A stretch of DNA of 64,000 bases, from assembly GCA_964503335.1 (NCBI GenBank), contig CAZCZZ010000010.1:2036-66035 (forward strand). The letters are read 5' to 3'. The notes under the pieces were generated by a model, which had not been told where the DNA came from, did no database searches, and was given only the letters and a program-made list of their open reading frames with translations. The stretch comes from an uncultured Verrucomicrobiota bacterium. Lineage in GTDB: Bacteria > Verrucomicrobiota > Kiritimatiellia > CAIVKH01. The position numbers and the translations under genes were made by a program. Each line of letters opens with the position of its first letter. Position 1 is the first letter of the stretch. Below, piece by piece: positions 1-64,000 of this stretch.

Positions 1-2
1 AG

Positions 3-686
3 GTGCGGGGAACATCGTATCCCGAACCTCGCGAGGCCGCCCGATTGTGCGCCCAGGGCGGTGCACATGGATTGACGGTCCATCTCCGCGAGGACCGGCG
101 CCATATCCAGGACGACGATGTGATCGCCCTGATGAAAGCGCGCATCCTTCCGGTGAACCTGGAAATGGGAAACCACCGCGATATCGTGGCGATTGCGCTG
201 AAGCTCAAGCCTGCCGAAGTATGTCTGGTGCCGGAGCGCCGCGAGGAGTTGACCACCGAGGGCGGCTTGGACGTGGTCGGGCAACGCAAGGAACTGAAGA
301 AGACCGTCGATGCAATGCAGTCCGCAGGCATCACGGTCAGCCTGTTCATCGAGCCCGACCCGAAGCAGATCGAGGCCAGCGCTGCACTCAAGGTGCCCTA
401 TGTCGAACTGCACACGGGTGCCTACTGCGAGGCGCGCGGGGCGGACTGCCGGCGCGAGTTGAAACGACTGATCGAGGGGGCGCGCCATGCGCATGACCTG
501 CGTTTGAAGGTGAATGCGGGGCACGGCATCAACCTGTCGAACATCACCGGCATCCTCGAGATGCCGCACCTCGATACGCTGAATATCGGTCACAGCATCG
601 TGAGTCGCGCGGTGTTCGTCGGCATGAAGCAAGCGACATCTGAAATGCTGGCGGCGATGTCGAAGTACCGGGGGGGGCGGGCATGA
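3..686 (+). CDS. pdxJ: pyridoxine 5'-phosphate synthase PdxJ (5'-truncated by window edge)
   Basis: Translation carries HLREDRRHI, NLEM, CLVPERREELTTEGGLD, HTGAY and NAGHGIN blocks typical of PdxJ. The stop overlaps the next start (ATGA). Confidence 0.9.
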   Translation: MRGTSYPEPREAARLCAQGGAHGLTVHLREDRRHIQDDDVIALMKARILPVNLEMGNHRDIVAIALKLKPAEVCLVPERREELTTEGGLDVVGQRKELKKTVDAMQSAGITVSLFIEPDPKQIEASAALKVPYVELHTGAYCEARGADCRRELKRLIEGARHAHDLRLKVNAGHGINLSNITGILEMPHLDTLNIGHSIVSRAVFVGMKQATSEMLAAMSKYRGGRA

Positions 687-1093
687 ACATCCCAGTTCTC
701 GGCATTGGCATCGATTTGGTCGAAAATGCGCGCATCCGTGAATCGCTCGAGAAATTCGGCGACCGTTTCAAGCGACGCATCTTCCTTCCCTCTGAGCAGG
801 CCTACTGCGACGCGAAGGCCGATCCCGCAATCCACTACGCAGGACGCTTCGCCGCGAAGGAAGCGGTCAGCAAGGCCTTCGGCACCGGCATCGGCGCCGC
901 GCTCGGCTGGTGCGACATCGAGATCGTGAAACGCGACGGAAGTGGCGAGCCGCTGGTTCATCTCCATGGCGGCGGCGAAGAGCTCTTGAAATCGCGCGGA
1001 GGCAGCCGGGTCCTCGTGAGCCTGACGCATACGAAAGACTACTCGGCCGCGCAGGCCGTTCTGCTGCGCAAACAGGAAATCGGGAATCCATGA
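683..1093 (+). CDS. acpS: holo-[acyl-carrier-protein] synthase (4'-phosphopantetheinyl transferase)
   Basis: 136 aa with an N-terminal GIGIDLVE motif and a FAAKEA(V)SKA block. pdxJ-acpS is a common gene pair. ATGA overlaps on both sides. Confidence 0.85.
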   Translation: MNIPVLGIGIDLVENARIRESLEKFGDRFKRRIFLPSEQAYCDAKADPAIHYAGRFAAKEAVSKAFGTGIGAALGWCDIEIVKRDGSGEPLVHLHGGGEELLKSRGGSRVLVSLTHTKDYSAAQAVLLRKQEIGNP

Positions 1094-2661
1094 AGATTGT
1101 AACGTCGGCACAGATGCGTGAACTCGATCGCCGAACCGTCGAGGAAGGCGGGATCAAGAGCGAGATGCTCATGGATCGTGCGGGTGAAGTTGTTGCGCAT
1201 TCGGTGCGGCGACTTGCCGAGCTCGCCGGACTCACCAACCCGTTCGTGCTGCTGATCGCAGGGCGGGGCAACAACGGAGGCGATGCGTTTGTCGCCGCGC
1301 GCTTCCTCAAGTCCTACGGCTTCGACATCGAGGTGTGGCTTGCGGCCAGCGATGACCAGGTGCGCGGTGACGCGCTGCTCATGCTGAGTCGCATGAAGGC
1401 TGCGGACATTCCGCTCCGTGAAATGGCCACGATGGACGACTGGCAGGACGCGATGAAGGATCCGTTCGCACCCGAGATCATCGTTGACGGTATTCTCGGC
1501 ACGGGAATCACCGGCCCGGCCCGCGGGCCTGCCGCGGGCGCAATCCAGTACATCCGGGCGCGGTCGGATGACGCCTTGATCCTGTCGATCGACGTTCCCT
1601 CGGGCCTGAATGCAGATACCGGTTCGGTCGAGGGCGATGCCGTGCAGGCTGATGTAACGGTCACCATGGGGCTACCTAAGAAGGGCTTGGTGCATTCTTC
1701 CGCGGTGGATTACGTGGGATCGCTCGACGTGGCTGACATCGGGATCCCGCCCGAATACGTCACGGACGTGCTTGAGGAAGATGCGCCGGAGTACATCTAT
1801 CTCACCGACTTGAAACCGCTTTTCAAACGCCGGAAGCGAGTTTCCCACAAGGGCGACTACGGTCATGTCGTATTGATCGGCGGCTCACAGTCGATGTCGG
1901 GTTCCATCACGCTTGCCGCGCGGGCTGCGCTTCGCTCCGGCGCTGGACTGGTTAGCGTGATCACACCGATCGGCATCGCGCAGCTCGTGGCGGCGGCTGT
2001 TCCTGAAGCGCTGGTGTATGGGACTGACGAAACAAAAGAGGGTGCAATTTCCTTCTCCATGTGGAGCGCATGGAAGAACAAGCTCGATCTCTTTGACGCA
2101 ATCCTCATTGGGCCGGGGCTGACGCGCGGGCCGGACGCCCTGAACATCGTTCGCTCAATCGTGCGTGAAGCGAGCGTGCCCGTCGTGGTCGATGCCGACG
2201 CCATCAGCGTGCTGGCGGGCCAGCCCGACTACTTCGAGAAGGCGCGCAAGTCCACCGTACTGACTCCGCATCCCGGTGAAATGGCCACGCTGGCCGGCAT
2301 CGAGGTCGCCGAGGTCGAAGCCGACCGCTGTGGCGTGGCGTCCGGCGTCGCTGCCCGCACAAACGGCGTTGTGATTCTCAAAGGCGCCGGCACAGTCGTC
2401 GCGCAAAGCGGTCGGCAACCTCACATCAATCTGACCGGGAACCCGGGCATGGCCACCGCCGGCTCCGGCGATGTGCTTGCAGGCATTCTCACAGGACTCA
2501 TCGGCCAGGGCTTCGCGCTATTCGACGCAGCACGCGCCGCCGTTTACCTGCATGGACGCGCCGGCGACATCGTCGCGCTCCGCAAATCGCAGGCTTCCCT
2601 GATCGCCGGCGACCTCATCGACGAACTCCCCTTCGCCTATCGCGAAGTCAGCATGAGGTAG
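1090..2661 (+). CDS. nnr: bifunctional NAD(P)H-hydrate repair enzyme (epimerase/ADP-dependent dehydratase)
   Basis: The ATG at 1090 overlaps the acpS stop, so the ORF-track start at 910 is an upstream extension. N-terminal YjeF_N motif GRGNNGGDAFV; C-terminal kinase-like GPGL ... GSGDVLAG. Confidence 0.85.
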   Translation: MKIVTSAQMRELDRRTVEEGGIKSEMLMDRAGEVVAHSVRRLAELAGLTNPFVLLIAGRGNNGGDAFVAARFLKSYGFDIEVWLAASDDQVRGDALLMLSRMKAADIPLREMATMDDWQDAMKDPFAPEIIVDGILGTGITGPARGPAAGAIQYIRARSDDALILSIDVPSGLNADTGSVEGDAVQADVTVTMGLPKKGLVHSSAVDYVGSLDVADIGIPPEYVTDVLEEDAPEYIYLTDLKPLFKRRKRVSHKGDYGHVVLIGGSQSMSGSITLAARAALRSGAGLVSVITPIGIAQLVAAAVPEALVYGTDETKEGAISFSMWSAWKNKLDLFDAILIGPGLTRGPDALNIVRSIVREASVPVVVDADAISVLAGQPDYFEKARKSTVLTPHPGEMATLAGIEVAEVEADRCGVASGVAARTNGVVILKGAGTVVAQSGRQPHINLTGNPGMATAGSGDVLAGILTGLIGQGFALFDAARAAVYLHGRAGDIVALRKSQASLIAGDLIDELPFAYREVSMR

Positions 2662-2666
2662 GACGG

Positions 2667-2728
2667 GAATGGTTAAGGGTTGATGGTTGATGATCGGAAA
2701 CCATGAACCATTAACCATCAACCATTCG
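2667..2728. repeat. long imperfect inverted repeat (about 22-bp arms, GGTTGATGG / CCATCAACC units) just after the nnr stop
   Basis: GAATGGTTAAGGGTTGATGGTT (2667-2688) pairs with AACCATTAACCATCAACCATTC (2707-2728), 19/22 by eye. No T-run follows, so it may be a terminator or a REP-like element. Confidence 0.5.
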
Positions 2729-2834
2729 CCCTGTCGTCTATCCCGTTGCCAGTCAAACTGTTGCATGCATTGACTCTGTCACCCTTCTGCCCGAGCATCA
2801 TCGGCTTCTTGCATAGAGCAGCCTAAGTCGTTGC

Positions 2835-2965
2835 GCCTTCCTGTGCGACGACGCGGGGGAACCAGTACCACCGGTGAAGTCCGGAGGATGGGGCGAAGAG
2901 TGCGGTGAACCCGCAGTCAGGTCACTTCCAAGACCCAGCCCGTCAGCTAACCTCGTAGGCCCTTG
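2835..2965 (+). promoter_or_regulatory. ydaO-yuaA type (c-di-AMP) riboswitch
   Basis: Conserved blocks CGGGGGAACCA, CCGGTGAAGTCCGG, GGGGCGAAG, GCGGTGAACCCGC and CCCAGCCCGTCAGCTAACCTCGTAGGC. Located in the 5' leader of an APC permease. Boundaries are approximate. Confidence 0.7.
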
Positions 2966-3038
2966 GGAGGGCGAATCACAGTCCCGCCGCGTGGCGGTGC
3001 TCTGTTCCCCGTGAGTGGTCTGGCGACGGGAGAACATC

Positions 3039-4988
3039 ATGAAACCGGGTTTCCTGAGGTCGGTACTGTTTGGTCGTGCGCGTGACCTTTCGGACCAGCG
3101 ACTCTTCCACAAGGTCTCGCTTGTGGCGGTGCTGGCCTGGGTGGGACTGGGTGCCGACGGGTTGTCGTCGTCATGCTATGGCCCCGAGGAAACCTTCAAG
3201 GCCCTGGGTTCGCATACCGCGCTCAGCGTCATTGTCGCGCTCGCGTGCGTGACGACCATTGTCGTCATCTGCGCCTGCTACCGACAAATCATCGAGTTGT
3301 TTCCCAGCGGCGGTGGCGGCTATCTCGTGGCGAGCAAGCTGCTGTCGCCAGCCGCCGGTGTGGTTTCGGGATCGGCACTGCTGGTGGACTATGTCCTCAC
3401 GATCTCGATCTCCGTAGCCAGTGGCGCTGACGCGTTGTTCTCCCTGCTGTCGCCGGAATGGCAAACGTGGAAGCTAACCTTCGGCTGCGCAGGCATCGGT
3501 GTCCTTACCTTGTTGAACATGCGCGGTGTGCGTGAATCTGTGCTGCTCTGGGTTCCCGTCTTCCTTCTTTTCGTCGGCACACACGCGTTTGCGATCCTGA
3601 TCGGTGTCCTGAGCCATGTCGGAGACCTACCCGCGATCGTGGCCGAGACGGCTTCCGATCTGGGTGAGACCCGACAAACGCTTGGCTGGGCCGGACTGAT
3701 GGGGCTGTTGCTGACCGCCTACAGCATGGGTGCGGGTACGTACACCGGAATCGAAGCCGTAAGCAACGGCCTGCCGATTCTGCGCGAGCCGCGTGCCGAG
3801 ACCGGCAAACGAACGATGACCTACATGGGAGCTTCCCTTGCAATCACCGTGTTCGGCCTGCTCCTGGCCTATCTGCTCTATGACGTCGAGCATGTGGCAG
3901 GGAAGACGTTGAACGCCGTGCTTTTCACGGCGATCACGGCGAGCTGGCCTGAAGGTTGGGGTGCGAGATTCGTGGAGGCGAGTATGCTGTCAGCCACGGC
4001 GCTGCTCTTCATTGCTGCGCAGGCGGGCTTCCTTGACGGGCCGCGCGTGCTCGCCAGCATGGCGCTCGATCGCTGGTTCCCTTCGCGCTTCGCTACGCTC
4101 AGCGACCGCTTTGTCACGCAGAACGGCATCCTGCTCATGGGTGTCGCCGCGCTTCTGTGCCTTATGGCTACGAAGGGCGCGGTTGGACTCCTGGTCGTCC
4201 TCTACAGCATCAACGTCTTCATCACGTTCACGCTCTCGCAGTTGGGCATGGTGAAGCACTGGTGGACGCATCGCGCGTCCACGCCGCGTTGGAGGAGCAA
4301 ATTGGCCATCAACGGCGTCGGGCTGGTGCTCTGCGGTTTCATTCTCGTCGCACTCGTGCGCGTCAAGTTCTGGGAAGGCGGCTGGGTTACCCTCGTGGTC
4401 ACGGGCGCCGTGGTCCTGCTGGCTTTCGTCGTGAAGCGTCACTACCGGACCAGCGTCACTGACCTGAAACGACTCGACGTCCTCGTCACGGCCAGTGAAG
4501 GACCTCAACCCGTGCATGCGCCACGGGCCACGAAAGGCCGGACAGCGATTGTATTCGTCAATGGTTTCAACGGCCTTGGCCTGCACACGTTTTACGGAAT
4601 CCTGCGGATGTTCCCGGATACATTCGGACATTTTGTCTTTGTCCAGGTTGGCATTGTGGACGCCGGAAGCTTCAAAGGCGTGGCTGAGATTGAACGACTG
4701 CGACAGGAGTCGGCGCTCGGCGCCCGGCGCTATGTCGACCTCGCCTTACGCAGTGGATTCACCGCCGAATGCGTCTGCGACGTCAGCCACGACCTGCTCG
4801 GGAAGATCGAAGACCTCGCCGAGGATCTACTGAAACGACATCCCGGGGCTGTCCTTTTCGGCGGCCAGATCGCGTTTCGAAAGGAGACCTTCTGGACCCG
4901 CTGGCTCCACAACTATGTCGTCTTCTCGCTCCAGCGCATCTTCTGCAGAACCGGCGTTCCCTTCGTCATCGTTCCTGCCAGGGTGTGA
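3039..4988 (+). CDS. APC-superfamily permease, KimA-like candidate K+ importer
   Basis: About 650 aa and multi-TM, with GADGLSSSCYGPEE near the N-terminus and a soluble C-terminal domain. ATG at 3039 is preceded by GGGAGAA. Sits directly downstream of the ydaO-type riboswitch. Confidence 0.7.
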   Translation: MKPGFLRSVLFGRARDLSDQRLFHKVSLVAVLAWVGLGADGLSSSCYGPEETFKALGSHTALSVIVALACVTTIVVICACYRQIIELFPSGGGGYLVASKLLSPAAGVVSGSALLVDYVLTISISVASGADALFSLLSPEWQTWKLTFGCAGIGVLTLLNMRGVRESVLLWVPVFLLFVGTHAFAILIGVLSHVGDLPAIVAETASDLGETRQTLGWAGLMGLLLTAYSMGAGTYTGIEAVSNGLPILREPRAETGKRTMTYMGASLAITVFGLLLAYLLYDVEHVAGKTLNAVLFTAITASWPEGWGARFVEASMLSATALLFIAAQAGFLDGPRVLASMALDRWFPSRFATLSDRFVTQNGILLMGVAALLCLMATKGAVGLLVVLYSINVFITFTLSQLGMVKHWWTHRASTPRWRSKLAINGVGLVLCGFILVALVRVKFWEGGWVTLVVTGAVVLLAFVVKRHYRTSVTDLKRLDVLVTASEGPQPVHAPRATKGRTAIVFVNGFNGLGLHTFYGILRMFPDTFGHFVFVQVGIVDAGSFKGVAEIERLRQESALGARRYVDLALRSGFTAECVCDVSHDLLGKIEDLAEDLLKRHPGAVLFGGQIAFRKETFWTRWLHNYVVFSLQRIFCRTGVPFVIVPARV

Positions 4989-5036
4989 TACTTTTTAAGA
5001 GTGACGCCGCAGCCGCTGGGCCATACAGGTGAATGC

Positions 5037-5465
5037 ATGAAGGCGATTCTTCGATGGGGAGCACTGGCCGTGGCCGTTTGGGTCGCTGCGGCGATTGTGC
5101 CTGGAATTCAATACGATGACTGGCAAAGCCTTCTGATTGCCGCACTGGTGCTCGGTGTATTGAACACGTTGGTTAAACCACTCCTTCAACTGCTGGCGCT
5201 TCCGTTCATTATTCTCACGATGGGACTCTTCCTCGTCGTGACCAACGCGGTCGTACTTCTTTTGACGTCCTGGCTGGTTTCAGGCTTCCACGTCTCCGGC
5301 TTCTGGTCAGCCGCAGGTGGCAGCCTGGTGATAAGTATCCTGAGCCTCTTCCTCGGTCAACCACCCGGCAGAAGCGGAGGCCTCATGGTCGAACGTGTCG
5401 AGACCCTGAACGTCGGGTTAAGACGCGGCCCTCCGCCCGGCAAGGGGAAGATCATCGACGTGTAG
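5037..5465 (+). CDS. DUF360 / phage-holin-family-IV-like small membrane protein
   Basis: 4-TM protein with LNTLVKPLLQLLALPFIILTMGLF and a GFHVSGFW block typical of the YvlD/DUF360 family. Confidence 0.65.
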   Translation: MKAILRWGALAVAVWVAAAIVPGIQYDDWQSLLIAALVLGVLNTLVKPLLQLLALPFIILTMGLFLVVTNAVVLLLTSWLVSGFHVSGFWSAAGGSLVISILSLFLGQPPGRSGGLMVERVETLNVGLRRGPPPGKGKIIDV

Positions 5466-5511
5466 ACATTCGTCGCATGAATCGCCTGCCACCCGAAGGC
5501 TTTGGGAAGGG

Positions 5512-5560
5512 TGGAGCCAGTTGTCGGACTCGAACCGACGACCTGCTGATTACAAATCAG
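5512..5560 (-). repeat. attL: orphan copy of the 3' half of tRNA-Thr (49 bp, identical to 63052-63100)
   Basis: TGGAGCCAGTTGTCGGACTCGAACCGACGACCTGCTGATTACAAATCAG is present at both sites. Here it lacks the D-arm/acceptor 5' half. Confidence 0.95.
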
Positions 5561-5662
5561 ACAACAATTTTGTAAAATCATGAACAAAATGCTGTACTCC
5601 GACTCGCGTGGTGCAAATATGGTGCATGGTTGTGTGCACTAATCAGTATGGAATGAGACCGT

Positions 5663-6934
5663 ATGGGACGCATTAGGGGTGATGCCAAAAGGAAGCGTGG
5701 ACGCAAGTTCGCCTGGCCACGGATCCGGACGGAGGTCCTTCCGTCTGGAAGAAAGAGTTTTAGGGTGGATGCCGGATTCCGTGTGCGGCTTGTCGGCGGC
5801 GTGAAGGAGAGATTTCGCGACGTGAGGCGTTGCGCCACTATCGAGGAAGCAGAGGCGGAGGCGGCGTCGCTGCGGGCAGAGCGAGGCGCGAGGCGGGTGG
5901 CGGAGCAGTTCGACCGCCAGAATAGGGCTGTTAGCCTCACGGGGTTATCTGATGCCCAACGAGCAGACGTTTTGGCCGCCTTGCGCGTTTTGGATGGCAC
6001 GAAGGGGTCTCTTGAGGGTTCGGTTCGGTTCTGGAAGAAACATGCCGCTCCCGCGAACGCTAGGACGTGCTCTGAAGTTCTCAACGAACTCCTGCAATCC
6101 GCTCGAATGGCAAATCGCCGTGAAAGGACGATTTCTGAGCTTGAAGGCAAGCTGGGTGCCTTCTGTGGTTCTTTTGGGAAGGAACAGGTCGCCAGCATCA
6201 CAACCTCTGACATTTCGACGTGGCTGGACAAGCGAACCGGGGAATTGGCCCCGCGAAGTCGTGCAGCCTATCGCCAAAGCCTCAATCGATTCTTTTCATT
6301 CGCCGCCCGCCGAAATTACCGGGACGGAAACCCCGTGTTGGCCATCGAGAAGCCCACAATCGAAGCGCCGCCCCCCGAGGTGTTCACGCCGCGCGAAGTC
6401 ATGCGATTACTTGTGGCTGCCCAGCGGACGGATGCCGCGATGATTCCCTATTATGCACTGGGGCTCTTCGCGGGCCTCCGCACGGAGAACGAATTGAGGG
6501 GCATGGACTGGCGACGGATCGATGTTGCTGCCCGAACGATCGAAGTGACTGCGGCAAGTGCAAAGAAGCGCAGGCAGCGCTATGTGGACATGGCGGACAA
6601 TCTTCTTGAGTGGATTCTCCCGCACCGCCGGGAGTCCGGACCGATCCACTACAGCCGCTTGAAGCACCGCGCGATCGTGGCGAAGGCGAGACTCATATGG
6701 ACTCGCAACGTGATGAGGCACAGCTTCGCATCATATCACTTGGCAGCGCATAATGATGCGGCCAAGACAGCGCTTGCTCTCGGACACCCTCACGGTGTCG
6801 AAGTCCTATTCTCACACTACAGGAAGATGGTCCGGTCAGACGTGGCCGCAAAGTTCTGGAAGATCAGTCCGAAAGTGAAGAAGGCGCGGCAGGCCAAAGT
6901 GAAGGGCAAGATCCTGCAGTTGCGCACCGCATAA
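5663..6934 (+). CDS. int: tyrosine-type site-specific integrase
   Basis: 423 aa. The C-terminal catalytic region has GLRTENELRG (Arg), MRHSFASY (His-x-x-Arg), LGH and SHY (Tyr). Lies about 100 bp from attL. Confidence 0.9.
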   Translation: MGRIRGDAKRKRGRKFAWPRIRTEVLPSGRKSFRVDAGFRVRLVGGVKERFRDVRRCATIEEAEAEAASLRAERGARRVAEQFDRQNRAVSLTGLSDAQRADVLAALRVLDGTKGSLEGSVRFWKKHAAPANARTCSEVLNELLQSARMANRRERTISELEGKLGAFCGSFGKEQVASITTSDISTWLDKRTGELAPRSRAAYRQSLNRFFSFAARRNYRDGNPVLAIEKPTIEAPPPEVFTPREVMRLLVAAQRTDAAMIPYYALGLFAGLRTENELRGMDWRRIDVAARTIEVTAASAKKRRQRYVDMADNLLEWILPHRRESGPIHYSRLKHRAIVAKARLIWTRNVMRHSFASYHLAAHNDAAKTALALGHPHGVEVLFSHYRKMVRSDVAAKFWKISPKVKKARQAKVKGKILQLRTA

Positions 6935-7129
6935 GCGGTCTCCCGTAGTGGGGGTATCAGCGCTCTGCTCGAGGATCTGTTGGATGTGCGGTGGGAGGTC
7001 CGCGAGCAGTTGGTTGGAAATAGTGTATAGGTTCTCAGTGCCTTTAGCATTGTCTGCTCCGGTGGAAGTGTATCTTTTCTGCCCTCACGCTCGCTTGCAA
7101 CCTTCGCTCAAGCATTCTTGCCCATACTC

Positions 7130-7687
7130 ATGATATCTTGCGCGAAGGCGCATGACAAACGGCACACGACGATGAGGAATATGAGCAAAGGCGAGAAGCT
7201 GAACACGAAGTACGCTACGTCTGAGGATCGTCTTCGCGGGAAGCTGCCGTTTAAGCTCGTTTGGTGGGAAGAGCTGCGGGAACTGCTCCCTCCCTACGAC
7301 CACAAAGGCAGGGGACGAGTCTATGACAGCGATCGTGACGTCTATGCGTTCTTAGCCATTCTTCGCACAATCTGGGACAACAAGCCGATGCGCAACGTGA
7401 GGGGTGGAAAGTATCCGACGGTGGGCACCCTGTACCGTACGCTTTACCGGTGGGCGAGCAGCAACAACCTGCAGCGCGTTTGGCGGGCCTATCTCGACAT
7501 GCTGAAGCCAGACCATCTCCGCGCCTGGGATGCTCGATTTAGGCGCGTCGAAGGGGCCAAGAGCGAATCACGCAAGAACCTCTACTGGGTGGTGGATATG
7601 CGTCGGATCTTGGCAATTGAACTTGCTGCAAAGACCCTGAAACCACGACTGCCGTGCCCGTACTGTGAGCTGACGGGACCGAAGTAG
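7130..7687 (+). CDS. DUF4096-like protein (N-terminal DNA-binding domain of IS5/IS427-type transposases); no DDE domain
   Basis: WWEELRELLPP..KGRGRVYDSDRDVYAFLAILRT...YPTVGTLYRTLYRW...LQRVW resembles the DUF4096 consensus. The start is ambiguous (7118-7181). Confidence 0.45.
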   Translation: MISCAKAHDKRHTTMRNMSKGEKLNTKYATSEDRLRGKLPFKLVWWEELRELLPPYDHKGRGRVYDSDRDVYAFLAILRTIWDNKPMRNVRGGKYPTVGTLYRTLYRWASSNNLQRVWRAYLDMLKPDHLRAWDARFRRVEGAKSESRKNLYWVVDMRRILAIELAAKTLKPRLPCPYCELTGPK

Positions 7688-7796
7688 CCGCCGTCGCCTG
7701 CCAAACCTCCGCATTGCCCACCCTGAGCTGTTCAAACACCCTTGGAGTACCCATTTGGAACAAGTTTCATAACCCAAGGAGATTGAATGCATCGTA

Positions 7797-7814
7797 TTTG
7801 GAACGCGTTCCAAA
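7797..7814. promoter_or_regulatory. perfect 18-bp palindrome TTTGGAACGCGTTCCAAA (candidate operator)
   Basis: Seen directly. An extra half-site TTTGGAAC lies at 7754-7761. About 130 bp upstream of the ADP-ribosylglycohydrolase gene. Confidence 0.4.
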
Positions 7815-7947
7815 GACACGTAGTGACATCCTGTATCTGTGCGAAACGAGGGGAGGGGCTTCAGGTTTGCAGTCTGAGATCAGGCGGCAAAGACACCGAC
7901 CGCGCCTCACGGACCCGTTCTGAAATGCGGGGATTTCGACATTGGCC

Positions 7948-8886
7948 ATGAGGCTTGCAGTGTGGAGAATCCGACCCATGGACATGTCGGATCGCTTTCG
8001 CGGATGCCTGCTCGGCTTGGCCTGTGGCGATGCCTTAGGCACGACGGTTGAATTCAAGCAGCGCGGATCGTTTCCTAAAGTTACATCAATGGTGGGCGGC
8101 GGGCCGTTCGGGCTGGAGCCCGGCCAATGGACGGATGACACCAGCATGGCCCTGTGCCTTGCCGAGAGCCTTGTCAGCTGTGGCGGATTCGACCCCGCAG
8201 ACCAGATGCGGCGCTATGTCCAGTGGTGGAAGCAGGGGCACCTCAGCAGCACTGGGGCATGCTTTGACATCGGGGTGACGACGCGAACAGCGCTAGCGCG
8301 GTTCCAGAGTACCGGCGACCCGTTCGCCGGCTCCACGGACCCGCATTCGGCCGGCAACGGGTGCATCATGCGTTTGGCACCGGTCCCCATGTACTTCCAC
8401 GGGGATTGGACCAAGGCTGTTCAGTACTCGGGCGATAGCTCAAGAACGACTCACGGGGCGGTCGAGTGCGTTGAGGCCTCGCGGCTCTTCGGTTCCATGA
8501 TCTTCAAGGCCCTGGCCGGCCAATCCAAGGAGGAGATCCTCTTCGGTGAGCACATTCCGCCCGGTGGCAAGGAATTAACATCACCCGCCATCCGGGAGAT
8601 CGCGACTGGCGCGTACCGCGCGAAGACTGCCGAGAAGATTCAGGGTAGCGGCTATGTCGTCAGATCGCTGGAGGCCGCCCTCTGGTGCTTCTATCGAACT
8701 CACGGCTATTCCGAGGCGGTCTTGACGGCCGTGAATCTGGGCGATGACGCGGACACAACCGGCGCCATCTGCGGACAGATTGCGGGGGCGTTCTACGGGG
8801 AAGCAAGCATACCGCAGTGCTGGCGGGATGAGACTGCGATGAAGGACGCGATTGTCGGTATGGCCAACGCATCAGGCAAAGATTGA
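7948..8886 (+). CDS. ADP-ribosylglycohydrolase family protein
   Basis: DRFRGCLLGLACGDALG, WTDDTSMALCLAESL, GNGCIMRLAPV and LGDDADTTGAICGQIAGAFYG motifs. The start could be 7942, 7948 or 7978. Confidence 0.85.
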   Translation: MRLAVWRIRPMDMSDRFRGCLLGLACGDALGTTVEFKQRGSFPKVTSMVGGGPFGLEPGQWTDDTSMALCLAESLVSCGGFDPADQMRRYVQWWKQGHLSSTGACFDIGVTTRTALARFQSTGDPFAGSTDPHSAGNGCIMRLAPVPMYFHGDWTKAVQYSGDSSRTTHGAVECVEASRLFGSMIFKALAGQSKEEILFGEHIPPGGKELTSPAIREIATGAYRAKTAEKIQGSGYVVRSLEAALWCFYRTHGYSEAVLTAVNLGDDADTTGAICGQIAGAFYGEASIPQCWRDETAMKDAIVGMANASGKD

Positions 8887-9050
8887 TTGCCACCCAGCAC
8901 ATGCTCGTCCAGGTGCGGGCGTGTGTTGTGCCCCCCCCATTCTGTATGCCAATCTAATCATTACTCACGTCAAGTTTTAGGACTGATCGCAGCTTGCGCC
9001 CAGACGCCCCTCCCGATAGAAATCGACCAATACTCGATCGCCTCCAGACC

Positions 9051-10343
9051 ATGACCCGCGAACCCTTAGAATTAGCGTCCATCGTCCTCCATTTCGGTGC
9101 GAGCGAGCTGCGCATCTCGCCTGGGGCGCGGGTGAAGGCCGAGGAGGTGCTTCCGCGCGGCAAGCTCGTCCGTGTCTGGCCGCGGGGTCGTCTGTTGGAG
9201 CCTTGTGATGGCGATGCCGGTTACAGTGAAACAGCCGAGTGGGAGTTGCCGTTTGGCATGTATTGGGGCCGGGTCTTCGTAAATGTTCCACAGGATGTCA
9301 TGGCGACGGTGGCCAGGTTCGCCAGCCACCAGTGGCATATGCTGGAATTCGCAAACAACCATCCGCCGTATCTTGACCTTATCCGGTCCAACCCGGTACT
9401 GGCATACGCCCTCGCATGCAGCGATGATCTCCGGCCCACAACGCCCGAGTCTGTCGCCAGGCGAGCGGCAGGGTATGCCGAACGCAAGCAGCGCGAGATT
9501 GCCCGCTTGCTGGGATTCCCAGCGACCGCGGCTACCGTCAGGATGCTCCAGCGAATGGCGCCGGAGGCCGTAAACCCATCCGTGCTGCGCATCGTCCAAT
9601 CCTGCCTGCCGTTGCCTTGTAAACTAGCCAGATCAATCAGCCACATGCACGTCATCAACTCCGGGGTGGTGACCTTTCTCACTCGCGCCCGTCTCCAAGC
9701 GCTGATCACGCCAAAGCTGCTGGGGGAGTTGGCCGAATCCGCGGACGAGCTGGCAAAGGCACCCACAGCAGACTTGGTCATGGACACCATGCGGATGGGC
9801 GAGGGGCTGGCGGAGTGGCGAGGCGTTCCACCATTTTGCTCACGAGCCCAAGTCCGGGAACTGCACGAAATGACGCTGTTAAGGCACCTAGCCGAGCAGG
9901 AAAGGATAAGGCGCCGGATCGAGGAGCAGCGTGCGCGCGAGCGGCAGGCGGAGGACGCGAGGGCGCGTCAGGCGGTTGGGGGGGTGGCGACCAACGCTTA
10001 TCTCCTGAACACCGTCTTCCCACCGCCTCCAGTTGCAGGGATCGACACCATTGTGCCCATCCTTTCCGCGGCGGACCTCAGGCTGGAGGGAATTACCCAG
10101 AAGAACTGCGTTTTCACCCGCGGGAACTACATACTCAGGGGTAGACTCTACGTGTACAGGGTGATTTCACCCGAGCGTGCAACGCTGGCCATCGCATCCG
10201 ATAACAGGGGCTTCTGGCGTGTGGCGGAGCTCCTGAAGAAGGCCAACGCCTCCGTCTCGGATAAGACGCGCGAACACGTCCACGCATGGCTCGCGACGGC
10301 GCAGGTCGGAAAGCGGGCACGCTGGGACGAAACACTGTTCTAG
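9051..10343 (+). CDS. hypothetical protein with PcfJ-like C-terminal region
   Basis: C-terminal LRLEGITQKNCVFTRGNYILRGRLYVYRV...RATLAI resembles the PcfJ-like family signature (EG..xxCV...Y). The rest is unrecognised. Confidence 0.4.
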   Translation: MTREPLELASIVLHFGASELRISPGARVKAEEVLPRGKLVRVWPRGRLLEPCDGDAGYSETAEWELPFGMYWGRVFVNVPQDVMATVARFASHQWHMLEFANNHPPYLDLIRSNPVLAYALACSDDLRPTTPESVARRAAGYAERKQREIARLLGFPATAATVRMLQRMAPEAVNPSVLRIVQSCLPLPCKLARSISHMHVINSGVVTFLTRARLQALITPKLLGELAESADELAKAPTADLVMDTMRMGEGLAEWRGVPPFCSRAQVRELHEMTLLRHLAEQERIRRRIEEQRARERQAEDARARQAVGGVATNAYLLNTVFPPPPVAGIDTIVPILSAADLRLEGITQKNCVFTRGNYILRGRLYVYRVISPERATLAIASDNRGFWRVAELLKKANASVSDKTREHVHAWLATAQVGKRARWDETLF

Positions 10344-10646
10344 GGTGATAACGAAGCTCCCAATTGTCGCGACTGCATGAGTACGTGAAGCAATGGAAAC
10401 GGAGACCGAAGGAGCACGACTGAACCTTAAAAAAGTGAGTGGGCCGTTGTAGCAAAGCCCGCCAGGATCCAGTAAGGCTGGCAAGAGAGGTTCCGAATAC
10501 GTGCCGAGTCACATTCTAGCATTGGCTCCTTGTCCGATCAGGCGCTGGCTGTAAGAATGCGCGACATTGTTGAGCAGCGGCGCGCGGGTTGTTTCTTTCA
10601 AAGGAGTGCCTGTCGCTGACATCTCCGAGATGTTACCAAATTGGCC

Positions 10647-13508
10647 ATGATATTGTCGCCAGCACAAGAGGATGTGATCACACGCCGCGGCTGTCCGGTG
10701 CGAGTGGTCGCATGTGCCGGATCGGGGAAAACGGAATCAATCGCACGGCGAGCGGGGGAATTGATCGCCGAGGGGGCTGCGCCTGATTCGATCATTGCCT
10801 TCACCTTCACGGAAAGAGCGGCTTCGGAGCTCAAGGAGCGCATCTACCGACACGTGGAAGCGCGAATGGGGCGAGCTTTCCTAGGGCGACTCGGCCCCAT
10901 GTACGTAGGCACTATTCATGGATATTGCTTCCGGTTGCTTCAAGACTGTGTTCCCCAATACGGAAACTATGATGTCTTGGATGAGCACAGGCATATTGGT
11001 CTGCTTAGCCGCGAGTACCAGCGTCTCGGGTTGAGTAAGCTTGGCACCAAGCACTGGGAACCGGTGAGGGATTTCGCTCGCACGGTCGACGTTATAAGCA
11101 ATGAACTGATCACTTCCTCAGCTCTGAATGGCACACCCATCGGCGAGTGCTATCAATCCTATGTCGAAATGCTTGAGCGCTATCGGTTCCTGACCTTCGG
11201 TCAACTGGTGGCAAAGGCTACCGAAGTGCTTAGCGATCCCGTTGTTTTCGCAAAGGCCCATGGTGCCCTACGACACCTGATCGTTGACGAGTACCAGGAT
11301 ATCAACCCAGCCCAGGAGCGTCTTATCGACTTGTTGGCTACTGCACCGGTACAGCTTTGTGTGGTCGGAGATGATGACCAGTCCATTTACCAATGGAGAG
11401 GGTCTGACGTTGCCAATATCCTGACGTTCGCGGACCGACATCTAGGGACACACACCGTCAAGCTTGAGACCAATCGTCGCAGTCGGCCTGCCATTATTGA
11501 GACCGCGAACAGGTTCGCGCAGTCTATTGCAGGGCGGCTGGATAAGTCCATGGAGCCGGCCCGTGCTACCGCCGATCCATGTGTTGTGCCTTGGCGTGCC
11601 GAAACAAATGAAAGCGAGGCAGCGCAGATTGCTGACACGATTCAGAAACTGCGCGCGCGAGGTTTCCGCTATCGCGACATGGCGATCCTATACCGTTCCG
11701 TAAAGACATCAGCGCCCTTGCTCGTGGCCGAGCTGGATCGGCTGGGGATTCCATACCAGTGCGGTGGGCGAACTGGACTCTTCCTGCAACCCGGAATCAA
11801 CGCGATCGGAGAGGTGTTCGCCTGGTTTGTTGACGGGACCTGGAAGGATGCGCGGTTCGGGCCTCAGCGGGATGCAGACCTTGACCATATCGCCGGGGAA
11901 TTGAATACGCATTTTGGGAACGGCTTGGGAATTCCAGAGCTGAAGAAGTACCTTCTGGACTGGCGAGGATTTCGTTTGCGGAGCAATCGGCCCGTCAGCT
12001 TGGTTGGCGACTACTACAAGCTGCTCCATTTCCTTGGTGCGAACACCATCGATGCCGATACGGCAGATGGCGCGGCGCGAATAGGTTCGTTGGCACGATT
12101 CTCGACGCTTCTTGCCGATTTTGAGCACGTCACTCGCCGCGGGCGCTATGTGCAGGAGGAATCGGGTGAGAAAGTGTTCCGCGGCGGCCAGGATCGAGGT
12201 AAGCCCTATTTCCAGCGACTTCACAACTATTTGCTGCATTACGCCCGGGATGCGTACGAGGACTTTGAGGGGGAGCAGAGCCTCGACATGGACGCGGTGG
12301 ACATCCTCACAGTCCATCAGGCCAAGGGGCTCGAATGGCCCGTCGTCTTTCTCCCATCACTCACTAGCCAGCGATTCCCTTCAAAGTTTGCGGGTGCCAA
12401 ACAGGACTGGCTGTTACCCGAAGCGGTGCTTCCCCCCTCAACACGACTGCGTTACGAAGGCGGAGAGGCGGAAGAACGTCGGCTGTTCTACGTTGCGATG
12501 ACACGGGCGCGAGACGCGCTCTACGTCTCATGTTTCGAGCGCATGCAGAAGGCTGTGAAGCCGTCACCCTATTTGGCCGAAGTGGCCGGCGGTGCTCAGA
12601 ATATTCGACGATACGCGGAGTTACCGTTACCGCCATTACCAGATGCTTCCACTGCAAAAGAATCTCCGACACTCGAGATCAGCTTCTCGGACATTGCGAC
12701 ATACGAGGAGTGTGGTTACCGATACCGTCTTGCCCGGGCCTTCGGCTATGAACAGGAGCTTGCGATTGAATTGGGCTACGGAAAGGCCATTCATCATGTG
12801 CTTCGCCAAGTGGCGGAATGCGCGTTGGCTAAAGGCAATCCTCCTTCTCTGGATGACGCGAAGGCCATTCTTGACGACGAGTTCTACCTTCCCTTCGCGG
12901 ACAATCCGACATTCATCCGAATGTTCAAGGCTGCGGGTGGTGTCGTGCGCAGATACCTAACTGACTATGCCGAGGATCTCCGCCGCGTATTCGCGATCGA
13001 ACGGCCCTTCGAAGTCAACCTGCCTGATGGCATCCTGAAGGGAAAGGCGGACATCATTCTGGACAAGGAAAATGGTCGTCCCGACAGGCTATCCATCGTT
13101 GACTACAAGACCAGCAACGACCCTGCGCGCGATGCTCGCTATGCGCTCCAGCTCGCGGTCTATGCAGCCGCAGGACGGGGAGAGGGCTTAGACGTCGTCG
13201 CGGGATATCTGCACGACCTTGACGATGGCGCTCGCCAGAGTGTTGATGTCGGTGAAGCCGTGACCACCAAAGCGGTTGAAGCGCTTGGTGTATCTGTCAA
13301 AAGGATCCGCAGCGGACAGTTCAAAGCGTGTTCTGACGCCACACTCTGCGACCGATGTGACTACAAGTATGTCTGTCGCCACAGTCGAGCTTCCGCCTCT
13401 CAAGAAACGTCGGACAGTGCGGATTTGAATCCAAAGGATCACGGCTTATCGGGAGTACAGGGAAACGTTATCAAGCGGTTGCTGCGGAAGGACGGAGGGG
13501 CACCGTGA
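10647..13508 (+). CDS. UvrD/PcrA-type SF1 helicase fused to a Cas4/AddB-like PD-(D/E)XK nuclease with Fe-S Cys motif
   Basis: ACAGSGKT, LIVDEYQDINPAQ, VVGDDDQSIYQWRG, TNRRS, TVHQAKGLEWPVVF and YVAMTRARDAL in the helicase part. C-terminal GKADIIL...IVDYKTS and Cys motif C...CDRCDYKYVC (CX2CX5C). Confidence 0.85.
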   Translation: MILSPAQEDVITRRGCPVRVVACAGSGKTESIARRAGELIAEGAAPDSIIAFTFTERAASELKERIYRHVEARMGRAFLGRLGPMYVGTIHGYCFRLLQDCVPQYGNYDVLDEHRHIGLLSREYQRLGLSKLGTKHWEPVRDFARTVDVISNELITSSALNGTPIGECYQSYVEMLERYRFLTFGQLVAKATEVLSDPVVFAKAHGALRHLIVDEYQDINPAQERLIDLLATAPVQLCVVGDDDQSIYQWRGSDVANILTFADRHLGTHTVKLETNRRSRPAIIETANRFAQSIAGRLDKSMEPARATADPCVVPWRAETNESEAAQIADTIQKLRARGFRYRDMAILYRSVKTSAPLLVAELDRLGIPYQCGGRTGLFLQPGINAIGEVFAWFVDGTWKDARFGPQRDADLDHIAGELNTHFGNGLGIPELKKYLLDWRGFRLRSNRPVSLVGDYYKLLHFLGANTIDADTADGAARIGSLARFSTLLADFEHVTRRGRYVQEESGEKVFRGGQDRGKPYFQRLHNYLLHYARDAYEDFEGEQSLDMDAVDILTVHQAKGLEWPVVFLPSLTSQRFPSKFAGAKQDWLLPEAVLPPSTRLRYEGGEAEERRLFYVAMTRARDALYVSCFERMQKAVKPSPYLAEVAGGAQNIRRYAELPLPPLPDASTAKESPTLEISFSDIATYEECGYRYRLARAFGYEQELAIELGYGKAIHHVLRQVAECALAKGNPPSLDDAKAILDDEFYLPFADNPTFIRMFKAAGGVVRRYLTDYAEDLRRVFAIERPFEVNLPDGILKGKADIILDKENGRPDRLSIVDYKTSNDPARDARYALQLAVYAAAGRGEGLDVVAGYLHDLDDGARQSVDVGEAVTTKAVEALGVSVKRIRSGQFKACSDATLCDRCDYKYVCRHSRASASQETSDSADLNPKDHGLSGVQGNVIKRLLRKDGGAP

Positions 13509-14377
13509 GCACGCCATCCGATCGAAGCGAAGATTTGCAGAGCCCTCTTCGTTATCCAGGGGGAAAGAGGTTTCTCTGCCCCTACATCGAGGCGATCATC
13601 CGTCGCAACAAACTCAAGCCTAGACTGCTCGTCGAGCCATTCGCCGGTGGCGCAAGCGTTGCGTTGCATCTCCTTGGCTTGGGGTTGGTCGAAAAGATCG
13701 CATTGTACGATGCCGATCCAATGGTGGTCGGACTTTGGCAGACCGTGTTTCATGACGGCAAATGGCTCCGGAGGAAAGTACGGGGCGCGAAAATCACGCT
13801 GGATTTATGGGAACAACTGAAGGACGCACCGCTGGACGGCAATCGAAACAATGCCTGGAAATGCCTTTTTCTGAACCGGACAAGCTTTTCCGGAATTCTC
13901 TCGCAACAGGCTGGTCCCATTGGTGGAAAACTTCAGCAATCGGACTACAAGATCGACTGCCGCTTCTACCGTGACACAACCATCAAACGGTTGAAACGTT
14001 TGGCCGCGCACAAATACCTCGTAGAGGACATCGGTGTCGCCACCTGGCAGGCGACGCTCAAGAAATTCGCCGTAAACAAAGGTACAGAAAAAAGCGATAC
14101 GTTGATCTACCTTGATCCTCCATTTTATCACAAGGCGGATCGCCTCTACGGCCACTACTTCCTGTCTGGGCAGCACGAGGAGCTCATCAAGCGGCTTGCC
14201 AAGAGCCATCAACCATGGATTCTGAGTTACGACAACTGTACCGAGATTGTGAGTCTCTTCCGGAAGTACGGATTGCGTTACCGCTCCGTGCCTGTGAGCT
14301 ATACCTCCAGCGTCGGATGCAAAAGAGAATCGAAGAAAGAGCTCGTTGCCAGTAACTTGTCACTACCGAAAGCGTAA
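13505..14377 (+). CDS. Dam-like (D12 class) N6-adenine DNA methyltransferase
   Basis: The GTG start overlaps the upstream stop (GTGA). Motifs LRYPGGKR, EPFAGGASV (motif I) and YLDPPFY (motif IV). Confidence 0.85.
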   Translation: MSTPSDRSEDLQSPLRYPGGKRFLCPYIEAIIRRNKLKPRLLVEPFAGGASVALHLLGLGLVEKIALYDADPMVVGLWQTVFHDGKWLRRKVRGAKITLDLWEQLKDAPLDGNRNNAWKCLFLNRTSFSGILSQQAGPIGGKLQQSDYKIDCRFYRDTTIKRLKRLAAHKYLVEDIGVATWQATLKKFAVNKGTEKSDTLIYLDPPFYHKADRLYGHYFLSGQHEELIKRLAKSHQPWILSYDNCTEIVSLFRKYGLRYRSVPVSYTSSVGCKRESKKELVASNLSLPKA

Positions 14378-14382
14378 CCATC

Positions 14383-16368
14383 ATGAGCATAGCCGATCGC
14401 ATCGCGGGAAAAGACCATCTGCCGAGTATGATCCAGCCCGACAATTTTATCGGATGGGCATACCGGATCGATTACGAACACGCCTATGTAATGACCAACG
14501 ATATCTGGAAGTCCAAGGTCAATGGCGTGCCGCACAATTCCTTCCTGCTGGCCTCATCCTTTGTTCCCGATACCTACGCCGCGACGAAGGTCGCACACAA
14601 AGAGATTATCCTCCTGCGCGTCATTGGGTCCGCGCAGCTTCCAATGGATGACGAGCTCGTCAGCACGAAGATCGAGCACTATCAAGACAAGCAGGGGAGC
14701 GAACCTGTCGAAGGCGAAATGGATGATCTGACCCGGAACATGCTCCAGTTCAATGGACTTCAGTGTAGGATCCTAGGCACCTTCTACACGGACGCCGACG
14801 GACGACTTTGCCTCGGTAGCGACTTGGAAACATATCACTCGGCCGTGCAACTGCAGGTCTACAAGCCGCGCGAAGATGCTTTGGCGACCATCGTCAACTA
14901 CATCAACCCTATTCGCGAAGCCGCTGCGCGTGACGATGCCAAGGCGTTGGGCATAGAAGGCGCCATGCCCAGCTTCCCAATCGGGGCTGTCCGATACACC
15001 TCGGCCAACCGTCTGCAGAAAGTAGACCGAGAGGTCGTCGTCCATGTTCAGTCCGTCGACTTCCTGGCTCGGCGCACAGCGGTCTTCGGCATGACGCGGA
15101 CCGGCAAATCTAACATGATCAAACAGCTTGTCTCGGTGGTGAAGCGTTCCGCCGACCAAACAGGTCTCAAGATCGGTCAGATCATCTACGACTTGAATGG
15201 GGAGTACGCGAACGCAAACAAGCAGGACGCGGGGGCCTTGGCGGATGTGTACCCGGGCGATACGGAGCGATATCGCATGCTGCCAGCAGAGGGCTTCAAC
15301 CTGATTCAGAACAACTTCTATCTCCAGATCCCTGAAGGGTTCATGGTCATTCAGCAGGTGATGGATGACCGCCAAACCCCGTCGGCAGACCTTCGTGCAT
15401 TCCTGAACGTCTCGTTTGAGGAGCCTGATTCGGAGGATCGTTCCGCGCACTACCGCTGGCAAGTCAAGCGGGCAATCTATCAAGCGATGCTGTTCAAAGC
15501 TGGTTTTCCAGCGCCCAAAGGTCTCAGTGTTAACTTCCCGGTAAACGAGAACATCCGCAATGCAATCGACCCGAAGGGCACATTCCCGGCCGCATCGGGT
15601 GGGCGTCTGACTCTCGCCCTGGATCAAGCGGTGCGGTGGTTTGAGACGGCCCGCGCCATCAATCGGGAGGCGCAGCTCGTTTCGTCGTCTGGCAACCCGT
15701 GGTTGGACGAAGACGCCACCGCGTTACTGAACATGCTGGCCGGGCGAAATAGCAATGACGCCTACATCACAGGCTACAAGCATCTGGCTCCCCTAAAGGA
15801 CTTCCACTCCCCCAGCCGCACCCAGGACGTATCTGAGGAGATCTACCAACATCTTGTCGCCGGCAAGATCGTGATTCTGGATCTATCGGTGGGCGATCCG
15901 AACCAACGTACCCGGTTGAGTAAAGTCATTGCTCAGCACATCTTCAAGCGGTCGATGGGTACCTTCAACGAGGGACGTTTTCCGCCCAGCATCATGATCT
16001 ACGTGGAGGAGGCCCATAACATCATGGGCCGGAAAGATGATCTCACCGACACGTGGCCCAGGATCGCCAAGGAGGGCGCCAAGTTCAGGATCGGAACGGT
16101 GTACGCGACTCAGGAGGTGTCGTCTATGCACCCGAACATCCTGGCCAACACGGAGAATATGTTTGTCTCGCACATCAACAACGAGGCCGAAGTCAGGGAA
16201 TTGTCCAAGTTTTACGACTTTGCCGACTTCGGGGTTTCGTTGATTCGGGCTCAAGATGTTGGCTTCTCGAGGGTGAAAACGCTGTCGAGTCCATTTGTGA
16301 TTCCAGTCCAGATACACAAGTTCGATCCCGAAGCCGAGAAGAAGCGGGCAGCTGCGGAAGCGGGTTGA
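14383..16368 (+). CDS. herA: HerA-like FtsK/HerA-superfamily ATPase
   Basis: Walker A GMTRTGKSN, Walker B IMIYVEEAHN, and YATQEVSSMHPNILANTENMFVSHINN typical of HerA/DUF87. 5-nt gap after the MTase. Confidence 0.8.
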   Translation: MSIADRIAGKDHLPSMIQPDNFIGWAYRIDYEHAYVMTNDIWKSKVNGVPHNSFLLASSFVPDTYAATKVAHKEIILLRVIGSAQLPMDDELVSTKIEHYQDKQGSEPVEGEMDDLTRNMLQFNGLQCRILGTFYTDADGRLCLGSDLETYHSAVQLQVYKPREDALATIVNYINPIREAAARDDAKALGIEGAMPSFPIGAVRYTSANRLQKVDREVVVHVQSVDFLARRTAVFGMTRTGKSNMIKQLVSVVKRSADQTGLKIGQIIYDLNGEYANANKQDAGALADVYPGDTERYRMLPAEGFNLIQNNFYLQIPEGFMVIQQVMDDRQTPSADLRAFLNVSFEEPDSEDRSAHYRWQVKRAIYQAMLFKAGFPAPKGLSVNFPVNENIRNAIDPKGTFPAASGGRLTLALDQAVRWFETARAINREAQLVSSSGNPWLDEDATALLNMLAGRNSNDAYITGYKHLAPLKDFHSPSRTQDVSEEIYQHLVAGKIVILDLSVGDPNQRTRLSKVIAQHIFKRSMGTFNEGRFPPSIMIYVEEAHNIMGRKDDLTDTWPRIAKEGAKFRIGTVYATQEVSSMHPNILANTENMFVSHINNEAEVRELSKFYDFADFGVSLIRAQDVGFSRVKTLSSPFVIPVQIHKFDPEAEKKRAAAEAG

Positions 16369-16376
16369 GATTCATC

Positions 16377-17774
16377 ATGCCCTACGAGAATCAATTTGGA
16401 AGCAAGACGGCGCATGCCGACATCGTGCGCAATCCGGATGTGCAGGCCTTTCTTGAGCAGTGCCGCCCGCTGCGTGAGCCATCGGAGGAATCAAGTCGGG
16501 AGCTGGCTTCCTCCTTTGTGGCGCCGCCGGCCGAATCGCGAGGGGGTTCAACCAGTTTTGTCATCGCATCCGATGGCAGCTTCTACGCCTCAAGTATTGA
16601 TAAGCGACTGCCGAGCATCCAGGTGTGCTACCTGAAGTTCAGCACCATTCTGATTGAGATGCTCGATTTCCACGGGCTTGAAGACGTCGGGACAAGCATG
16701 ATCGATCCTTTCCGAGTGGCAGCGCTCAAGAAGAACCGAGACACACTCACCTTGGTCCTGCCGCTGTCGAACTTTCGCCTTCCAGAAGACGACTCGGTTC
16801 GGAAGTCCTTTCGCAAGCAGCTCGACGCCTTCCTCTGGTCGCCTGCTACGCGTTTCCGGACTGACCACCCCGATACCAGTCTGATGGGAACACTGATCGA
16901 GTTGGCCCAGCTCCGGGATGATCCGCACGCCCCGACCGGGCAAATCAAAGTGCATAAATGTCCGAATCCTGATTGCGATGCCGAGAGCATCTACCTCGAT
17001 CCCGAGGATCCTTCACACGCCTGCGCCAAGTGTGGACAACCCTTGTATCTCAGCGATTGCCTTCGCCTCTGGGAGGGGGTCAATGATTTCCACGCCAATC
17101 AGGAGCCTTCATCCCGCTTCATGAGTTACGTGGAGCATCTCCTGCCGATCCATTACCTGCGATTTCTCCGCGATACCGCACCGGCCCAGCTCCAGGAGCT
17201 GGCCATTTTGGTGGATGGACCGCTGGCGGTTTTCGGGCAGGCGGCTTGGCTTCATCAATGCCTCATGCGGTTCCTGTATCGGCTTAGGGAAAGCCAACGG
17301 GAGAAGGGAATGGCCTTCCCTGTGGTGATGGGTCTGCAGAAGACCGGCTACGTGGTGGAGTACATGCAGCTGCTCGATCGCTACATCCCGGCCAACCGCC
17401 TATTCAGCATTACCGATGAGTTCCGTTACACGCATCTTGGCGTGGAGCGGTCCGGCAACGGGTTCGGAAGTGAGACCTACTACGGGCAAGACTTCGGTTT
17501 CAAGACGCCTTCGGGCAAGTTGTTTGTGTTCGGCCTGCCTTACCCCTTCCCCTCAAAGCGGGGCACCACGGGTTTCCCTTCGGCCAAGTGCGACATCAGT
17601 CGGTATGGCGAGCTGGGCCGGGCATTGAGTCTGATCAACCAGGTGGAAACCGATCTCTATCGGGATGCTCTGGTTCCTATTGCTCTGGCCCACCGCTACA
17701 CCGCGATTAGCCTGCGGCCAGGCGGGAAAGTACTGGATGTCATGGGGAGAACCGCACAGAGGGCCGGGTCCTGA
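16377..17774 (+). CDS. nurA: NurA-like nuclease with inserted zinc ribbon
   Basis: IASDGS (DGS motif), ILVDGPLAVFG and GLQKTGY blocks. CPNPDC...CAKC is a Cys4 ribbon. ATG at 16377 lies 8 nt after the herA stop; the track ORF from 16053 is an extension. Confidence 0.65.
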   Translation: MPYENQFGSKTAHADIVRNPDVQAFLEQCRPLREPSEESSRELASSFVAPPAESRGGSTSFVIASDGSFYASSIDKRLPSIQVCYLKFSTILIEMLDFHGLEDVGTSMIDPFRVAALKKNRDTLTLVLPLSNFRLPEDDSVRKSFRKQLDAFLWSPATRFRTDHPDTSLMGTLIELAQLRDDPHAPTGQIKVHKCPNPDCDAESIYLDPEDPSHACAKCGQPLYLSDCLRLWEGVNDFHANQEPSSRFMSYVEHLLPIHYLRFLRDTAPAQLQELAILVDGPLAVFGQAAWLHQCLMRFLYRLRESQREKGMAFPVVMGLQKTGYVVEYMQLLDRYIPANRLFSITDEFRYTHLGVERSGNGFGSETYYGQDFGFKTPSGKLFVFGLPYPFPSKRGTTGFPSAKCDISRYGELGRALSLINQVETDLYRDALVPIALAHRYTAISLRPGGKVLDVMGRTAQRAGS

Positions 17775-17810
17775 CCCGTCGACACCAGACTTGCTGCTGG
17801 CGCTGACATC

Positions 17811-18920
17811 ATGAATCCAAACGACCTGTTCTGGACCAGCCCTCCAAAGGATGAAGAGCCACTTCCTGTCGATCCGCTGGGGCTCGACGTGATGAGGGAC
17901 GAGTTGGCCGATCGCCTCGTACCGTGTCTGACCAGTCGCACGAAACGCCACGAGGACTTCTTCTGGACCTTGGTTTTCATTAAATGGGCCGCATCGGAAC
18001 CCACGCACGAAGCCCGTGTAGCGGCCTTCCTGCGGTATGAGCGCTGGCTGAAGCTTCTCTGGGCCAAGTACGGCAGCGAAGCGGGTTTCGCGGGAAGCCG
18101 TCGTGCGAAAGTTCAATCACAGGAAGATGGAGCGCCGCTTGTCGCGTACAAGAGGCTTCTCAAGATGCCCCAGTCGCAAGGGATGTTGGGTGCCCACCTC
18201 GCGCCGCTTCGATCCCTTGGTCTGGTTGTTGAATCGGAGAGCCTTGAGCTTACGGACGGCCCTGCCCGGAACGACAGCGGTGCGGCACTTGTTATGGCGA
18301 TCGATCCCGACCCGCCCCGATTGCGCGATGGCAAGTGGTCCGATTGGAAGAGAGATTTCGATGGCGTGCGTGAACACTTTGCCGGCGGTGATTTCCGGCG
18401 ACGCCTTCGTAATCTCATGGCGAAGAAGATGCCAGTCTTAGACGGCGCACTCGCATCGCTGCGATACCCAGCACAGGGTACCCAGCAGTGGACCCGCGCG
18501 GCGAAGCACATGCCTTCGGGGTTGGCCCCCTATGCCCGACTTGCGGGAGCCTTCTGCCCGTGGGCGGCCGAGATGCGGGATTTCTTCGTGGCATGCGTGG
18601 AGAGCCGCTGCAGCGACAAGTCGATTCGGTGCCCGAAACCCCTTGCAGCAAGCATCCCTTCAGACCTTGAGCGCTGGGAGCCGCTGCGCAAAGCGCTTGC
18701 CCGGTGGGACAAGGCGAGTCCCGTGCGGTTTATGGCGGACTGGCATCGGGAGGTCTTCGAGGGCAGGGGATACGGGAAGTCGGATCTCTGGCTATCGTAC
18801 GAAGATGGCCGTCCCATGGCATTCCCCGGTCGAGTATCCGCAACGAAGAATGTCGAAGGCGATTGCCGGTGGTCCAACGCGGTGACCTTGCTGAAACCGC
18901 GTCGGGGAGGGCGGGCATGA
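17811..18920 (+). CDS. hypothetical protein (369 aa), no recognised domain
   Basis: Long ORF in the operon frame, coupled by an ATGA overlap to the next gene. N-terminal DPLGLDVMRDELADRLVPCLTSRTKRHEDFFW motif. Confidence 0.6.
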   Translation: MNPNDLFWTSPPKDEEPLPVDPLGLDVMRDELADRLVPCLTSRTKRHEDFFWTLVFIKWAASEPTHEARVAAFLRYERWLKLLWAKYGSEAGFAGSRRAKVQSQEDGAPLVAYKRLLKMPQSQGMLGAHLAPLRSLGLVVESESLELTDGPARNDSGAALVMAIDPDPPRLRDGKWSDWKRDFDGVREHFAGGDFRRRLRNLMAKKMPVLDGALASLRYPAQGTQQWTRAAKHMPSGLAPYARLAGAFCPWAAEMRDFFVACVESRCSDKSIRCPKPLAASIPSDLERWEPLRKALARWDKASPVRFMADWHREVFEGRGYGKSDLWLSYEDGRPMAFPGRVSATKNVEGDCRWSNAVTLLKPRRGGRA

Positions 18921-20692
18921 TGGTCGATCGTGCCGCCATCATGGAACGTCTTTTGGAGTTGGTCGGCGCGGACTCCGTTGAAGCCGCTTTCTTCACAACC
19001 TACACGTTTGGCCGGAGTTTCTTTGAAGACGATGTTCTCAATCCGCTGACAGAAGACGGCTCCCTTCGCGGCATTATCCCCGTGACCGTGGTGGTCGACC
19101 GCCATCGGTACGCCGGGAGCAACTACGGGTACGAGGTCGTCCGTTATCCGAATGCGGGCCGGCTGTGGCATCCCAAAAACATCCTGCTAATGGTACGTGA
19201 CAGGCGCAGTGGTTGGCTCCGAACCATTTTCGGCATTGGCAGCGCGAATCTCACACGAACTGGGTGGGAGCAGAACGACGAGTTGGTCAGTCTTCAAGAC
19301 TGGCCTGGGTGGAAGATTCCCGCGGTCGTGAGCAAGTGGTTGAGAGCACCATGGCTTGTTCACTCCCAGTTTGCGGAGTGGGCCAGGGTGAATGCGTCCG
19401 TCCGAAAGAAGCTGCCCTACCGACATATGCTGCTGTCCAGTCTCGATACGCCGCTCTGGCCACAGATCCCGGAGTACTACCGCATCAAGAACTGGGACGA
19501 GGCTCATGTGGTGGCGCCGTTCCATGACCAAAGCGACCCAGACAGCGATGATATGGAGGGGAACCAAGGGCATGGCGGATTCCTTCAGCAACTCTGCAAG
19601 ATGGCCCGCTCGGGAAGATCCAAGTTGCACCTCTATCTGGCCTCCTCCAGTGAGGAGAAGGGGGAATGCTGCGTTGCCGCATCCAAGGGAGCGCTGGAGC
19701 GTGTCAGCAAGGTTGTCAGCCTCAATCTTCGGATGATCAAGCCCCGCAACAAGGGACTGTTTCATGCCAAACTGACGGCTGTTCGTGTAGGCACGTCGTG
19801 GTGCATCGTCACCGGCTCCCCCAATGCCACATCGGCCGCCTTTGTCAGCGAATGCGGTAACGTAGAGGTGGCTCTTTGCCGGTATCACAGGGGAAGGTCC
19901 ATTCCGAAGTCCCTTCTGCCGGCGTCGAGCCCCGTGTCGCTCAACCGGCTACGTTCGTTGCCTGGCGTGACGAGAGAGGTCATCTGGGATGCGCTCGATT
20001 CCGCAGCGTACGACGTGAAGCGACGGAAACTCACCCTCGCCTGGCGCACAGGCTACAATCTGGGCAATACGGAGATCCAATTCGACGGCAAGGTTGTCGA
20101 TCCGGGGAAGTTCGAGCCCGGGGACAGCCAGAGCCGCTCGCTGCAGACCCTGCCGCGGAAGAGAACCCCGAAGCCCGTATCTCCGGGCACCTGCCCGATC
20201 ACATGGAAGGATGATGTGCCGGACGTCGGGTGCACCCGCCTCCGAGCGATGACACCCAACGATTGGCTCGAAGCTCTGGGATCTGTAGTCACCTCGCCTC
20301 TGACCAAGGAGGGCGTTCCGGGGCCGAGCAGCGGTTCATCGGAGAAAGGCGAGGCCGGCAAATCCTCATCGTTTGACTGGGCTGTTCGGGTCAAGCGGCT
20401 GGATGCCAGCCTCGCGTCGGTCACCGCCCAACTCGGGGACATCCGATCCGAGAGGATTCTTAGCCTGCTCCTTCGTGACGTCATCGGGGCATGGAAGGCG
20501 CACAATCCGCACGCCCGCCGGATTTCCGCCGCCGAGAAGGCTTGGCGCATGTGGGTCAGGGCCGGCTTGTGGCAGGTGCTGGACCGGACGCGGGGCAAGA
20601 CCTCCGGGGTACGCAGGGTGCGTAGGCAGGCAGATGCCTTGGCGCGAACCATTCCCCAGAAGCTCAAGGAGTACCCCATTGCGCCCGAGTAA
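18917..20692 (+). CDS. phospholipase-D-superfamily (two HKD-like motifs) putative nuclease with ~250-aa C-terminal extension
   Basis: HPKNILLM...GSANLT and HAKLTAV...GSPNAT. The ATG at 18917 overlaps the upstream stop. Confidence 0.7.
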   Translation: MMVDRAAIMERLLELVGADSVEAAFFTTYTFGRSFFEDDVLNPLTEDGSLRGIIPVTVVVDRHRYAGSNYGYEVVRYPNAGRLWHPKNILLMVRDRRSGWLRTIFGIGSANLTRTGWEQNDELVSLQDWPGWKIPAVVSKWLRAPWLVHSQFAEWARVNASVRKKLPYRHMLLSSLDTPLWPQIPEYYRIKNWDEAHVVAPFHDQSDPDSDDMEGNQGHGGFLQQLCKMARSGRSKLHLYLASSSEEKGECCVAASKGALERVSKVVSLNLRMIKPRNKGLFHAKLTAVRVGTSWCIVTGSPNATSAAFVSECGNVEVALCRYHRGRSIPKSLLPASSPVSLNRLRSLPGVTREVIWDALDSAAYDVKRRKLTLAWRTGYNLGNTEIQFDGKVVDPGKFEPGDSQSRSLQTLPRKRTPKPVSPGTCPITWKDDVPDVGCTRLRAMTPNDWLEALGSVVTSPLTKEGVPGPSSGSSEKGEAGKSSSFDWAVRVKRLDASLASVTAQLGDIRSERILSLLLRDVIGAWKAHNPHARRISAAEKAWRMWVRAGLWQVLDRTRGKTSGVRRVRRQADALARTIPQKLKEYPIAPE

Positions 20693-22865
20693 GCGAAAAG
20701 CGTTGAGCCGCGACGACCTTGGCTGGGTCAGATTCCCGCGCGGGGGAGGCGACAGGATATCCGCTAGCCATCGCAATCGGCAGCTCAAGACGGCCCGTCG
20801 ACTCCTGCGGGGTCTCTACGGTGAGGATGCCGTGCCAGGAATGATGCTCGGCGACGAGGTCGGGATGGGGAAGACCTACGTATCCCTCGCGGTGGTTGCG
20901 TCGGTTTGCCGCCACCAACCCGACGCCCGCGTCGTCATCCTCGCCCACAACGAGGATATGGCAAGAACATGGCGTGACCGCTGGGACTCAATCGCGAAGA
21001 AGACGCGCCCGCCCGGGAGCCATTCACCGCTGCCGGAAGGCCAGAGGCTCAATAAGGCCCGCGATATGGGGAAGAAGGGCGTCTACTTCGGCTCGTACGA
21101 GACGTACAAGCGCGTGTCAACCGACAGTGCCCGCATGATGCTGGAGGCCTTGCTTGAGGGAAGCGGCATCCATGATCCAACCCGCAGGCGTCTCCGACAC
21201 CAACTTTTCGGGACGCGCGCAAGAGGAGACGATCTCTGTGACGCATTGCGCCGCCCCTCAATAACAACACGAGAGAGGTTTGTCGCCCGGCACTACGATT
21301 GTCACACGAAGGGTTGGAAGAGCTGGTGGTCTGCGGCTGCGGAGATCCGTCGGATTGTCCTCGGCAACTCGCGCTCGCGCCGCCCCATTGACTTGCTGAT
21401 CGTGGATGAGGCTCACAAGCTGGAGAGCGATCAGCGGACGGTCTTCATGTCGGAGGTGCTCGACGGACGTGTGAAGCGCGCTCTCTTTGTGACGGCCACT
21501 CCGTTTGCACTCCGCGTGGCGCAGCTCATCGATCGCCTGAACGACATCTACGATGTTACCGAGTGGCCTGGCAAGGCGGGGAAGCTCAAGGCTGTGAAGG
21601 GCGATGTGAAGGAGTTTGCCGACACCGTGGGCAGGAATGCGGGCGCGGCACACGAACTTCGTGAACGTGTCGAGGCGTCGTTGGGTCGATATCTTGTGCG
21701 ATCTCGATGGCCGGAGCGCATCAGCAAGCAAGGACCGCCTCGTCGTGATAACAAGTTGATCCCGCACAATATCTCGCGGCAGATCACCGAGACCGACGCT
21801 TTTGCGATCCTGGCGCTCGAGACAGCCTACCGCCGAATCTCGAACTGTGGGGAACGGGTACATCGCGCCTCGTATCGTGAGACCCTTTGCTCTTCGTACT
21901 CTGCAGTTCGCAAGTCGATGACACGGAAGGACCTCGAGGAGAAGTCGCCCGTCCCGCGTTTTCTTAAGGGACTTGATGACTTCATCCCGCGAAATTCCGA
22001 ATCGCCAAAGTTCCAGAATGCCTTGAGTTTCCTGGTCCAAAGTGCCAGAGGGCGACACAAAGTCGTTGTCTTCTGTAAGCGCACCGCCACCGTCGAGCGC
22101 ATGCGTCGGGAGATTCATGCGGCGTTTGCCCGGATTCGGAAGATGCACTCGATGGAATGGCAGAAAGTTCAGCGGCGTTTACCCCAGTGGAAGAAGGATG
22201 GACTACCGCAGGACATGGAATGGGACGAGTGCATTGCGTGGTTGAGGTTTGCGGTTCATCATCACGTCCGCAAGAAAATCAACCGTCGCAATTGGCAGAG
22301 CCTCGTTCTTCGCATGAAGGAACATGGCTGTCGCGCGGCCGGCGACAACTACCTCGAACTGCTTCGCCAGACATGGGGAAGAGGGCATCGTGCGGATTGG
22401 GTTGCCGAACTGAGCGGGAGCATGCCGGATGAGAATTCCTCAGACCTCTCGACGCGGGAGCACCGCAAGCGTGGGCGCAGCAAAAGTGCGGTTCGTTTCG
22501 CTTTCAATCTGCCCGGCCCGCCCTATGTCCTTGTCTGCACCAGCGTTGCTCGGGAGGGCATTGATCTTCACCACTGGTGCCACAAGCTCCTTCAGTACGA
22601 TCTGGAGTGGAACCCGGCCTGGATGGAGCAGCAGGTGGGTCGAGTCGATCGCATTAACTCACTGGCACACCGGATGAGAGTCCCGGTCGAGGTGTACTAC
22701 GCTCACTTGCCGGGTACCTACGAAGAGTACATTGCCGATGAAGTGAAGCGCCGCTGCGAGATGCTTCGGCTCGTCCTTGGTGCCGGCGAATGGCTTGCCG
22801 ACAAGCCGGAGGATCAGAAGCGCATTGCAGAGTTGGAGCGCTACCAGCTCGACTTCGAGCCGTAA
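20634..22865 (+). CDS. SNF2-family helicase
   Basis: GDEVGMGKT, LLIVDEAHKLES, VTATPF, and C-terminal VLVCTSVAREGIDLH...YDLEWNPAWMEQQVGRVDR. The start is uncertain (ATG 20634 or TTG 20679); both overlap the PLD gene end. Confidence 0.8.
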   Translation: MPWREPFPRSSRSTPLRPSKRKALSRDDLGWVRFPRGGGDRISASHRNRQLKTARRLLRGLYGEDAVPGMMLGDEVGMGKTYVSLAVVASVCRHQPDARVVILAHNEDMARTWRDRWDSIAKKTRPPGSHSPLPEGQRLNKARDMGKKGVYFGSYETYKRVSTDSARMMLEALLEGSGIHDPTRRRLRHQLFGTRARGDDLCDALRRPSITTRERFVARHYDCHTKGWKSWWSAAAEIRRIVLGNSRSRRPIDLLIVDEAHKLESDQRTVFMSEVLDGRVKRALFVTATPFALRVAQLIDRLNDIYDVTEWPGKAGKLKAVKGDVKEFADTVGRNAGAAHELRERVEASLGRYLVRSRWPERISKQGPPRRDNKLIPHNISRQITETDAFAILALETAYRRISNCGERVHRASYRETLCSSYSAVRKSMTRKDLEEKSPVPRFLKGLDDFIPRNSESPKFQNALSFLVQSARGRHKVVVFCKRTATVERMRREIHAAFARIRKMHSMEWQKVQRRLPQWKKDGLPQDMEWDECIAWLRFAVHHHVRKKINRRNWQSLVLRMKEHGCRAAGDNYLELLRQTWGRGHRADWVAELSGSMPDENSSDLSTREHRKRGRSKSAVRFAFNLPGPPYVLVCTSVAREGIDLHHWCHKLLQYDLEWNPAWMEQQVGRVDRINSLAHRMRVPVEVYYAHLPGTYEEYIADEVKRRCEMLRLVLGAGEWLADKPEDQKRIAELERYQLDFEP

Positions 22866-23210
22866 GGCTATTCAAATTTCAATGTGGCTTCAAAGCGGCA
22901 CTGGAGGCATTCGCCTCTGAACGGGACATCAACCCTGCGTCTGCCCCGTTACGGGATGCCCTAAATCGAAAATTTGGCGACGAACACAGCATTGGAGCCA
23001 AAGAGTATGCTGATTTTTGTCTGGGAGGAATACGGGGCTTGGGTGCAATCGAAGACTTTGATATTAGATACGCCCAGCGTGTTCAGGAAGCGGTGCTTGT
23101 TGGGGAGCAACTGCGGTTGGCCTTTGGTTGAACCGCAGGTCACGCTGCCTGATATCCCGATAATCGTATGATGATTACTTGCTCTGAAGCGGTTGGATGT
23201 GGGGTGCGCC

Positions 23211-25493
23211 ATGGGTTATAGGCTGAGTACCTATACGAGGGAGAGTCTGTCCAATGTGGCTATTCCAGGTGTCGCAGCTCCATCCCTGTTCTGGCTGATG
23301 CCCGTGGGTACGTGGCCACAGGACGAGTTGCGCAATCTGGATCGCCTCTTCTATGAGGACGATGGCCCCTGCAAGGATCTTGGCTTACTGCTTGTCAGAG
23401 ACATGTTCGGGCGGCAACGAGCCGAGGGCGGCGTCACAGATCTCTCCTCATTGTCGAGTTCATTGGCCGATGTCTTGCCCGTATCGCGTTTAGAGGGCCG
23501 AGCGATCTCGATGTCAGGGACCGCTTCGCGGAGACAGGTGCTCGTGATGGGCGGCGCGTATCCTCAGCCGGGATGGGGGATGCTTCTTTCGCTAGGTAAA
23601 GATCCTTGCCGCGAAATTAACCAACTCATCGCGAAGGTACTGGCTGCGATGACGTCCGACCAGACTCAGCCGTTGATCGATTCCATCAAGCAGGCCACGC
23701 GAGCTTTCCACGCATGGAAAGATGCAGGATCAATGAGTGGTTTCATCACTCGGGCAATTCCTGGTAGTGCGAAGGAGAAGCTCATCGCTGCAGCCACAAC
23801 CTACAGAAAGCTCTCCGAGATCTTAGCGAAGGGTGATGTCAAAGAGCTCAAGGAATTCAGGCAGAAGCTTATTCGTGATGGCACACCCGAACTGCCGACC
23901 GGGCTCCTGGACGAGGCTGGTTTGCATGAGTTAATACTCGCGAAGGGCCTCGGAAGACTCGCGACCGATGTGGTTGCGATGCGGTTGGTTCCGACACTGA
24001 AGGAGCTCGTAGAACTTCCAAAGGACGAACGGCCAGACAAGCTAGGTGTTCTCGGTCCTTATGGCTGTAGGCAAGAAGGGCGAAGTTGGTTGATACTCAA
24101 TGACTTTGGCAAGGCTCCGCCGCTGGCCGACCTACTCGCGTGGCGAGAGTCTGCCCAGCGAAACGTCGTGGATCGGCATCAAGTCGAAATCGAGACACTC
24201 ATTAAGAAGAGCTCCGATGCTTTGGGGCAATGCGTCGCCGAAGAGGTTGAGCAGGCCGAGTGCCTGAAGAAATCATTGGAGAGTAAATCAAGGGCGGTCG
24301 GTCAGGCGCAGAAGACATTCCAAACAGCGCTCAAGGAAGCAGCCGTCGCTCAGTGGGACATAGGCCCGCGCTTCCTCACTGAACTTGAAGCTGTGTGTCG
24401 GCAAGGCAACACTGACTTCACTACCATTCCGTGGGACCCGCCACGAATGATTGGATGGAAGCTCTTCGCTCAAGGATTGAATATCAGGCTTGGCGATCTG
24501 ACCGCGTCGGCCAGAAAGTTTCTCGGCAAGACGGACATAGAGCAAGCCGTTGCTGCGGGAGATATCTCGTCCCCCGTAGACGGAAGCTACTTCACCGACT
24601 GGGTTCACTACGTCGTTTCCCAGGATCCGACACGAAATGTTCGCGAAGTAACTGAGCATTACCTCGTGGATCTTCTTGGTTTGGTTAGCCTTCGGAGGGC
24701 CGTTGAGAGGTCCGGGGGCTCCACGGAGCTGCTTTCAGACCAGTTTTTGCTAGCACGTCAACTGCTTGACCTCATGGGGTGGCGAAGCTCCAGTCCTCCC
24801 GCACGGCGAACACTTGCAAATGTGACGCTCAATTCTGGAACAGATACCGACGTCTCCGCCAATGACCTTCGGAAGATTCTGGAGAATTTCTGCAAAGATC
24901 TTATCGATGTCCTCGTGATGGATGTTGCCGGTGGGGTCGGCCGAACCGTGCAGCTTCTTCAGTCTGCTGTGCCCGCGTATCGATTCAGTAAACGGACATG
25001 GGATGCGGAAGTTGCCTCGATCACACTCGGGCCTGCTGCAATGCTGCTGAAGACGTTGGCACCGATTGCTGCGCCGACACGACAAGAAGCTGCGGCAAAC
25101 CTCTCGGGGCTGGTGGCAGAGCTTGCCAAGCTGCTGAATCAAGGCAGCCACGATATTGCCAATGGAGAGGTAGACCCTTACGACGTGACGACGGCCTGCG
25201 CCCTGTGCAGGGAACTGATACAGGCTGCGAGCGAGCTGATCACGGAGATGCCATGGCACCTCTCGCCTTCCCATCGCTCCGGAGAGAATCCTACTGTTAT
25301 TAGCGGTATGGCATGGAGTCACAGCCACCCGCAACCAAGGTTGATTCGCGTCATGCTGTTCGGAGACGAAACAGTTGGAGACTCTTCATCCATGTTCATC
25401 AGGAACTTATCCGGAAGGAATCCGGTGATGACCGATGTAATGACAATCCATCGTCCGATCGAACCTCTACCGAAGGTGACAACGTCCGACTAG
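23211..25493 (+). CDS. hypothetical protein (~760 aa), no recognised domain
   Basis: Uninterrupted ORF with a coiled-coil-like central segment. First gene of the long co-directional array. Alternative starts at TTG 23193 and GTG 23199. Confidence 0.6.
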   Translation: MGYRLSTYTRESLSNVAIPGVAAPSLFWLMPVGTWPQDELRNLDRLFYEDDGPCKDLGLLLVRDMFGRQRAEGGVTDLSSLSSSLADVLPVSRLEGRAISMSGTASRRQVLVMGGAYPQPGWGMLLSLGKDPCREINQLIAKVLAAMTSDQTQPLIDSIKQATRAFHAWKDAGSMSGFITRAIPGSAKEKLIAAATTYRKLSEILAKGDVKELKEFRQKLIRDGTPELPTGLLDEAGLHELILAKGLGRLATDVVAMRLVPTLKELVELPKDERPDKLGVLGPYGCRQEGRSWLILNDFGKAPPLADLLAWRESAQRNVVDRHQVEIETLIKKSSDALGQCVAEEVEQAECLKKSLESKSRAVGQAQKTFQTALKEAAVAQWDIGPRFLTELEAVCRQGNTDFTTIPWDPPRMIGWKLFAQGLNIRLGDLTASARKFLGKTDIEQAVAAGDISSPVDGSYFTDWVHYVVSQDPTRNVREVTEHYLVDLLGLVSLRRAVERSGGSTELLSDQFLLARQLLDLMGWRSSSPPARRTLANVTLNSGTDTDVSANDLRKILENFCKDLIDVLVMDVAGGVGRTVQLLQSAVPAYRFSKRTWDAEVASITLGPAAMLLKTLAPIAAPTRQEAAANLSGLVAELAKLLNQGSHDIANGEVDPYDVTTACALCRELIQAASELITEMPWHLSPSHRSGENPTVISGMAWSHSHPQPRLIRVMLFGDETVGDSSSMFIRNLSGRNPVMTDVMTIHRPIEPLPKVTTSD

Positions 25494-25529
25494 TGTGAAT
25501 GCAGCAGAGACAATGAACTGATTCGTCCA

Positions 25530-27221
25530 ATGAAGAACCAAACGAAGACAATACGCAAGATCGTCAACTGCTTGAACAACCCCGAAGAAGAAGGCGGATA
25601 CTGGCTGCCCAATATCCAGCGCCCTTTTGTCTGGAGTGAGGAGCAGATGTGCCGACTGTTTGACTCCCTGATGCGTGATTACCCGATCAGCACGCTCCTT
25701 ATCTGGCGCACATGTGAAGACGTGGCGCATCGGAAATTCATCGATGTGTATCACGGGGGACTACGACTTTCGGACTTCAAGCAACCCAAGAACGACCATG
25801 CCAAACAGCTGATCCTGGATGGGCAGCAGAGACTGCAGAGTCTGTTCATTGCACTCAGGGGTTCATATGAAGGCATGGAGCTCTATTTTGACATGCTGAG
25901 CGGTGATCTGGCTCAACCCGAGGACATACGATTCAAGTTCAAGTTCCTTTCTGCCGACAAAGCGGCCTGGCCCTGGGTGCGGTTCAAAGACTTGGTCATG
26001 GATGATCGCAAGAAGCGCCTGGTGATGGATGATCTTCCCGTCGATGCCAAATCTCTGACGTCTGCTCAGGAGGAGCGTATCGAGGACAACTATGATCAGG
26101 TCTTGCGCGTGTTCAAACAGGAGGAGCGCATCGCCTACCAGTTTCTCGATGATGTCGAATACTCTGGCATGTATAAGCTGGACGATGTGGTCGAGATCTT
26201 CATCCGTGCCAATTCGGGCGGTACGCATTTGGGGAAATCAGACCTCTTGTTCTCCCTGCTGAGCTCGTCGTGGGAGGAGGCTGATGAATGCATGGAGGAG
26301 TTGCTGGACCTGCTCAATCGCGACGGGTTTGGCTTCACCCGGGACTTCGTACTGAAGACCTGCCTGACCATTCTGGACACGGGCGCCCGCTACAACGTGT
26401 CCAAATTGAGGGATATCTCTAACCGACAGAAAATCATCACAAATTGGGACTCCATTTCTGCAGCCCTTCACGACGTGAAGGACTTCCTGTGCGGCAAGAC
26501 GTTCATCCGGACCGACAAGGCGATGGTGTCCTATCAGGTGCTAATTCCGATTGTCTACGCGCGCTACCACTTCCCAGACCAGTGGTCGTCCATTCAGAAC
26601 CTGGATGCCTACATCCTTCGCTGCCTACTGACGAGTGCCTTCAGCGGAAGCCCGGACCAGCTGATTGATGATGCTGTTTCAAAAATCAGGGAGTCCAAGG
26701 CTTTCGTCGTGGATGAGCAGTATGGCGTCATACGGGCCGCTAATCGCAGCCTTGAGCTGACGCGTGATGCCCTGCTGGGCGAGGGCTACGGCAGCAAGAT
26801 GGTTCATCTGCTGTTCAACCTCTGGTACCGCGGTTTCGACTATCAGCCGGCCTATAGCAATAACGAGCCTCAGGTGGATCACATCTTCCCGCAAAGCGTC
26901 CTGAAGAAGGTTCGCCGCGCCAACGAGGAAGGCAAGCTGCTGCTTACCAAGTACTATGCCGAGGATCGCAACCAGCTCGCCAACTGCATGCTTCTGAGGC
27001 GAGAGGAGAATGGAGCGGGTAACAAGGGCAGCATTGAGGCGGACGCGTGGTTGAAGGATAAGCCTGAGGAATATCTGGAGATGCACCTCATCCCGCGTGA
27101 TAAGGAGTTGTGGAAGCTCGAGAACTACGAGGCCTTCATCAAGGCTCGAGAGGAATTAATCGTCAACAAATTTAGCTACCTCCTCGTTGGTGGGGAATTG
27201 GGTAGCCGCCCGGCGGGGTAG
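25530..27221 (+). CDS. GmrSD-family type IV restriction enzyme (DUF262 + DUF1524/HNH)
   Basis: IQRPFVWSEEQ...DSLMRDYPISTLLIW and ILDGQQRLQSL (DUF262). C-terminal VDHIFPQS...NCMLL...NGAGNKG (His-Me finger). Confidence 0.85.
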   Translation: MKNQTKTIRKIVNCLNNPEEEGGYWLPNIQRPFVWSEEQMCRLFDSLMRDYPISTLLIWRTCEDVAHRKFIDVYHGGLRLSDFKQPKNDHAKQLILDGQQRLQSLFIALRGSYEGMELYFDMLSGDLAQPEDIRFKFKFLSADKAAWPWVRFKDLVMDDRKKRLVMDDLPVDAKSLTSAQEERIEDNYDQVLRVFKQEERIAYQFLDDVEYSGMYKLDDVVEIFIRANSGGTHLGKSDLLFSLLSSSWEEADECMEELLDLLNRDGFGFTRDFVLKTCLTILDTGARYNVSKLRDISNRQKIITNWDSISAALHDVKDFLCGKTFIRTDKAMVSYQVLIPIVYARYHFPDQWSSIQNLDAYILRCLLTSAFSGSPDQLIDDAVSKIRESKAFVVDEQYGVIRAANRSLELTRDALLGEGYGSKMVHLLFNLWYRGFDYQPAYSNNEPQVDHIFPQSVLKKVRRANEEGKLLLTKYYAEDRNQLANCMLLRREENGAGNKGSIEADAWLKDKPEEYLEMHLIPRDKELWKLENYEAFIKAREELIVNKFSYLLVGGELGSRPAG

Positions 27222-27231
27222 GGGATAATTC

Positions 27232-29346
27232 ATGCACATCTCGCACGTTCGCATTCAGAACTACAAGGGCCTCAAGGATGTATCCGTGCCCATGTCGTCG
27301 TTTGCCTGCGCGATCGGCGAGAACAACGCGGGCAAGTCCTCTCTGTTACAGGGCATCCTGCTCTTCATTCGTGGCGCGAAGCTGTCTTCAGCCGAATACT
27401 ACGATCCTAGTCGGGACATTCTGATCACCGTCACTCTATCCGGAGTAACCCCAGCGGTGTTGGCGGGGCTTGCCGACGATCACCGCACGAAGATCGCGCC
27501 TCACGTGAAGAATGAGGTCATCCGTCTGGCGCGACGATATTCAACAGATGGAACGTCACAACTTCGCCATATTGCCAATGTCCCCAAGTTGGAGAAACTT
27601 CGGCCAGAAAAGGTGGCGGATGCGCTCGCTGGGAAGACCGGGAAGGAAATCTCGGAAACGATTCGCACCTTTTATCAGGAAGTGGCCACTCCTGACGCTA
27701 TCGCAGCGCTCAAGACGCAGGGGGCGGCGAAAGATCTCGTAAGCGAGTATGTCAAACACCTTCCCGCTGCCGATCTGGAAGAGACCGATGTTCCGCTCGG
27801 GACCGGCATCGACAACAGCATCAAACACCTCCTGCCCGAACCAATCTACATCCCTGCCGTTAAGGACCTGTCGGACGAACTCAAGACCAAGGAAGGCGCA
27901 TCCTTCGGCAAGCTGCTGAACATTCTGCTCGATGTGATCGAGACTGATCTGTCCGAGGCTGCATCAACGTTCGAGAACCTCCGCAAGAAGCTCAATCGGA
28001 TTGTGGGGGCGGGCGGAGAAATCACGGACGAGCGGATGCCCAAAGTTCGTCAGATTGAGCAAACGATCCAGGCAAACCTGCAGGAGACGTTCCGCAACGT
28101 TTCTATCGAACTCCAGATACCGCCACCGGAAATCAAAACTGTTCTCTCCAGTGCCACTATCCTGGCGGATGATGGGGTAAAAGGCCCTGTTGAACACAAG
28201 GGGGACGGGTTCAAGCGTGCCATCGCATTCAGTATTCTGCGTAGCTATGTCCAGCTGGCGCAGGAGGCGGACTGGCGGAAGCCAGAAGATCGCGAGAAGC
28301 CCACCAAAGATCGTTTCCTCTTTCTCTTTGAAGAACCCGAGCTTTACCTTCACCCGCAAGCGCAGAACATCCTGTTCGATGCTCTGTCCATCATCTCCAA
28401 ACGGCATCAGGTCGTGGTGACGACGCACTCGCCCATGTTCTTTTCCGCTGCTTCGACGAAGACGTTCATCAAGGTGCGCAAAGAGGCGCCTGCGGGCGGT
28501 GGCAAACCCATCGGTACGTGTCTCCCGGTCGACCTCTCCAACGTTAACGAGAAGGATCGCTTTCAGCTCATCTCGTTCGAGACCTCCAACCTCGCCTTTT
28601 TCTCTCGTCGCATCGTCCTGATCGAGGGCGACAGTGAGATGATCCTTTTCCCGCACTTGGCGAAGACGCTCAACCAAGCTTGGGATTTCAAGTCGACGTC
28701 GATCAGTCTCGTTCGTGTGTCCGGGAAGGGCAGCTTCAAGCGCTATCGCGACTTCTTTACCCGGTTCGGTGTGTCTGTTGCCGTCGTGGCCGACCTCGAT
28801 GTGCTCATCAAGGATTTCGATAAGGTCGACCCCTCCCCGCAAGCGATCGCGCTTCGCAGCCAGCTGTTGCAGGTGGTCGACCGTATCGTAGATGCCGCCA
28901 ACGCGGTTCAGCCGGTCCCGCCGAAGTTGCTCAAAGAGGAACTCCAGAAGGAGCGTGCCGCGGCTCTCTACGGCGAGATCCGGGATGCTCGCGCCGCTGG
29001 CCAGACGGATGTAGTCGCTGCCAAGCTGGATGAGCTCTTTGTCTTCGAGCGAAGCGAACCGCGGTTGACGGTGCTGACCGATGATACCCAGGCCGAGGTG
29101 CTGCGGCTGAAGCGCGAATTGCTGACCGAACTACGCAACAGCAACGTCTTTGTTCTGGAGCGCGGCGCAATCGAGGCCTATTACCCGGACGGTGTTGTCG
29201 GCGACGGCAAGCCCGCAAAGGCGCAGCATGTCTGCACGCTGGTAACGACCGCTGAGCAGGTCCAGACGCTCAGTGCGCAGATCGCCGTTGGGGCCGATAC
29301 CAAATCTGAACTCGAGTGGATCATGGAGGGGCTGTTCCGCCCATAA
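27232..29346 (+). CDS. OLD-family nuclease (ABC-type ATPase + Toprim)
   Basis: GENNAGKSSLLQGI (Walker A), FLFLFEEPELYLHPQAQ, VVTTHSP, then VLIEGDSEMILF and VVADLDV (Toprim Glu and DxD). Confidence 0.8.
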   Translation: MHISHVRIQNYKGLKDVSVPMSSFACAIGENNAGKSSLLQGILLFIRGAKLSSAEYYDPSRDILITVTLSGVTPAVLAGLADDHRTKIAPHVKNEVIRLARRYSTDGTSQLRHIANVPKLEKLRPEKVADALAGKTGKEISETIRTFYQEVATPDAIAALKTQGAAKDLVSEYVKHLPAADLEETDVPLGTGIDNSIKHLLPEPIYIPAVKDLSDELKTKEGASFGKLLNILLDVIETDLSEAASTFENLRKKLNRIVGAGGEITDERMPKVRQIEQTIQANLQETFRNVSIELQIPPPEIKTVLSSATILADDGVKGPVEHKGDGFKRAIAFSILRSYVQLAQEADWRKPEDREKPTKDRFLFLFEEPELYLHPQAQNILFDALSIISKRHQVVVTTHSPMFFSAASTKTFIKVRKEAPAGGGKPIGTCLPVDLSNVNEKDRFQLISFETSNLAFFSRRIVLIEGDSEMILFPHLAKTLNQAWDFKSTSISLVRVSGKGSFKRYRDFFTRFGVSVAVVADLDVLIKDFDKVDPSPQAIALRSQLLQVVDRIVDAANAVQPVPPKLLKEELQKERAAALYGEIRDARAAGQTDVVAAKLDELFVFERSEPRLTVLTDDTQAEVLRLKRELLTELRNSNVFVLERGAIEAYYPDGVVGDGKPAKAQHVCTLVTTAEQVQTLSAQIAVGADTKSELEWIMEGLFRP

Positions 29347-29350
29347 GACT

Positions 29351-32300
29351 ATGGCTAGACCACGCAAGACGGACAACGGCATCAAGACCGCCGACTACCG
29401 GCACGACGGGGAGAAGCGGACGAATATTCCGCCGGCGAAGATGGCGGGGGAGGGGGAGATTCCGAAGGTGAAGAAAGTGCGGTATCACTATAGCCCGCAC
29501 CTGTCGCCGGAGTTGCGCTTCGATCCCACCGGCAAGGCGGATCGGGTGATGGCGGTGAAGGAGAAGGCGGGGCAGTATCTGACGGCGAAGGAGAAAGAAC
29601 TCCTGGATCAGGCTCTGGCGAGCCAGCAGCCGTGGTTGGAGTGGGCGGGGAAGAAAGAGCAGTACGACCGCGGTTGGTTCGAGGTGGATCCCGTCGCACT
29701 GCACATCCACGAGCGCGTCAGCGCCCAGGCGATCGTTCGCGCCGCGATGCGGGAGGACCTGCAACGGGACCTCTTTGCCGATCCCCAACTGGAATACCAG
29801 AAGGCCGTCCAGTTCTATCAGCACGACATCGACTGGGCCAACCGCCTCATCCTCGGCGACAGCCTCCAGGTCATGTCCTCCCTCGCTCGCCGGGAGAACC
29901 TCGCCGGCAAGGTACAGATGATCTACATCGATCCGCCGTATGGGATCTCATTCAATACCAATGTCCAAATCGCGACAACAACGCGACAAGCGGCCAACCC
30001 GAACCCGGTTCCCACGGGTCAAACAGAGATGGTGAAAGCTTATCGTGATACTTGGTGTTTGGGAACACACTCCTATCTCACATACCTCCGCGACAGACTT
30101 GCCGTCGCCCGAGAACTGCTGACAGATGCCGGGAGCATCTTCGTTCAGATTGGTGATGAAAACCTTCATCGTGTGCGGGCGATATTGGATGAACTATTCG
30201 GCGAGAAGAACTTTTGTGGGCTGATTGTGTTCTCCAAGAACAGCGGGGCGACTGACGCTCTAATGTCATCGCCCAGCGATTACATTCTATGGTTTGCGAG
30301 GGATCGTTCGTTGGTGAAGTATAACCAGCTCTACTATCCCAAAACCGAAGGCAGCGTATTTGCTGAGCGATATGATGGTGTGGAGCTGTGCACCGGCGAA
30401 AAGCGGACGAGAACAAAGGAGGAGGCAACCGGGTCCGTGTCACTCCCGGAGGGCGCACGCCTGTATACCGAGCAGCCGGCCGTTTCCCAGGGTTACCGCG
30501 AAACAACATCGGTTCCATTCGCGATGAACGATTTCGTTTGCGACATTGGTAAGCAGCGCAACTGGAAGACATCGCTTGCTGGCATGTCGCGGCTCGCGAA
30601 GGCAGAACGCCTCAAAGGGTCATCAAAGATGATCTACTTCATACGGTGCCTTGAGGACTTCCCGGCTTATGCGATGAACTGCATGTGGACGGACACACAG
30701 GATCGGATGGCGAAGAAGTACGTTGTCGAGACAGTGCCGCGCGTAATTCAACGGTGCATGCTTATGACGTCGGATCCCGGCGATTTGGTTTTGGATCCGA
30801 CCTGCGGGAGCGGTACGACGGCATACGTCGCCGAGCAATGGGGCAGACGTTGGGTCACCATCGACACCAGTCGCGTCGCGGCTTCGATAGCCCGCCAGCG
30901 CCTGCTGACGGCCAAGTACGAGTTCTTCAAGTACCGCGACGAAGCGAAGGGCGTGGCCGGCGGGTTCCGGTACAAGACGGTGCCGCACATCACACTGAAG
31001 TCGATCGCGCAGAACCAGAACCTCGATCCAATCTTTGGAAAACACGAACCGATCCTTCTCCAAGCCTTGGACGCGTGTAACAAGGCGCTTGGTCAGGTGT
31101 CGGACGCCTGCCGTTCCAAGCTGAAGGCCAAACTTCAGGCGAAGCAGGCGGCGGAGGGCAAGCGGGCGATCACCGACGCGGACGAGCGGCGGTGGAATCT
31201 TCCTGTAGGGCCGTCGCTTGCGACGAGCCGCAACGATGAGCGGGCTTCGGCGAGCGAAGCCCCTACGGGCTTCGAGCACTGGACGGTTCCATTCGACACC
31301 GATGAGGACTGGCCGAAGGCATTGCAGGAGGCGGTGACGGTGTACCGGAAGGCGTGGCGGGCCAAGATGGATGAGGTGAACCGCTGCATCGAGGAGAATG
31401 CCGACCAGGAGGAGTTGGTGGACCAGCCCGAGGTCGTGAGGGGTATCCTCCGCGTGAGCGGCCCGTTCACGGTCGAAGGGGTTCGGCCCGAGGAACTGTC
31501 GATGGGCGAGGACGGCAAGCTCTTCGATCCGACGCAGAACGATTGGGAAAGCGACTCACCTGCGATGGAGCCGCAGAACATCAGTGCCTACCTGTCGCGC
31601 ATGGTGGAACTGATCCGCAAGGACGGCGTGACGTTTCCCAACAACAAGCACCAGAAGTTTGCCCGGGTCGAGCCGCTCTACGAGGAGCGCACGGGACTCG
31701 GCATCCACGCGGAGGCGATCTGGGAGGGCACAAGCGAGAAGGAGTCGAGCAACATCGCCATCGCCTTCGGTCCTCAGTACGGACCCGTGACGGCGATGCA
31801 AGTGGAGGAGCTGATCCGGGCCAGCCGGCGCTACGACGAGTTGGTCATCGCCGGGTTCAGCTTCGATGCCGCGGCCACAGAGATCATCCAGAATGCCCAG
31901 CACCCGAAGCTGAAGATCCACATGGCCCACATCCGACCGGATGTCAGCCCCGGCATGGACGGCCTGCTCAAGGACACGCCCAACAGCCAGCTCTTCACGG
32001 TGTTCGGCCAGCCCGAGATCAGGATCAAGAAACACAAAGACGGAACGGTGCAGGTGGAACTGGTGGGCGTGGACATCTACGACCCGCTCAAGGGGGAGGT
32101 AAAGTCCTCCGGCGCTGACAAGGTGGCGGCGTGGTTCCTGGATGGCGACTACGACGGCCGCTGCTTCTGCATCACGCAGGCCTTCTTCCCCGACCAAAGC
32201 GCGTGGGAGAAGATCGCGAAAGCGCTGGGCAGCAGCGCCGACTCTGAGGTCTTTGAAGCCTTTAATGGCACGGAATCTGTTCCCTTCAAGCCCGGCAAAC

Positions 32301-32374
32301 ACAAACGCGTGGCTGTGAAGGTGATCGATCCTCGTGGCAACGAAGTGATGACCGTGCGGAAACTCGATGCCTAA
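29351..32374 (+). CDS. beta-class N6/N4 DNA methyltransferase, type III Mod-like (1007 aa)
   Basis: Motif IV IYIDPPYGISF precedes motif I DPTCGSGTTAYVAEQWGRRWVTID. ATG at 29351 is 4 nt after the OLD stop. Confidence 0.85.
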   Translation: MARPRKTDNGIKTADYRHDGEKRTNIPPAKMAGEGEIPKVKKVRYHYSPHLSPELRFDPTGKADRVMAVKEKAGQYLTAKEKELLDQALASQQPWLEWAGKKEQYDRGWFEVDPVALHIHERVSAQAIVRAAMREDLQRDLFADPQLEYQKAVQFYQHDIDWANRLILGDSLQVMSSLARRENLAGKVQMIYIDPPYGISFNTNVQIATTTRQAANPNPVPTGQTEMVKAYRDTWCLGTHSYLTYLRDRLAVARELLTDAGSIFVQIGDENLHRVRAILDELFGEKNFCGLIVFSKNSGATDALMSSPSDYILWFARDRSLVKYNQLYYPKTEGSVFAERYDGVELCTGEKRTRTKEEATGSVSLPEGARLYTEQPAVSQGYRETTSVPFAMNDFVCDIGKQRNWKTSLAGMSRLAKAERLKGSSKMIYFIRCLEDFPAYAMNCMWTDTQDRMAKKYVVETVPRVIQRCMLMTSDPGDLVLDPTCGSGTTAYVAEQWGRRWVTIDTSRVAASIARQRLLTAKYEFFKYRDEAKGVAGGFRYKTVPHITLKSIAQNQNLDPIFGKHEPILLQALDACNKALGQVSDACRSKLKAKLQAKQAAEGKRAITDADERRWNLPVGPSLATSRNDERASASEAPTGFEHWTVPFDTDEDWPKALQEAVTVYRKAWRAKMDEVNRCIEENADQEELVDQPEVVRGILRVSGPFTVEGVRPEELSMGEDGKLFDPTQNDWESDSPAMEPQNISAYLSRMVELIRKDGVTFPNNKHQKFARVEPLYEERTGLGIHAEAIWEGTSEKESSNIAIAFGPQYGPVTAMQVEELIRASRRYDELVIAGFSFDAAATEIIQNAQHPKLKIHMAHIRPDVSPGMDGLLKDTPNSQLFTVFGQPEIRIKKHKDGTVQVELVGVDIYDPLKGEVKSSGADKVAAWFLDGDYDGRCFCITQAFFPDQSAWEKIAKALGSSADSEVFEAFNGTESVPFKPGKHKRVAVKVIDPRGNEVMTVRKLDA

Positions 32375-35300
32375 CGTTCCTCAGAATCAGCAGCCCGAAG
32401 CGACGCGAGATCACAACATGCTCTCTGCGATGGAAGTCGCGTTGCAGGATGAGATCAAGGCAGCAAAGCGAAGCCGTCATCGCATTACGCTGTTTGATGG
32501 CGATTTGATAAGCAAGAAGGATGGAGTCTATGCGTACCGTTTCGAGCTTCCTGAGGGGGTGACGCTTGCCAACGTGGAAGAGATTGAGATCGGCGTCGAT
32601 CAAGGCATGGTCGAGGGAGAGGTCGCGAGTGTCGACAGTCAGTTTGTCGTCATCAACCTCGAGGAGGATCTTGGCAAGAAGGTCGAGAAGCTTTCGATCG
32701 AGTGGTCCACGACGGTAGTCCTTGAGAAGATGCTGGAACGAATCGGCGAGATGAAGTCTCAGCCCGACAAGTTCAACATGAGTCTGATGTCCGACCTCTT
32801 CTCGCCGCAGAAGACTTCTGTGTCCTCTCCGTTTTCCGGTGTCGCTCTAGAGGACGACATACGGACTCCAAACCAGCGAAAGGCCATTCGCGGTGCTTTG
32901 TCGAACAAGATTAGCTTTGTGTGGGGACCTCCCGGAACAGGGAAGACTAGCACGCTGGGCTTCATTGCCTGCAGCTTGGTGGAGCGGGGTGAACGCGTTC
33001 TGCTGGTCAGCAATACAAACCGCGCGGTGGACGTGGCGCTGCAACAGGTGATCAAGTGTTTCAAGACCTTCAAGAAGGAATGGAAAGACCGGATCACGCG
33101 GTATGGCCGCCCGTTTATTCTCGATGATCCGGACCTTGATCGCATCTTTTTCACCAATCAGATCCAAGCCGCGCGTGAAAGACTGATTTCGAACGTCGAG
33201 AAGCAAGCAGCCTTGATAAGCAAGTATGAGCGTTTCGCAAAGCGCGCTGCAGAGCATGATCAACTCGTAGCCGAGGTGGAATCAGCGAAGCGAAAACTGC
33301 TCGGCATCCAGACCAAGCGGGCTGGTCTGCAGAAGACACTCGATTCTACAAGGCAACGCGCGCAGAAGCTCGAAGGGCTTGGGGGACTTCTCGCCGAATT
33401 TGGAGAAGTGACTCACCGGGTCAGCGCCTTCAATGCGATCCTGGAGGACGCCCGAAACAAGAGGGCGAGAGCAGATCAGGAGGACCACCTGCTTCAGGCA
33501 AAGGGTCAGGACCTGAAGAAGGCTACGGAGCGAATCGAAAAGAGAAACAAAGGCGGGCTTTTGAGCATCGTCGGCACGTTTCTTGGACCCTCACGCGAAT
33601 CCCTTGAACGGGAGAAGAACTCAGCCAGTGCCGCAGTTCTGGCCGCAAAGAAGAGCTATCAGGACGCGCTCAGCCTCGCTGCGGCCGCAGATAAGAGAGT
33701 TGAAGAACAGGTCGACAGAACTCAACTGGCCCGGTTGCGCGAGCTTGAGACGGAATTGGCCAGGCATGCAATAGATCTGCAGATAGTCGCTCTGACAAAG
33801 CCCGGCTTTTCGACTGATGCGGCCATCAAGACGCTACGCGAGGAAGCAACGCGCCTGACCTCAGAGATCGAGAAGGGGCAGGGTACCCTGATTGAACAGC
33901 AGAAACAGGTAGACGCATTCATCGCCAAGATCAACACCGCCGACATCGCAAGCCAGCGGGCGAAGTTTGATGCCGTAAAGGCGGAGATTGCATCGAATGG
34001 GGGGGTGGAGCAGATCAAAGCCTTTGTTCAAGAGAACACAAAAGTGGACGAAGAGGCCCTTCTCAAGGAAATGAGGTTGATCGGCGCCACTTTGGCCAAG
34101 TCGGTCGCCAATCGCGCAATCGCGTCATCCCGCTACGACGCCATTCTGGTAGATGAGGCCAGTATGGTGAGTCTTCCGTATCTCGCGATCCTTGCGGCCA
34201 TAGCGCACAAGCGCGTGATTGTTGTGGGTGATCCCCAGCAGCTGCCCCCTATTGCACTTGCCTACTCGGAACACGCACAGCGATGGCTGGAGCGCGACAT
34301 GTTTATGCAGGCAAGCGGATCTCAGAACGTGGACCAGCTGTTTGCATGGCACGATGCGAATCCTGAATTCACATACTTTCTCGACACTGATTACCGCATG
34401 ACCGGCGAGCTCAGTGGGATTATCAACGACTTATTCTACGCCGGTCGGCTCAAGAACGGTCGCGTGAATGAAGAGGAGGACGAACTGGCGGGAATACAAC
34501 TGATCGACACAGCCTCGTTGAGTCCGACCCTCTCAGAACTGCCTTCAGGTAAGGGAAAGTTCCCGGTCTACAACCCGGTTCATACGGAGAAGATCGTCGA
34601 TGTCGTTCGGGTTCTGTCTGAAGGCGGCCTTGTCGATGCTGGTGAGATCGGCATCGTCGTACCGTTGAATTCTGCCGCGGTGTGGATTCGTCAAGAGCTC
34701 AAGAAGGCAGGCTTTCGCAGCGTCGAGGTGGGAACGGTTCACACGTTCCAAGGCCGGGAGAAGCAAGTCATCATCTTTGATACGGTGGTCAGCGGCGTTG
34801 ATTTCACAATCCGCCCATTCGACGAGCAGAAAACCGGTGACGCGGTGAAGCGACTTCTGAATGTCGCTTTGTCTCGAACGAAGAAGACTTTGGTCGTAGT
34901 GGCTAACATGAGGCATTTCCGATCGGTCTATCGCGATAGGCTGGTCCTGCGTGTGCTCGGGCGAATCGAGAAAGCTTCACGAATTGCCGAGCACCCGGAT
35001 GTGGAAGATCCGGAAATAGAGGACGAAATTATCGTTGAGGACTTTGGAGTCGAGGGTGGCGTAGATCTGGAGCTCCAGGACGATCTGGATCCTTCGGATC
35101 CGCCGATCCAGGAAGTGCTTCATGACCATCCCGTCACCACTGTCTTAGTGAAAGAGCCTGACGTCACCGCCACCGTTCAGGCTCCCCCCCCTGGCGATCG
35201 GGGCATGCCGCCAGAAATTGTTTCTCAGCCGTCCGTTGACTCAAAGCGGTCTGTCCTGAAGGACGTTCAGAAGCTCGGCCATGAGATCACCTCTCTCCGT

Positions 35301-35738
35301 GGTGAGATCAATGTGCTGAGCACGCGACTCCGTGGTGCTCCGTTGTTCAAACTGTCGGTGGAAGGCGAGCAGATCGCGGGAAAGTTGCCGCAAACCGTGG
35401 TCTCCAGTGAAGGCACCTTCAAGGATTGGATCGATTCGGTTTACAAGTACTTCTATGAGTCGTCAGGGGGCCCCAATGCCGGTCCCCCGATTGTTGATCG
35501 TCAGGTCGACGTGACAAAGATCCGTTGGCACATCAATAGGCTGAGAAACGGATTCTTCCATGATTCTGCGCATACGGATGACCCCGTCAGGGACGCCGAG
35601 ACGCAGCGGAAGGTCTATGATCACTTCATCGGCAAGCCGTATCCGACGCAGTCACATGAATGGACAGCTCTACAGCTGTCCGTGATGTATCAGGTCGTCG
35701 AATGGTTGAAGTACATCGTCGGGAGATTAAGGGGTTAG
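32367..35738 (+). CDS. SF1B (DNA2/Upf1-like, AAA_11/AAA_12) helicase with coiled-coil insertion and unknown C-terminal domain
   Basis: GPPGTGKTS, ILVDEASMV, VGDPQQLPPI, YRM, VHTFQGREKQVIIF and LNVALSRTKK. About 300 aa of coiled coil lies between Walker A and B. An acidic linker and a ~190-aa tail follow. Confidence 0.8.
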   Translation: MPNVPQNQQPEATRDHNMLSAMEVALQDEIKAAKRSRHRITLFDGDLISKKDGVYAYRFELPEGVTLANVEEIEIGVDQGMVEGEVASVDSQFVVINLEEDLGKKVEKLSIEWSTTVVLEKMLERIGEMKSQPDKFNMSLMSDLFSPQKTSVSSPFSGVALEDDIRTPNQRKAIRGALSNKISFVWGPPGTGKTSTLGFIACSLVERGERVLLVSNTNRAVDVALQQVIKCFKTFKKEWKDRITRYGRPFILDDPDLDRIFFTNQIQAARERLISNVEKQAALISKYERFAKRAAEHDQLVAEVESAKRKLLGIQTKRAGLQKTLDSTRQRAQKLEGLGGLLAEFGEVTHRVSAFNAILEDARNKRARADQEDHLLQAKGQDLKKATERIEKRNKGGLLSIVGTFLGPSRESLEREKNSASAAVLAAKKSYQDALSLAAAADKRVEEQVDRTQLARLRELETELARHAIDLQIVALTKPGFSTDAAIKTLREEATRLTSEIEKGQGTLIEQQKQVDAFIAKINTADIASQRAKFDAVKAEIASNGGVEQIKAFVQENTKVDEEALLKEMRLIGATLAKSVANRAIASSRYDAILVDEASMVSLPYLAILAAIAHKRVIVVGDPQQLPPIALAYSEHAQRWLERDMFMQASGSQNVDQLFAWHDANPEFTYFLDTDYRMTGELSGIINDLFYAGRLKNGRVNEEEDELAGIQLIDTASLSPTLSELPSGKGKFPVYNPVHTEKIVDVVRVLSEGGLVDAGEIGIVVPLNSAAVWIRQELKKAGFRSVEVGTVHTFQGREKQVIIFDTVVSGVDFTIRPFDEQKTGDAVKRLLNVALSRTKKTLVVVANMRHFRSVYRDRLVLRVLGRIEKASRIAEHPDVEDPEIEDEIIVEDFGVEGGVDLELQDDLDPSDPPIQEVLHDHPVTTVLVKEPDVTATVQAPPPGDRGMPPEIVSQPSVDSKRSVLKDVQKLGHEITSLRGEINVLSTRLRGAPLFKLSVEGEQIAGKLPQTVVSSEGTFKDWIDSVYKYFYESSGGPNAGPPIVDRQVDVTKIRWHINRLRNGFFHDSAHTDDPVRDAETQRKVYDHFIGKPYPTQSHEWTALQLSVMYQVVEWLKYIVGRLRG

Positions 35739-35740
35739 TC

Positions 35741-35893
35741 GACAACAGCCATGACCACACCGAAAGCGTCGCCTTCAAGCCGGGCCGGCATAACCGAGTC
35801 GCTGTTAGAGTCGTTGACCCGCGCGGCAGCGAGGTCATGTCTGTGACAAGGGTGGATGAACTAAGCCGAACGGTTAGTGGAAGAACTGGTTGA
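35741..35893 (+). pseudogene. remnant of the C-terminus of a second, homologous Mod-like methyltransferase
   Basis: Translates to ..HTESVAFKPGRHNRVAVRVVDPRGSEVMSVTRVDE.., parallel to the real MTase end ..GTESVPFKPGKHKRVAVKVIDPRGNEVMTVRKLDA (about 23/33 identical by eye). Its TGA overlaps the next ATG. Confidence 0.75.
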
Positions 35894-38800
35894 TGATGCG
35901 GGAACTCCATGCAGGGTACATCAGTAGTGCGCTGGCGCCCGAAATCCTCGGGGCGCAAGGGATCATCAACTGGTCTGATGTCTATGCCTGGCGATGCCGA
36001 TTTGTCGTGGACGAAGACGTTCCTCTGTCTGGAGATCAAGGGCCAGAACTTGCAGTTCTCGAGAACATCATCAGTCGAGGCCTCCCGACAATCCCATCTC
36101 TGAAGGTGGAGCGTTGGCTCTCCGAAATGACGGGTTTGACGAGAGTCGAGGAGACCGGCGACAGAGACAGGGGTACCGCTGCATTCACCTCGGAACTTGT
36201 GTGTGACTTGGATGACGATGCGCGGCGGCGTCTTGAGCAGATCCTGTGCATGTCCGCTCCAGAGGCGATCTGTGCGGCCGGCCCTGGGTTCCTGCTCCCT
36301 CCCTTTGGCAGCGCTTCGGAATCTGCCTTCTGGTCAGGTCCCCTTGCGGGTTTGCTCGGTCCGCAAGTTCTCCAGTGTGTACAACGACAGCGACGAGTAG
36401 ATTCGATCGGAGAGCGGAAACACTTCGAGGAACAGCAGGTCGATTTCGCACTTGAGTTGCCCGGCAGCGACGGCATGACGTGGAAGAAGGGAATTGTCTT
36501 CGAGTACGACGGTCCTCAGCACCGCACGGATGCCAGTCAGATCCATCAGGATCGCCGTCGCGACCATACGATCGAGAGGACGGGTTGGTGTCCCACGTTG
36601 CGGTATGGCGATGGAGCTGTGACCGAGCCGATTGACCCGAAGCATGAGGGCGTGTCGCATCTCTTGGCACACCCGATTGTGGAGCGCGTTCGTGATGCGG
36701 CTTCTTCATGGCCCACATGCGAATCACTTTCGGACCCATGGGTCAGGCTCGTCATTGCGCCGCTGGCGATTGCTCGTATTCAGCGTGTCGTTGTCCGGCT
36801 GATTCGAAATGGAGTCCTCCGCCCTGAAGCGCCCGAGTGGCGGATCCTCGTGATCGAGCGGGATGTGGCCTGCGGGTCGATTGCCTTGGATGACCTGCGT
36901 GACTGGTTGAACCATCTTTGGAAGCTGTACTCGCCGGGCCGTGCGATGCCCCCGCTCGACCTGAAGATCCTTACCCACACCGATGTGCACAAGGAGGAGA
37001 TGCCCGAGTATGATCGTCCGTTCGATGCTGTCATCGATGTGGCTGTCTTGATGCGCTATGGCGTGGCTGACCCGTGCGAGAATCCACGCATCCATGAGAT
37101 CCGCGCAGCAAGCGTCGTCAGGATTCGATCGGGTTACTCGGAGGTGCATCCTCGCCGATTGGTGCAAGGTTCGGCGGTGACGCCTGCGATCTCGGGCGAC
37201 GCAGAGCAGGAGGTCCTGGAGTTTTTCCTGCGACAGCTCTTCCGGAAATGGTCCTTCCGTGACGGGCAACTCCCGATCATACGACGCCTGTTACGGGGGG
37301 AGTCCGTCGTCGCACTTCTGCCCACTGGCTCGGGGAAGTCACTCACCTACCAGTTGCCGGCGTTGCTGCAGAATGGTGTCGTTCTTGCTGTAGACCCCAT
37401 CAAATCGTTGATGAAGGACCAGCATGATGGACTTGCACGGAATGGTATCGATTCATCGACGTTCATCTACTCGAATCGGGATCCACGCTCGCCTGAAACC
37501 GTGCAAGATAGGAAGGCGAGATTGGAAGCATTCAAAAGCATGCGATGCAAGTTCGCCTTCGTCTCTCCCGAGCGTTTGATGATCGAGGAGTTTCGCCATG
37601 TGCTCGCCGACATGAAGGGGGCATTTTGCTTTGCGGTTGTTGACGAGGCACACTGTGTTTCGGAGTGGGGTCACGATTTCCGCACCTCCTATCTCATGCT
37701 TGGCCGAAACCTGCGGAATCACTGCAGAGGTATCCGCCCCGGTACCATCGGAATTGCCGCACTTACGGGCACTGCATCGTTTGAGGTGCTCGAGGATGTC
37801 CAGCGGGAACTCGGTCTGAGGGCGGGAGTGAATCTTGATCACACGGTAAGGCCAAGCACGGTCGAAGGCATGACCCGGAGCGAGCTAGAATTTAAGGTGA
37901 TCCAAGTTGGGTCGGGAACTGACAAGGGACAGAACCAGTTTCAACTTCAGGAAGCCGACGGATTGGCAAAGCAGGCAGCTCTGGTCCGATCCATGTCTGA
38001 GATCGCTGTACTCAACGGCAAGACGGATTGGCCCCAGCTTGTTGACCCGACAGGGGGAGTAGGTAGCGGATTAATCTTCTGCCCTCACCGCAGTTGGGTC
38101 TATGGCGTGCGGACGATCAGGGATTTGCTGGCAATGGCGAAGGATTCCGATGGAAACAGTGCTGAGGCGTATCCTCATGTTGGATTCTTCATGGGTGCGG
38201 ATGACGATGCGGGATCTGATTTCGGGACGACCGAAGCCGAAGATGCTCAGAAGAAGTTTATGAGAGGAGATGTGACTCTCCTGGCCTGCACAAAGGCGTT
38301 CGGCATGGGCATCGACAAGAGCAATGTCAGGTTCACCATTCACCTGAATATCCCGCAGTCCCCTGAATCCTTCTACCAAGAGGCGGGACGCGCCGGGCGA
38401 GATCGCCAGCCGGCCCAGTGCTGGATTCTCTACTCTGGCACACAGGCGTCGCTTGGAGCAAAGGGAGAGCCCATCTCTGTGGATCGACATATCGTCGAAT
38501 CCTTCCACGACAACTCTTTCCGAGGAGAAGATCACGATATGCGCATGATCTTCGACCTGCTTGATCGAATACGGTTCCCGTCTCAAAGGAACCTGGAAAT
38601 CCTCGCTGAGTTCCTGTCCTCACAATATGGATCACCGTTACGATTGATGACAGGGAAGGATGAGAACGGCGCGACGCCTATTGAGTTCGTGGACAGGGAG
38701 ACTGGAGTCTCATTGGGGCGATTGCTCTACCGCGACGACGCGCCGATTCCAGATGCCGAGGAGGAAGATCTCCGCAAGCTCCTCTCATCTGCAACCAAGT

Positions 38801-39972
38801 GGATTGCGGCGAAGAAGCCGGGTGACGTGCGAATTCGTAAGTGGCTATGGACACTCACGGGCAGGTATGAGGACCATCCTGGAATTGAAACGCATCTCCA
38901 AAAGTTGAGAGATGGTTCGCTCCCTACGGAGTGGATCACAATTCCCTTTACCAATGGGTATTTCCGCGAACTTCAGGGCAAGTTTGAGGATGGGGGACAT
39001 TTTGGGTGGTGGGAATCCTATATTGAGGAAGCCTTTGAATTTTCATACAGCCCAGCGGGTTTTGAAAAGAGACTGCTTGAGGTGAAGAAGAAGAAGACCG
39101 GAAGACCCGCAGGCATGATTAAACGGGCCAGTGACTTCATTCATGAGCACTACACGAAGATGCGGCGCCAACTGGACACCTTTCGCTCTATTCAAAGACT
39201 GGTAATCCTTGGGGTCATCAGCGATGTAACGGTCGATTACAACACCGACACAGTGCGGGTTCTGCTCCATAACCGTAGTGACAAGGAGATTCGGGACCAT
39301 CTATCGGACTACTTCGACCAGTATGCTGCCAAGGGAAGTCCTGAGCACGCACGACTGATGCGTTCTGCCGATGCGACCAGGGAAGCCAGCCCTCTCCGTC
39401 GATACTCAAAGGCGTTGGTGAAGTTTGTTTACGAGAAGATCGAGGCCAAGCGACGCGCGAACATTGCACGCATGGAGGAATACGCGCGAGACGGCATCGA
39501 CAGGCCGCAAGTCTTCCGAGAACGCGTCAATGCCTTCTTTGAGGCGCGATTCGCGGCGGAACTTCGCGTTTTTAAGGATAGGTATTCGGCAGACGACGTT
39601 TTCAGTTTCATCGAGGCGCATGTGGGCGCAGATCTTCAAGACATAAAACAACTTCTGGGCAGCTGTGAGCGTGTATTGATTGAAAAGCCAGATAATGGAA
39701 TGTTCCATGCGTTGCGAGCCTATGCCCTCTCCTGCATCGGCGAATACGGTGTTGAGGGCGTGAGGGATGCCTTGCTGTCTGCGATAAACAGCCTGTTCCC
39801 TGATCGACGCGCAGACCGATACCGAAGACATGAGTTCGTGCTGCGCTTGAGCAAGAAGATCATCGGTGTCCATCCGGAGGCGTCTGAGGCGTGCGTTGAG
39901 TGGATCGTGCAGAGTCACCGGGGTTGGCTCCGCGGCTACAATCGTCGACTTGAGAGGGAGGAAGTTGCATGA
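35893..39972 (+). CDS. RecQ-family helicase with N-terminal Vsr/DUF559-like PD-(D/E)XK domain and ~600-aa C-terminal extension
   Basis: VDFALEL...GIVFEYDGPQH (nuclease-like), then LLPTGSGKSLTYQLPALL, VVDEAHCVSEWGHDFR, LTGTAS and FGMGIDKSNVRFTIH...YQEAGRAGRD. Confidence 0.8.
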   Translation: MMRELHAGYISSALAPEILGAQGIINWSDVYAWRCRFVVDEDVPLSGDQGPELAVLENIISRGLPTIPSLKVERWLSEMTGLTRVEETGDRDRGTAAFTSELVCDLDDDARRRLEQILCMSAPEAICAAGPGFLLPPFGSASESAFWSGPLAGLLGPQVLQCVQRQRRVDSIGERKHFEEQQVDFALELPGSDGMTWKKGIVFEYDGPQHRTDASQIHQDRRRDHTIERTGWCPTLRYGDGAVTEPIDPKHEGVSHLLAHPIVERVRDAASSWPTCESLSDPWVRLVIAPLAIARIQRVVVRLIRNGVLRPEAPEWRILVIERDVACGSIALDDLRDWLNHLWKLYSPGRAMPPLDLKILTHTDVHKEEMPEYDRPFDAVIDVAVLMRYGVADPCENPRIHEIRAASVVRIRSGYSEVHPRRLVQGSAVTPAISGDAEQEVLEFFLRQLFRKWSFRDGQLPIIRRLLRGESVVALLPTGSGKSLTYQLPALLQNGVVLAVDPIKSLMKDQHDGLARNGIDSSTFIYSNRDPRSPETVQDRKARLEAFKSMRCKFAFVSPERLMIEEFRHVLADMKGAFCFAVVDEAHCVSEWGHDFRTSYLMLGRNLRNHCRGIRPGTIGIAALTGTASFEVLEDVQRELGLRAGVNLDHTVRPSTVEGMTRSELEFKVIQVGSGTDKGQNQFQLQEADGLAKQAALVRSMSEIAVLNGKTDWPQLVDPTGGVGSGLIFCPHRSWVYGVRTIRDLLAMAKDSDGNSAEAYPHVGFFMGADDDAGSDFGTTEAEDAQKKFMRGDVTLLACTKAFGMGIDKSNVRFTIHLNIPQSPESFYQEAGRAGRDRQPAQCWILYSGTQASLGAKGEPISVDRHIVESFHDNSFRGEDHDMRMIFDLLDRIRFPSQRNLEILAEFLSSQYGSPLRLMTGKDENGATPIEFVDRETGVSLGRLLYRDDAPIPDAEEEDLRKLLSSATKWIAAKKPGDVRIRKWLWTLTGRYEDHPGIETHLQKLRDGSLPTEWITIPFTNGYFRELQGKFEDGGHFGWWESYIEEAFEFSYSPAGFEKRLLEVKKKKTGRPAGMIKRASDFIHEHYTKMRRQLDTFRSIQRLVILGVISDVTVDYNTDTVRVLLHNRSDKEIRDHLSDYFDQYAAKGSPEHARLMRSADATREASPLRRYSKALVKFVYEKIEAKRRANIARMEEYARDGIDRPQVFRERVNAFFEARFAAELRVFKDRYSADDVFSFIEAHVGADLQDIKQLLGSCERVLIEKPDNGMFHALRAYALSCIGEYGVEGVRDALLSAINSLFPDRRADRYRRHEFVLRLSKKIIGVHPEASEACVEWIVQSHRGWLRGYNRRLEREEVA

Positions 39973-40688
39973 GCGATATGACTTCGTTGGAGCAAGCGTT
40001 GCTGGCACTTCAGCAAGAGCTCGAGTCGTTCAGGGATCTACGCCCTAAGTTGGACGAGGTGAAGTCAAAGGCCGATGCAATCGTTGCCGAGTTCAAGGAT
40101 CAGATGATCAGCGTGGAGGCGCACTCGCGTGATACAGTTCGCGAGGCGAAAGAGTCCTATGGAGACTTGTCCGCCCGGAATCGGGAGCAGTTCGAAGAAC
40201 TGAAGACCGCATGGGACACTGAACTGCAGCTCGCGCAAACGCAGCTCAAGTCATTTGATCAACTCTTGTCCGAAGCTTCGTCCGCCTTTTCCGAAATGGC
40301 CTCAATGGCTACCCTGGTTCGCGACGTAGGAAGCATGTTGAATGGCCTGAACCTGCCATCACGCATGGACAAGTTGGATGCATCCGTCGCTGGGGCGTCA
40401 GCTGCTGTGCAGAGTGTTCAGTCCAGATTTGACCGTTTGAGCGATGATGTCGCCGTCAGTATGCGAAACACAACTCTGGAGACGGCGCGAATGGTCGAGG
40501 GGGCCACGGCAAAGGTACTCGCGGCGCAGGACGGGGCGTCCAAGGCGATTGCGGCGGATTGTCGATCACTGCGTTCATCGTCACGACGGGCCTACGTGTG
40601 GATATTCTCTTTAATCGGGCTCAGTATCGGGTTAAGTCTCGCCAATCTGTTTGTCATTCTGATCCAGGGCGGAGTCCTCTCTCGATGA
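39969..40688 (+). CDS. coiled-coil protein with a single C-terminal transmembrane anchor
   Basis: ATGA overlap with the upstream gene. Heptad-like Leu/Glu/Gln-rich sequence. C-terminal YVWIFSLIGLSIGLSLANLFVILI. Confidence 0.6.
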   Translation: MSDMTSLEQALLALQQELESFRDLRPKLDEVKSKADAIVAEFKDQMISVEAHSRDTVREAKESYGDLSARNREQFEELKTAWDTELQLAQTQLKSFDQLLSEASSAFSEMASMATLVRDVGSMLNGLNLPSRMDKLDASVAGASAAVQSVQSRFDRLSDDVAVSMRNTTLETARMVEGATAKVLAAQDGASKAIAADCRSLRSSSRRAYVWIFSLIGLSIGLSLANLFVILIQGGVLSR

Positions 40689-40731
40689 TTAAAGTATCTG
40701 TTATCGACCGTAAGGGGATTGGGGAACGTCC

Positions 40732-43700
40732 ATGACCACGCGAGCACCCAAGGCTATTCAAGAACCTCCGTCCGACTGGACGCCGACCCAATCGGTTCCC
40801 GACCCGATCATCAACAATCCGTACAAAGAACCAGAGCACTACTGGCTCTACAAGGGAGGCGTTCCTGGCAAGACCCCAGGGCGGCGGCCGGCACGGTATT
40901 TCTATCAGAGTAAACGCGTCGGATCTGCATCGGCGGAGATGGAGTTGTTCAAGGAAGAGAACGAGGAGGATCTCCCGCTCGTCAATGCACTGCGCGCGGA
41001 CGTGAAGCGCTGGCGTGAGTCCGGCTACCGCGGTGCGTCGTCGGTGACTCGGGAACTGCTGGCGTGGTGGAGTCGACCTGATCGACCGAGACGCTTGTTC
41101 TACTGCCAGATGGAGGCCGTGGAGACGCAGATCTATCTGCTCGAGTTGGCCATCCCGGAGCGTCTATCGGCCACAGGGTACAAGACTTTTGAACTCGACG
41201 CTGATAATATCCAGCGGCTGCTAAAGGGTGAAAAGCCAACGTTTGAAAGCATCGCCGGCGATTTCTGGCCCAAGTTGGTCGATGCACCGTGGGATGGCAG
41301 CCAGCTTCCGCTGCGCCGCCTTGCCTGCAAGATGGCGACAGGGAGTGGGAAGACGATTGTCATGGCGATGCTGATCGCCTGGGCTTTCTGCAACCGGGCG
41401 AGAAATCCGCAATCCACACAATTTCCGAATGGCGTGTTGGTCTGTGCGCCAAACCTCACGGTGAGAAAGCGACTTCAGGTGCTCTGTCCCGAGGACAAGG
41501 ACAACTACTACGATGCATTTGACCTGGTTCCGCCGAAGTACCGGGAATGCCTCAACGGGGGCAAAGTATTGGTGACCAACTGGCACGTCTTTGCGCCCAA
41601 GAGCGAGCACGTGGAGGGCGGTAAGAGCTATGCGGTCGTCAATAAGGGGGCGGAAACCAATGATGCCTTTGTGCGAAACCGGCTTGGAGAGTTGGTGCAG
41701 CGACTTCCTATCTTGGTGATGAACGATGAGGGACATCACTGCTGGCGCAGTAAGCAACTGAGTACGGAAGAGGAGCGCGCGGTTATGCAAGGCATGACTG
41801 CTGAACAGAAGGCCGCACTAAAGGAAGAAGAGGATGAAGCGAGGGTTTGGCTAGCGGGGTTGGATCGAATCAATAACTGTGGGTTGGCGGGCAAGGATGG
41901 GGAGGGGAAGCTCAACAGAGCCATTCTCGCGTGTGTTGATCTATCGGCGACACCGTTCTTCCTTGGCGCCAGCGGACATCCGGAGGGCAGTCCCTTCCCG
42001 TGGATTGTCAGCGAGTTCGGCCTGATCGATGCCATTGAGAGCGGCATCACGAAAGTCCCTCGATTGCCTGTCGAGGATAGCGAAGGCAATACGGACGATG
42101 CCGGACGACCCGATCCGAAGTACTTCAGGCTCTGGAGGAATATTGTTGAGAACGACCTCAAGCCCGGCGACTTCATCCGGCGCGGCCAGCCTAATCCGGA
42201 ATCGATCTACAAGTATGCCCAAGGCGCGCTGGCTACGCTTGCAGCGCAGTGGAAGATTCAGTTTGAAGGCTATCGTCAGGCATCGGCAGGCAAACCCTTC
42301 ATCCCGCCCGTGATGATCGTCGTGTGTGACAACACAAACATCGCGAACATCTTCTTCCGGGAAATAAGTGGCGAATCCGACGTGGAAATGATCAATGAGT
42401 CTGGTGAGACGGTCACGGCGAAGAAGTACTCGGAAAGTTCAATCATGCCCGAGCTGGCCAACACGCCGAATGTGCAGCACACCATCCGCATAGACTCGAA
42501 GCTGCTTGCCAAGATTGAGACGGAAGAAGGCGAGAGCAAGGACGAGGCTGCTCTGCGACTTCGTGAAATCATCGACACGGTGGGCAAGAGGGGCGGAGCC
42601 GGCGAACACGTTCGCTGTGTAGTGTCCGTTTCGATGCTGACGGAAGGTTGGGACGCAAACAACGTGACCCATGTGCTGGGTGTACGTGCCTTCGGTAGTC
42701 AGCTCCTCTGTGAACAGGTTGTGGGCCGAGGCCTGCGCCGTATGAGCTACACCCCTGATCCAGAGACTGGACTGCTGCATCCGGAGTACGTGGACGTATA
42801 CGGGATTCCCTTTTCGCTCATCCCGTTCAAGGGGAAACCGAAAGAGAAGGACGGGCCGGATCCCGTCTACCACGCGATCTTTGCAATGGAGGAGCGGAAG
42901 GCATTCGAGCTGCGCATGCCGAATGTTGAGAGTTACGTGTACGCGCTGCGCGAAGGTGGGATCTGGTGCGATGTGAGCAAGTTGGAGGGTTTCATCGTCA
43001 ACGAGGAGCCAGTAACGGTCTACTTGGCGCCGACGCGGGGCTATCAAGATGAGGCCGAGGTGCGCAAGGACTCCGGAGACTTTATTCCCCAGACTCGCCA
43101 GGAATACTACAAGGCAGTGCGGCCGCAGCAGGTGATCTTTCGCCTGGCTGAGTTTATCCTCGCTGATCTCCTTCATGGAGTTGAGGCTGCGGAATCTGAA
43201 CGGGTAAAATTCAAGTTCCTTGCCCGGCACCAGCTTTTCCCTGAAATTGTGAAGATCGTTCGGGATTACGTGGAGCAGAAGGTGACGTTTGCACCGGGAG
43301 TAGATATCCGGGAACTCGGTTTGAAGGTCTATGCCGACAAACTGAGGGAACGCATTCGCGACGAAATCCTCCCGCGCGCTGCTAGCTCCGACACCAAACT
43401 TCTGCCGGTCCTCAACAGTTTCCAGCCCTTCACGAGTACCGCCAATGTGAATTACCAGACGACTCGACCTGTTGTTGATCTGGTGAAGAGCCACCTCAAC
43501 CGGGCTGTCACGCGCAGTAGTTGGGAGAGTCGAGCGATCGGAGTTCTGGAACTATTGGACTGCGTCGAGTGCTACACCCCGAATGACCGACAAATCGGGC
43601 TGATTGTTCCCTACGACTACGATGGGCACAGACACAACTACGAGCCGGATTTCATAATCCGGCTGCACAACAAGAAGACACTGATGCTGGAGATCAAGGG

Positions 43701-44385
43701 TGAGGGCGGAGTCATCCACGATCCCAACCTTGTCACCGCGAAAAGCGCTGCAGCGAAGAAATGGGTGGCCGCGGTCAACAACCTTGGTCGGTGGGGCACT
43801 TGGGCGTTCGACATATGCACGGATCTCTCGAAGCTGCGAGAAATCGTAGAATCCCATGCGGACGTGGAGGCGTCGGCGCGTCCGTTCCGATTCGTGGACG
43901 TGTCGACCGCCAAGCCCTGGCGTGATTGTATTCCGCTCACGACGCTGCAGGCGGCTGCGGGCAAATTCAGCGAGGAACAAGCCGGCTTTGATGAAATGGG
44001 TGAATGGGCCGAGAGCTGGATTGCTTGGGATGGCGCGCCCGCCTTTGAGAAAGGGATGTTCGTGGCGAAGGTGCTTGGCACGTCCATGGAGCCTGGCATA
44101 CCCGATGGCGCTTACTGCGTTTTCCGTCAGCCGCGGCCAGGTTCTCGGCAGGGGCGAACGGTCCTGGTTTGGCATTCAGGGGTTTCCGATCCTCACACAG
44201 GCGGCCAGTACACGGTAAAGGTGTACGAGAGTGAGAAGCGGTCGGGCGAAAAAGGCGAGTGGTCTCACACGCAGATAACGCTCAGGCCGACCAACCCGAC
44301 TCATCAACCCATCATCCTCGAACCAACGGACGAGGGTGAGGTCCGCGTAGTAGCAGAGTTTGTGCAGGTTCTTGGGTCGCGTTGA
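40732..44385 (+). CDS. type III restriction Res-like helicase-nuclease fused to a C-terminal S24 (LexA/UmuD-like) peptidase domain
   Basis: MATGSGKT, MNDEGHHC, TEGWDANNVTHVLG...QVVGRGLRR, and PD-(D/E)XK YEPDFII...LEIKG. Terminal GTSMEPGIPDGAYCVF...YTVKVYE gives an S24 Ser/Lys pattern. Confidence 0.8.
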   Translation: MTTRAPKAIQEPPSDWTPTQSVPDPIINNPYKEPEHYWLYKGGVPGKTPGRRPARYFYQSKRVGSASAEMELFKEENEEDLPLVNALRADVKRWRESGYRGASSVTRELLAWWSRPDRPRRLFYCQMEAVETQIYLLELAIPERLSATGYKTFELDADNIQRLLKGEKPTFESIAGDFWPKLVDAPWDGSQLPLRRLACKMATGSGKTIVMAMLIAWAFCNRARNPQSTQFPNGVLVCAPNLTVRKRLQVLCPEDKDNYYDAFDLVPPKYRECLNGGKVLVTNWHVFAPKSEHVEGGKSYAVVNKGAETNDAFVRNRLGELVQRLPILVMNDEGHHCWRSKQLSTEEERAVMQGMTAEQKAALKEEEDEARVWLAGLDRINNCGLAGKDGEGKLNRAILACVDLSATPFFLGASGHPEGSPFPWIVSEFGLIDAIESGITKVPRLPVEDSEGNTDDAGRPDPKYFRLWRNIVENDLKPGDFIRRGQPNPESIYKYAQGALATLAAQWKIQFEGYRQASAGKPFIPPVMIVVCDNTNIANIFFREISGESDVEMINESGETVTAKKYSESSIMPELANTPNVQHTIRIDSKLLAKIETEEGESKDEAALRLREIIDTVGKRGGAGEHVRCVVSVSMLTEGWDANNVTHVLGVRAFGSQLLCEQVVGRGLRRMSYTPDPETGLLHPEYVDVYGIPFSLIPFKGKPKEKDGPDPVYHAIFAMEERKAFELRMPNVESYVYALREGGIWCDVSKLEGFIVNEEPVTVYLAPTRGYQDEAEVRKDSGDFIPQTRQEYYKAVRPQQVIFRLAEFILADLLHGVEAAESERVKFKFLARHQLFPEIVKIVRDYVEQKVTFAPGVDIRELGLKVYADKLRERIRDEILPRAASSDTKLLPVLNSFQPFTSTANVNYQTTRPVVDLVKSHLNRAVTRSSWESRAIGVLELLDCVECYTPNDRQIGLIVPYDYDGHRHNYEPDFIIRLHNKKTLMLEIKGEGGVIHDPNLVTAKSAAAKKWVAAVNNLGRWGTWAFDICTDLSKLREIVESHADVEASARPFRFVDVSTAKPWRDCIPLTTLQAAAGKFSEEQAGFDEMGEWAESWIAWDGAPAFEKGMFVAKVLGTSMEPGIPDGAYCVFRQPRPGSRQGRTVLVWHSGVSDPHTGGQYTVKVYESEKRSGEKGEWSHTQITLRPTNPTHQPIILEPTDEGEVRVVAEFVQVLGSR

Positions 44386-44401
44386 GCAGCTGGGTGGACA
44401 T

Positions 44402-45799
44402 ATGCCCGATTACAGTTGGCAAGAAGAAGCGTTGGTTCGCTGGTCTGCCAACGGGCGATGTGGGATCGTAGAAGCCATAACTGGCACAGGTAAGACATAC
44501 CTCGGCATCAAGGCGATCGATGAAGTCATGCGTCGTGATGGCGAACAAGGCCTACATGTCTACCCCGTTGTCGTCGTACCCACAGCCGTTCTGCTGCACC
44601 AATGGGTCGAACGACTCCGAGACCATTTCGAAGCTAGGGGCATGCGGATCGGGCTGGTCGGCGATGGGCGAGCCGATGGGTTTCACAATCACCACATCCT
44701 CGTGACCATCGTGAACTCCCTTGAAACGCACGGACGTGAGCTTCTCCATTTCTTAGACCGTATGACCCTGGCGCGATCCCTCCTTGTGGCCGACGAATGT
44801 CATCACTACATCGAGGCGCCGTTTCTTGGAAAGACTGCACGAGAGTTTCCATTCAGCTACCGTCTGGGTCTGACAGCGAGGATGCCGACGGGCGACTGCA
44901 TTGACTATGACAGGATTCCGGGGTTTGACAGGGTCGTCTATGACATGGGTATGAAGGAGGCGAGAGAGCGCGACCTCATCCCACCTTTCCATGTTCTGAA
45001 CGTTCCTGTTCCGCTGACAGCTTCTGAGGGGGCGAGCTATGACGATCTGTCGGCCCGGCTTAAGCAACTGCGGCAGCGGTTGGAAGAGGAGCTGCCTGCT
45101 GCTTGCTTCTCCAGACGAGGACATCTGGATCTGGACCTTCTGAAGAATCATCTGCGGAAACTCACCGAGGACGATCCGCTCCGGCACCGCATTGAGCAAT
45201 TCTTCGCAATGTGTTTCCGGCGAGCCGCGATCTACCACTTGTCTGATGGAAAGGTGTCGGCATTGAGGCGGGCAATTCAGATCATTGCGCCATATGGAGG
45301 TCGAATCCTTGTCTTCTTTGAACGCATTTGTTCAGCCGATTCGGCATTGGAGCTACTGGAGGAAGACATTCAGAGAATACCGGAAGCTTTGGGTTTGCGC
45401 GCATCGACTTTCCCTTGGTGTAGGGTGTTACACAGTGGTTTGACGAAGGCACAGCGACTCGACGTATTGCGCGAATATGACGAGCCGGGTAACAAGATCC
45501 TCATTGCCTGCCGAAGCCTTGATGAGGGGTTCGACATTCCTTCAGCAGACATCGCAATTCTGGCGGCTTCAACGCAGTCACCGCGGCAGCGAATCCAGCG
45601 GATAGGACGCGTACTCAGAAGGTACAGCAGCGAGAAGAGGTCAATCATCCTGACCTTCTATGCGCCCGGAACTGGAGATGAGCGGGTGCCATCCAATGAT
45701 CGTGAGATGTTTCCAGGACCGACCGATGTGTTTGACTGCACGCTGGGCGACTGGGAGGCAACGTTGAAGGCGTTGCTCGAGTACTACCGCAGTAAATGA
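44402..45799 (+). CDS. SF2 DEAD/DEAH-box (ResIII/XPB-like) helicase
   Basis: AITGTGKTY, LLVADECHHY, GLTAR, and C-terminal LDEGFDIPSADIAIL...SPRQRIQRIGRVLR. Confidence 0.75.
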   Translation: MPDYSWQEEALVRWSANGRCGIVEAITGTGKTYLGIKAIDEVMRRDGEQGLHVYPVVVVPTAVLLHQWVERLRDHFEARGMRIGLVGDGRADGFHNHHILVTIVNSLETHGRELLHFLDRMTLARSLLVADECHHYIEAPFLGKTAREFPFSYRLGLTARMPTGDCIDYDRIPGFDRVVYDMGMKEARERDLIPPFHVLNVPVPLTASEGASYDDLSARLKQLRQRLEEELPAACFSRRGHLDLDLLKNHLRKLTEDDPLRHRIEQFFAMCFRRAAIYHLSDGKVSALRRAIQIIAPYGGRILVFFERICSADSALELLEEDIQRIPEALGLRASTFPWCRVLHSGLTKAQRLDVLREYDEPGNKILIACRSLDEGFDIPSADIAILAASTQSPRQRIQRIGRVLRRYSSEKRSIILTFYAPGTGDERVPSNDREMFPGPTDVFDCTLGDWEATLKALLEYYRSK

Positions 45800-45820
45800 T
45801 TCATCGGGAGCACATGCATC

Positions 45821-47494
45821 ATGAGCGATGATCCGTCGAAGCCACGAGTCCTTCATGACTTGCGAGAGCTTGCGTTCCCAGCTCCTCCAAAGGAGACACG
45901 GACACAGCAGCCTGTCCGAGAGGTTCCGCCGAGAAAGGTCACGGAATCTCCCACCACAATCTCGGGCGGCGATCCACACAATCCGAATGCTCACCGTTCG
46001 GATACCAAGGTGGCTGGATTGGAGTCTGAGTTGACACGTGTCAAGAAGGCCCTTGCAGACAATGAGGCGTGGAACAGGAAACTCAAGGAGGACAGCAAGG
46101 CACTCCTGCAGAAGAACCAGGATGCAATTGCACAGCTCGAGCGTGTACGCAGTGAACTGCAACGGGAGGAGCGCCGGCTGGAGGAAGTACGCGCCGAAGC
46201 GAATCATATAGCCTCGGTCACGCCGGAGGCATCCCTTCGCAAGATTGACCAAGATATGGAGGCGGCCGCGGCACTTCTCGAGAGCGCGAGGGTTGAAACG
46301 GAGCGTATGCGCAAGGAGGCCGAAACCAATATCGCGAACGAGCGGGCAGAGCTGAGTACCCGCGAAGACGGACTGCGTAAGAAGGAGTTGGAACTTCAGC
46401 AAGTCCGGAAGCGACTGGGCGATGAACTCACCACGACCCAGGCGGAGCGCGATACAGCAATCAAGAGGGCTTCCTCGCTTCAGGGACAGATCACGAAGCT
46501 GAAGAACGAGGCCGAGGAGATGTCTGAAGAGCAAGAGCGTCTGAAGGACAAGCTCGGCTCAGTCGCGAGGGAGCGACAACTGGCGAGGGAGGAGCTTCGC
46601 GAGGCACAGGAGAAGCTGGAGGAGAGCGCCAAGGCGATCGCTAAGCTGACGACGGCCAATGATCGGTACAGTAGTCGCATTGCAGCCGCGATGGGGACTT
46701 TCATAGCACATAGTCCGCTCGTTTCGGAGTGGCTGATGGGTCTTGATGGGATGGGTGAAGGAGTCGACTGGACAAAGCTTGTAGTCACTCTTGGAAGTGA
46801 TCCGATTCAGGAGTCGTGTCTCGACCGAATTCTGGAGGATCGGGATCATGAGGTGGCGGGTGTCGGACACAACAAGTCGGGCGTCATGATCATCGGTCGT
46901 GAGGATTGGACGATGGATGATATCCAGCAGCAGATTGAAGCGAGGGAAGGGGACACACTGAGGATCTACTCCCAGGAGATGGCCATGATCGCACTGCTGA
47001 CGGGTCATGATCCCTTCGATGCAGGGGACGAGGTTCTGCGCGAGTTCGGGGAGAGTCATCCCGCATTGAGCCGGCTGATGGACGATCCGTTCGAGTGGCC
47101 TTCCACGGGAAGTCGCACCTACGGAGACGTTGTGATCTCTGCGGATGAATGGCGACCGAACAGTCCTTTGACTGCGATGGGATACCATGTAGGCAAATCA
47201 TCAAATCTCACAGAGGCGGAGCGGCGCAAGACATTGGAGACCATCTTTCGCGGGCGCTTGCAGTTCCCGCCGGGGTTCTCCGAATCGGATAAGCGAGAGT
47301 GGGGAATTCCCTCATCGAGTGACCGCCTCCATCGAATCGCTGCTCACATCGCACAAGTCATAGGCCGATTCTCCCAGCAAGCGTATGCTGACTACAGCGT
47401 AGCCGTCGAGGAGTGGCGTTCTGATCTGGCATGGTTGAAGCGAACGTTCTACCGTGGCACCCATCGCTTCCGCTGGCCAGACGTGAATATGTGA
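45821..47494 (+). CDS. coiled-coil protein with unknown globular C-terminal half
   Basis: About 220 aa of heptad-rich E/K/R/L sequence (aa ~60-280), followed by a non-repetitive region. Last gene of the plus-strand array. Confidence 0.6.
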   Translation: MSDDPSKPRVLHDLRELAFPAPPKETRTQQPVREVPPRKVTESPTTISGGDPHNPNAHRSDTKVAGLESELTRVKKALADNEAWNRKLKEDSKALLQKNQDAIAQLERVRSELQREERRLEEVRAEANHIASVTPEASLRKIDQDMEAAAALLESARVETERMRKEAETNIANERAELSTREDGLRKKELELQQVRKRLGDELTTTQAERDTAIKRASSLQGQITKLKNEAEEMSEEQERLKDKLGSVARERQLAREELREAQEKLEESAKAIAKLTTANDRYSSRIAAAMGTFIAHSPLVSEWLMGLDGMGEGVDWTKLVVTLGSDPIQESCLDRILEDRDHEVAGVGHNKSGVMIIGREDWTMDDIQQQIEAREGDTLRIYSQEMAMIALLTGHDPFDAGDEVLREFGESHPALSRLMDDPFEWPSTGSRTYGDVVISADEWRPNSPLTAMGYHVGKSSNLTEAERRKTLETIFRGRLQFPPGFSESDKREWGIPSSSDRLHRIAAHIAQVIGRFSQQAYADYSVAVEEWRSDLAWLKRTFYRGTHRFRWPDVNM

Positions 47495-47695
47495 GGTCAG
47501 GGGCATTCCTTATGATGCTGACTTGCACAAAGATTTTCCTCAACAGCAGGGGTAGAGGGTGCGGTTGGTGGATTGCCATAGCTTCCAAAGCCTTTCGTGC
47601 GCCAGTCGAGGCGAAGCTGCGTGCTTCGAGTGCAGCGCGATCCCAAAGGCGTGGAGATTAGGGGCAAGCGGGCTCATCGCGAGCCTGCATGGGCG

Positions 47696-50596
47696 TCAAC
47701 TGATATTGGGCAACTGCTTTCCATAGTAATGGCAAAGTTTGACGACTTGCGCGTAAGGCAGTCGATCATTCAGGTCAAGAAATCGCTTCTCATTCATCAG
47801 GTCCTTGGTCAGTGCGCTCGCACGCAAGCCCAAATGGTTGGCCAAAGACCTGACGGTGATTCGAGCAGACTCAAGCTGATTGAAGGCCACCAAATCGCGA
47901 TTTCCAATTAGCCTGGTAAGTAGTTTCTCTGCAGCATCGGCATTTACCATGGCCGTCCCATCACCCCGCCAAGACTCGCCCGTCGAATCCAGAAACTCGG
48001 TGACGACGTCTTGCCGTAAGTGCATGAACAACGCGAGTTGACTCAACGAGATGCCAATCTGTATCCGTTTGTGAGGCGGCGGCGATGCGGGGTTCCATTG
48101 CTGGGTGCTAGCTTGTGGTGGATAGGGCGGTCGAACGACGGGCGCCGCTGTCTTGAGACTATTCATTTGAGCCTGCAAATCGGCCGCACTAAAGGATGGC
48201 GGCGGGACTGGAGCCGGCTGTTTCGGTGGTTGCGCCTTGTGCAGGTGATCGGCCTCCTTGAGCGCCTCGATCACGTAGGCCACGTTGACCCGGGTGTTTG
48301 CTTGGACCTTCTGAATCCCCTTTGCCGCCATCGTTCTGATCAGTTGGTCAACACGTTTGTCGAGCGCCTTGGCAACCTCCTCAAGTGAAGCGACGGAACC
48401 CAACAAATCCTTTTTGCTTTGCGCCGGTTTCGGTGCGGCAGGAATTGAAGGGGGGATTTCGGCGGGCGGGATTACTTCGGCGTTCTCCATCTTCAGGGTA
48501 GCCACGACCGCGATCTCGGTCGGGGTCTCCGTCACCGCAGCTTCTGCCGGATGAGCGGGAGGGTTTATAGCGGTTGCCGCGGAGGTCAATTCGCCGGCAG
48601 GTGCGGCGACCTTGATATCGGTCGGCAGAGCGGACGGTTCCGATTCCATGACATCAACGTAAGACGCGAAGGTTTCCACGTCCGGTGTCTCATTGAATTG
48701 AATCTTCCAGACCGTACCCGATGGGCTCTCCTGTACGGACTGCCGGGCTAGCTGTCGGAACATCAGGTCGAATTCTGTTGCTACGTCCTTCGCGATATCG
48801 GCCGGCAGAATGAAATAGAGAAATACGTTGGCCCGGCTGGCGGCAAGATACACCATGCGGCGCGCTTGCCACATCTCCGATCGTGCTCGCGCCAAATCTA
48901 GGGGCCATCGCTCCGATGCGGTGATCCAAGAGAACACCGCCGGAAGCCCTTCGATGACGACCACGGGAAACTCTTGTCCCTTCACATATTTATCCAGCAA
49001 ATCAGCCGCGTCAGCACCGTGAACACTGTGGTAACTCCATTTCTGCAGATCCTCGTAGTTGAAATCAGAATCCTCTTCGGAAAAACGGATCCACAAGACT
49101 TGGTCTTTGAGCAGCGGAAACTCTGACAGCTGCTGATGTGCGGCTTCAGCCGATGGGAACGCTGAGAGCATGTGGGACCAATTGTTCGCGGGATGCGCAT
49201 CGTTGCGAGCGCTTAATATCCACTTACCCGGACCGTCTTGAAGAACCTCACCGAACCCGAACTCTCCCCTCAGCTCACTGGGCTTTGGCAATATCTTGGG
49301 TCCGGCGTCGGCAAACCAGCGGAACAACAGGCCGAGGCTTCCGGCGTAAGCGGGAAATGGGTTTCGGTAATTGCGCGTCAGCTTTCGGGTGCAGAGACTG
49401 AAATCGATTCCGTCAATCATGCGCGTGGAATCCCGCGAGAGCCGCAGCTTCTGGTGCCTGTCGCAGGCAATGACCAAGTAGTTACCCGGGGACGAAGTGT
49501 GCCATTCACGCACCTTCTTTTCTCCATCCGGGCCTAAATCGTGAGCCTCATCGACGAGCAACACATTGCATTCAATCGTCGATATTTCACTGAAGACGCG
49601 GAACTCTGGCTTAACTCGCCGATATTCATTATACGTATCAACTTCTCCGTATAAGTCCGTGAAACGCCCAAACATCTTCTTTAGCATTTCCTTTTGCTTT
49701 TCAGTGTGGGCAACAACCCAAACGCGGCGTTTGTCCAGAGGAGGGAGACCGACCCTCGTGGCGTCCTCTGTATAGGTTTGGAGGAACCTTGTTCCGTCAC
49801 GCAGGGCGGCAACATAGCGGTCCGTGATCAAGACCATGGTTGAGTAGATCAGAAGAACACTTTTCCCCATGCCTGCTGAACCATTGATGGCCCAACGTTC
49901 GGGCTTGAAATCGAGATGCCGAAATATCTCGGAATCTATAAAGAAGCGACAGCGGCGAGCGTATTCGATGGCGTTGTAGACCTCGGGATGTCCCAGCACG
50001 GGGACCACCTGTCCCAAACGTATTCGACGGAGGATTTCAGACTGCTGCACGCGGAGCGCGTCGGCCTCTTTGAGCCTTTTGCGCATGAATGTCTCGAACA
50101 TGTCCGGGCTGACAAGCGAGAGATCAAAAGACGGCAAGGGTTGGCATGTCATTTCCCCCTTCTTGGCGTTCAACCCTTGAGCATGGGATGCGACAATAAC
50201 CGCGTGTACCCGCACCTCGCCGTCCAACGGCTCAATGTTCGTCAAGAGCGCTGACCGCTGAGTGCCCAGTTGGTCCTTGATTGATTTCTCGCCGGTCTCG
50301 CGGTAATGGGCGAGCCACGGTCCTCCCGGGGTTACATTGCCATAGTTGCCGCGCGCGTCAGGGGCGCCTGTCACCTTGCAGGATTTGCATTCGATGATAA
50401 GGATCGTGTGTCTCCGTCCGGTTTTGAGGTGTGCGATGAAATCAAGCTCGTTGGCCATGGCACTCCAATCCATGGCTGCATCTGCGCGGAAAACTGGGAC
50501 GCCCGAAAGATAAGCATGAGGAAGGACGCGATCCAGCACGTCCGCGATCTGTTGTTCGAACTGTCGTCCGTTCCTGGTTGCATCAATCTGTGACAT
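47696..50596 (-). CDS. NERD/PD-(D/E)XK-like nuclease + SF1 (UvrD/DUF2075-like) helicase with Pro-rich linker and repeated IF2_N-like C-terminal modules
   Basis: ELDFIAH...ILIIECKSCK; INGSAGMGKSVLL; VLLVDEAHDL; NYRN; YLAASRANVFLY. The C-terminus is described in the findings. ATG at 50596 is preferred over the track start 50689. Confidence 0.75.
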   Translation of the reverse strand: MSQIDATRNGRQFEQQIADVLDRVLPHAYLSGVPVFRADAAMDWSAMANELDFIAHLKTGRRHTILIIECKSCKVTGAPDARGNYGNVTPGGPWLAHYRETGEKSIKDQLGTQRSALLTNIEPLDGEVRVHAVIVASHAQGLNAKKGEMTCQPLPSFDLSLVSPDMFETFMRKRLKEADALRVQQSEILRRIRLGQVVPVLGHPEVYNAIEYARRCRFFIDSEIFRHLDFKPERWAINGSAGMGKSVLLIYSTMVLITDRYVAALRDGTRFLQTYTEDATRVGLPPLDKRRVWVVAHTEKQKEMLKKMFGRFTDLYGEVDTYNEYRRVKPEFRVFSEISTIECNVLLVDEAHDLGPDGEKKVREWHTSSPGNYLVIACDRHQKLRLSRDSTRMIDGIDFSLCTRKLTRNYRNPFPAYAGSLGLLFRWFADAGPKILPKPSELRGEFGFGEVLQDGPGKWILSARNDAHPANNWSHMLSAFPSAEAAHQQLSEFPLLKDQVLWIRFSEEDSDFNYEDLQKWSYHSVHGADAADLLDKYVKGQEFPVVVIEGLPAVFSWITASERWPLDLARARSEMWQARRMVYLAASRANVFLYFILPADIAKDVATEFDLMFRQLARQSVQESPSGTVWKIQFNETPDVETFASYVDVMESEPSALPTDIKVAAPAGELTSAATAINPPAHPAEAAVTETPTEIAVVATLKMENAEVIPPAEIPPSIPAAPKPAQSKKDLLGSVASLEEVAKALDKRVDQLIRTMAAKGIQKVQANTRVNVAYVIEALKEADHLHKAQPPKQPAPVPPPSFSAADLQAQMNSLKTAAPVVRPPYPPQASTQQWNPASPPPHKRIQIGISLSQLALFMHLRQDVVTEFLDSTGESWRGDGTAMVNADAAEKLLTRLIGNRDLVAFNQLESARITVRSLANHLGLRASALTKDLMNEKRFLDLNDRLPYAQVVKLCHYYGKQLPNIS

Positions 50597-50811
50597 GACA
50601 GTGCCTTGTTGGGGGCGAGACCCGCTTAATGAATGACGGGACCTTCTTTGAGTATGTCTTTCACCAAATACCCGACTTTGTCGAGCCATCCTCGGAGTTC
50701 TGATTCGTTTTGAATAGTTGCTGTAGGAAGCACGATCCGGATAGCGTCAGGCCGAGCTCATCCTGCATCATGGTTCTGCTGATGTGTGGTCTACTCGCAG
50801 AAAACGTCAGC

Positions 50812-51123
50812 CTAATCATGGGATCCTATCCATGCGTACTTCACGATGACGAATCCGGGCGGTTCGCCGGATTCGCCTTCCGGTATCCTGACACTCGCAT
50901 AGCGGTGTCCCGAGCCCGCAGCCGGAACGAATTCGCACTCATTGACCGCCGTAAATCGACCCTCGTCCCAGTCGAGAGACGCGAAGTGGCCCACTCTGTT
51001 GGTCGCGAAACGGATGGCAATGATCTCATCTTCCGTGCGCCAGTCGCCTTCCAGTAGATCTGGTCGATCGGCGACTCTGATACGGGAAACGGTTCCTGCA
51101 TCACAACTAGCGAGCATCCACAC
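50812..51123 (-). CDS. small hypothetical protein (103 aa)
   Basis: Only an ORF with protein-like composition, upstream of and co-directional with the NERD-helicase. No motif recognised. Confidence 0.3.
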   Translation of the reverse strand: MWMLASCDAGTVSRIRVADRPDLLEGDWRTEDEIIAIRFATNRVGHFASLDWDEGRFTAVNECEFVPAAGSGHRYASVRIPEGESGEPPGFVIVKYAWIGSHD

Positions 51124-51210
51124 AAGGGCAGAAGGAGCGAGCTAAGTGGAAGCGCCGGTGTGTATCGCAAGATCATGGGCGGATGCTTACCAGTGGCGGA
51201 CGGGTGCTGA

Positions 51211-51245
51211 TAGCTAAAAAAGGGGGCGTCCCCTCTTTTTTAGAA
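51211..51245 (-). terminator. putative rho-independent (bidirectional) terminator
   Basis: AAAAAAGGGGGCGTCCCCTCTTTTTT lies immediately after the XRE gene stop (51246-51248). Short GC stem flanked by A and T runs. Confidence 0.45.
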
Positions 51246-51494
51246 CTACCGTGCGGCGACTTTCGTGCGAGCATGGTTTCGGGGAGCGAACAGAACCTCG
51301 ACGCGAACGTTCAGTGCTTGTGCAAGGTGTCTCACTTCCAAGTCCTTCACCTGTCGGCGTCCGCACTCTATGGCGGCAATTTGTTTGCTCGTCAGCGAAT
51401 AGCCCCGCCGAGCCACGCGTGCCGCGAGATCCTCGATGGACACACCCGATCTGCATCGGACGCGTCGCACGGCGGGTCCCATCACGTTCTTCAT
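51246..51494 (-). CDS. XRE-family helix-turn-helix regulator
   Basis: VSIEDLAARVARRGYSLTSKQIAAIECGRR is a typical HTH_3 pattern. The ATG at 51494 overlaps the upstream stop (ATGA). Confidence 0.7.
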   Translation of the reverse strand: MKNVMGPAVRRVRCRSGVSIEDLAARVARRGYSLTSKQIAAIECGRRQVKDLEVRHLAQALNVRVEVLFAPRNHARTKVAAR

Positions 51495-51835
51495 CGGTCG
51501 CTCCAGAGCCCCGATGCCCGGAGCGCGTCCGCAAGACGCACATTGCAGAGCCGAAAGAGATGAGCTGTCTGCAGGATGTCGACGCGTAGTTCGCACGACT
51601 CCATCTTGCTGACCCAAGTGCGACTGACGCCAAGGTGCCTGGCGACGTCAGCTTGGAGCAGGGATTCCTTCTTCCTTGATGACCTGAGATGCGCGGTGAG
51701 TCGGTGGTAACGAGGGTCATGGATTGTCTTGGGCAATTTGGGATTCTCCTCAAATTGGGGATGAAGTGGTCGAAAGGAATACGCCCGCCCGCAGGTTTTC
51801 CCACGGACGGGCGCAGTCTTTGGTGGTCTGATCAA
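51491..51835 (-). CDS. XRE-family helix-turn-helix regulator
   Basis: LLQADVARHLGVSRTWVSKMESCELRVD is an HTH_3 pattern. TTG start at 51835 overlaps the upstream stop; the start is uncertain. Confidence 0.6.
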   Translation of the reverse strand: MIRPPKTAPVRGKTCGRAYSFRPLHPQFEENPKLPKTIHDPRYHRLTAHLRSSRKKESLLQADVARHLGVSRTWVSKMESCELRVDILQTAHLFRLCNVRLADALRASGLWSDR

Positions 51836-52233
51836 GCGGCGAACCGCTGGTCCGTATGCCGATTAGCCTCTCTCCATGCGGCCATCACCTCCGGGTGATT
51901 GCCGTATCGGGTCAGAAGCCATTCCTGGTCCTCGGCGCTGAGTTGCACGGTGTCGAGTGCGCATTGCGAGCGTGTTCCTAACCATTCTTCGGGCAGTCCC
52001 TGCCAGTCGTCCGTCTGGACGTGCTGAGCAAGGATCTCCCGGACCTGCCGACATAACCAGTCCTCGAACCCTTCGTCCTCATGGCAGTTCGCCACGAGGT
52101 GATCGAGGATCAGTGCGCCGGGGCTGCTCTCCCGCTGTTGACACACCCCGGATACGAACGGATCGGCGAATAGGAACTCCTCAAGGGATCTTTCCAGTCG
52201 TTCGGTGACGTTGGTCCGCTTGACGTACCTCAT
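51832..52233 (-). CDS. hypothetical protein (133 aa)
   Basis: ORF coupled by 4-nt overlaps to both neighbours. Acidic and Trp-rich. No domain recognised. Confidence 0.5.
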   Translation of the reverse strand: MRYVKRTNVTERLERSLEEFLFADPFVSGVCQQRESSPGALILDHLVANCHEDEGFEDWLCRQVREILAQHVQTDDWQGLPEEWLGTRSQCALDTVQLSAEDQEWLLTRYGNHPEVMAAWREANRHTDQRFAA

Positions 52234-52979
52234 GCCGCCTCCTGGGCCAGCTGCAAGCCCACTTGCTCATCGCACACCGCATAGAGCGCCCTCGTCCGCT
52301 CCGGCAGTAGGTGCAGCTTGCCCTTGAGGACTTCAGTGCAGGCGTTGAACCAGCTCCAGGCGTTGCGCTGTTCGAAGGCGGCGTGACGAGGATGTCGCCA
52401 TTCCTCCAACACGTCCGGGATCATTCGGGTCGTGATGGCGCCGGCGTCGAGCGCCTGGATCGTCAGGTCGTGCGCACGCGTGTTGTCCATGTGCCAAGCC
52501 TTGTACCGCTCAATCCGCCGATCCTGGTCGAACCACTTGTGCACCAGCCGGCCCAGTGCGTCCTTTACCAGCGTCGGCAGATCCCGGAGGATCATCGACG
52601 TGTGCTTGCGGCTGACTTCGATCTCACCGGAGAACGCGAGGTTGTCACACACAAAGACACTGCTGCCGGCCACGAGGCCAGCGGGCAGTGTCTTGTCATG
52701 ACTGTTGCGCAAACCCAACACCCAGCTGTAGTCCGGGTTGTTGTGCCAGTTCTGGACCTGAAGGAGACCGAAGTACCGGCCGCCGTCATGGGTCAGGGCG
52801 TGCGCCTCGTTCACGACCGTCAGGTTGTGACTGGGGAGCGTCTCCTCGATCGATTCGAGGAACGCGCTGTGCGGGATCGGCTGCCACGTGTCGGTGGCGA
52901 CCGGCGTCAGCACGAGGCCGAGCTCCGTGCGGGGTACCGCATGGGCGCCGCAGTGCAGGATCAAGTTGCATCGATTCAT
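52230..52979 (-). CDS. DUF932 (phage/plasmid-like, TIGR03299-type) protein
   Basis: HDKTLPAGLVAGSSVFVCDNLAFSGE and the overall length match DUF932 proteins common in ICEs and plasmids. Confidence 0.6.
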   Translation of the reverse strand: MNRCNLILHCGAHAVPRTELGLVLTPVATDTWQPIPHSAFLESIEETLPSHNLTVVNEAHALTHDGGRYFGLLQVQNWHNNPDYSWVLGLRNSHDKTLPAGLVAGSSVFVCDNLAFSGEIEVSRKHTSMILRDLPTLVKDALGRLVHKWFDQDRRIERYKAWHMDNTRAHDLTIQALDAGAITTRMIPDVLEEWRHPRHAAFEQRNAWSWFNACTEVLKGKLHLLPERTRALYAVCDEQVGLQLAQEAA

Positions 52980-53003
52980 TCTCTTTCTCCTTTGTGTTGT
53001 TGA

Positions 53004-53825
53004 TTACGCTGCCACGCTGATCGTTCGACTTTGCTTCCTATGCCACGCCCGGCACGGTTCCCGGTGGGGACACCCGCTACAGGCGAAGCTCTGGTCGCTG
53101 GGGTAGAACACCTCGTGCTGGATGACCTTCTCGGCCTTCTCCACAAGGCACTCCAGCCTCTGGAAGTCGCTGCTCGTCCGGGTGGTGTTGTTGCGCTCGA
53201 TGACCGGTGTCTTGTTCTTCACAGCCACGTCGAACCGGAACTGCGTGGCTTCCGCCGGATGCAGCTGCCGGTGGGCGTAGAGGTAGACCGTAGGTTGCAG
53301 GCTGCGATCTGCCTGATCCTTCGGCCAACGCCGTGCACTGGTCTTCCAGTCGATCAACGATCGGCCCGTCTGATCCTCGACTACGCAGTCGATCTCACCG
53401 ATCAGCGGCCGGTCGCTGCTCCCGATGGGCACGGCGAACGTCTCATTCATCGAGATGACGCGCTCATTCGGGTCGAGCTGCTTCAGATAGGCGACCGCCA
53501 GTTCCGAACCCTGCTTCGCCAGATCATCGGGTGACAGCTCTTCGTCCTTCTCCAGGGGCGGACCATCCTTGCCCTCTCGCTCCCACAGGTCATGGAACAG
53601 GGCTCGGGTGTCCATCTCGGTCGGTAATTTGCTCTCCATGCGGTTCAGGGCGATGAACTCCATCACCCGGTGATAGACCGAGCCCATGGCGATGCTGATG
53701 GGTGTAAACGGGCGCGGTAACTTCTCGATCTTCTCGAAGTAGAACTGGAGCGAGCAGATGGAAAGCAGCTGGTTCAGGCTGCTGTACGACCAGTGGGGCC
53801 GGTCGCGATAGGTGTTGAGGTTCAT
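53004..53825 (-). CDS. Cas4/RecB-like PD-(D/E)XK nuclease with Fe-S Cys motif
   Basis: IGEIDCVVED...LIDWKTS, an N-terminal Cys (SICSLQFYF) and C-terminal CSGCPHREPC (CX2CX5C). ATG at 53825 is preferred. Confidence 0.7.
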   Translation of the reverse strand: MNLNTYRDRPHWSYSSLNQLLSICSLQFYFEKIEKLPRPFTPISIAMGSVYHRVMEFIALNRMESKLPTEMDTRALFHDLWEREGKDGPPLEKDEELSPDDLAKQGSELAVAYLKQLDPNERVISMNETFAVPIGSSDRPLIGEIDCVVEDQTGRSLIDWKTSARRWPKDQADRSLQPTVYLYAHRQLHPAEATQFRFDVAVKNKTPVIERNNTTRTSSDFQRLECLVEKAEKVIQHEVFYPSDQSFACSGCPHREPCRAWHRKQSRTISVAA

Positions 53826-53883
53826 GGGTCTCCTTGTTCGGGTTGAAAGCGGGAGGGGCAGCCTGCGGCTGCCCCTCGTTGCC

Positions 53884-54315
53884 TCAGGCCGCTGCCTTGA
53901 GGTCGTCCACCAGCGCACTGGCGGCTTTGCGGTCGAGCTCATACACCGAGCCCACGCGGAACTGCTTCTGGACGCGGGCGTTGATCTCGCTCAGGGTGAT
54001 GCCCTTCGCCTTGGCGAGGTCGAGGACGTACTTCACCTGGCGGTTGGTCGCCTTCTCCCCGGTGTTGCGGCTGGGGCCCTGTCCACGGGCCGGGAGAACC
54101 CGCACGTCTTCGCGGTCCGGCTTGGCTGCCGTACCGTGCAACTCGGATTCCACGGCTTCCCGAACCAGGGCGAACGTCTCGTGGATCCTTGCCCGGATCT
54201 CCACGGACTCCAGCTTGTCACTCAGCTCGACCTCCATCGAGCAGTGGTACGACTGGCTGGAATACTCGCCCTCGGCGGGCACCTTCTTGCTGTAGGATGC
54301 GTTGAGTTTCAGCAT
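53884..54315 (-). CDS. hypothetical protein (143 aa)
   Basis: ORF in the leftward operon, no domain recognised. ATG at 54315 chosen. Confidence 0.45.
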   Translation of the reverse strand: MLKLNASYSKKVPAEGEYSSQSYHCSMEVELSDKLESVEIRARIHETFALVREAVESELHGTAAKPDREDVRVLPARGQGPSRNTGEKATNRQVKYVLDLAKAKGITLSEINARVQKQFRVGSVYELDRKAASALVDDLKAAA

Positions 54316-54325
54316 GTGGGGTTCC

Positions 54326-54547
54326 TCAGGCGGCGACGGCCATGGCCATGGCTGGCGGTTGGCCTCCGGCCGGGCGGATGCGCTTGGCATAGACATACTC
54401 GCTGGGCTCGATCCCGAAACCCGCCAACTGCTCGGCGATCATGGCGGCGTCGGACTTGCAGGGAGCTAGCACATCGATCGCGATGCGCCGGCCGGTGTCG
54501 TGGCGCTGGGCGTTACCCACAGCCAGTGTGACGTGATAGGCACACAT
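54326..54547 (-). CDS. small hypothetical protein (73 aa)
   Basis: ORF in the operon context only. Confidence 0.35.
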   Translation of the reverse strand: MCAYHVTLAVGNAQRHDTGRRIAIDVLAPCKSDAAMIAEQLAGFGIEPSEYVYAKRIRPAGGQPPAMAMAVAA

Positions 54548-54635
54548 GTTTGCTTCTCCTTTGTTGTTTTGGTTTCAGAAAGCAGAAGGGCCGCTCCCGG
54601 TGAAGAGAGCGGCCCTTGGTGGTGGTCTCGCGGTA

Positions 54636-55994
54636 CTAGACCTTGATCGCCTGCAGACGCGCCAGGCCGGCACGTACGCTGTCGATCTCGGCCCGGCGCT
54701 GCTTGTCCTCCTTCAGCGCCTCACGGACAGCCGTGGCGACGCCGGACAACGCTTCGTTCGCTTCGCGCACCTTGGACTTGGCCTGCTCATAGGCCACGAG
54801 CACACGGTCGAGTGCACAAAGCTGCGGTATGGGCTGCGTGGACGGACTCTCGGTGGGTTTGGGCATGGTTTCCTTGACGGGTTGCGGGGTGGGTTTCGGG
54901 TTCTTCTCGGGTTCAGCGACGGTCCGTTGCGGCATCAGGACGTGGATCCCTGACGGATCGCGGGCCACCAGCGGGCTGGCGCTGTCGGAGAACGCGAACG
55001 AGCGGAAGCCGGCGGTCAGTGCATCAAGAAGGTACCACCGACTAACGGAGGTGGAAGCTCCGTCCGACATGGTGCAGTCGGACAGCTCGAGAGCACTCAC
55101 CTGCGGATCATGCTCGCCACAGCCACTGACGATGACCTTGCCCGCCTTGGCGCGCAGGGTAACCGTAGCATTGGCAGTCGCATTCCCGGCTAACGTCGGG
55201 AGGACACTGGAGAGGAAGGCCACGGACTCCTCGCTGAACTCCACGCGTTGCTTACCGGCTTCTGTGGGCACGACCTGGCGCCAGTTGGGATAGGTGCCTT
55301 CGATTGTGCGTACGCGGTAGTCCCAGTTGTCGGTCACCAACCGGAACCAGCCGGAGGCATGACCTAGTGTCGTTTCACCGGTCAGCTTATTCCACGTGAT
55401 GAACTTGGTGGGAGGCACGATACAGCTCTCGGCGATCGGGAGCTTGGGTGAGTTGAGCGCCGTGAGACGACGTCCGTCGGTGGCGACCAGGTAGTCACCA
55501 TCCTTCCCGATATCGAGATAGACGCCGGTCAGGACGTACCGGGTCTCGTCCGTGGAGACGAACGAGGCCGCACGTCGGATCTGGGTGAGGAACGATGAAT
55601 CGACCGAGGCCACGGGCACCTCGCCAGGCAGAACCGGCCACTCCTTGGGATCGAGGCTGGGGACAGTCCGTGCGATGGCTTGGCCCGCCACGGTGTTCGT
55701 GATCGTCATCAGGCCATCGGTGGTAGCGATCTCCACCGGATCTGCATCCCGGCCTTTCGTGAGGGGCTGCAGTTCGCTGAACGGCACGAGCATTACGCCC
55801 GTTCCGTCGCACGAGGCATCTTGGAATCGACAGGTCAGGGACGAATCGAGGTCGGTCACAGATCCGGTCGCCTTGCCATCTTCGACGGCGATGCGCACGT
55901 GCTGAAGCACGGGCAGGGTGGACTTACGGGACACGACTCGGCTCAAGCCCTGGATGGCGGACTTAAGCTCATGACGGGGGATCAACAGTTTCAT
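54636..55994 (-). CDS. DNA polymerase III beta sliding-clamp (DnaN)-like protein with ~80-aa Pro-rich/coiled-coil C-terminal extension
   Basis: MKLLIPRHELKSAIQGLSRVVSRKSTLPVLQHVRIAVEDGKATGSVTDLDSSL aligns with the DnaN N-terminus. About 370 aa of clamp-like sequence, then a PKPTPQP... tail. Confidence 0.7.
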   Translation of the reverse strand: MKLLIPRHELKSAIQGLSRVVSRKSTLPVLQHVRIAVEDGKATGSVTDLDSSLTCRFQDASCDGTGVMLVPFSELQPLTKGRDADPVEIATTDGLMTITNTVAGQAIARTVPSLDPKEWPVLPGEVPVASVDSSFLTQIRRAASFVSTDETRYVLTGVYLDIGKDGDYLVATDGRRLTALNSPKLPIAESCIVPPTKFITWNKLTGETTLGHASGWFRLVTDNWDYRVRTIEGTYPNWRQVVPTEAGKQRVEFSEESVAFLSSVLPTLAGNATANATVTLRAKAGKVIVSGCGEHDPQVSALELSDCTMSDGASTSVSRWYLLDALTAGFRSFAFSDSASPLVARDPSGIHVLMPQRTVAEPEKNPKPTPQPVKETMPKPTESPSTQPIPQLCALDRVLVAYEQAKSKVREANEALSGVATAVREALKEDKQRRAEIDSVRAGLARLQAIKV

Positions 55995-56175
55995 GGGATT
56001 CTCCTTCGGGTTCAATGGGCTGGGTTGGGGGATGGCTGTAGGTTAGCCGCACGGCCTCGGCGATCAGCGAGGTGATGGGTTGCCGCTTGGGCAGTGCCTC
56101 ACGAACAGCGTGAAGCAAGGCCATGTCCTCGCGTGTGAGTGACGAGGCTGGCCACGGGTAGCGGTAGGCCTTCAC
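55969..56175 (-). CDS. small hypothetical protein (68 aa)
   Basis: ATGA-coupled to the upstream small gene. Overlaps the clamp gene start. Confidence 0.35.
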   Translation of the reverse strand: MKAYRYPWPASSLTREDMALLHAVREALPKRQPITSLIAEAVRLTYSHPPTQPIEPEGESHETVDPPS

Positions 56176-56375
56176 GGTCTGCCTCCCGCATGCGGCTCAT
56201 GCGCTTTTCGCGTCGGGAGTGGCTGGACGGTGATCTGATACCGCATCAACGAGCGGTGTAACAGCGCTCCTGCCGCCACGCCGATCCAGCTCACGAGATC
56301 GCCGGTCAGGAGTAGCCAGAGCAAGAGGGCTACCGTCGCAAACGGCAGCCAGTGCGGATTCTTGTCGCGGAACAT
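56172..56375 (-). CDS. small membrane protein (67 aa)
   Basis: Hydrophobic WLPFATVALLLWLLLTGDLVSWIGVAAGALL segment. Confidence 0.4.
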   Translation of the reverse strand: MFRDKNPHWLPFATVALLLWLLLTGDLVSWIGVAAGALLHRSLMRYQITVQPLPTRKAHEPHAGGRP

Positions 56376-56614
56376 GGATGTCCTTTTGGTGCTTACGCTC
56401 GGTGGCGAGCAGAGTGATGACGGTCGATACGGGGATCAGGACGGCGGCGAGGATCACGGACGCCGCAGCAAGCGCGTAGAATCGCGTCTGCGACGTGATG
56501 ACGTCGGAAAGCAGCTCGACCATGCCAGCGGCTTGAGGGACGAGAAGGCGGCCGGCCAGAAGGCCTAGGGCGCCGGCAGCCACGAGTGCCATGCCGTTCG
56601 AGAGGACGACCGTT

Positions 56615-56881
56615 TTAGGAGGGCTTGTTGGCATCGGTCCTCCCCGTCGCTTGGAAGAGGCCGAAGGATGTGGCGGCCATGCCACAGCCGACGATGATGA
56701 GCGCGGCGACCAGGAAATTCCCGACCGTATGCATGGTGCGGTTCTCCTGGTGCGATTCGCGAAGCTGGCGCTGTGCCTCAGCAGCCTGGGCCTGTGCCGC
56801 CCGCGTAGCCCCGCCGCCTCCGCATCCGGCGGAGAGCATAAGGGCGGCAAGAAGCACGACGATTCCTGATCTACGGGACAT
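56615..56881 (-). CDS. small putative lipoprotein with C-terminal TM segment
   Basis: MSRRSGIVVLLAALMLSAGC is a lipobox-like signal. C-terminal FLVAALIIVGCGMAA. Confidence 0.45.
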   Translation of the reverse strand: MSRRSGIVVLLAALMLSAGCGGGGATRAAQAQAAEAQRQLRESHQENRTMHTVGNFLVAALIIVGCGMAATSFGLFQATGRTDANKPS

Positions 56882-58119
56882 GTGGACCTCCTGAGTTGGT
56901 GGGTGGTGACCATGAGCAGGCAACAAGCCTGACTACGGGCAGGGGGCGTAGTAGCTAGGCGCTCCCAGTACATTATGCCGCGGATTTGAGGGGAATTAAG
57001 GGCTTTAGCGGGTTGCCCGTTCGTTTGTTCCGTCACGCCATATGCATGTTTTGAAGGCGTTACAGATACCATCCTATTTGGCGCATTCGCCACTCTCTGC
57101 TGGAAGAAGTCCCCAATCGTGTCGACAGAACATAATCGTCACCTTGTGACTACACCCTGTGCGCAAGCTGGTTGAATTACCTGGTCCCAAAGACCGTTCA
57201 CCCAGCCGAGATCCCCTAGAGTACTGGCCTGATTCGCGGTCGTGAGACGGATCGCGGGACTTTATCAGCCGGTGAGAAGAGGGTTTCCGGAAATAGGGGA
57301 GTGATGGCTTTGAAAATCGGTTCAATATGTTCGCTACTAAGAAGATGTAGAAAGCCGATTATCATCAACATCGTCTCTGTGACTGTGTTCTACACTGACA
57401 CGCAACATATTCTACAACTGATCGTTGCATAAATATTCCCCGCGAAACTAGTGCCTTTTGATCTCGAGGTGCGGTCCCGCCGCGGCGAAGACTCAGAGCA
57501 ATGCCTGCTGCGTGCCTCTCAGCGTATGAAACGCCGGAACTGTCCGGATCACCCTAAAGTGTTCTCGGTGAATCACATTACCATATGCAGATTAAGCGGA
57601 AGGCGTGATGACATCGTTGTCGGCGTGTGCGCATGTCAATTTGAGCAATGATGAGACGAGCGAACAAGAGTTCGAATTGCAAGAAATGGTGCATGGTGTG
57701 TTTCAAGCGGTTGAAAAGTGAAGGGCACTATCACAAAATCTGCACGACTTTTTGGCGGCAGAATTATCGCGCCCGGAGCTCGCTCAGCTGATCGAGCGAC
57801 CCCCGGTGGACTTCGCCAAATAGACCTTGTGTGTAACACGATATCACGATTCACCGCATTCGGGAACGGTTGAACTTCGTGAGGAACACACCACTCAATC
57901 AAATTCACTCATCACTCGATTTTCGTGTAGTCCTTGTGTCGAGTCAGATGACTCGTCCACGCGAGTTTTCAGCGAAGCCGCAGAACATTGTGGATGATTG
58001 GTAGATCGAATCGAGGGGGTTCGTATTCGGTTGACGATCGCGACTCGCGCATTATACTCGAAACGAGCTGTTTCGGTGAGCTTGGCGAACCGTTGAAGGC
58101 CCAATGTCGCGATGGTGCC

Positions 58120-58148
58120 CTTCTTCTTCTTCTATGAAGAAGAAGAAG
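58120..58148. repeat. perfect palindrome CTTCTTCTTCTTC-TAT-GAAGAAGAAGAAG
   Basis: 13-bp arms and a 3-nt loop, seen directly. Followed by the GCACACC...GGTGTGC and GCGGCTGTAGCCGC hairpins. Confidence 0.8.
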
Positions 58149-58418
58149 AGCTGCACACCCCCGCGGCGGGTGTGCGCATCTCTCCCCTTTTTGCGCGTTT
58201 CCGACTCGGAAAGGAGTAAAGCTCAACACGCTCCACGCAGCAGCTGCGGCTGTAGCCGCGACGCTGCGGCGAATACGACAAACGCATCGCACACGGCTCA
58301 CAAGGCGACGAGTGACTCATCGTCAATCGATGAACGAAACGCACCCCCTTGAGGCGAGTTTGCATTCTACCGGCAACAATGCCTACAAAATCAACAGGGC
58401 TTGTGTTGTCGAGCATTC

Positions 58419-58934
58419 ATGACGATTGCTTTCACGAAGTGGTCACTTGTGTCTGATTCAGTCAATGGGGGTCAATGGGAGTGGGCTGAGTCGCAGATCG
58501 GTGATAGAATAGCGGGTATGTTGAACGAGAAAACACTGCTGAGAAGTGAATCGTCCACACTTCACGAGTTCGATCACGGGCGAGAACGAATTTGTTGGGG
58601 TGGGCCTTTTCCTGAAATCGAGGGCGCGTGGTTCCCCGGGTGTGTTGCAAGAAGACTTCCGACACTTGGCCTCAGGCGCGCTTCTGATTGGGCCGTACTT
58701 GTGGCGCTGCTGATCATCCAAGGCCGCGATGGAAGCTCCGGAATATGCGCCAATATCACGAGCGCAGGACTTGCCGAATGGACCGGCTACTCGAAGGTCA
58801 CGGTTGACAGGGCGATTCGACGGCTGAAGGCCAAGGGGCTTGTCACGCGACAAGGCGTGAAAAGCAGGCTGATCTGTAAGTTGTTTGACCGTGAATGGGT
58901 CTGCTTCAAGCCATGCCGCAGGGTGAATATCTGA
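58419..58934 (+). CDS. winged-helix DNA-binding protein (MarR/replication-initiator-like)
   Basis: GLAEWTGYSKVTVDRAIRRLKAKGLVTRQG is a wHTH pattern. The start is uncertain (58401, 58419 or 58518). Confidence 0.5.
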   Translation: MTIAFTKWSLVSDSVNGGQWEWAESQIGDRIAGMLNEKTLLRSESSTLHEFDHGRERICWGGPFPEIEGAWFPGCVARRLPTLGLRRASDWAVLVALLIIQGRDGSSGICANITSAGLAEWTGYSKVTVDRAIRRLKAKGLVTRQGVKSRLICKLFDREWVCFKPCRRVNI

Positions 58935-58940
58935 GGACCA

Positions 58941-60230
58941 ATGTCTAGTGTCCTAGTGATTGGTGGGCCGGCGCACGTCGACTACAGGAAGCTCGGTGTC
59001 AGACGCATCCGGTGTTCCCCCGCAGCGATTCTCGGTCACGCATTCTCAGACACGGACAGAGCCGTCGTTTACTGGCCGAATCGGAATTGCTTCCTTCCTG
59101 CACTCTCTTTGAAACAGATTGGCGAGTTGGGCGATCGCGTGGGCGTCAGCTACGAATCGTATCTCCCCGCGCGGTTTCAGAGAAGAATCGTCAGCAAAAG
59201 CGGGAAGGCCCGATTTAAGTTGTCTGACAGCATGGCAGGGCGCGAGCGTACATATCGGCTCACCAAGTCGAAACTGCTCGAAATCCTCGCGCTGACTAGG
59301 CGTGGACTCATCTGCGTGGTTGTGGTGCCGAATGATTTTCATGCTTACGATGAACTCGCCAAGCGGGCATTTAATTGGATTAGCGTGCATCTCCGGATCG
59401 ACCGTAATCGATATCAATCAGGTATTCAGTCGATCGGTAATGGCTCTGGGTGCGACGAAGTCGATCGCATTCTCTCGCAGATTCCCCTGGATCCCATGAA
59501 ATGGGAAATGTCCTGCGCGATCGGAAGTTCGGAAGTTGAAACAACATGGGCCCACCATATTGAGGAATGGATGGACCGCCTGGAATTGTTCGCCAGATGG
59601 CCGTATCGCAATGTCCCCGTCCGACACCGGTCAACGCACTTCAATGGCAACGGAACTGCACTGTCATCCGTCCTCCTTTGTGAGCGTGGCGCCATACTAG
59701 TACTCCCGGAAGTAGTAGCTGTCGGGGAACTCATTGAAATCGTCAAAGACGCATTGGCGCCGCTAGGTGATACCAAGCCAGTCGGCAACCCTCGGCTGCC
59801 GCATCTCATTCGCCTCACCTCGGAGCGAAAAGGAATCAAGGGCCAGCAGAAGATAGGCTACGTCGTTGAGTATGGAGGCAAGCAGACGACAATGGGCGAG
59901 ATCTCATTCCGTCGTCTCGTTGCCTTCGTTGTTGCAGCAAAGTGCGGCATGTCTCACATCAACGTACGGCGACCAGTCATCAAGGACCAGAAGATCGACC
60001 ATGAGTTTGCCCCAATTGCAGATAACGTTGCAAAGGTTGGGCAGCTCATTAATGAATGCCTCAAGAAGCTCGCAGATATTCGTGGTGTGACCGCTGTTCC
60101 AGGGAAATGGCAGCAAGGCCACTACCGGCTGGCAATCAGCCACGAAGATTTTGACCTGTCTAAACTCAAGCACTGCGATAACGCTGCGCTTCGCAGTCTG
60201 CTGAGCATCCTCCCCGCAGGCAATTCGTAG
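58941..60230 (+). CDS. hypothetical protein (429 aa)
   Basis: Long ORF with no domain recognised. Confidence 0.5.
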   Translation: MSSVLVIGGPAHVDYRKLGVRRIRCSPAAILGHAFSDTDRAVVYWPNRNCFLPALSLKQIGELGDRVGVSYESYLPARFQRRIVSKSGKARFKLSDSMAGRERTYRLTKSKLLEILALTRRGLICVVVVPNDFHAYDELAKRAFNWISVHLRIDRNRYQSGIQSIGNGSGCDEVDRILSQIPLDPMKWEMSCAIGSSEVETTWAHHIEEWMDRLELFARWPYRNVPVRHRSTHFNGNGTALSSVLLCERGAILVLPEVVAVGELIEIVKDALAPLGDTKPVGNPRLPHLIRLTSERKGIKGQQKIGYVVEYGGKQTTMGEISFRRLVAFVVAAKCGMSHINVRRPVIKDQKIDHEFAPIADNVAKVGQLINECLKKLADIRGVTAVPGKWQQGHYRLAISHEDFDLSKLKHCDNAALRSLLSILPAGNS

Positions 60231-60365
60231 TGCGGTAAGACTTACCGCGCTACCGCTATAAATACCGCTCGGTCGGTTCCTTTCAGATCCTTCCTAATGG
60301 CCCCCAATCGATTTCAACGGCGTGTGCCATGTTGACGATCGATACGTTCGTAGGAGGAGATTCAT

Positions 60366-60626
60366 TTGAAAAGGGAAATGCACAATTCCATCAGTTCGGA
60401 GCCGGTATCGTTGCGAGACCAATTGATGGTAAACGGCTATCGCTCGCGGCTATCACCTGCTCAGGCGGCGGAGTTCTCTGGTTTGTCACTTCAGAAACTC
60501 AAGCACCTACGGCGCGTGTGTGCGATTCGATACTTTCGCACAGGCTATCGAAGCATCATATACGACCGGGACAGCCTTGCGGCCTGGCTTGCGTCGCGAG
60601 CCATCGAACCCATTCAGGGGGCGTAA
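60366..60626 (+). CDS. excisionase/AlpA-like helix-turn-helix protein
   Basis: LSPAQAAEFSGLSLQKLKHLRRVCAIRYFRTGYRSIIYDRDSLAAWL is a MerR/Xis-type HTH pattern. A strong AGGAGGAG lies 8 nt upstream of the TTG start. Confidence 0.65.
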   Translation: MKREMHNSISSEPVSLRDQLMVNGYRSRLSPAQAAEFSGLSLQKLKHLRRVCAIRYFRTGYRSIIYDRDSLAAWLASRAIEPIQGA

Positions 60627-60628
60627 GC

Positions 60629-61582
60629 ATGCGTACTTCAACGGATAGGAGCATGAACTTGCGATATCTGGACTACCTGCGCAATCTTCCTGCATCTGGG
60701 GGTGGAGGATGTCACGGAGCACTTCTGGGTGCAGCAAACTTGGGTATCCGCGCAGGTCTTTCGGCGCAGCAAATAGCTCGCGACCTGCGGGCGAGCGTTC
60801 ACGGGCCGCGACACGTTCCGGACCATGAGATTGCCTATGCTGTGGCAAAAGCCTCGTCCACGGAGGCTCCAGTGTCCCGTAGGCGATCCCACAATACGCG
60901 AAGTCTCAACGGCGAAGTCGCGCGGGAAGTGATTCTTCAACGCGGATGTGGCGCTACTGAAGCAGATCTATGGGAGTCCTCGCCGGTCCGGATTGATTGG
61001 GATCCGGACGAGGACGCATGGCGCGTGTTGCAGCATCTATATCGCGGCGATGAGTATCTATTCATCGGCGACGACCAAATACCGGGTCGCGTGGGAGTAA
61101 GTATACGACGGGCGAGTGAATGGATCCAACACTTGCGACGAATTGGTGCGCCTCCATACCCCAAGTTCATCCCCAACACTTTGAGTGGACTTGAGGGTAT
61201 GACCAAGGACGGGAGACCGTCCTTCCGAGCCGACGCTTGTGTCGCGGCGCATAGGTTTGTCCTTTGCGAGTTCGACCAGTTGTCTATTGAGGATCAGTTG
61301 GCATTCTGGTCTGCCGTGACACTGCCGGTGGGGGCGATCGTCCATTCGGGCAATAAGTCGCTTCATGCTTGGGTCTATGTGGACTGTGTTGATGCATCCG
61401 AATGGGAGCGTGAAGTTGAGTCGGACCTGTTTCCGCTGGTCTTTGCACCCTTGGGCCTGGATCAGGCCTGCAAGAACGAGGCCCGCCTATCGCGGCTGCC
61501 GGGACACATCCGGCCGAAGACAAGGCAGCGGCAACGGCTGCTCTACTTGGCGCCAGGAGGAAGAGCCGTCAGTGCGAGCTGA
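60629..61582 (+). CDS. putative primase-polymerase (AEP)-like replication protein
   Basis: CEFDQLS (acidic motif), SGNKSLHAWVYVD and RLSRLPGH resemble prim-pol motifs; this is a weak call. ATG is 3 nt after the xis-like stop. Confidence 0.35.
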   Translation: MRTSTDRSMNLRYLDYLRNLPASGGGGCHGALLGAANLGIRAGLSAQQIARDLRASVHGPRHVPDHEIAYAVAKASSTEAPVSRRRSHNTRSLNGEVAREVILQRGCGATEADLWESSPVRIDWDPDEDAWRVLQHLYRGDEYLFIGDDQIPGRVGVSIRRASEWIQHLRRIGAPPYPKFIPNTLSGLEGMTKDGRPSFRADACVAAHRFVLCEFDQLSIEDQLAFWSAVTLPVGAIVHSGNKSLHAWVYVDCVDASEWEREVESDLFPLVFAPLGLDQACKNEARLSRLPGHIRPKTRQRQRLLYLAPGGRAVSAS

Positions 61583-62708
61583 AACCATCGCGTTCAAGAA
61601 GGAGCTGATCGGGGAAAGCGGCGAAGGTCCGGAGCCTATTCACGGAATGTCGCTGACCGACTACGCTGAGCTTGAAGTTGAAGACAGCGAGACGCTTCTC
61701 GGCAATCGGTTCTTGTGCCGAGGGGGTGCTTTGGCATTCGTTGGCCCATCGGGAATCGGGAAGTCGACAGCATCTGTTCAACAGGACGCACTTTGGGCGT
61801 TGGGTAAACCTGCATTTGGCATACATCCGGCACGTCCGCTCAGGATACTTACTATCCAGGCGGAAAATGACGACGGAGACATGATCGAGTTCGCAAGGGG
61901 TGTATTGAACGGGATGTCTTTGACCTTTGACGAGCGAGAGCAGATCCGGAAGAACACGTTCTACGTGCCCGAGAGAAGTCGCACGGGCGATGATTTTATT
62001 GCCTTTGTCGAGGCATGCATTAAGCAGTACCGGCCCGATCTGTTGCGGATTGACCCGTTGATGGCCTATCTGGGAGTCGATCCAAGGGACCCAGGGGCGA
62101 TGATGCGTTTCACCCGCAATGGACTTGGCCCACTTCTTGTGGCCTATCGTTGTGGGCTGATCCTCAATCACCACACTCCAAAGACGAACTACCGCGATAC
62201 AACCAAATGGAAATCGAACGACTGGATGTATGCGGGTGCCGGCGGTGCCGATCTGACAAACTGGTGCCGAGCCGTAGTTGTCATCGATGTATTTGAGGGC
62301 GATCCACACTTGTTTCGGTTCATTGCCGCCAAGCGGGGCGGACGCATCGGCTGGACAAATTCCGACGGGAGTCCGACGTGCGAACGCTGTTTCCGCCACT
62401 CGAGAGAGCTCGGCGCGATTCTTTGGGTGGACGCGAACCCAAGCGAGCTGGCCACCATGACGAAGCGGAGGGAGACCAAGGGCGATATTTTGAATCTCGT
62501 CCCGTGTGATGGACTCATCGAGAAGAACGCTCTGCTCTCCCATGCGCAAGATATCGGAATCGGTGTGAACCGGGCCCGTGGTTACTTGGCTCAACTGATA
62601 GCGGAGGGGAAAGTTTTCGTTCATCTAGCAAAGCGCAAGGGCACGAATCCGCTACAAACAATCGCCAGGCATCCACCGCAAAGCAGTGTTGACCTTCACA
62701 CCCCGTGA
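61572..62708 (+). CDS. RepA-like AAA_25 (RecA-fold) ATPase
   Basis: GALAFVGPSGIGKST (Walker A) and LRILTIQAENDD...DLLRIDPL. The GTG start overlaps the upstream stop region. Confidence 0.65.
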   Translation: MRAETIAFKKELIGESGEGPEPIHGMSLTDYAELEVEDSETLLGNRFLCRGGALAFVGPSGIGKSTASVQQDALWALGKPAFGIHPARPLRILTIQAENDDGDMIEFARGVLNGMSLTFDEREQIRKNTFYVPERSRTGDDFIAFVEACIKQYRPDLLRIDPLMAYLGVDPRDPGAMMRFTRNGLGPLLVAYRCGLILNHHTPKTNYRDTTKWKSNDWMYAGAGGADLTNWCRAVVVIDVFEGDPHLFRFIAAKRGGRIGWTNSDGSPTCERCFRHSRELGAILWVDANPSELATMTKRRETKGDILNLVPCDGLIEKNALLSHAQDIGIGVNRARGYLAQLIAEGKVFVHLAKRKGTNPLQTIARHPPQSSVDLHTP

Positions 62709-62922
62709 AAGTCTCCCTGTGGTTGTACTAGTCACGGCACAGACACACACGCGCACTACCCTTTAGGAAGTGCGCGTGTCCGTCTGTCTCTGTGCGCAAC
62801 ATGGGCACGACCGTCCAAGGTCCAGGAACGGAAGCGGCGGAGAAACCGGTGGAACTCCTCTCGCCGCCTTGCGGTCTGCAAGTTGGCGTGCTGTTTTCGT
62901 CGTCGCGTTAGCCTGACGAAAG

Positions 62923-62944
62923 TTCGTGGTGCATTCGTGGTGCA
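62923..62944 (+). repeat. tandem 11-bp repeat TTCGTGGTGCA x2 (candidate integrase arm-type sites)
   Basis: Seen directly. CGTGGTGCA also occurs at 5607-5615, GGTGCA at 5621-5626, and the inverted TGCACC at 62960-62965. Confidence 0.6.
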
Positions 62945-63051
62945 CGCTTTGGTTGCCAAATGCACCCTATTCGACCGGAATGAGATCTCCCGTGACTTGG
63001 CCAGAAACCGCAAAAAAAGAGGGAATAGTGCAGAAAACTGAGGGAAAAGAC

Positions 63052-63100
63052 TGGAGCCAGTTGTCGGACTCGAACCGACGACCTGCTGATTACAAATCAG
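63052..63100 (-). repeat. attR core (49 bp), forming the 3' half of the intact tRNA-Thr
   Basis: Identical to 5512-5560. Confidence 0.95.
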
Positions 63101-63127
63101 CTGCTCTACCAACTGAGCTAAACTGGC
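63052..63127 (-). tRNA. tRNA-Thr (anticodon UGU), CCA encoded
   Basis: Reverse complement GCCAGTT-TA-GCTC-AGTTGGTA-GAGC-A-GCTGA-TTTGTAA-TCAGC-AGGTC-GTCGG-TTCGAGT-CCGAC-AACTGGC-T-CCA folds as a 76-nt cloverleaf. Confidence 0.95.
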
Positions 63128-63174
63128 GTTGGATGCGGGGAGATGTAGCAGAGTCGTGGGCTGTTGCCAATAGG

Positions 63175-64000
63175 TCAGCGGAGCGGGATGGGTGCGTTGG
63201 CGTCGTCGGTTGTCTCGACGTCTGGCGCGACCACGGGAGCTGTTTCGACGTTGGTGGATTCCGCGACGGGCTCCTCGACGATGGCTTCGACGGGTGGTGA
63301 TTCCTTGGTGACGATGACGTCGGCGGTGGAATCCTCTTCGACGATGGCCGCTGGCTCCGTGGTTTCTTCCGGCGAGGGAGGCTCTTCCACAATCTCGGGG
63401 ATTGTCGCTTCGACCTGTTCCAGAATGACTTCTTCCTCCGCAGGGGACTGGACAACTTCGGCTGCTTCAGGTTGGACGAGCATTTCGTCGGGCACTGTTT
63501 CGACAACGGGAGGTTCTTCCTCGACGGCGGGCGCCGCTTCTTCCACCGGCGCTGGCGCGGGCTCTTCGACGGGCGGCGGTTCCTCTGCGGGCGCTTCTTC
63601 GACCACGGGGGCTAGTACGGCACGTGGAAGACTGTTCACGGGTTTGTCTTCGTCCGCTGCAGGCTTCTTTGCCTTCTTTGTCTTCTTCGCTTTCTTCACG
63701 GGCTTGGGCTTCTCTACAACCTCAGCCGATTCCACTTCGGGACGCGATTCCTCGACGACCGGAAGGGGTTCGGCTTCGGGTGAACCCTCTTCGGCGACAA
63801 TCGGGGAGGGAGCTGGCTGGGGATTCTTTGCGGCAAGGACGGCGGTGACAAACTCGGAGAAGAGATCAACGGGCGCCAGTTGAAGTTGATCGGCCATCGA
63901 CTGCACGGCAGCGCGTACCACGGTTTCCGACTGGAGTCGATTCGTGCTGCCTTCTTCGAACATCTGCCACAGTTCCAAGCCGCGCCCATGCGCGTAGGCC
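63175..64000 (-). CDS. protein with Pro/Glu/Val-rich acidic low-complexity C-terminal tail (probably 5'-truncated by window edge)
   Basis: The frame stays open to position 64000 (..AYAHGRGLELWQMFEEGSTNRL..). The tail contains repeated PVVEE/EEPP/APAEE units. Confidence 0.5.
   Translation of the reverse strand, partial: AYAHGRGLELWQMFEEGSTNRLQSETVVRAAVQSMADQLQLAPVDLFSEFVTAVLAAKNPQPAPSPIVAEEGSPEAEPLPVVEESRPEVESAEVVEKPKPVKKAKKTKKAKKPAADEDKPVNSLPRAVLAPVVEEAPAEEPPPVEEPAPAPVEEAAPAVEEEPPVVETVPDEMLVQPEAAEVVQSPAEEEVILEQVEATIPEIVEEPPSPEETTEPAAIVEEDSTADVIVTKESPPVEAIVEEPVAESTNVETAPVVAPDVETTDDANAPIPLR

Follow-up and report, generated by a model that had tools for sequence, protein, structure and literature searches.

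HerA-NurA is seen mainly as an archaeal DNA-end resection machine, and its bacterial copies are poorly understood, with one study connecting them with DNA donation in Thermus and another with restriction that depends on phosphorothioation. TdpABC, credited to An et al. in Nat Chem Biol in 2025, is reportedly a phosphorothioate-based restriction-modification system of thermophiles, and Azaca (ZacABC) is said to have been introduced by Millman et al. in 2022. TdpABC joins modification to restriction (PMC12914056), and HerA-NurA is classically a resection machine (PMC12977600). The integrase-bearing element ICEth1 of Thermus thermophilus carries Tth111II, NurA, TdtA (HerA) and an N4/N6 methylase in one operon; DNA donation, i.e., transjugation, depends on the NurA-like nuclease and on TdtA (PMC5365140). 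DNA cleavage by Azaca requires all three proteins together with the Walker A motif of ZacC (bioRxiv 10.1101/2025.07.10.664194); the need for all three proteins against phages is known for BmAzaca only.

The locus compared here consists of seven co-directional genes (g1-g7) at positions 10647-22865 of the window, i.e., the whole stretch of 64,000 nucleotides that was analyzed (Table 1). It probably represents two separable defence modules, A (g1-g4) and B (g5-g7), adjacent to each other in a mosaic island. All seven open reading frames and their junctions, re-read in the sequence, are as the initial annotation had given them: g1 and g2 share a GTGA overlap (13505-13508), g2/g3, g3/g4 and g4/g5 are separated by 5 nt (14378-14382), 8 nt (16369-16376) and 36 nt (17775-17810), respectively, and g5 and g6 share an ATGA overlap (18917-18920). 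The most likely start of g7 is TTG at 20679, preceded at 7 nt by AAGGAG, from where the gene overlaps the g6 stop by 14 nt. The claim of about 300 bp of non-coding DNA on each side was likewise correct, albeit the 327 bp downstream (22866-23192) are partly covered by a 113-aa ORF without a family match. The promoter of module A is presumed to lie in the upstream spacer, which showed no sigma-70-type consensus site; this consensus may not be the host's. In total, Pfam was run on 27 proteins of the window, PADLOC on 17 of these and NCBIfam on the seven genes. The family assignments made initially were verified by Pfam, PADLOC and motifs, with NurA recognized only via homologues and a structure model.

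Table 1. Features of the seven-gene locus and its surroundings (positions in the window).
Feature	Position	Strand	Basis or remark
Upstream non-coding spacer	10344..10646	.	303 bp, GC 0.535
g1, UvrD-type SF1 helicase fused to RecB/Cas4-type PD-(D/E)XK nuclease	10647..13508	+	Pfam, motifs
g2, D12-class (Dam-like) N6-adenine DNA methyltransferase	13505..14377	+	Pfam, PADLOC, motif
g3, HerA-family hexameric translocase/ATPase, TdpA-like subgroup	14383..16368	+	Pfam, PDB relatives
g4, NurA-fold nuclease (TdpB-like) with zinc-ribbon-like four-cysteine insertion	16377..17774	+	homologues, AF2 model
g5, all-alpha protein in ZacA / PDC-M27A position	17811..18920	+	position, AF2 model, hhalign
g6, two-HKD PLD-family nuclease, ZacB-like	18917..20692	+	PADLOC, Pfam, motifs
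g7, SF2/SNF2-like ATPase, ZacC-like	20679..22865	+	PADLOC, Pfam, motifs
Variable cargo slot, module B and unknown gene g8	17765..25529	.	no L036 counterpart (blastn), ~7.8 kb

The boundary between the two modules is visible at the DNA level. In a blastn comparison with L036, the closest relative, the window aligned at 10662-17764 (72%) and again at 25530-29946 (85%), with nothing in between: the g1-g4 block and the downstream GmrSD/OLD genes have their counterparts, and the stretch with the g5-g6-g7 trio and g8 has none and is therefore a variable cargo slot, at the position of which L036 holds two unrelated genes (327 and 292 aa). The g1-g4 block recurs without the trio in three relatives (L036, L037 and L043; NurA 63-84% identical), where orthologues of g1 lie directly 5' of the methyltransferase (MTase) gene. 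All four genes diverge in the same rank order, the identities in L036/L037/L043 being 89/80/75% for g3, 84/73/63% for g4, 74/61/58% for g1 and 66/58/55% for g2. The trio was intact in every related locus with enough flank, a g6 homologue always following the g5 homologue and a g7 homologue following g6 wherever the locus was long enough. Moreover, it stands alone in about a dozen different contexts, with upstream neighbors as diverse as WYL regulators, Cas4-DUF2779, UvrD-PDDEXK, an MTase with MBL, an AAA_22 giant and GAF with a protease, and the MTase, HerA and NurA of module A were absent from all the trio loci examined. Overall, no other sequence was found in which all seven genes are syntenic, an outcome that the initial annotation had itself listed as refuting its proposal. 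This co-occurrence check and the separate distribution of the two halves speak against the initial proposal of a single seven-gene system.

The same proposal had compared the set with class 1 DISARM, with which it indeed shares an SNF2-family helicase, a PLD protein and an adenine MTase. It is very unlikely that all seven genes form one integrated methylation-associated system of DISARM-like type, with HerA-NurA, g5 and UvrD-Cas4 in place of DrmA and DrmB. Such a system would agree with the tight junctions, with the lack of a terminator-like site in the g4-g5 gap and with a weak match of g7 to the DrmD models (9e-19 in PADLOC), and in one trio context (L010) an MTase, although of another family (N6_N4), lies two genes upstream. 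As opposed to this, both halves are joined in no other sequence, and L036 lacks the trio although module A and the downstream island are present there. The score of g7 for NF038317 DISARM_DrmD (81.7 bits) is far below the NCBIfam cut-off of 610, g6 had no DrmC match, and the MTase belongs to the other module. Among the 27 window proteins scanned there was no DrmC, no protein with DrmA as its best model and no DUF1998 (DrmB); the absence of DrmA and DrmB had been noted from the beginning, and membership in DISARM was rejected. The PLD and SNF2 pair was also rejected as a DISARM remnant, its best PADLOC models being those of Azaca and PDC-M27 (see below).

The surrounding island begins with an integrase-like gene and also carries GmrSD/HEC-05, OLD, a type III-like MTase and Mokosh-, Dpd- and Pbe-like helicases. 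The neighbors are overwhelmingly defence genes, confirming the defence setting assumed for the locus. Two named systems were considered in this setting and rejected. Gabija is not represented, in line with the initial annotation: g1 matches the GajB models (PADLOC, 8e-52) but has a nuclease domain, and no GajA (ATPase-TOPRIM) adjoins it. The OLD gene, with Old as its best model, lies at 27232, 13.7 kb away from g1. For MADS, only weak mad8 and mad2 matches with marginal scores were obtained, and no other mad genes.

Within module A, g1 combines helicase and nuclease domains (Pfam UvrD-helicase 8e-53, UvrD_C 2e-39, PDDEXK_1 6e-25 and Cas_Cas4 2e-5) with the motifs GSGKT, D801, D818xK820 and QxxxY and a Cas4-type set of four cysteines (C689 and C901x2C904x5C910). 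The presumed self-marking enzyme of the module is g2 (Pfam MethyltransfD12, 1e-13; DPPF at 204), whose best PADLOC models are PD-Lambda-5_B (5e-70) and type II MTases and not the DISARM methylase DrmMI. The next gene, g3, has a DUF87 domain (Pfam, 4e-10) and the Walker A motif GMTRTGKS. The most difficult to place was g4, which had no direct match in Pfam, PADLOC or NCBIfam; a search of the PDB with a 22-sequence profile gave only noise, with no chain detectably similar. However, it has at least 762 homologues, many of which carry PF09376 NurA, and all 8 significant PDB fold matches (E <= 0.001) of its AF2 model (pLDDT 82.9) are NurA-fold chains. The best of them is 8wfd_G, the TdpB chain of TdpAB (E 3.6e-7, probability 1.00), followed by NurA of D. 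radiodurans, P. furiosus, T. kodakarensis and S. solfataricus. The assignment of g4 to NurA comes from the homologues and the structure model, the latter having recovered the NurA and TdpB chains where the sequence search of the PDB did not. Among the homologues, D66-G-S and C195/C200/C216/C219 are invariant.

The resemblance of module A to TdpABC is specific. In both, the genes for a HerA-like ATPase and for a NurA-fold nuclease lie beside that for a single DNA-modifying enzyme; in a search against the PDB, g3 was nearer to TdpA (8wet, 1.5e-20) than to any other solved HerA, the next being at 1e-9, and the chain best matching the g4 model is the 358-aa non-TdpA chain of the TdpAB structure. 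Since g3 is nearest to TdpA and the g4 model nearest to TdpB, module A can be described as a methylation-based analogue of TdpABC. It differs from the latter in the additional UvrD-Cas4 and in the zinc-ribbon-like insertion of g4 (465 aa). No TdpC-type gene is present in module A, the only modification gene there being that of the D12 adenine MTase. Because its modifier is this m6A enzyme and not the phosphorothioate-forming TdpC, module A would work like Tdp but is not a member of it. The HerA systems Nezha (SIR2-HerA) and Hailibu (DUF4297-HerA) also pair a HerA hexamer with an effector in defence islands; here, however, the effector is NurA with a cognate MTase, and the Nezha and Hailibu HerA models match g3 only weakly (PDB 1e-9 or worse, PADLOC 4e-16 or worse), so the mismatch with both, stated initially, stands.

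The core of module A extends well beyond the closest relatives. HerA and NurA adjoin each other in 13 of the 13 contexts compared (the window included), and an MTase adjoins them in 11, in 8 of which it is g2-like; MTase, HerA and NurA (g2-g4) are the wider core of the module. Such contexts include a Halorarius plasmid (archaeal), a Deferribacter megaplasmid and a Vibrio prophage, in which the three genes adjoin an integrase. Exceptions are L040, where HerA-NurA has no adjoining MTase of any kind, and L035, with only a type I R-M system beside the pair. In L034, an apparently frameshifted MTase lies next to intact HerA-NurA, which, if the frameshift is real, argues against a strictly lethal unmethylated state.

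No described MTase-HerA-NurA defence system was found in the literature searched, nor any mention there of NurA in anti-phage papers or any description of PDC-M27; the PADLOC-DB version used dates from 2023, and newer catalogues might already name module A. Module A, i.e., MTase and HerA-NurA together with UvrD-Cas4, does look like an undescribed restriction-like, methylation-associated system. The initial claim of novelty survives for this part and falls for the trio, whose g6 and g7 have their best PADLOC models in the already named kinds Azaca and PDC-M27. More tentatively, module A may stand for an as yet uncharacterised class of restriction-modification, ATP-dependent and widespread among bacteria, archaea and prophages, in which a TdpAB-like HerA hexamer and NurA dimer would be gated by m6A from a Dam-like MTase instead of phosphorothioation, with a RecB-like UvrD-Cas4 partner in one clade.

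In the scheme favored here for module A, the Dam-like MTase g2 would mark the host DNA with m6A, and a HerA hexamer with a bound NurA dimer, comparable to TdpAB, would load on DNA, translocate in an ATP-driven manner and degrade it unless the modification blocks degradation. UvrD-Cas4 would be an accessory specific to this lineage, with a probable role in opening or resecting ends, possibly in a physical complex with HerA-NurA. We infer from this scheme that self would be distinguished from non-self by m6A and that the module would act against phages in the manner of restriction-modification.

An alternative function of module A is suggested by ICEth1, whose operon also unites a NurA-like nuclease, a HerA-like hexameric ATPase, a methylase and another nuclease on an integrase-bearing island. 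The architecture of module A is thus partly common to the tdtA operon; however, in the latter NurA precedes HerA, the methylase belongs to PF01555 instead of D12, a type IIG restriction enzyme, absent from module A, takes the place of UvrD-Cas4 as partner nuclease, and the function shown is DNA donation. That module A serves mainly in the processing or donation of DNA of a mobile element, or as a HerA-NurA end-resection repair module, is unlikely. The integrase-like gene at the beginning of the island and the classical resection role of HerA-NurA would fit such a function, but among solved structures g3 and g4 have their closest relatives in TdpA and TdpB, which act in restriction, and not in the repair HerA-NurA, the genes are embedded among defence genes, and in the Vibrio prophage the same MTase-HerA-NurA triad sits beside the integrase. 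Neither Mre11 and Rad50 nor conjugation genes occur among the scanned window genes, and an operon for double-strand-break repair was rejected on the missing Mre11/Rad50 linkage and the location in a mosaic defence island.

The extent of the restriction-like module A can also be drawn more widely. The type III-like MTase of the island (MT3, 29273-32374) and a 1217-aa protein with ResIII and S24-peptidase domains (40732-44385) might form a six-gene system with g1-g4, interrupted here by the trio and other genes as inserted cargo. In L043 the arrangement is contiguous, g4 being followed after a 47-nt gap by MT3 (56% identity) and the S24 protein (67%); in L037, one 177-aa gene alone separates them, and MT3 is also kept downstream in L036. 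This linkage is nevertheless limited to the closest clade (NurA at least 63% identical) and may come from shared island ancestry. The distant MTase-HerA-NurA loci L038, L039, L044 and L046 lack both genes, and MT3 and the ResIII protein could work by themselves as a type III-like pair. We regard the six-gene unit as improbable.

Module B follows the gene order of Azaca and PDC-M27, i.e., a small subunit, then a PLD nuclease, then an SF2/SNF2-like ATPase. The best PADLOC model of g6 is ZacB, with a weak and partial match (6.3e-14, residues 75-376), followed by PDC-M27B (3e-6); Pfam PLDc_2 was matched at 7.5e-7, two HxK...GSxN motifs are present (H85xK/GSAN108 and H283xK/GSPN300), and no match to the PDB was found by sequence. 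For g7, which has ResIII, Helicase_C and SNF2-rel_dom domains (Pfam) and the motifs GMGKT and DEAH, ZacC was the best model (3.4e-33), with PDC-M27C close behind (7e-30). However, g7 has 728 aa against about 1019 positions in the ZacC model, with scores far from full-length family membership.

The third subunit, g5 (369 aa), was called unknown in the initial annotation, and rightly so: it had no Pfam, PADLOC or NCBIfam match, and its confident AF2 model (pLDDT 89.7) had no fold match in the PDB (best E 0.9) or BFVD (best E 1.7). It belongs to a real but rare conserved family, with 49 proteins among 5.8 billion and 290 representatives in a profile search; all known members of its clade come from metagenomes, only 2 loci were found among GTDB species representatives and none in a plasmid search. 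By hhalign (probability 99.9%), remote homologues of g5 form a family of 400-460 aa proteins, with members that match PDC-M27A at 1.8e-14 and 1.5e-9; g5 itself has no such match, and the trio synteny is conserved. As opposed to ZacA, neither g5 nor 32 family members had a Pfam match to DUF6361, the ZacA domain, even at E <= 10, and g5 did not match the ZacA PADLOC model at E <= 1; g5 as ZacA/DUF6361 was thus rejected, and its analogy with the Azaca subunit would come from position and PDC-M27A. Judged by sequence, module B is a divergent three-gene Azaca-like PLD-nuclease/helicase system. It would act as a nuclease-NTPase complex of the Azaca/PDC-M27 type, in which the g6 nuclease would cut phage DNA only as part of an assembly with g5, the small alpha-helical subunit, and the SNF2-like ATPase g7. 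This complex would need no MTase.

That a cassette of MTase, HerA and NurA recurs on islands and plasmids and in a prophage points to a more general role of HerA-NurA. One and the same motor-nuclease may act as the effector of restriction and be combinable with self-marks of different types, which would let the sensing of DNA modification by a ring translocase be probed. Furthermore, a single system cannot be deduced from the close packing of genes in a defence island, and cargo modules such as the Azaca-like trio can slot between, and even inside, other systems.

Modules A and B may well be co-transcribed in this genome. Because the 36-nt gap between g4 and g5 has no recognisable terminator or promoter, all seven genes possibly form a single transcript, and some functional cross-talk between the modules may exist. 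The promoter and terminator scan itself was uninformative, with 1 promoter-like site against 5.4 expected and terminator-like sites at chance level; the transcription units are proposed provisionally. The GC content is 0.563 in module A vs 0.606 in module B, and these small differences in GC and GC3 lend weak support to the separateness of the two modules.

The set at 10647–22865 does consist of seven consecutive plus-strand ORFs (g1–g7), and the junctions claimed in the initial annotation agree exactly with those read from the sequence (see the table), with ~300 bp of non-coding DNA on both sides. The families of g1 (UvrD + PD-(D/E)XK/Cas4), g2 (D12 adenine methyltransferase, MTase), g3 (HerA/DUF87) and g7 (SNF2/ResIII helicase) were confirmed directly with Pfam, PADLOC and NCBIfam. 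The motifs in the translations are in agreement with the family calls: GSGKT, D801...D818xK820, QxxxY and the Cas4-type cysteines C689 and C901x2C904x5C910 in g1, DPPF in g2, Walker A in g3, a duplicated HxK...GSxN in g6, and GMGKT and DEAH in g7. A putative 113-aa ATG ORF, for which no family match was found, takes up most of the downstream spacer and overlaps g7 at its 3' end.

No direct family match to g4 was found in Pfam, PADLOC or NCBIfam, and PADLOC-DB 2.0 holds no model matching it. Its assignment as NurA is nevertheless upheld by its homologues (at least 762, many with PF09376 NurA) and by its AlphaFold model (pLDDT 82.9), whose significant fold matches in PDB (eight at E ≤ 0.001) are all NurA-fold chains. 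The top match was 8wfd_G, the 358-aa partner chain in the TdpAB complex (E 3.6e-7), with classical NurA structures ranking after it. This NurA family also has an inserted element with invariant cysteines C195, C200, C216 and C219, for which the model shows two small beta-hairpins. The element resembles a zinc ribbon and may serve in DNA recognition or modification sensing.

All locatable loci with a g5 relative were collected, and the seven window proteins were placed in them by tblastn. The order g5, g6 homologue, g7 homologue was found in every such locus with enough contig, while the MTase, HerA and NurA were found in none outside the window's own contigs. The upstream neighbors of this trio vary between loci: WYL regulators, a Cas4-DUF2779 protein, a UvrD-PDDEXK protein, an N6_N4 MTase with an MBL-fold protein, a 1955-aa AAA_22 protein, or GAF and protease genes. 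Conversely, among the loci of NurA homologues, L036 (the closest related island), L037 and L043 carry the g1-g2-g3-g4 block without the trio, with respective identities of 89, 80 and 75% for g3, 84, 73 and 63% for g4, 74, 61 and 58% for g1, and 66, 58 and 55% for g2. The rank order of divergence is thus identical for the four genes, as predicted if g1–g4 were co-inherited as a unit. At the DNA level, the 7.8 kb with g5–g7 and g8 (the next ORF) lies between two blocks aligned with L036 and has no counterpart there; two unrelated genes take its place, so the trio sits in a variable cargo slot. There is also a small difference in GC content (0.563 in g1–g4 against 0.606 in g5–g7). The seven genes are therefore two modules, A (g1–g4) and B (g5–g7), each recurring without the other, and the undescribed seven-gene defence system proposed initially dissolves. 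The 36-nt gap between g4 and g5 has no recognizable terminator or promoter, making co-transcription possible; however, a single system is very improbable given the synteny data, and the initial annotation had itself counted missing synteny in other genomes against its proposal. Membership in class 1 DISARM was rejected as well, failing in every defining feature tested.

The 766-aa g8, which had no match in Pfam, PADLOC or NCBIfam and was absent from all related loci retrieved, lies in the variable slot together with the trio, though outside the synteny that the trio conserves. In three unrelated contexts (L009, L001 and L016/L017), a Cas4/PD-(D/E)XK-type nuclease gene lies upstream of the trio. 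These nucleases are not g1 orthologues (identity ≤34%, partial), and their position could be coincidental, as may happen in defence islands, or point to a loose functional link.

Coordinates of features in the window and in related loci
Feature	Locus	Position (nt)	Remarks
Holin-family ORF	window	within 5001–10343	
Tyrosine-integrase-like gene	window	5663–6934	weak Pfam matches
ADP-ribosylglycohydrolase	window	7942–8886	
PcfJ-like protein	window	8994–10343	sub-threshold match
Block aligned with L036	window	10662–17764	72% DNA identity
g1/g2 junction	window	13505–13508	GTGA overlap
g2/g3 junction	window		5-nt gap
g3/g4 junction	window		8-nt gap
g4 inserted element	window	16947–17051	residues about 190–225
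g4/g5 junction	window		36-nt gap
g5/g6 junction	window	18917–18920	ATGA overlap
g6/g7 junction	window	20679	TTG, most likely g7 start, 7 nt past AAGGAG; 14-nt overlap with g6 end
113-aa ORF	window	22790–23131	putative
g8	window	23193–25493	
Block aligned with L036	window	25530–29946	85% DNA identity
GmrSD-type gene	window	within 25530–29346	PADLOC HEC-05, 2e-95
OLD-family ATPase-TOPRIM gene	window	within 25530–29346	Old, 2e-96
Type III-like MTase	window	29273–32374	11.5 kb downstream of g4
MkoA-like SF1 helicase, 1123 aa	window	within 32367–47494	5e-52
DpdF-like DEAD helicase, 1360 aa	window	within 32367–47494	3e-77
239-aa ORF	window	within 32367–47494	
PbeA-like helicase, 479 aa	window	within 32367–47494	3e-50
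557-aa protein	window	within 32367–47494	weak LmuB match
ResIII + C-terminal S24 (LexA-like) peptidase protein, 1217 aa	window	40732–44385	23 kb downstream of g4
tRNA-Thr(tgt)	window	63052–63127	
UvrD_C-PDDEXK	L009	66–1475	directly upstream of trio
UvrD-PDDEXK, 1003 aa	L001	2920–5931	4 kb upstream of trio
Cas4-DUF2779	L016/L017	L017 82–1569	directly upstream of trio
Type III-like MTase and ResIII + S24 homologues	L043	11442–18022	3' of g1–g4
Type III-like MTase and ResIII + S24 homologues	L037	12033–18696	3' of g1–g4; one 177-aa gene within the run
D12 MTase	L034	7149–7996	split by apparent frameshift
Interrupted HerA	L042	4141–7939	IS200/IS605 element

Module B is a new divergent form of an already named kind, with a third subunit lacking a known fold. 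The top PADLOC models were ZacB for g6 (6e-14) and ZacC for g7 (3e-33), with PDC-M27B and PDC-M27C close behind. ZacABC is the Azaca system. According to a 2025 preprint (bioRxiv 10.1101/2025.07.10.664194), its proteins form a complex that cleaves DNA only with ZacA (DUF6361), ZacB (a PLD nuclease) and ZacC (an ATPase) all in place; cleavage also depends on the Walker A motif of ZacC and favors DNA of phage T4. In contrast to ZacA, g5 has no DUF6361, and its confident all-alpha model had no fold match in PDB or BFVD. The g5 family is rare yet well conserved: 49 members turned up among 5.8 billion proteins, and a profile search gave 290 representatives. The profile search also recovered a broader family of 400–460-aa proteins, and hhalign aligned the two families across 325 columns (probability 99.9%, E 6e-31). 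Some members of the broader family match PDC-M27A (2e-14 and 1.5e-9), and a g6-like PLD gene comes after one of them. The trio is best filed as a divergent relative of Azaca/PDC-M27 rather than a strict Azaca member.

Among 13 contexts of the g4 NurA family, the window included, HerA adjoins NurA in all and a DNA methyltransferase does so in 11, one of these being HsdM of a type I system. A g2-like MTase (24–67% identity) occurs in eight, and a g1-like UvrD-nuclease in four plus one split copy. These counts define MTase, HerA and NurA as the core, with UvrD-Cas4 an accessory in one clade. The contexts take in a haloarchaeal plasmid, a Deferribacter megaplasmid and a Vibrio temperate phage, where the three genes adjoin the integrase. 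Among solved HerA proteins, g3 was closest in sequence to TdpA (8wet, 1.5e-20), all others being at 1e-9 or worse. In the recently described TdpABC, phosphorothioate marks are the work of a single enzyme, TdpC, and restriction that of TdpAB (PMC12914056). The most economical reading, by analogy, is that module A would be a methylation-based counterpart of TdpABC: judging from the architecture, g2 methylation would mark self DNA, and unmarked DNA would be destroyed by the HerA-NurA motor-nuclease. It would work alike but lacks TdpC, and hence is no member. No published MTase-HerA-NurA defence system was found in the literature searched.

Three contexts run contrary to strict restriction-modification logic: L034, with HerA-NurA intact and the MTase apparently frameshifted (which may be an assembly error), L035, whose nearby MTase comes only from a type I system, and L040, with no MTase nearby. 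In L042, on the Deferribacter megaplasmid, an insertion element interrupts HerA; L034 and L042 thus show signs of decay in some relatives.

Module A might instead serve DNA donation or repair, since, in the Thermus ICEth1 operon, a methylase is encoded together with Tth111II, a NurA-like nuclease and the HerA-like TdtA, and all but the methylase were shown to be necessary for transjugation (PMC5365140). The operon shares some parts with module A, and an integrase-like gene stands at the start of the window island. This role is nonetheless unlikely in view of the neighborhood rich in defence genes, the prophage copy adjoining an integrase and the specific resemblance of g3/g4 to TdpA/TdpB. What is left standing is an apparently widespread candidate methylation-coupled HerA-NurA restriction module.

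We also doubt that g1–g4 belong to a larger interrupted unit with the type III-like MTase and the ResIII + S24 protein, even though homologues of both directly follow g1–g4 in L043 and L037 (56–61% and 67% identity to the window, respectively). In the window, inserted defence genes part them from g4 and from each other. Their linkage may come from a common ancestry of the islands or from a genuine functional connection, and the arrangement may be an ancestral six-gene one or a separate MTase and helicase-peptidase pair. In its own right, the fusion of an S24 autoprotease with a helicase/restriction-type protein is an unusual one.

Around what is presumably the island's left end (5001–10343) there is no tRNA, the sole one in the window being tRNA-Thr(tgt). 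Past the variable slot, the GmrSD-type and OLD genes follow directly, at 85% DNA identity with L036, and 32367–47494 holds another co-directional series of large defence-type genes.

What the first reader, a model, noticed from the sequence alone, without database searches (positions are those of the whole stretch)
29351..47494. Type III-like Mod and Res separated by 8.4 kb of helicase genes: a multi-helicase MTase-linked locus
The beta-class Mod-like MTase (29351-32374) and the Res-like helicase-nuclease (40732-44385) are not adjacent. Between and after them lie an SF1B helicase, a Vsr-nuclease-RecQ fusion, a membrane-anchored coiled-coil protein, an XPB-like SF2 helicase and a coiled-coil protein. 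All have overlapping or short (at most 43 nt) junctions. Four helicase superfamily members plus one MTase in one transcription unit go beyond a canonical type III R-M. This may be a composite or new system in which Res is only one effector.
Basis: partly seen in the sequence, partly recalled or inferred. Interest (0 to 1): 0.75.

Follow-up and report, generated by a model that had tools for sequence, protein, structure and literature searches.

The report
Defence genes nested inside a restriction operon
A type III-like restriction-modification gene pair has been split by separately acquired helicase modules, so this is a defence island built inside a restriction operon, not one new multi-helicase machine.

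Summary
Mod (29351-32374) and a Res-like helicase-nuclease with a LexA-like S24 tail (40732-44385) lie 8.4 kb apart. Between and after them are an SF1 helicase, a Vsr-like/RecQ fusion, a tail-anchored coiled-coil protein, an SF2 helicase and a coiled-coil protein. One detail is wrong: the SF1/RecQ junction is 151 nt, not 43 nt or less.

Comparative genomics argues against one integrated system.
- In 71 related loci Mod and Res are partners: 45 are adjacent and 26 carry 0.5-4.7 kb of varied cargo between them.
- In the S24 clade, 11 of 15 non-redundant loci have nothing between Mod and Res.
- The closest relative (L174) has only SF1 there. L088 has only RecQ plus the small membrane protein.
- Both modules also occur far from any Mod/Res.
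- The 151-nt gap holds a relic of a Mod 3' end, a physical recombination scar.

Possibly new points are the Res-S24 fusion (cleavage site, Ser and Lys covary), the RecQ plus membrane-protein module, and the Mod|Res junction as a recurrent cargo slot. Interest is moderate.

The parts
10641..13508 (+). UvrD-type SF1 helicase fused to a Cas4/PD-(D/E)XK nuclease.
   Evidence: Pfam UvrD-helicase 8e-53, UvrD_C 2e-39, PDDEXK_1 6e-25. Present upstream in every S24-clade locus with enough flank: 13 loci have both S24 and UvrD, 27 have neither. This association with type III Mod/Res was already noted in PMC5704561.
13505..17774 (+). Three-gene block: Dam-like D12 MTase (13505-14377), HerA/DUF87 ATPase (14383-16368), ~466-aa NurA-like protein (about 16374-17774). 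It often accompanies the core.
   Evidence: Pfam/PADLOC results. NurA is weak (E 0.06; 'faint' on the L088 orthologue). The trio recurs in L003/4, L005, L007, L088 and L063. HerA plus the third gene also recur in L011. In L002, Dam, DUF87 and a 435-aa gene lie after Res.
17811..29346 (+). Cargo slot A, between the NurA-like gene and Mod. Contents: Azaca-like genes (369-aa ORF, ZacB-like PLD, ZacC-like helicase), a relic of another gene (22877-23113), a 766-aa ORF with no family, GmrSD (25530-27221) and OLD (27232-29346).
   Evidence: L003, L005 and L007 have nothing here. L088 has only GmrSD. L174 has 327-aa and 292-aa genes plus GmrSD (91% id) and OLD (89% id).
29351..32374 (+). Mod: beta-class N6/N4 DNA methyltransferase of a type III-like R-M, with a long C-terminal extension shared by the family.
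   Evidence: PADLOC MTase_III 1e-163 and Pfam N6_N4_Mtase. DPPY at aa 194-197 precedes the DPTCGSGTT motif at aa 482-490. Linked to this Res family in 71 loci.
32367..35738 (+). Cargo B1: Upf1/IGHMBP2-like SF1 helicase (MkoA-like core) with unassigned N- and C-terminal regions. Its start overlaps the Mod stop by 8 nt.
   Evidence: Only one close full-length homologue was found (P0241, 49% id), at the same Mod|Res slot in L174. Remoter relatives (about 35-44% id) sit next to GmrSD or a Septknot-domain protein, and neither contig shows any Mod or Res match.
35759..35857 (+). Relic of a Mod 3' end inside the 151-nt SF1 | RecQ gap. It is a recombination or insertion scar.
   Evidence: Translates to FKPGRHNRVAVRVVDPRGSEVMSVTRVDE, 70% identical over 33 aa to the Mod C-terminus (tblastn E 1.4e-11). 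DNA identity to the Mod 3' ends of the window and related loci is 68-75%. Among the loci compared, only the window has a second copy.
35890..40688 (+). Cargo B2, a two-gene module. A Vsr/DUF559-like nuclease domain + RecQ-family helicase + ~500-aa C-terminal region (35890-39972), followed by a tail-anchored coiled-coil membrane protein (39969-40688) with a 4-nt overlap.
   Evidence: The small proteins after RecQ in the window, L088, L090 and L092 align: coiled coil, an FP(S/R)RLDK(L/I)D motif, and a C-terminal TM helix. The pair sits between Mod and Res in L088/89 (RecQ 40% id against 62-69% for the flanks). It stands alone in L090/91, L092 and L185.
40732..44385 (+). Res-S24: SF2 helicase motifs, a C-terminal PD-(D/E)XK nuclease, then a LexA/UmuD-like S24 domain (about aa 1050-1217) with an AAAG site (1074-1077), Ser1118 and Lys1163.
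   Evidence: NCBIfam NF046055 'BPTD_3080 family restriction endonuclease', 861 bits against a cut-off of 800, covering aa 190-1042. Pfam Peptidase_S24 1e-8. Invariant K207, D332, E333, D973, E987, K989. The AF2 model (pLDDT 62) matches LexA, lambda CI and UmuD in the top 20 PDB hits. More than 120 full-length homologues.
44360..47494 (+). Cargo slot C, after Res. An XPB/Dnd-restriction-like SF2 helicase (probable start 44399, end 45799), then a 557-aa coiled-coil protein with a conserved unnamed C-terminal domain (45821-47494).
   Evidence: Neither gene matches any of the other S24-clade loci. The C-terminal domain family has 196 representative clusters at E<=1e-30. The AF2 model has pLDDT 92, and its first ~100 aa resemble BRCT domains at a weak Foldseek E of about 1e-2. 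In the other loci this position holds different genes: SbcCD-like, OLD+UvrD+RmuC, an SF1-DUF559 protein, or Dam/HerA.

Best explanation
The locus is a defence island nested inside one operon of a type III-like restriction-modification system.

Core. The conserved core is a UvrD-Cas4-like helicase-nuclease, often a Dam/HerA/NurA-like trio, a large beta-class Mod, and a Res of the BPTD_3080 family with a LexA-like S24 tail.

Inferred core mechanism, by analogy with type III enzymes:
- Mod marks host DNA.
- Mod-Res uses the SF2 ATPase and the PD-(D/E)XK site to cut unmarked DNA.
- The S24 tail has an intact Ala-Gly site and Ser/Lys dyad. It probably self-cleaves, possibly on RecA-ssDNA, and so tunes Res activity.
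- UvrD-Cas4 probably processes the resulting DNA ends.

Cargo. The junctions of this operon, above all Mod|Res, act as cargo slots. Autonomous defence-type modules accumulate there through recombination between related loci. Here the slots hold:
- A: Azaca-like genes, a 766-aa ORF, GmrSD and OLD.
- B: an SF1 helicase, and a Vsr-RecQ plus tail-anchored membrane protein pair.
- C: an SF2 helicase plus a coiled-coil/BRCT-like protein.

The cargo is co-transcribed with the core but works independently of Mod and Res, giving layered immunity.

What is shown: domain content, synteny statistics, independence of the modules, and the recombination scar. What is inferred: every biochemical activity, co-transcription, and the anti-phage role of the unnamed modules.
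For: 1. Mod and Res are partners. 71 loci from many phyla carry both families, and 45 have them adjacent, with 1-4 nt overlaps in L002, L003 and L005.
2. The junction is a slot. 26 of 71 loci hold 0.5-4.7 kb between the two genes. The contents are unrelated: GmrSD (L007, L056), PDDEXK_4, GMT-wHTH+DUF5131, Fic, AAA_15/21 ATPases (twice), Bro-N+DUF1828, and an HD/dGTPase-like protein.
3. The window's slot B combines two modules that occur singly. L174 has Mod-SF1-119aa-Res. L088/89 has Mod-RecQ-171aa-Res.
4. Cargo is far more diverged than its flanks. In L174, SF1 is 49% identical against 76-91% for the flanks. In L088, RecQ is 40% against 62-69%.
5. Both modules live elsewhere without Mod/Res. 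RecQ plus the small protein is in L090/91, L092 and L185 (L185 is a defence island with Shedu and a type I R-M). SF1 relatives are in L175 and L176.
6. A relic of a Mod 3' end lies between SF1 and RecQ. A second relic, of an L174-type gene, lies at 22877-23113.
7. The core extends upstream. UvrD-Cas4 is linked to the S24 form: 13 loci have both, 27 have neither. The link to type III Mod/Res was reported earlier (PMC5704561).
8. Res passes the curated BPTD_3080 equivalog cut-off.
Against: - SF1 and the RecQ module each recur at exactly the Mod|Res junction in a related locus. The only close full-length SF1 homologue found among 5.8 billion proteins is at that junction. This could mean functional coupling, not just a hotspot.
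- Junctions are very tight, and the SF1 start overlaps the Mod stop. That fits co-translation with the core.
- Samples for standalone contexts are small: three non-redundant loci for RecQ plus three short contigs, and two for SF1.
- I found no context data for homologues of the SF2 and coiled-coil pair.
- No expression or phenotype data exist. The S24 self-cleavage and UvrD-Cas4 roles are inference only.
Confidence: 0.7

Rival explanations
1. Plug-in accessory model. The helicase-nuclease modules at the Mod|Res slot are optional but functionally coupled effectors. They use the Mod methylation mark, or the breaks or stalled complexes made by Res, much as type IV enzymes complement BREX. Res would then be one of several effectors reading one self-mark.
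For: - The same two module families recur at the same junction in different lineages.
- The closest SF1 homologue is found only there.
- Junctions are tight or overlapping.
- Cargo in and around these loci is rich in DNA helicase-nucleases and in GmrSD. GmrSD lies within the fetched flanks of six further non-redundant loci carrying this Mod/Res family (L007, L008, L056, L084, L088/89, L174).
Against: - Most loci lack any cargo at this junction.
- Cargo elsewhere is functionally unrelated (Fic, Bro-N, HD, DUF5131).
- The RecQ module occurs with no methyltransferase nearby in L090 and L092.
- SF1 relatives occur without Mod/Res.
- The divergence pattern and the Mod relic point to cassette exchange.
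Confidence: 0.2
2. Single obligate multi-helicase system. Mod, SF1, Vsr-RecQ, the membrane coiled-coil protein, Res-S24, the SF2 helicase and the coiled-coil protein form one machine.
For: The genes are co-directional and tightly packed, with no promoter or terminator excess. There are four helicase-superfamily genes plus one MTase.
Against: - No other locus among the 15 non-redundant S24-clade loci has the full set.
- The SF2 and coiled-coil genes are absent from all the others.
- SF1 and RecQ never co-occur elsewhere.
- 11 of 15 have Mod directly followed by Res.
- The Mod 3' relic shows stepwise assembly.
Confidence: 0.04
3. Decaying R-M. The insertions uncoupled Res from Mod, and the system is non-functional or on its way to loss.
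For: In relatives Mod and Res are translationally coupled by 1-4 nt overlaps. Here they are 8.4 kb apart.
Against: Both ORFs are full length, and every invariant catalytic residue of the family is kept. Split arrangements recur in 26 of 71 loci, which argues that they are tolerated.
Confidence: 0.06

Closest known systems
Type III restriction-modification (EcoP15I / EcoP1I type)
   Same: Two-gene logic: a beta-class Mod, and a Res with an N-terminal SF2 helicase-like ATPase and a C-terminal PD-(D/E)XK nuclease. Mod-then-Res order with overlapping genes in the nearer relatives (40-72% identical Res); the more distant clade has Res before Mod.
   Different: Only remote sequence similarity to canonical Res: PADLOC REase_III E 1e-8 over 44 residues, PRK15483 E 6e-4, Pfam ResIII below its cut-off. 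Mod is about 1000 aa with a long C-terminal extension. Res carries an S24 tail. A UvrD-Cas4 gene is a constant partner. Here Mod and Res are 8.4 kb apart.
BPTD_3080 family restriction endonuclease (NCBIfam NF046055) and its neighbouring methyltransferase
   Same: Res scores 861 bits against the equivalog cut-off of 800. PGAP uses this name for plasmid homologues.
   Different: The model ends at about aa 1042, so the S24 extension is not part of the family definition. I found no paper on this family.
UvrD-Cas4 + type III Mod/Res neighbourhoods (Hudaiberdiev et al. 2017, PMC5704561)
   Same: The same three-gene association. [quoted passage not shown]
   Different: The passages I retrieved from that paper by keyword do not mention the S24 tail, the Dam/HerA/NurA-like trio or cargo at the Mod|Res junction. 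I did not read it in full.
R-M and BREX operons with embedded defence genes (for example BrxU/GmrSD in BREX, and type I hsd loci carrying other systems)
   Same: Unrelated defence genes sit inside another system's operon and are probably co-transcribed. GmrSD is a frequent guest. L185 shows CBASS-like genes between hsdS and hsdR.
   Different: Here the host operon is a type III-like system, the slot lies between Mod and Res, and the guests are large helicase-nuclease modules. The BrxU example is from my own knowledge. My keyword searches listed reviews and papers on embedded defence genes but I did not read them.
LexA / UmuD / lambda CI (peptidase S24)
   Same: Pfam S24 above its cut-off, an Ala-Gly site upstream of a Ser/Lys dyad, and a predicted fold that matches LexA, CI and UmuD C-domains.
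   Different: The domain is fused to the C-terminus of a restriction endonuclease, not to a DNA-binding repressor domain or a polymerase subunit.
RecQ-like defence proteins (PsyrT of PsyrTA, DpdF) and Hhe (helicase + Vsr)
   Same: The RecQ-family helicase core hits the DpdF and PsyrT models (1e-57 to 1e-77). Combining a Vsr/DUF559-type nuclease with a helicase resembles Hhe (the Hhe architecture is from my own knowledge).
   Different: The hits cover the helicase core only. There is no PsyrA and there are no other dpd genes. Hhe is an SF1/DUF4011 protein. The partner here is a tail-anchored coiled-coil membrane protein.
Mokosh MkoA
   Same: The SF1 helicase core matches MkoA and MkoC models (5e-52, 2e-35).
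   Different: The match covers the helicase part only. There is no MkoB or PLD partner, and the N- and C-terminal regions are unassigned.

Membership tests
Type III R-M | Beta-class (motif IV before motif I) N6-A/N4-C methyltransferase Mod | tested here: met
   DPPY at aa 194-197 precedes DPTCGSGTT at aa 482-490. PADLOC MTase_III 1e-163. Pfam N6_N4_Mtase 1.4e-27.
Type III R-M | Res with an N-terminal SF2 helicase-like ATPase and a C-terminal PD-(D/E)XK nuclease | tested here: met
   Motifs I, II, III and VI are present. D973, E987 and K989 are invariant in 22 homologues.
Type III R-M | Significant match to canonical type III Res profiles | tested here: inconclusive
   PADLOC REase_III E 1.4e-8, but over 44 residues only. 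NCBIfam PRK15483 E 6e-4. Pfam ResIII 21.3 bits against a cut-off of 22.5.
Type III R-M | mod and res adjacent in one operon | tested here: not met
   They are 8.4 kb apart in the window. They are adjacent in 45 of 71 related loci.
Type III R-M | ATP-dependent cleavage that needs Mod and unmethylated sites | not testable with these tools
   Needs biochemistry and methylome data.
BPTD_3080 family restriction endonuclease (NF046055) | Score above the curated equivalog cut-off | tested here: met
   861.3 bits against a cut-off of 800, aa 190-1042 aligned to model positions 148-969 of 970.
Peptidase S24 (LexA-like) | Pfam gathering score, Ser/Lys dyad, and an Ala-Gly site N-terminal to the domain | tested here: met
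   35.3 bits against 23.3. S1118, K1163 and AAAG at 1074-1077 are present. In 6 of 22 homologues Ser is replaced by Ala and Lys by Arg together, and 5 of those 6 also lose the AG site.
Peptidase S24 (LexA-like) | LexA/UmuD C-domain fold | tested here: met
   The top 20 Foldseek PDB hits are all LexA, lambda CI or UmuD (E 2e-4 to 1.5e-2, probability 1.0). Model confidence is moderate, pLDDT 62.
Peptidase S24 (LexA-like) | Self-cleavage, stimulated by RecA-ssDNA | not testable with these tools
   Needs an in vitro or in vivo cleavage assay.
Mokosh | MkoA helicase together with a MkoB PLD nuclease, or the fused MkoC | tested here: not met
   Only the helicase core matches. SF1 has no PLD-domain hit in Pfam, and neither flanking gene (Mod, Vsr-RecQ) is a PLD nuclease.
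PsyrTA / Dpd | The RecQ-like protein with its cognate partners (PsyrA, or DpdA-K) | tested here: not met
   The hits cover the helicase core only. The neighbouring gene is a coiled-coil TM protein with no PADLOC family.
BREX / DISARM / MADS (MTase-linked multi-gene systems) | Signature genes such as PglZ/BrxC, DrmA/DrmB, or mad1-8 | tested here: not met
   Only weak helicase-core or MTase-core hits: mad2 8e-8, mad8 2e-6, BrxH and DrmD about 1e-5. No signature proteins among the seven genes.

The most novel reading that the evidence does not exclude
The Res-S24 / UvrD-Cas4 branch of this type III-like family may be a damage-sensing restriction system. Its Res would be switched by LexA-like self-cleavage on RecA filaments. 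Its Mod|Res junction would be a selected docking site for helicase-nuclease effector cassettes (SF1; Vsr-RecQ plus membrane anchor) that depend on the same methylation mark. That would make it a modular, multi-effector, epigenetically gated immune operon. Separately, the Vsr-RecQ plus tail-anchored coiled-coil pair may be an undescribed autonomous two-gene defence system.
Probability: 0.15. Interest if true: 0.75.

Novelty: new variant of a known kind. Interest (0 to 1): 0.48.

Why it matters
The result reassigns an apparently exotic multi-helicase system to a known theme: defence genes nested in a restriction operon. It also documents that theme for a type III-like family, with a visible recombination scar.

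It gives three testable leads:
1. A restriction endonuclease fused to a LexA-like self-cleaving domain whose site and dyad covary. This would link restriction to the DNA-damage signal.
2. A conserved pair, a Vsr-RecQ helicase-nuclease plus a tail-anchored membrane protein, found in several defence islands. It is a candidate new defence system.
3. The Mod|Res junction as a slot that could be mined for new defence genes.

Tried and rejected
- Megablast of the 18-kb region against PLSDB plasmids and complete E. coli genomes gave no match.
- The one metagenome scan, with the RecQ alignment, chose generic RecQ motifs. It returned mostly ordinary RecQ genes. Only a few full-length relatives came back, on short contigs and with no Mod/Res nearby.
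- Viral-contig scans with SF1, SF2 and the 557-aa protein gave nothing useful.
- tblastn of the 557-aa protein against plasmids found only its C-terminal domain, in hypothetical proteins.
- I tested whether SF2 plus the 557-aa protein is a split version of longer helicase fusions seen on plasmids. It is not: the C-terminal parts do not match.
- A single-sequence PDB search of the S24 tail found nothing, and a profile search gave only weak LexA/UmuD hits. The fold search was needed.
- Literature searches for BPTD_3080, S24-restriction fusions and RecQ-Vsr-membrane modules found no description.
- Membership of Mokosh, PsyrTA, Dpd, BREX, DISARM or MADS was considered and rejected, because only generic helicase or MTase cores match.
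- The promoter/terminator scan was uninformative.
- The junction DNA alignments showed that Mod-SF1 homology between the window and L174 ends at the Mod stop codon, and gave no further insight.

Full report
**1. Observation**

The + strand carries an uninterrupted train of large ORFs. In the flagged interval the genes are:

| Coordinates | Gene | Main evidence |
|---|---|---|
| 29351-32374 | Mod, 1007 aa | N6_N4_Mtase; PADLOC MTase_III PDLC03632 1e-163; DPPY before the FxGxG-type motif, i.e. beta class |
| 32367-35738 | SF1 helicase | AAA_11/AAA_12; IGHMBP2/Upf1-like; MkoA-like core |
| 35890-39972 | RecQ-family helicase with N-terminal nuclease-like domain | passes TIGR00614; Vsr/DUF559-like domain weak here but seen in homologues, with conserved acidic/His residues |
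| 39969-40688 | 239-aa coiled-coil protein | C-terminal TM helix |
| 40732-44385 | Res, 1217 aa | SF2 motifs; PD..ExK; Peptidase_S24 above Pfam's cut-off |
| 44360-45799 | SF2 helicase | XPB/Dnd-restriction-like |
| 45821-47494 | 557-aa coiled-coil protein | |

The description is correct apart from one junction. SF1 and RecQ are 151 nt apart, not 43 nt or less.

**2. Mod and Res are a real pair, and normally adjacent**

Res has more than 120 full-length homologues, all about 1,200-1,240 aa and 56-72% identical. It passes the curated NCBIfam equivalog 'BPTD_3080 family restriction endonuclease' at 861 bits against 800. That model covers aa 190-1042, not the S24 tail.

I examined the neighbourhoods of five homologues and 80 loci from a scan of species-representative genomes. 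I compared them with the window's proteins by tblastn. Of these, 71 loci carry both this Mod family and this Res family.

There are two arrangements:
- Mod then Res: Res is 40-72% identical to the window's. The S24 tail occurs only in the 52% and above branch.
- Res then Mod: Res is 33-36% identical, with no S24 tail.

In 45 of 71 loci the two genes abut, with 1-4 nt overlaps in L002, L003 and L005.

**3. The junction is a recurrent cargo slot**

In 26 of 71 loci, 0.5-4.7 kb lies between Mod and Res. The inserted genes are unrelated to each other:
- GmrSD (L007, L056)
- a PDDEXK_4 nuclease
- GMT-wHTH + DUF5131
- Fic
- AAA_15/AAA_21 ATPases (L062, L081)
- Bro-N + DUF1828
- an HD/dGTPase-like protein

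Among 15 non-redundant S24-clade loci, 11 have an empty junction.

**4. The window's junction is a mosaic of two separable modules**

The closest relative is L174. Identities to the window are:

| Gene in L174 | Identity to window |
|---|---|
| NurA-like gene | 85% |
| GmrSD | 91% |
| OLD | 89% |
| Mod | 76% |
| SF1 | 49% |
| Res-S24 | 80% |

L174's order is Mod, SF1, a 119-aa ORF, then Res-S24. It has no RecQ and no membrane protein.

L088/L089 reads UvrD-Cas4, Dam, HerA, NurA-like, GmrSD, Mod (62%), RecQ (40%), a 171-aa protein, Res (69%). It has no SF1.

Each module therefore occurs alone at the same slot. In both cases the cargo is much more diverged than its flanks.

The small proteins that follow RecQ in the window, L088, L090 and L092 are homologous. 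They share an N-terminal coiled coil, an FP(S/R)RLDK(L/I)D motif and a C-terminal TM helix. This defines a two-gene module. It also stands alone:
- L090/91, beside VIT/VWA and toxin-antitoxin genes.
- L092, beside a PIF1-type helicase.
- L185, in a defence island with Shedu and a type I R-M.

None of these has this Mod or Res. Full-length relatives on short metagenome contigs also lack Mod upstream.

SF1 is rare. Only one close full-length homologue was found. Remoter relatives that share its C-terminal region sit next to GmrSD (L175) or a Septknot-domain protein (L176), without Mod/Res matches.

The SF2 helicase and the 557-aa protein have no counterpart in any other S24-clade locus. After Res, those loci carry instead SbcCD-like genes, OLD+UvrD+RmuC, an SF1-DUF559 protein or Dam/HerA.

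**5. A physical scar**

The 151-nt SF1 | RecQ gap contains a relic of a Mod 3' end at 35759-35857. It translates to FKPGRHNRVAVRVVDPRGSEVMSVTRVDE. That is 70% identical over 33 aa to the Mod C-terminus (E 1.4e-11), and 68-75% identical at the DNA level to Mod 3' ends of the window and related loci. Among the loci compared, only the window has a second copy.

The simplest reading is that RecQ once followed a Mod gene directly, as in L088. A Mod-SF1 segment of the L174 type then recombined in and left the old Mod tail behind.

A second relic lies in slot A at 22877-23113. It is 40% identical over 79 aa to the 292-aa gene of L174.

**6. The conserved core is larger than the flagged region**

Upstream on the same strand lie:
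- a UvrD helicase fused to a Cas4/PD-(D/E)XK nuclease (10641-13508)
- a Dam-like MTase (13505-14377)
- a HerA/DUF87 ATPase (14383-16368)
- a roughly 466-aa protein with faint NurA similarity

The UvrD-Cas4 gene accompanies every S24-clade locus that has enough flank. Counts are 13 loci with both, 27 with neither, 8 with UvrD only, and 1 with S24 only. That last locus has a truncated flank. This association with type III Mod/Res was already described (PMC5704561).

The Dam/HerA/NurA-like trio recurs but changes position.

Between it and Mod the window holds 11.5 kb of further cargo: Azaca-like genes, a 766-aa ORF, GmrSD and OLD.

**7. The S24 tail**

Pfam S24 is above its cut-off. An AF2 model (pLDDT 62) has LexA, lambda CI and UmuD C-domains as its top 20 PDB matches.

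The window protein has AAAG (1074-1077), Ser1118 and Lys1163. Among 22 homologues, six have Ser replaced by Ala together with Lys replaced by Arg. Five of those six also lack the Ala-Gly site. That covariation suggests real self-cleavage where the triad is intact. RecA dependence and the effect on restriction are inference.

**8. The 557-aa protein**

Its C-terminal ~235 aa form a widespread unnamed domain, with 196 representative clusters at E<=1e-30. The model is confident (pLDDT 92). Its first ~100 residues resemble BRCT domains only weakly, at Foldseek E of about 1e-2.

**9. Verdict**

The locus is a type III-like R-M operon (BPTD_3080 family, with S24 tail and UvrD-Cas4 partner). Its junctions have collected autonomous defence-type modules. 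It is not a single multi-helicase system.

A weaker 'plug-in effector' link between the helicase modules and Mod/Res cannot be excluded, because both modules recur at the same slot.

Embedded defence genes in R-M or BREX operons are a known theme; my searches listed papers on it that I did not read. I found no description of the Res-S24 fusion or of the RecQ plus membrane-protein module.

Noticed in passing
window 17811-22865: Azaca-like set on the same strand: a 369-aa ORF, a PLD protein (ZacB 1e-13) and a helicase (ZacC 7e-33). It fills the slot between the NurA-like gene and Mod.
   Followed up: partly
window 23193-25493: 766-aa ORF with no Pfam or PADLOC match, sitting between the Azaca-like genes and GmrSD.
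   Followed up: no
window 22877-23113: Short stretch 40% identical over 79 aa to the C-terminus of the 292-aa gene that L174 carries at the equivalent position. Probably a second recombination relic.
   Followed up: partly
window 25530-29346: GmrSD (HEC-05-like) and OLD nuclease directly before Mod, 91% and 89% identical to the same pair in L174. GmrSD also lies within the fetched flanks of L007, L008, L056, L084 and L088/89, which carry this Mod/Res family.
   Followed up: partly
window 5663-10343 and 52230-56015; tRNA-Thr 63052-63127 (-): Integrase, ADP-ribosylglycohydrolase and a PcfJ-like gene upstream. DUF932, a PDDEXK_1 nuclease and a DnaN-like gene downstream on the minus strand. G+C is lower than in the sequence at the left end of the window (1-5 kb) and in the stretch at about 51-57 kb. 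The whole array probably sits on an integrative mobile element. Its ends were not mapped.
   Followed up: no
window 47696-50689 (-): 997-aa ORF on the opposite strand just after the array. Its only hit is a weak IF2_N match.
   Followed up: no
L185 15455-23996: Another nested case: CBASS-like SMODS cyclase and patatin genes lie between hsdS and hsdR of a type I R-M. A Vsr-RecQ plus 185-aa module and a Shedu gene are next to it.
   Followed up: no
window 43951-44226 (Res aa 1074-1165) and alignment A1: The Ala-Gly site, Ser and Lys of the S24 tail are lost together in a subset of homologues. This suggests active and inactivated forms of the tail.
   Followed up: partly
window 46718-47494: The C-terminal domain of the 557-aa protein belongs to a large unnamed family (1,675 representative proteins at E<=1e-3). 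It is found at the C-terminus of proteins of about 220-1,022 aa with variable coiled-coil N-termini. The first part is BRCT-like.
   Followed up: partly
L001 13651-17958; L039 13678-15945; L024 13567-14856: Other S24-clade loci carry different helicase genes straight after Res: an SF1 helicase with a DUF559 domain in L001, a weakly similar SF1 helicase in L039 (28% id, domains not checked), and a RecQ-core match in L024. Helicase-nuclease cargo around this operon is common but not orthologous.
   Followed up: partly
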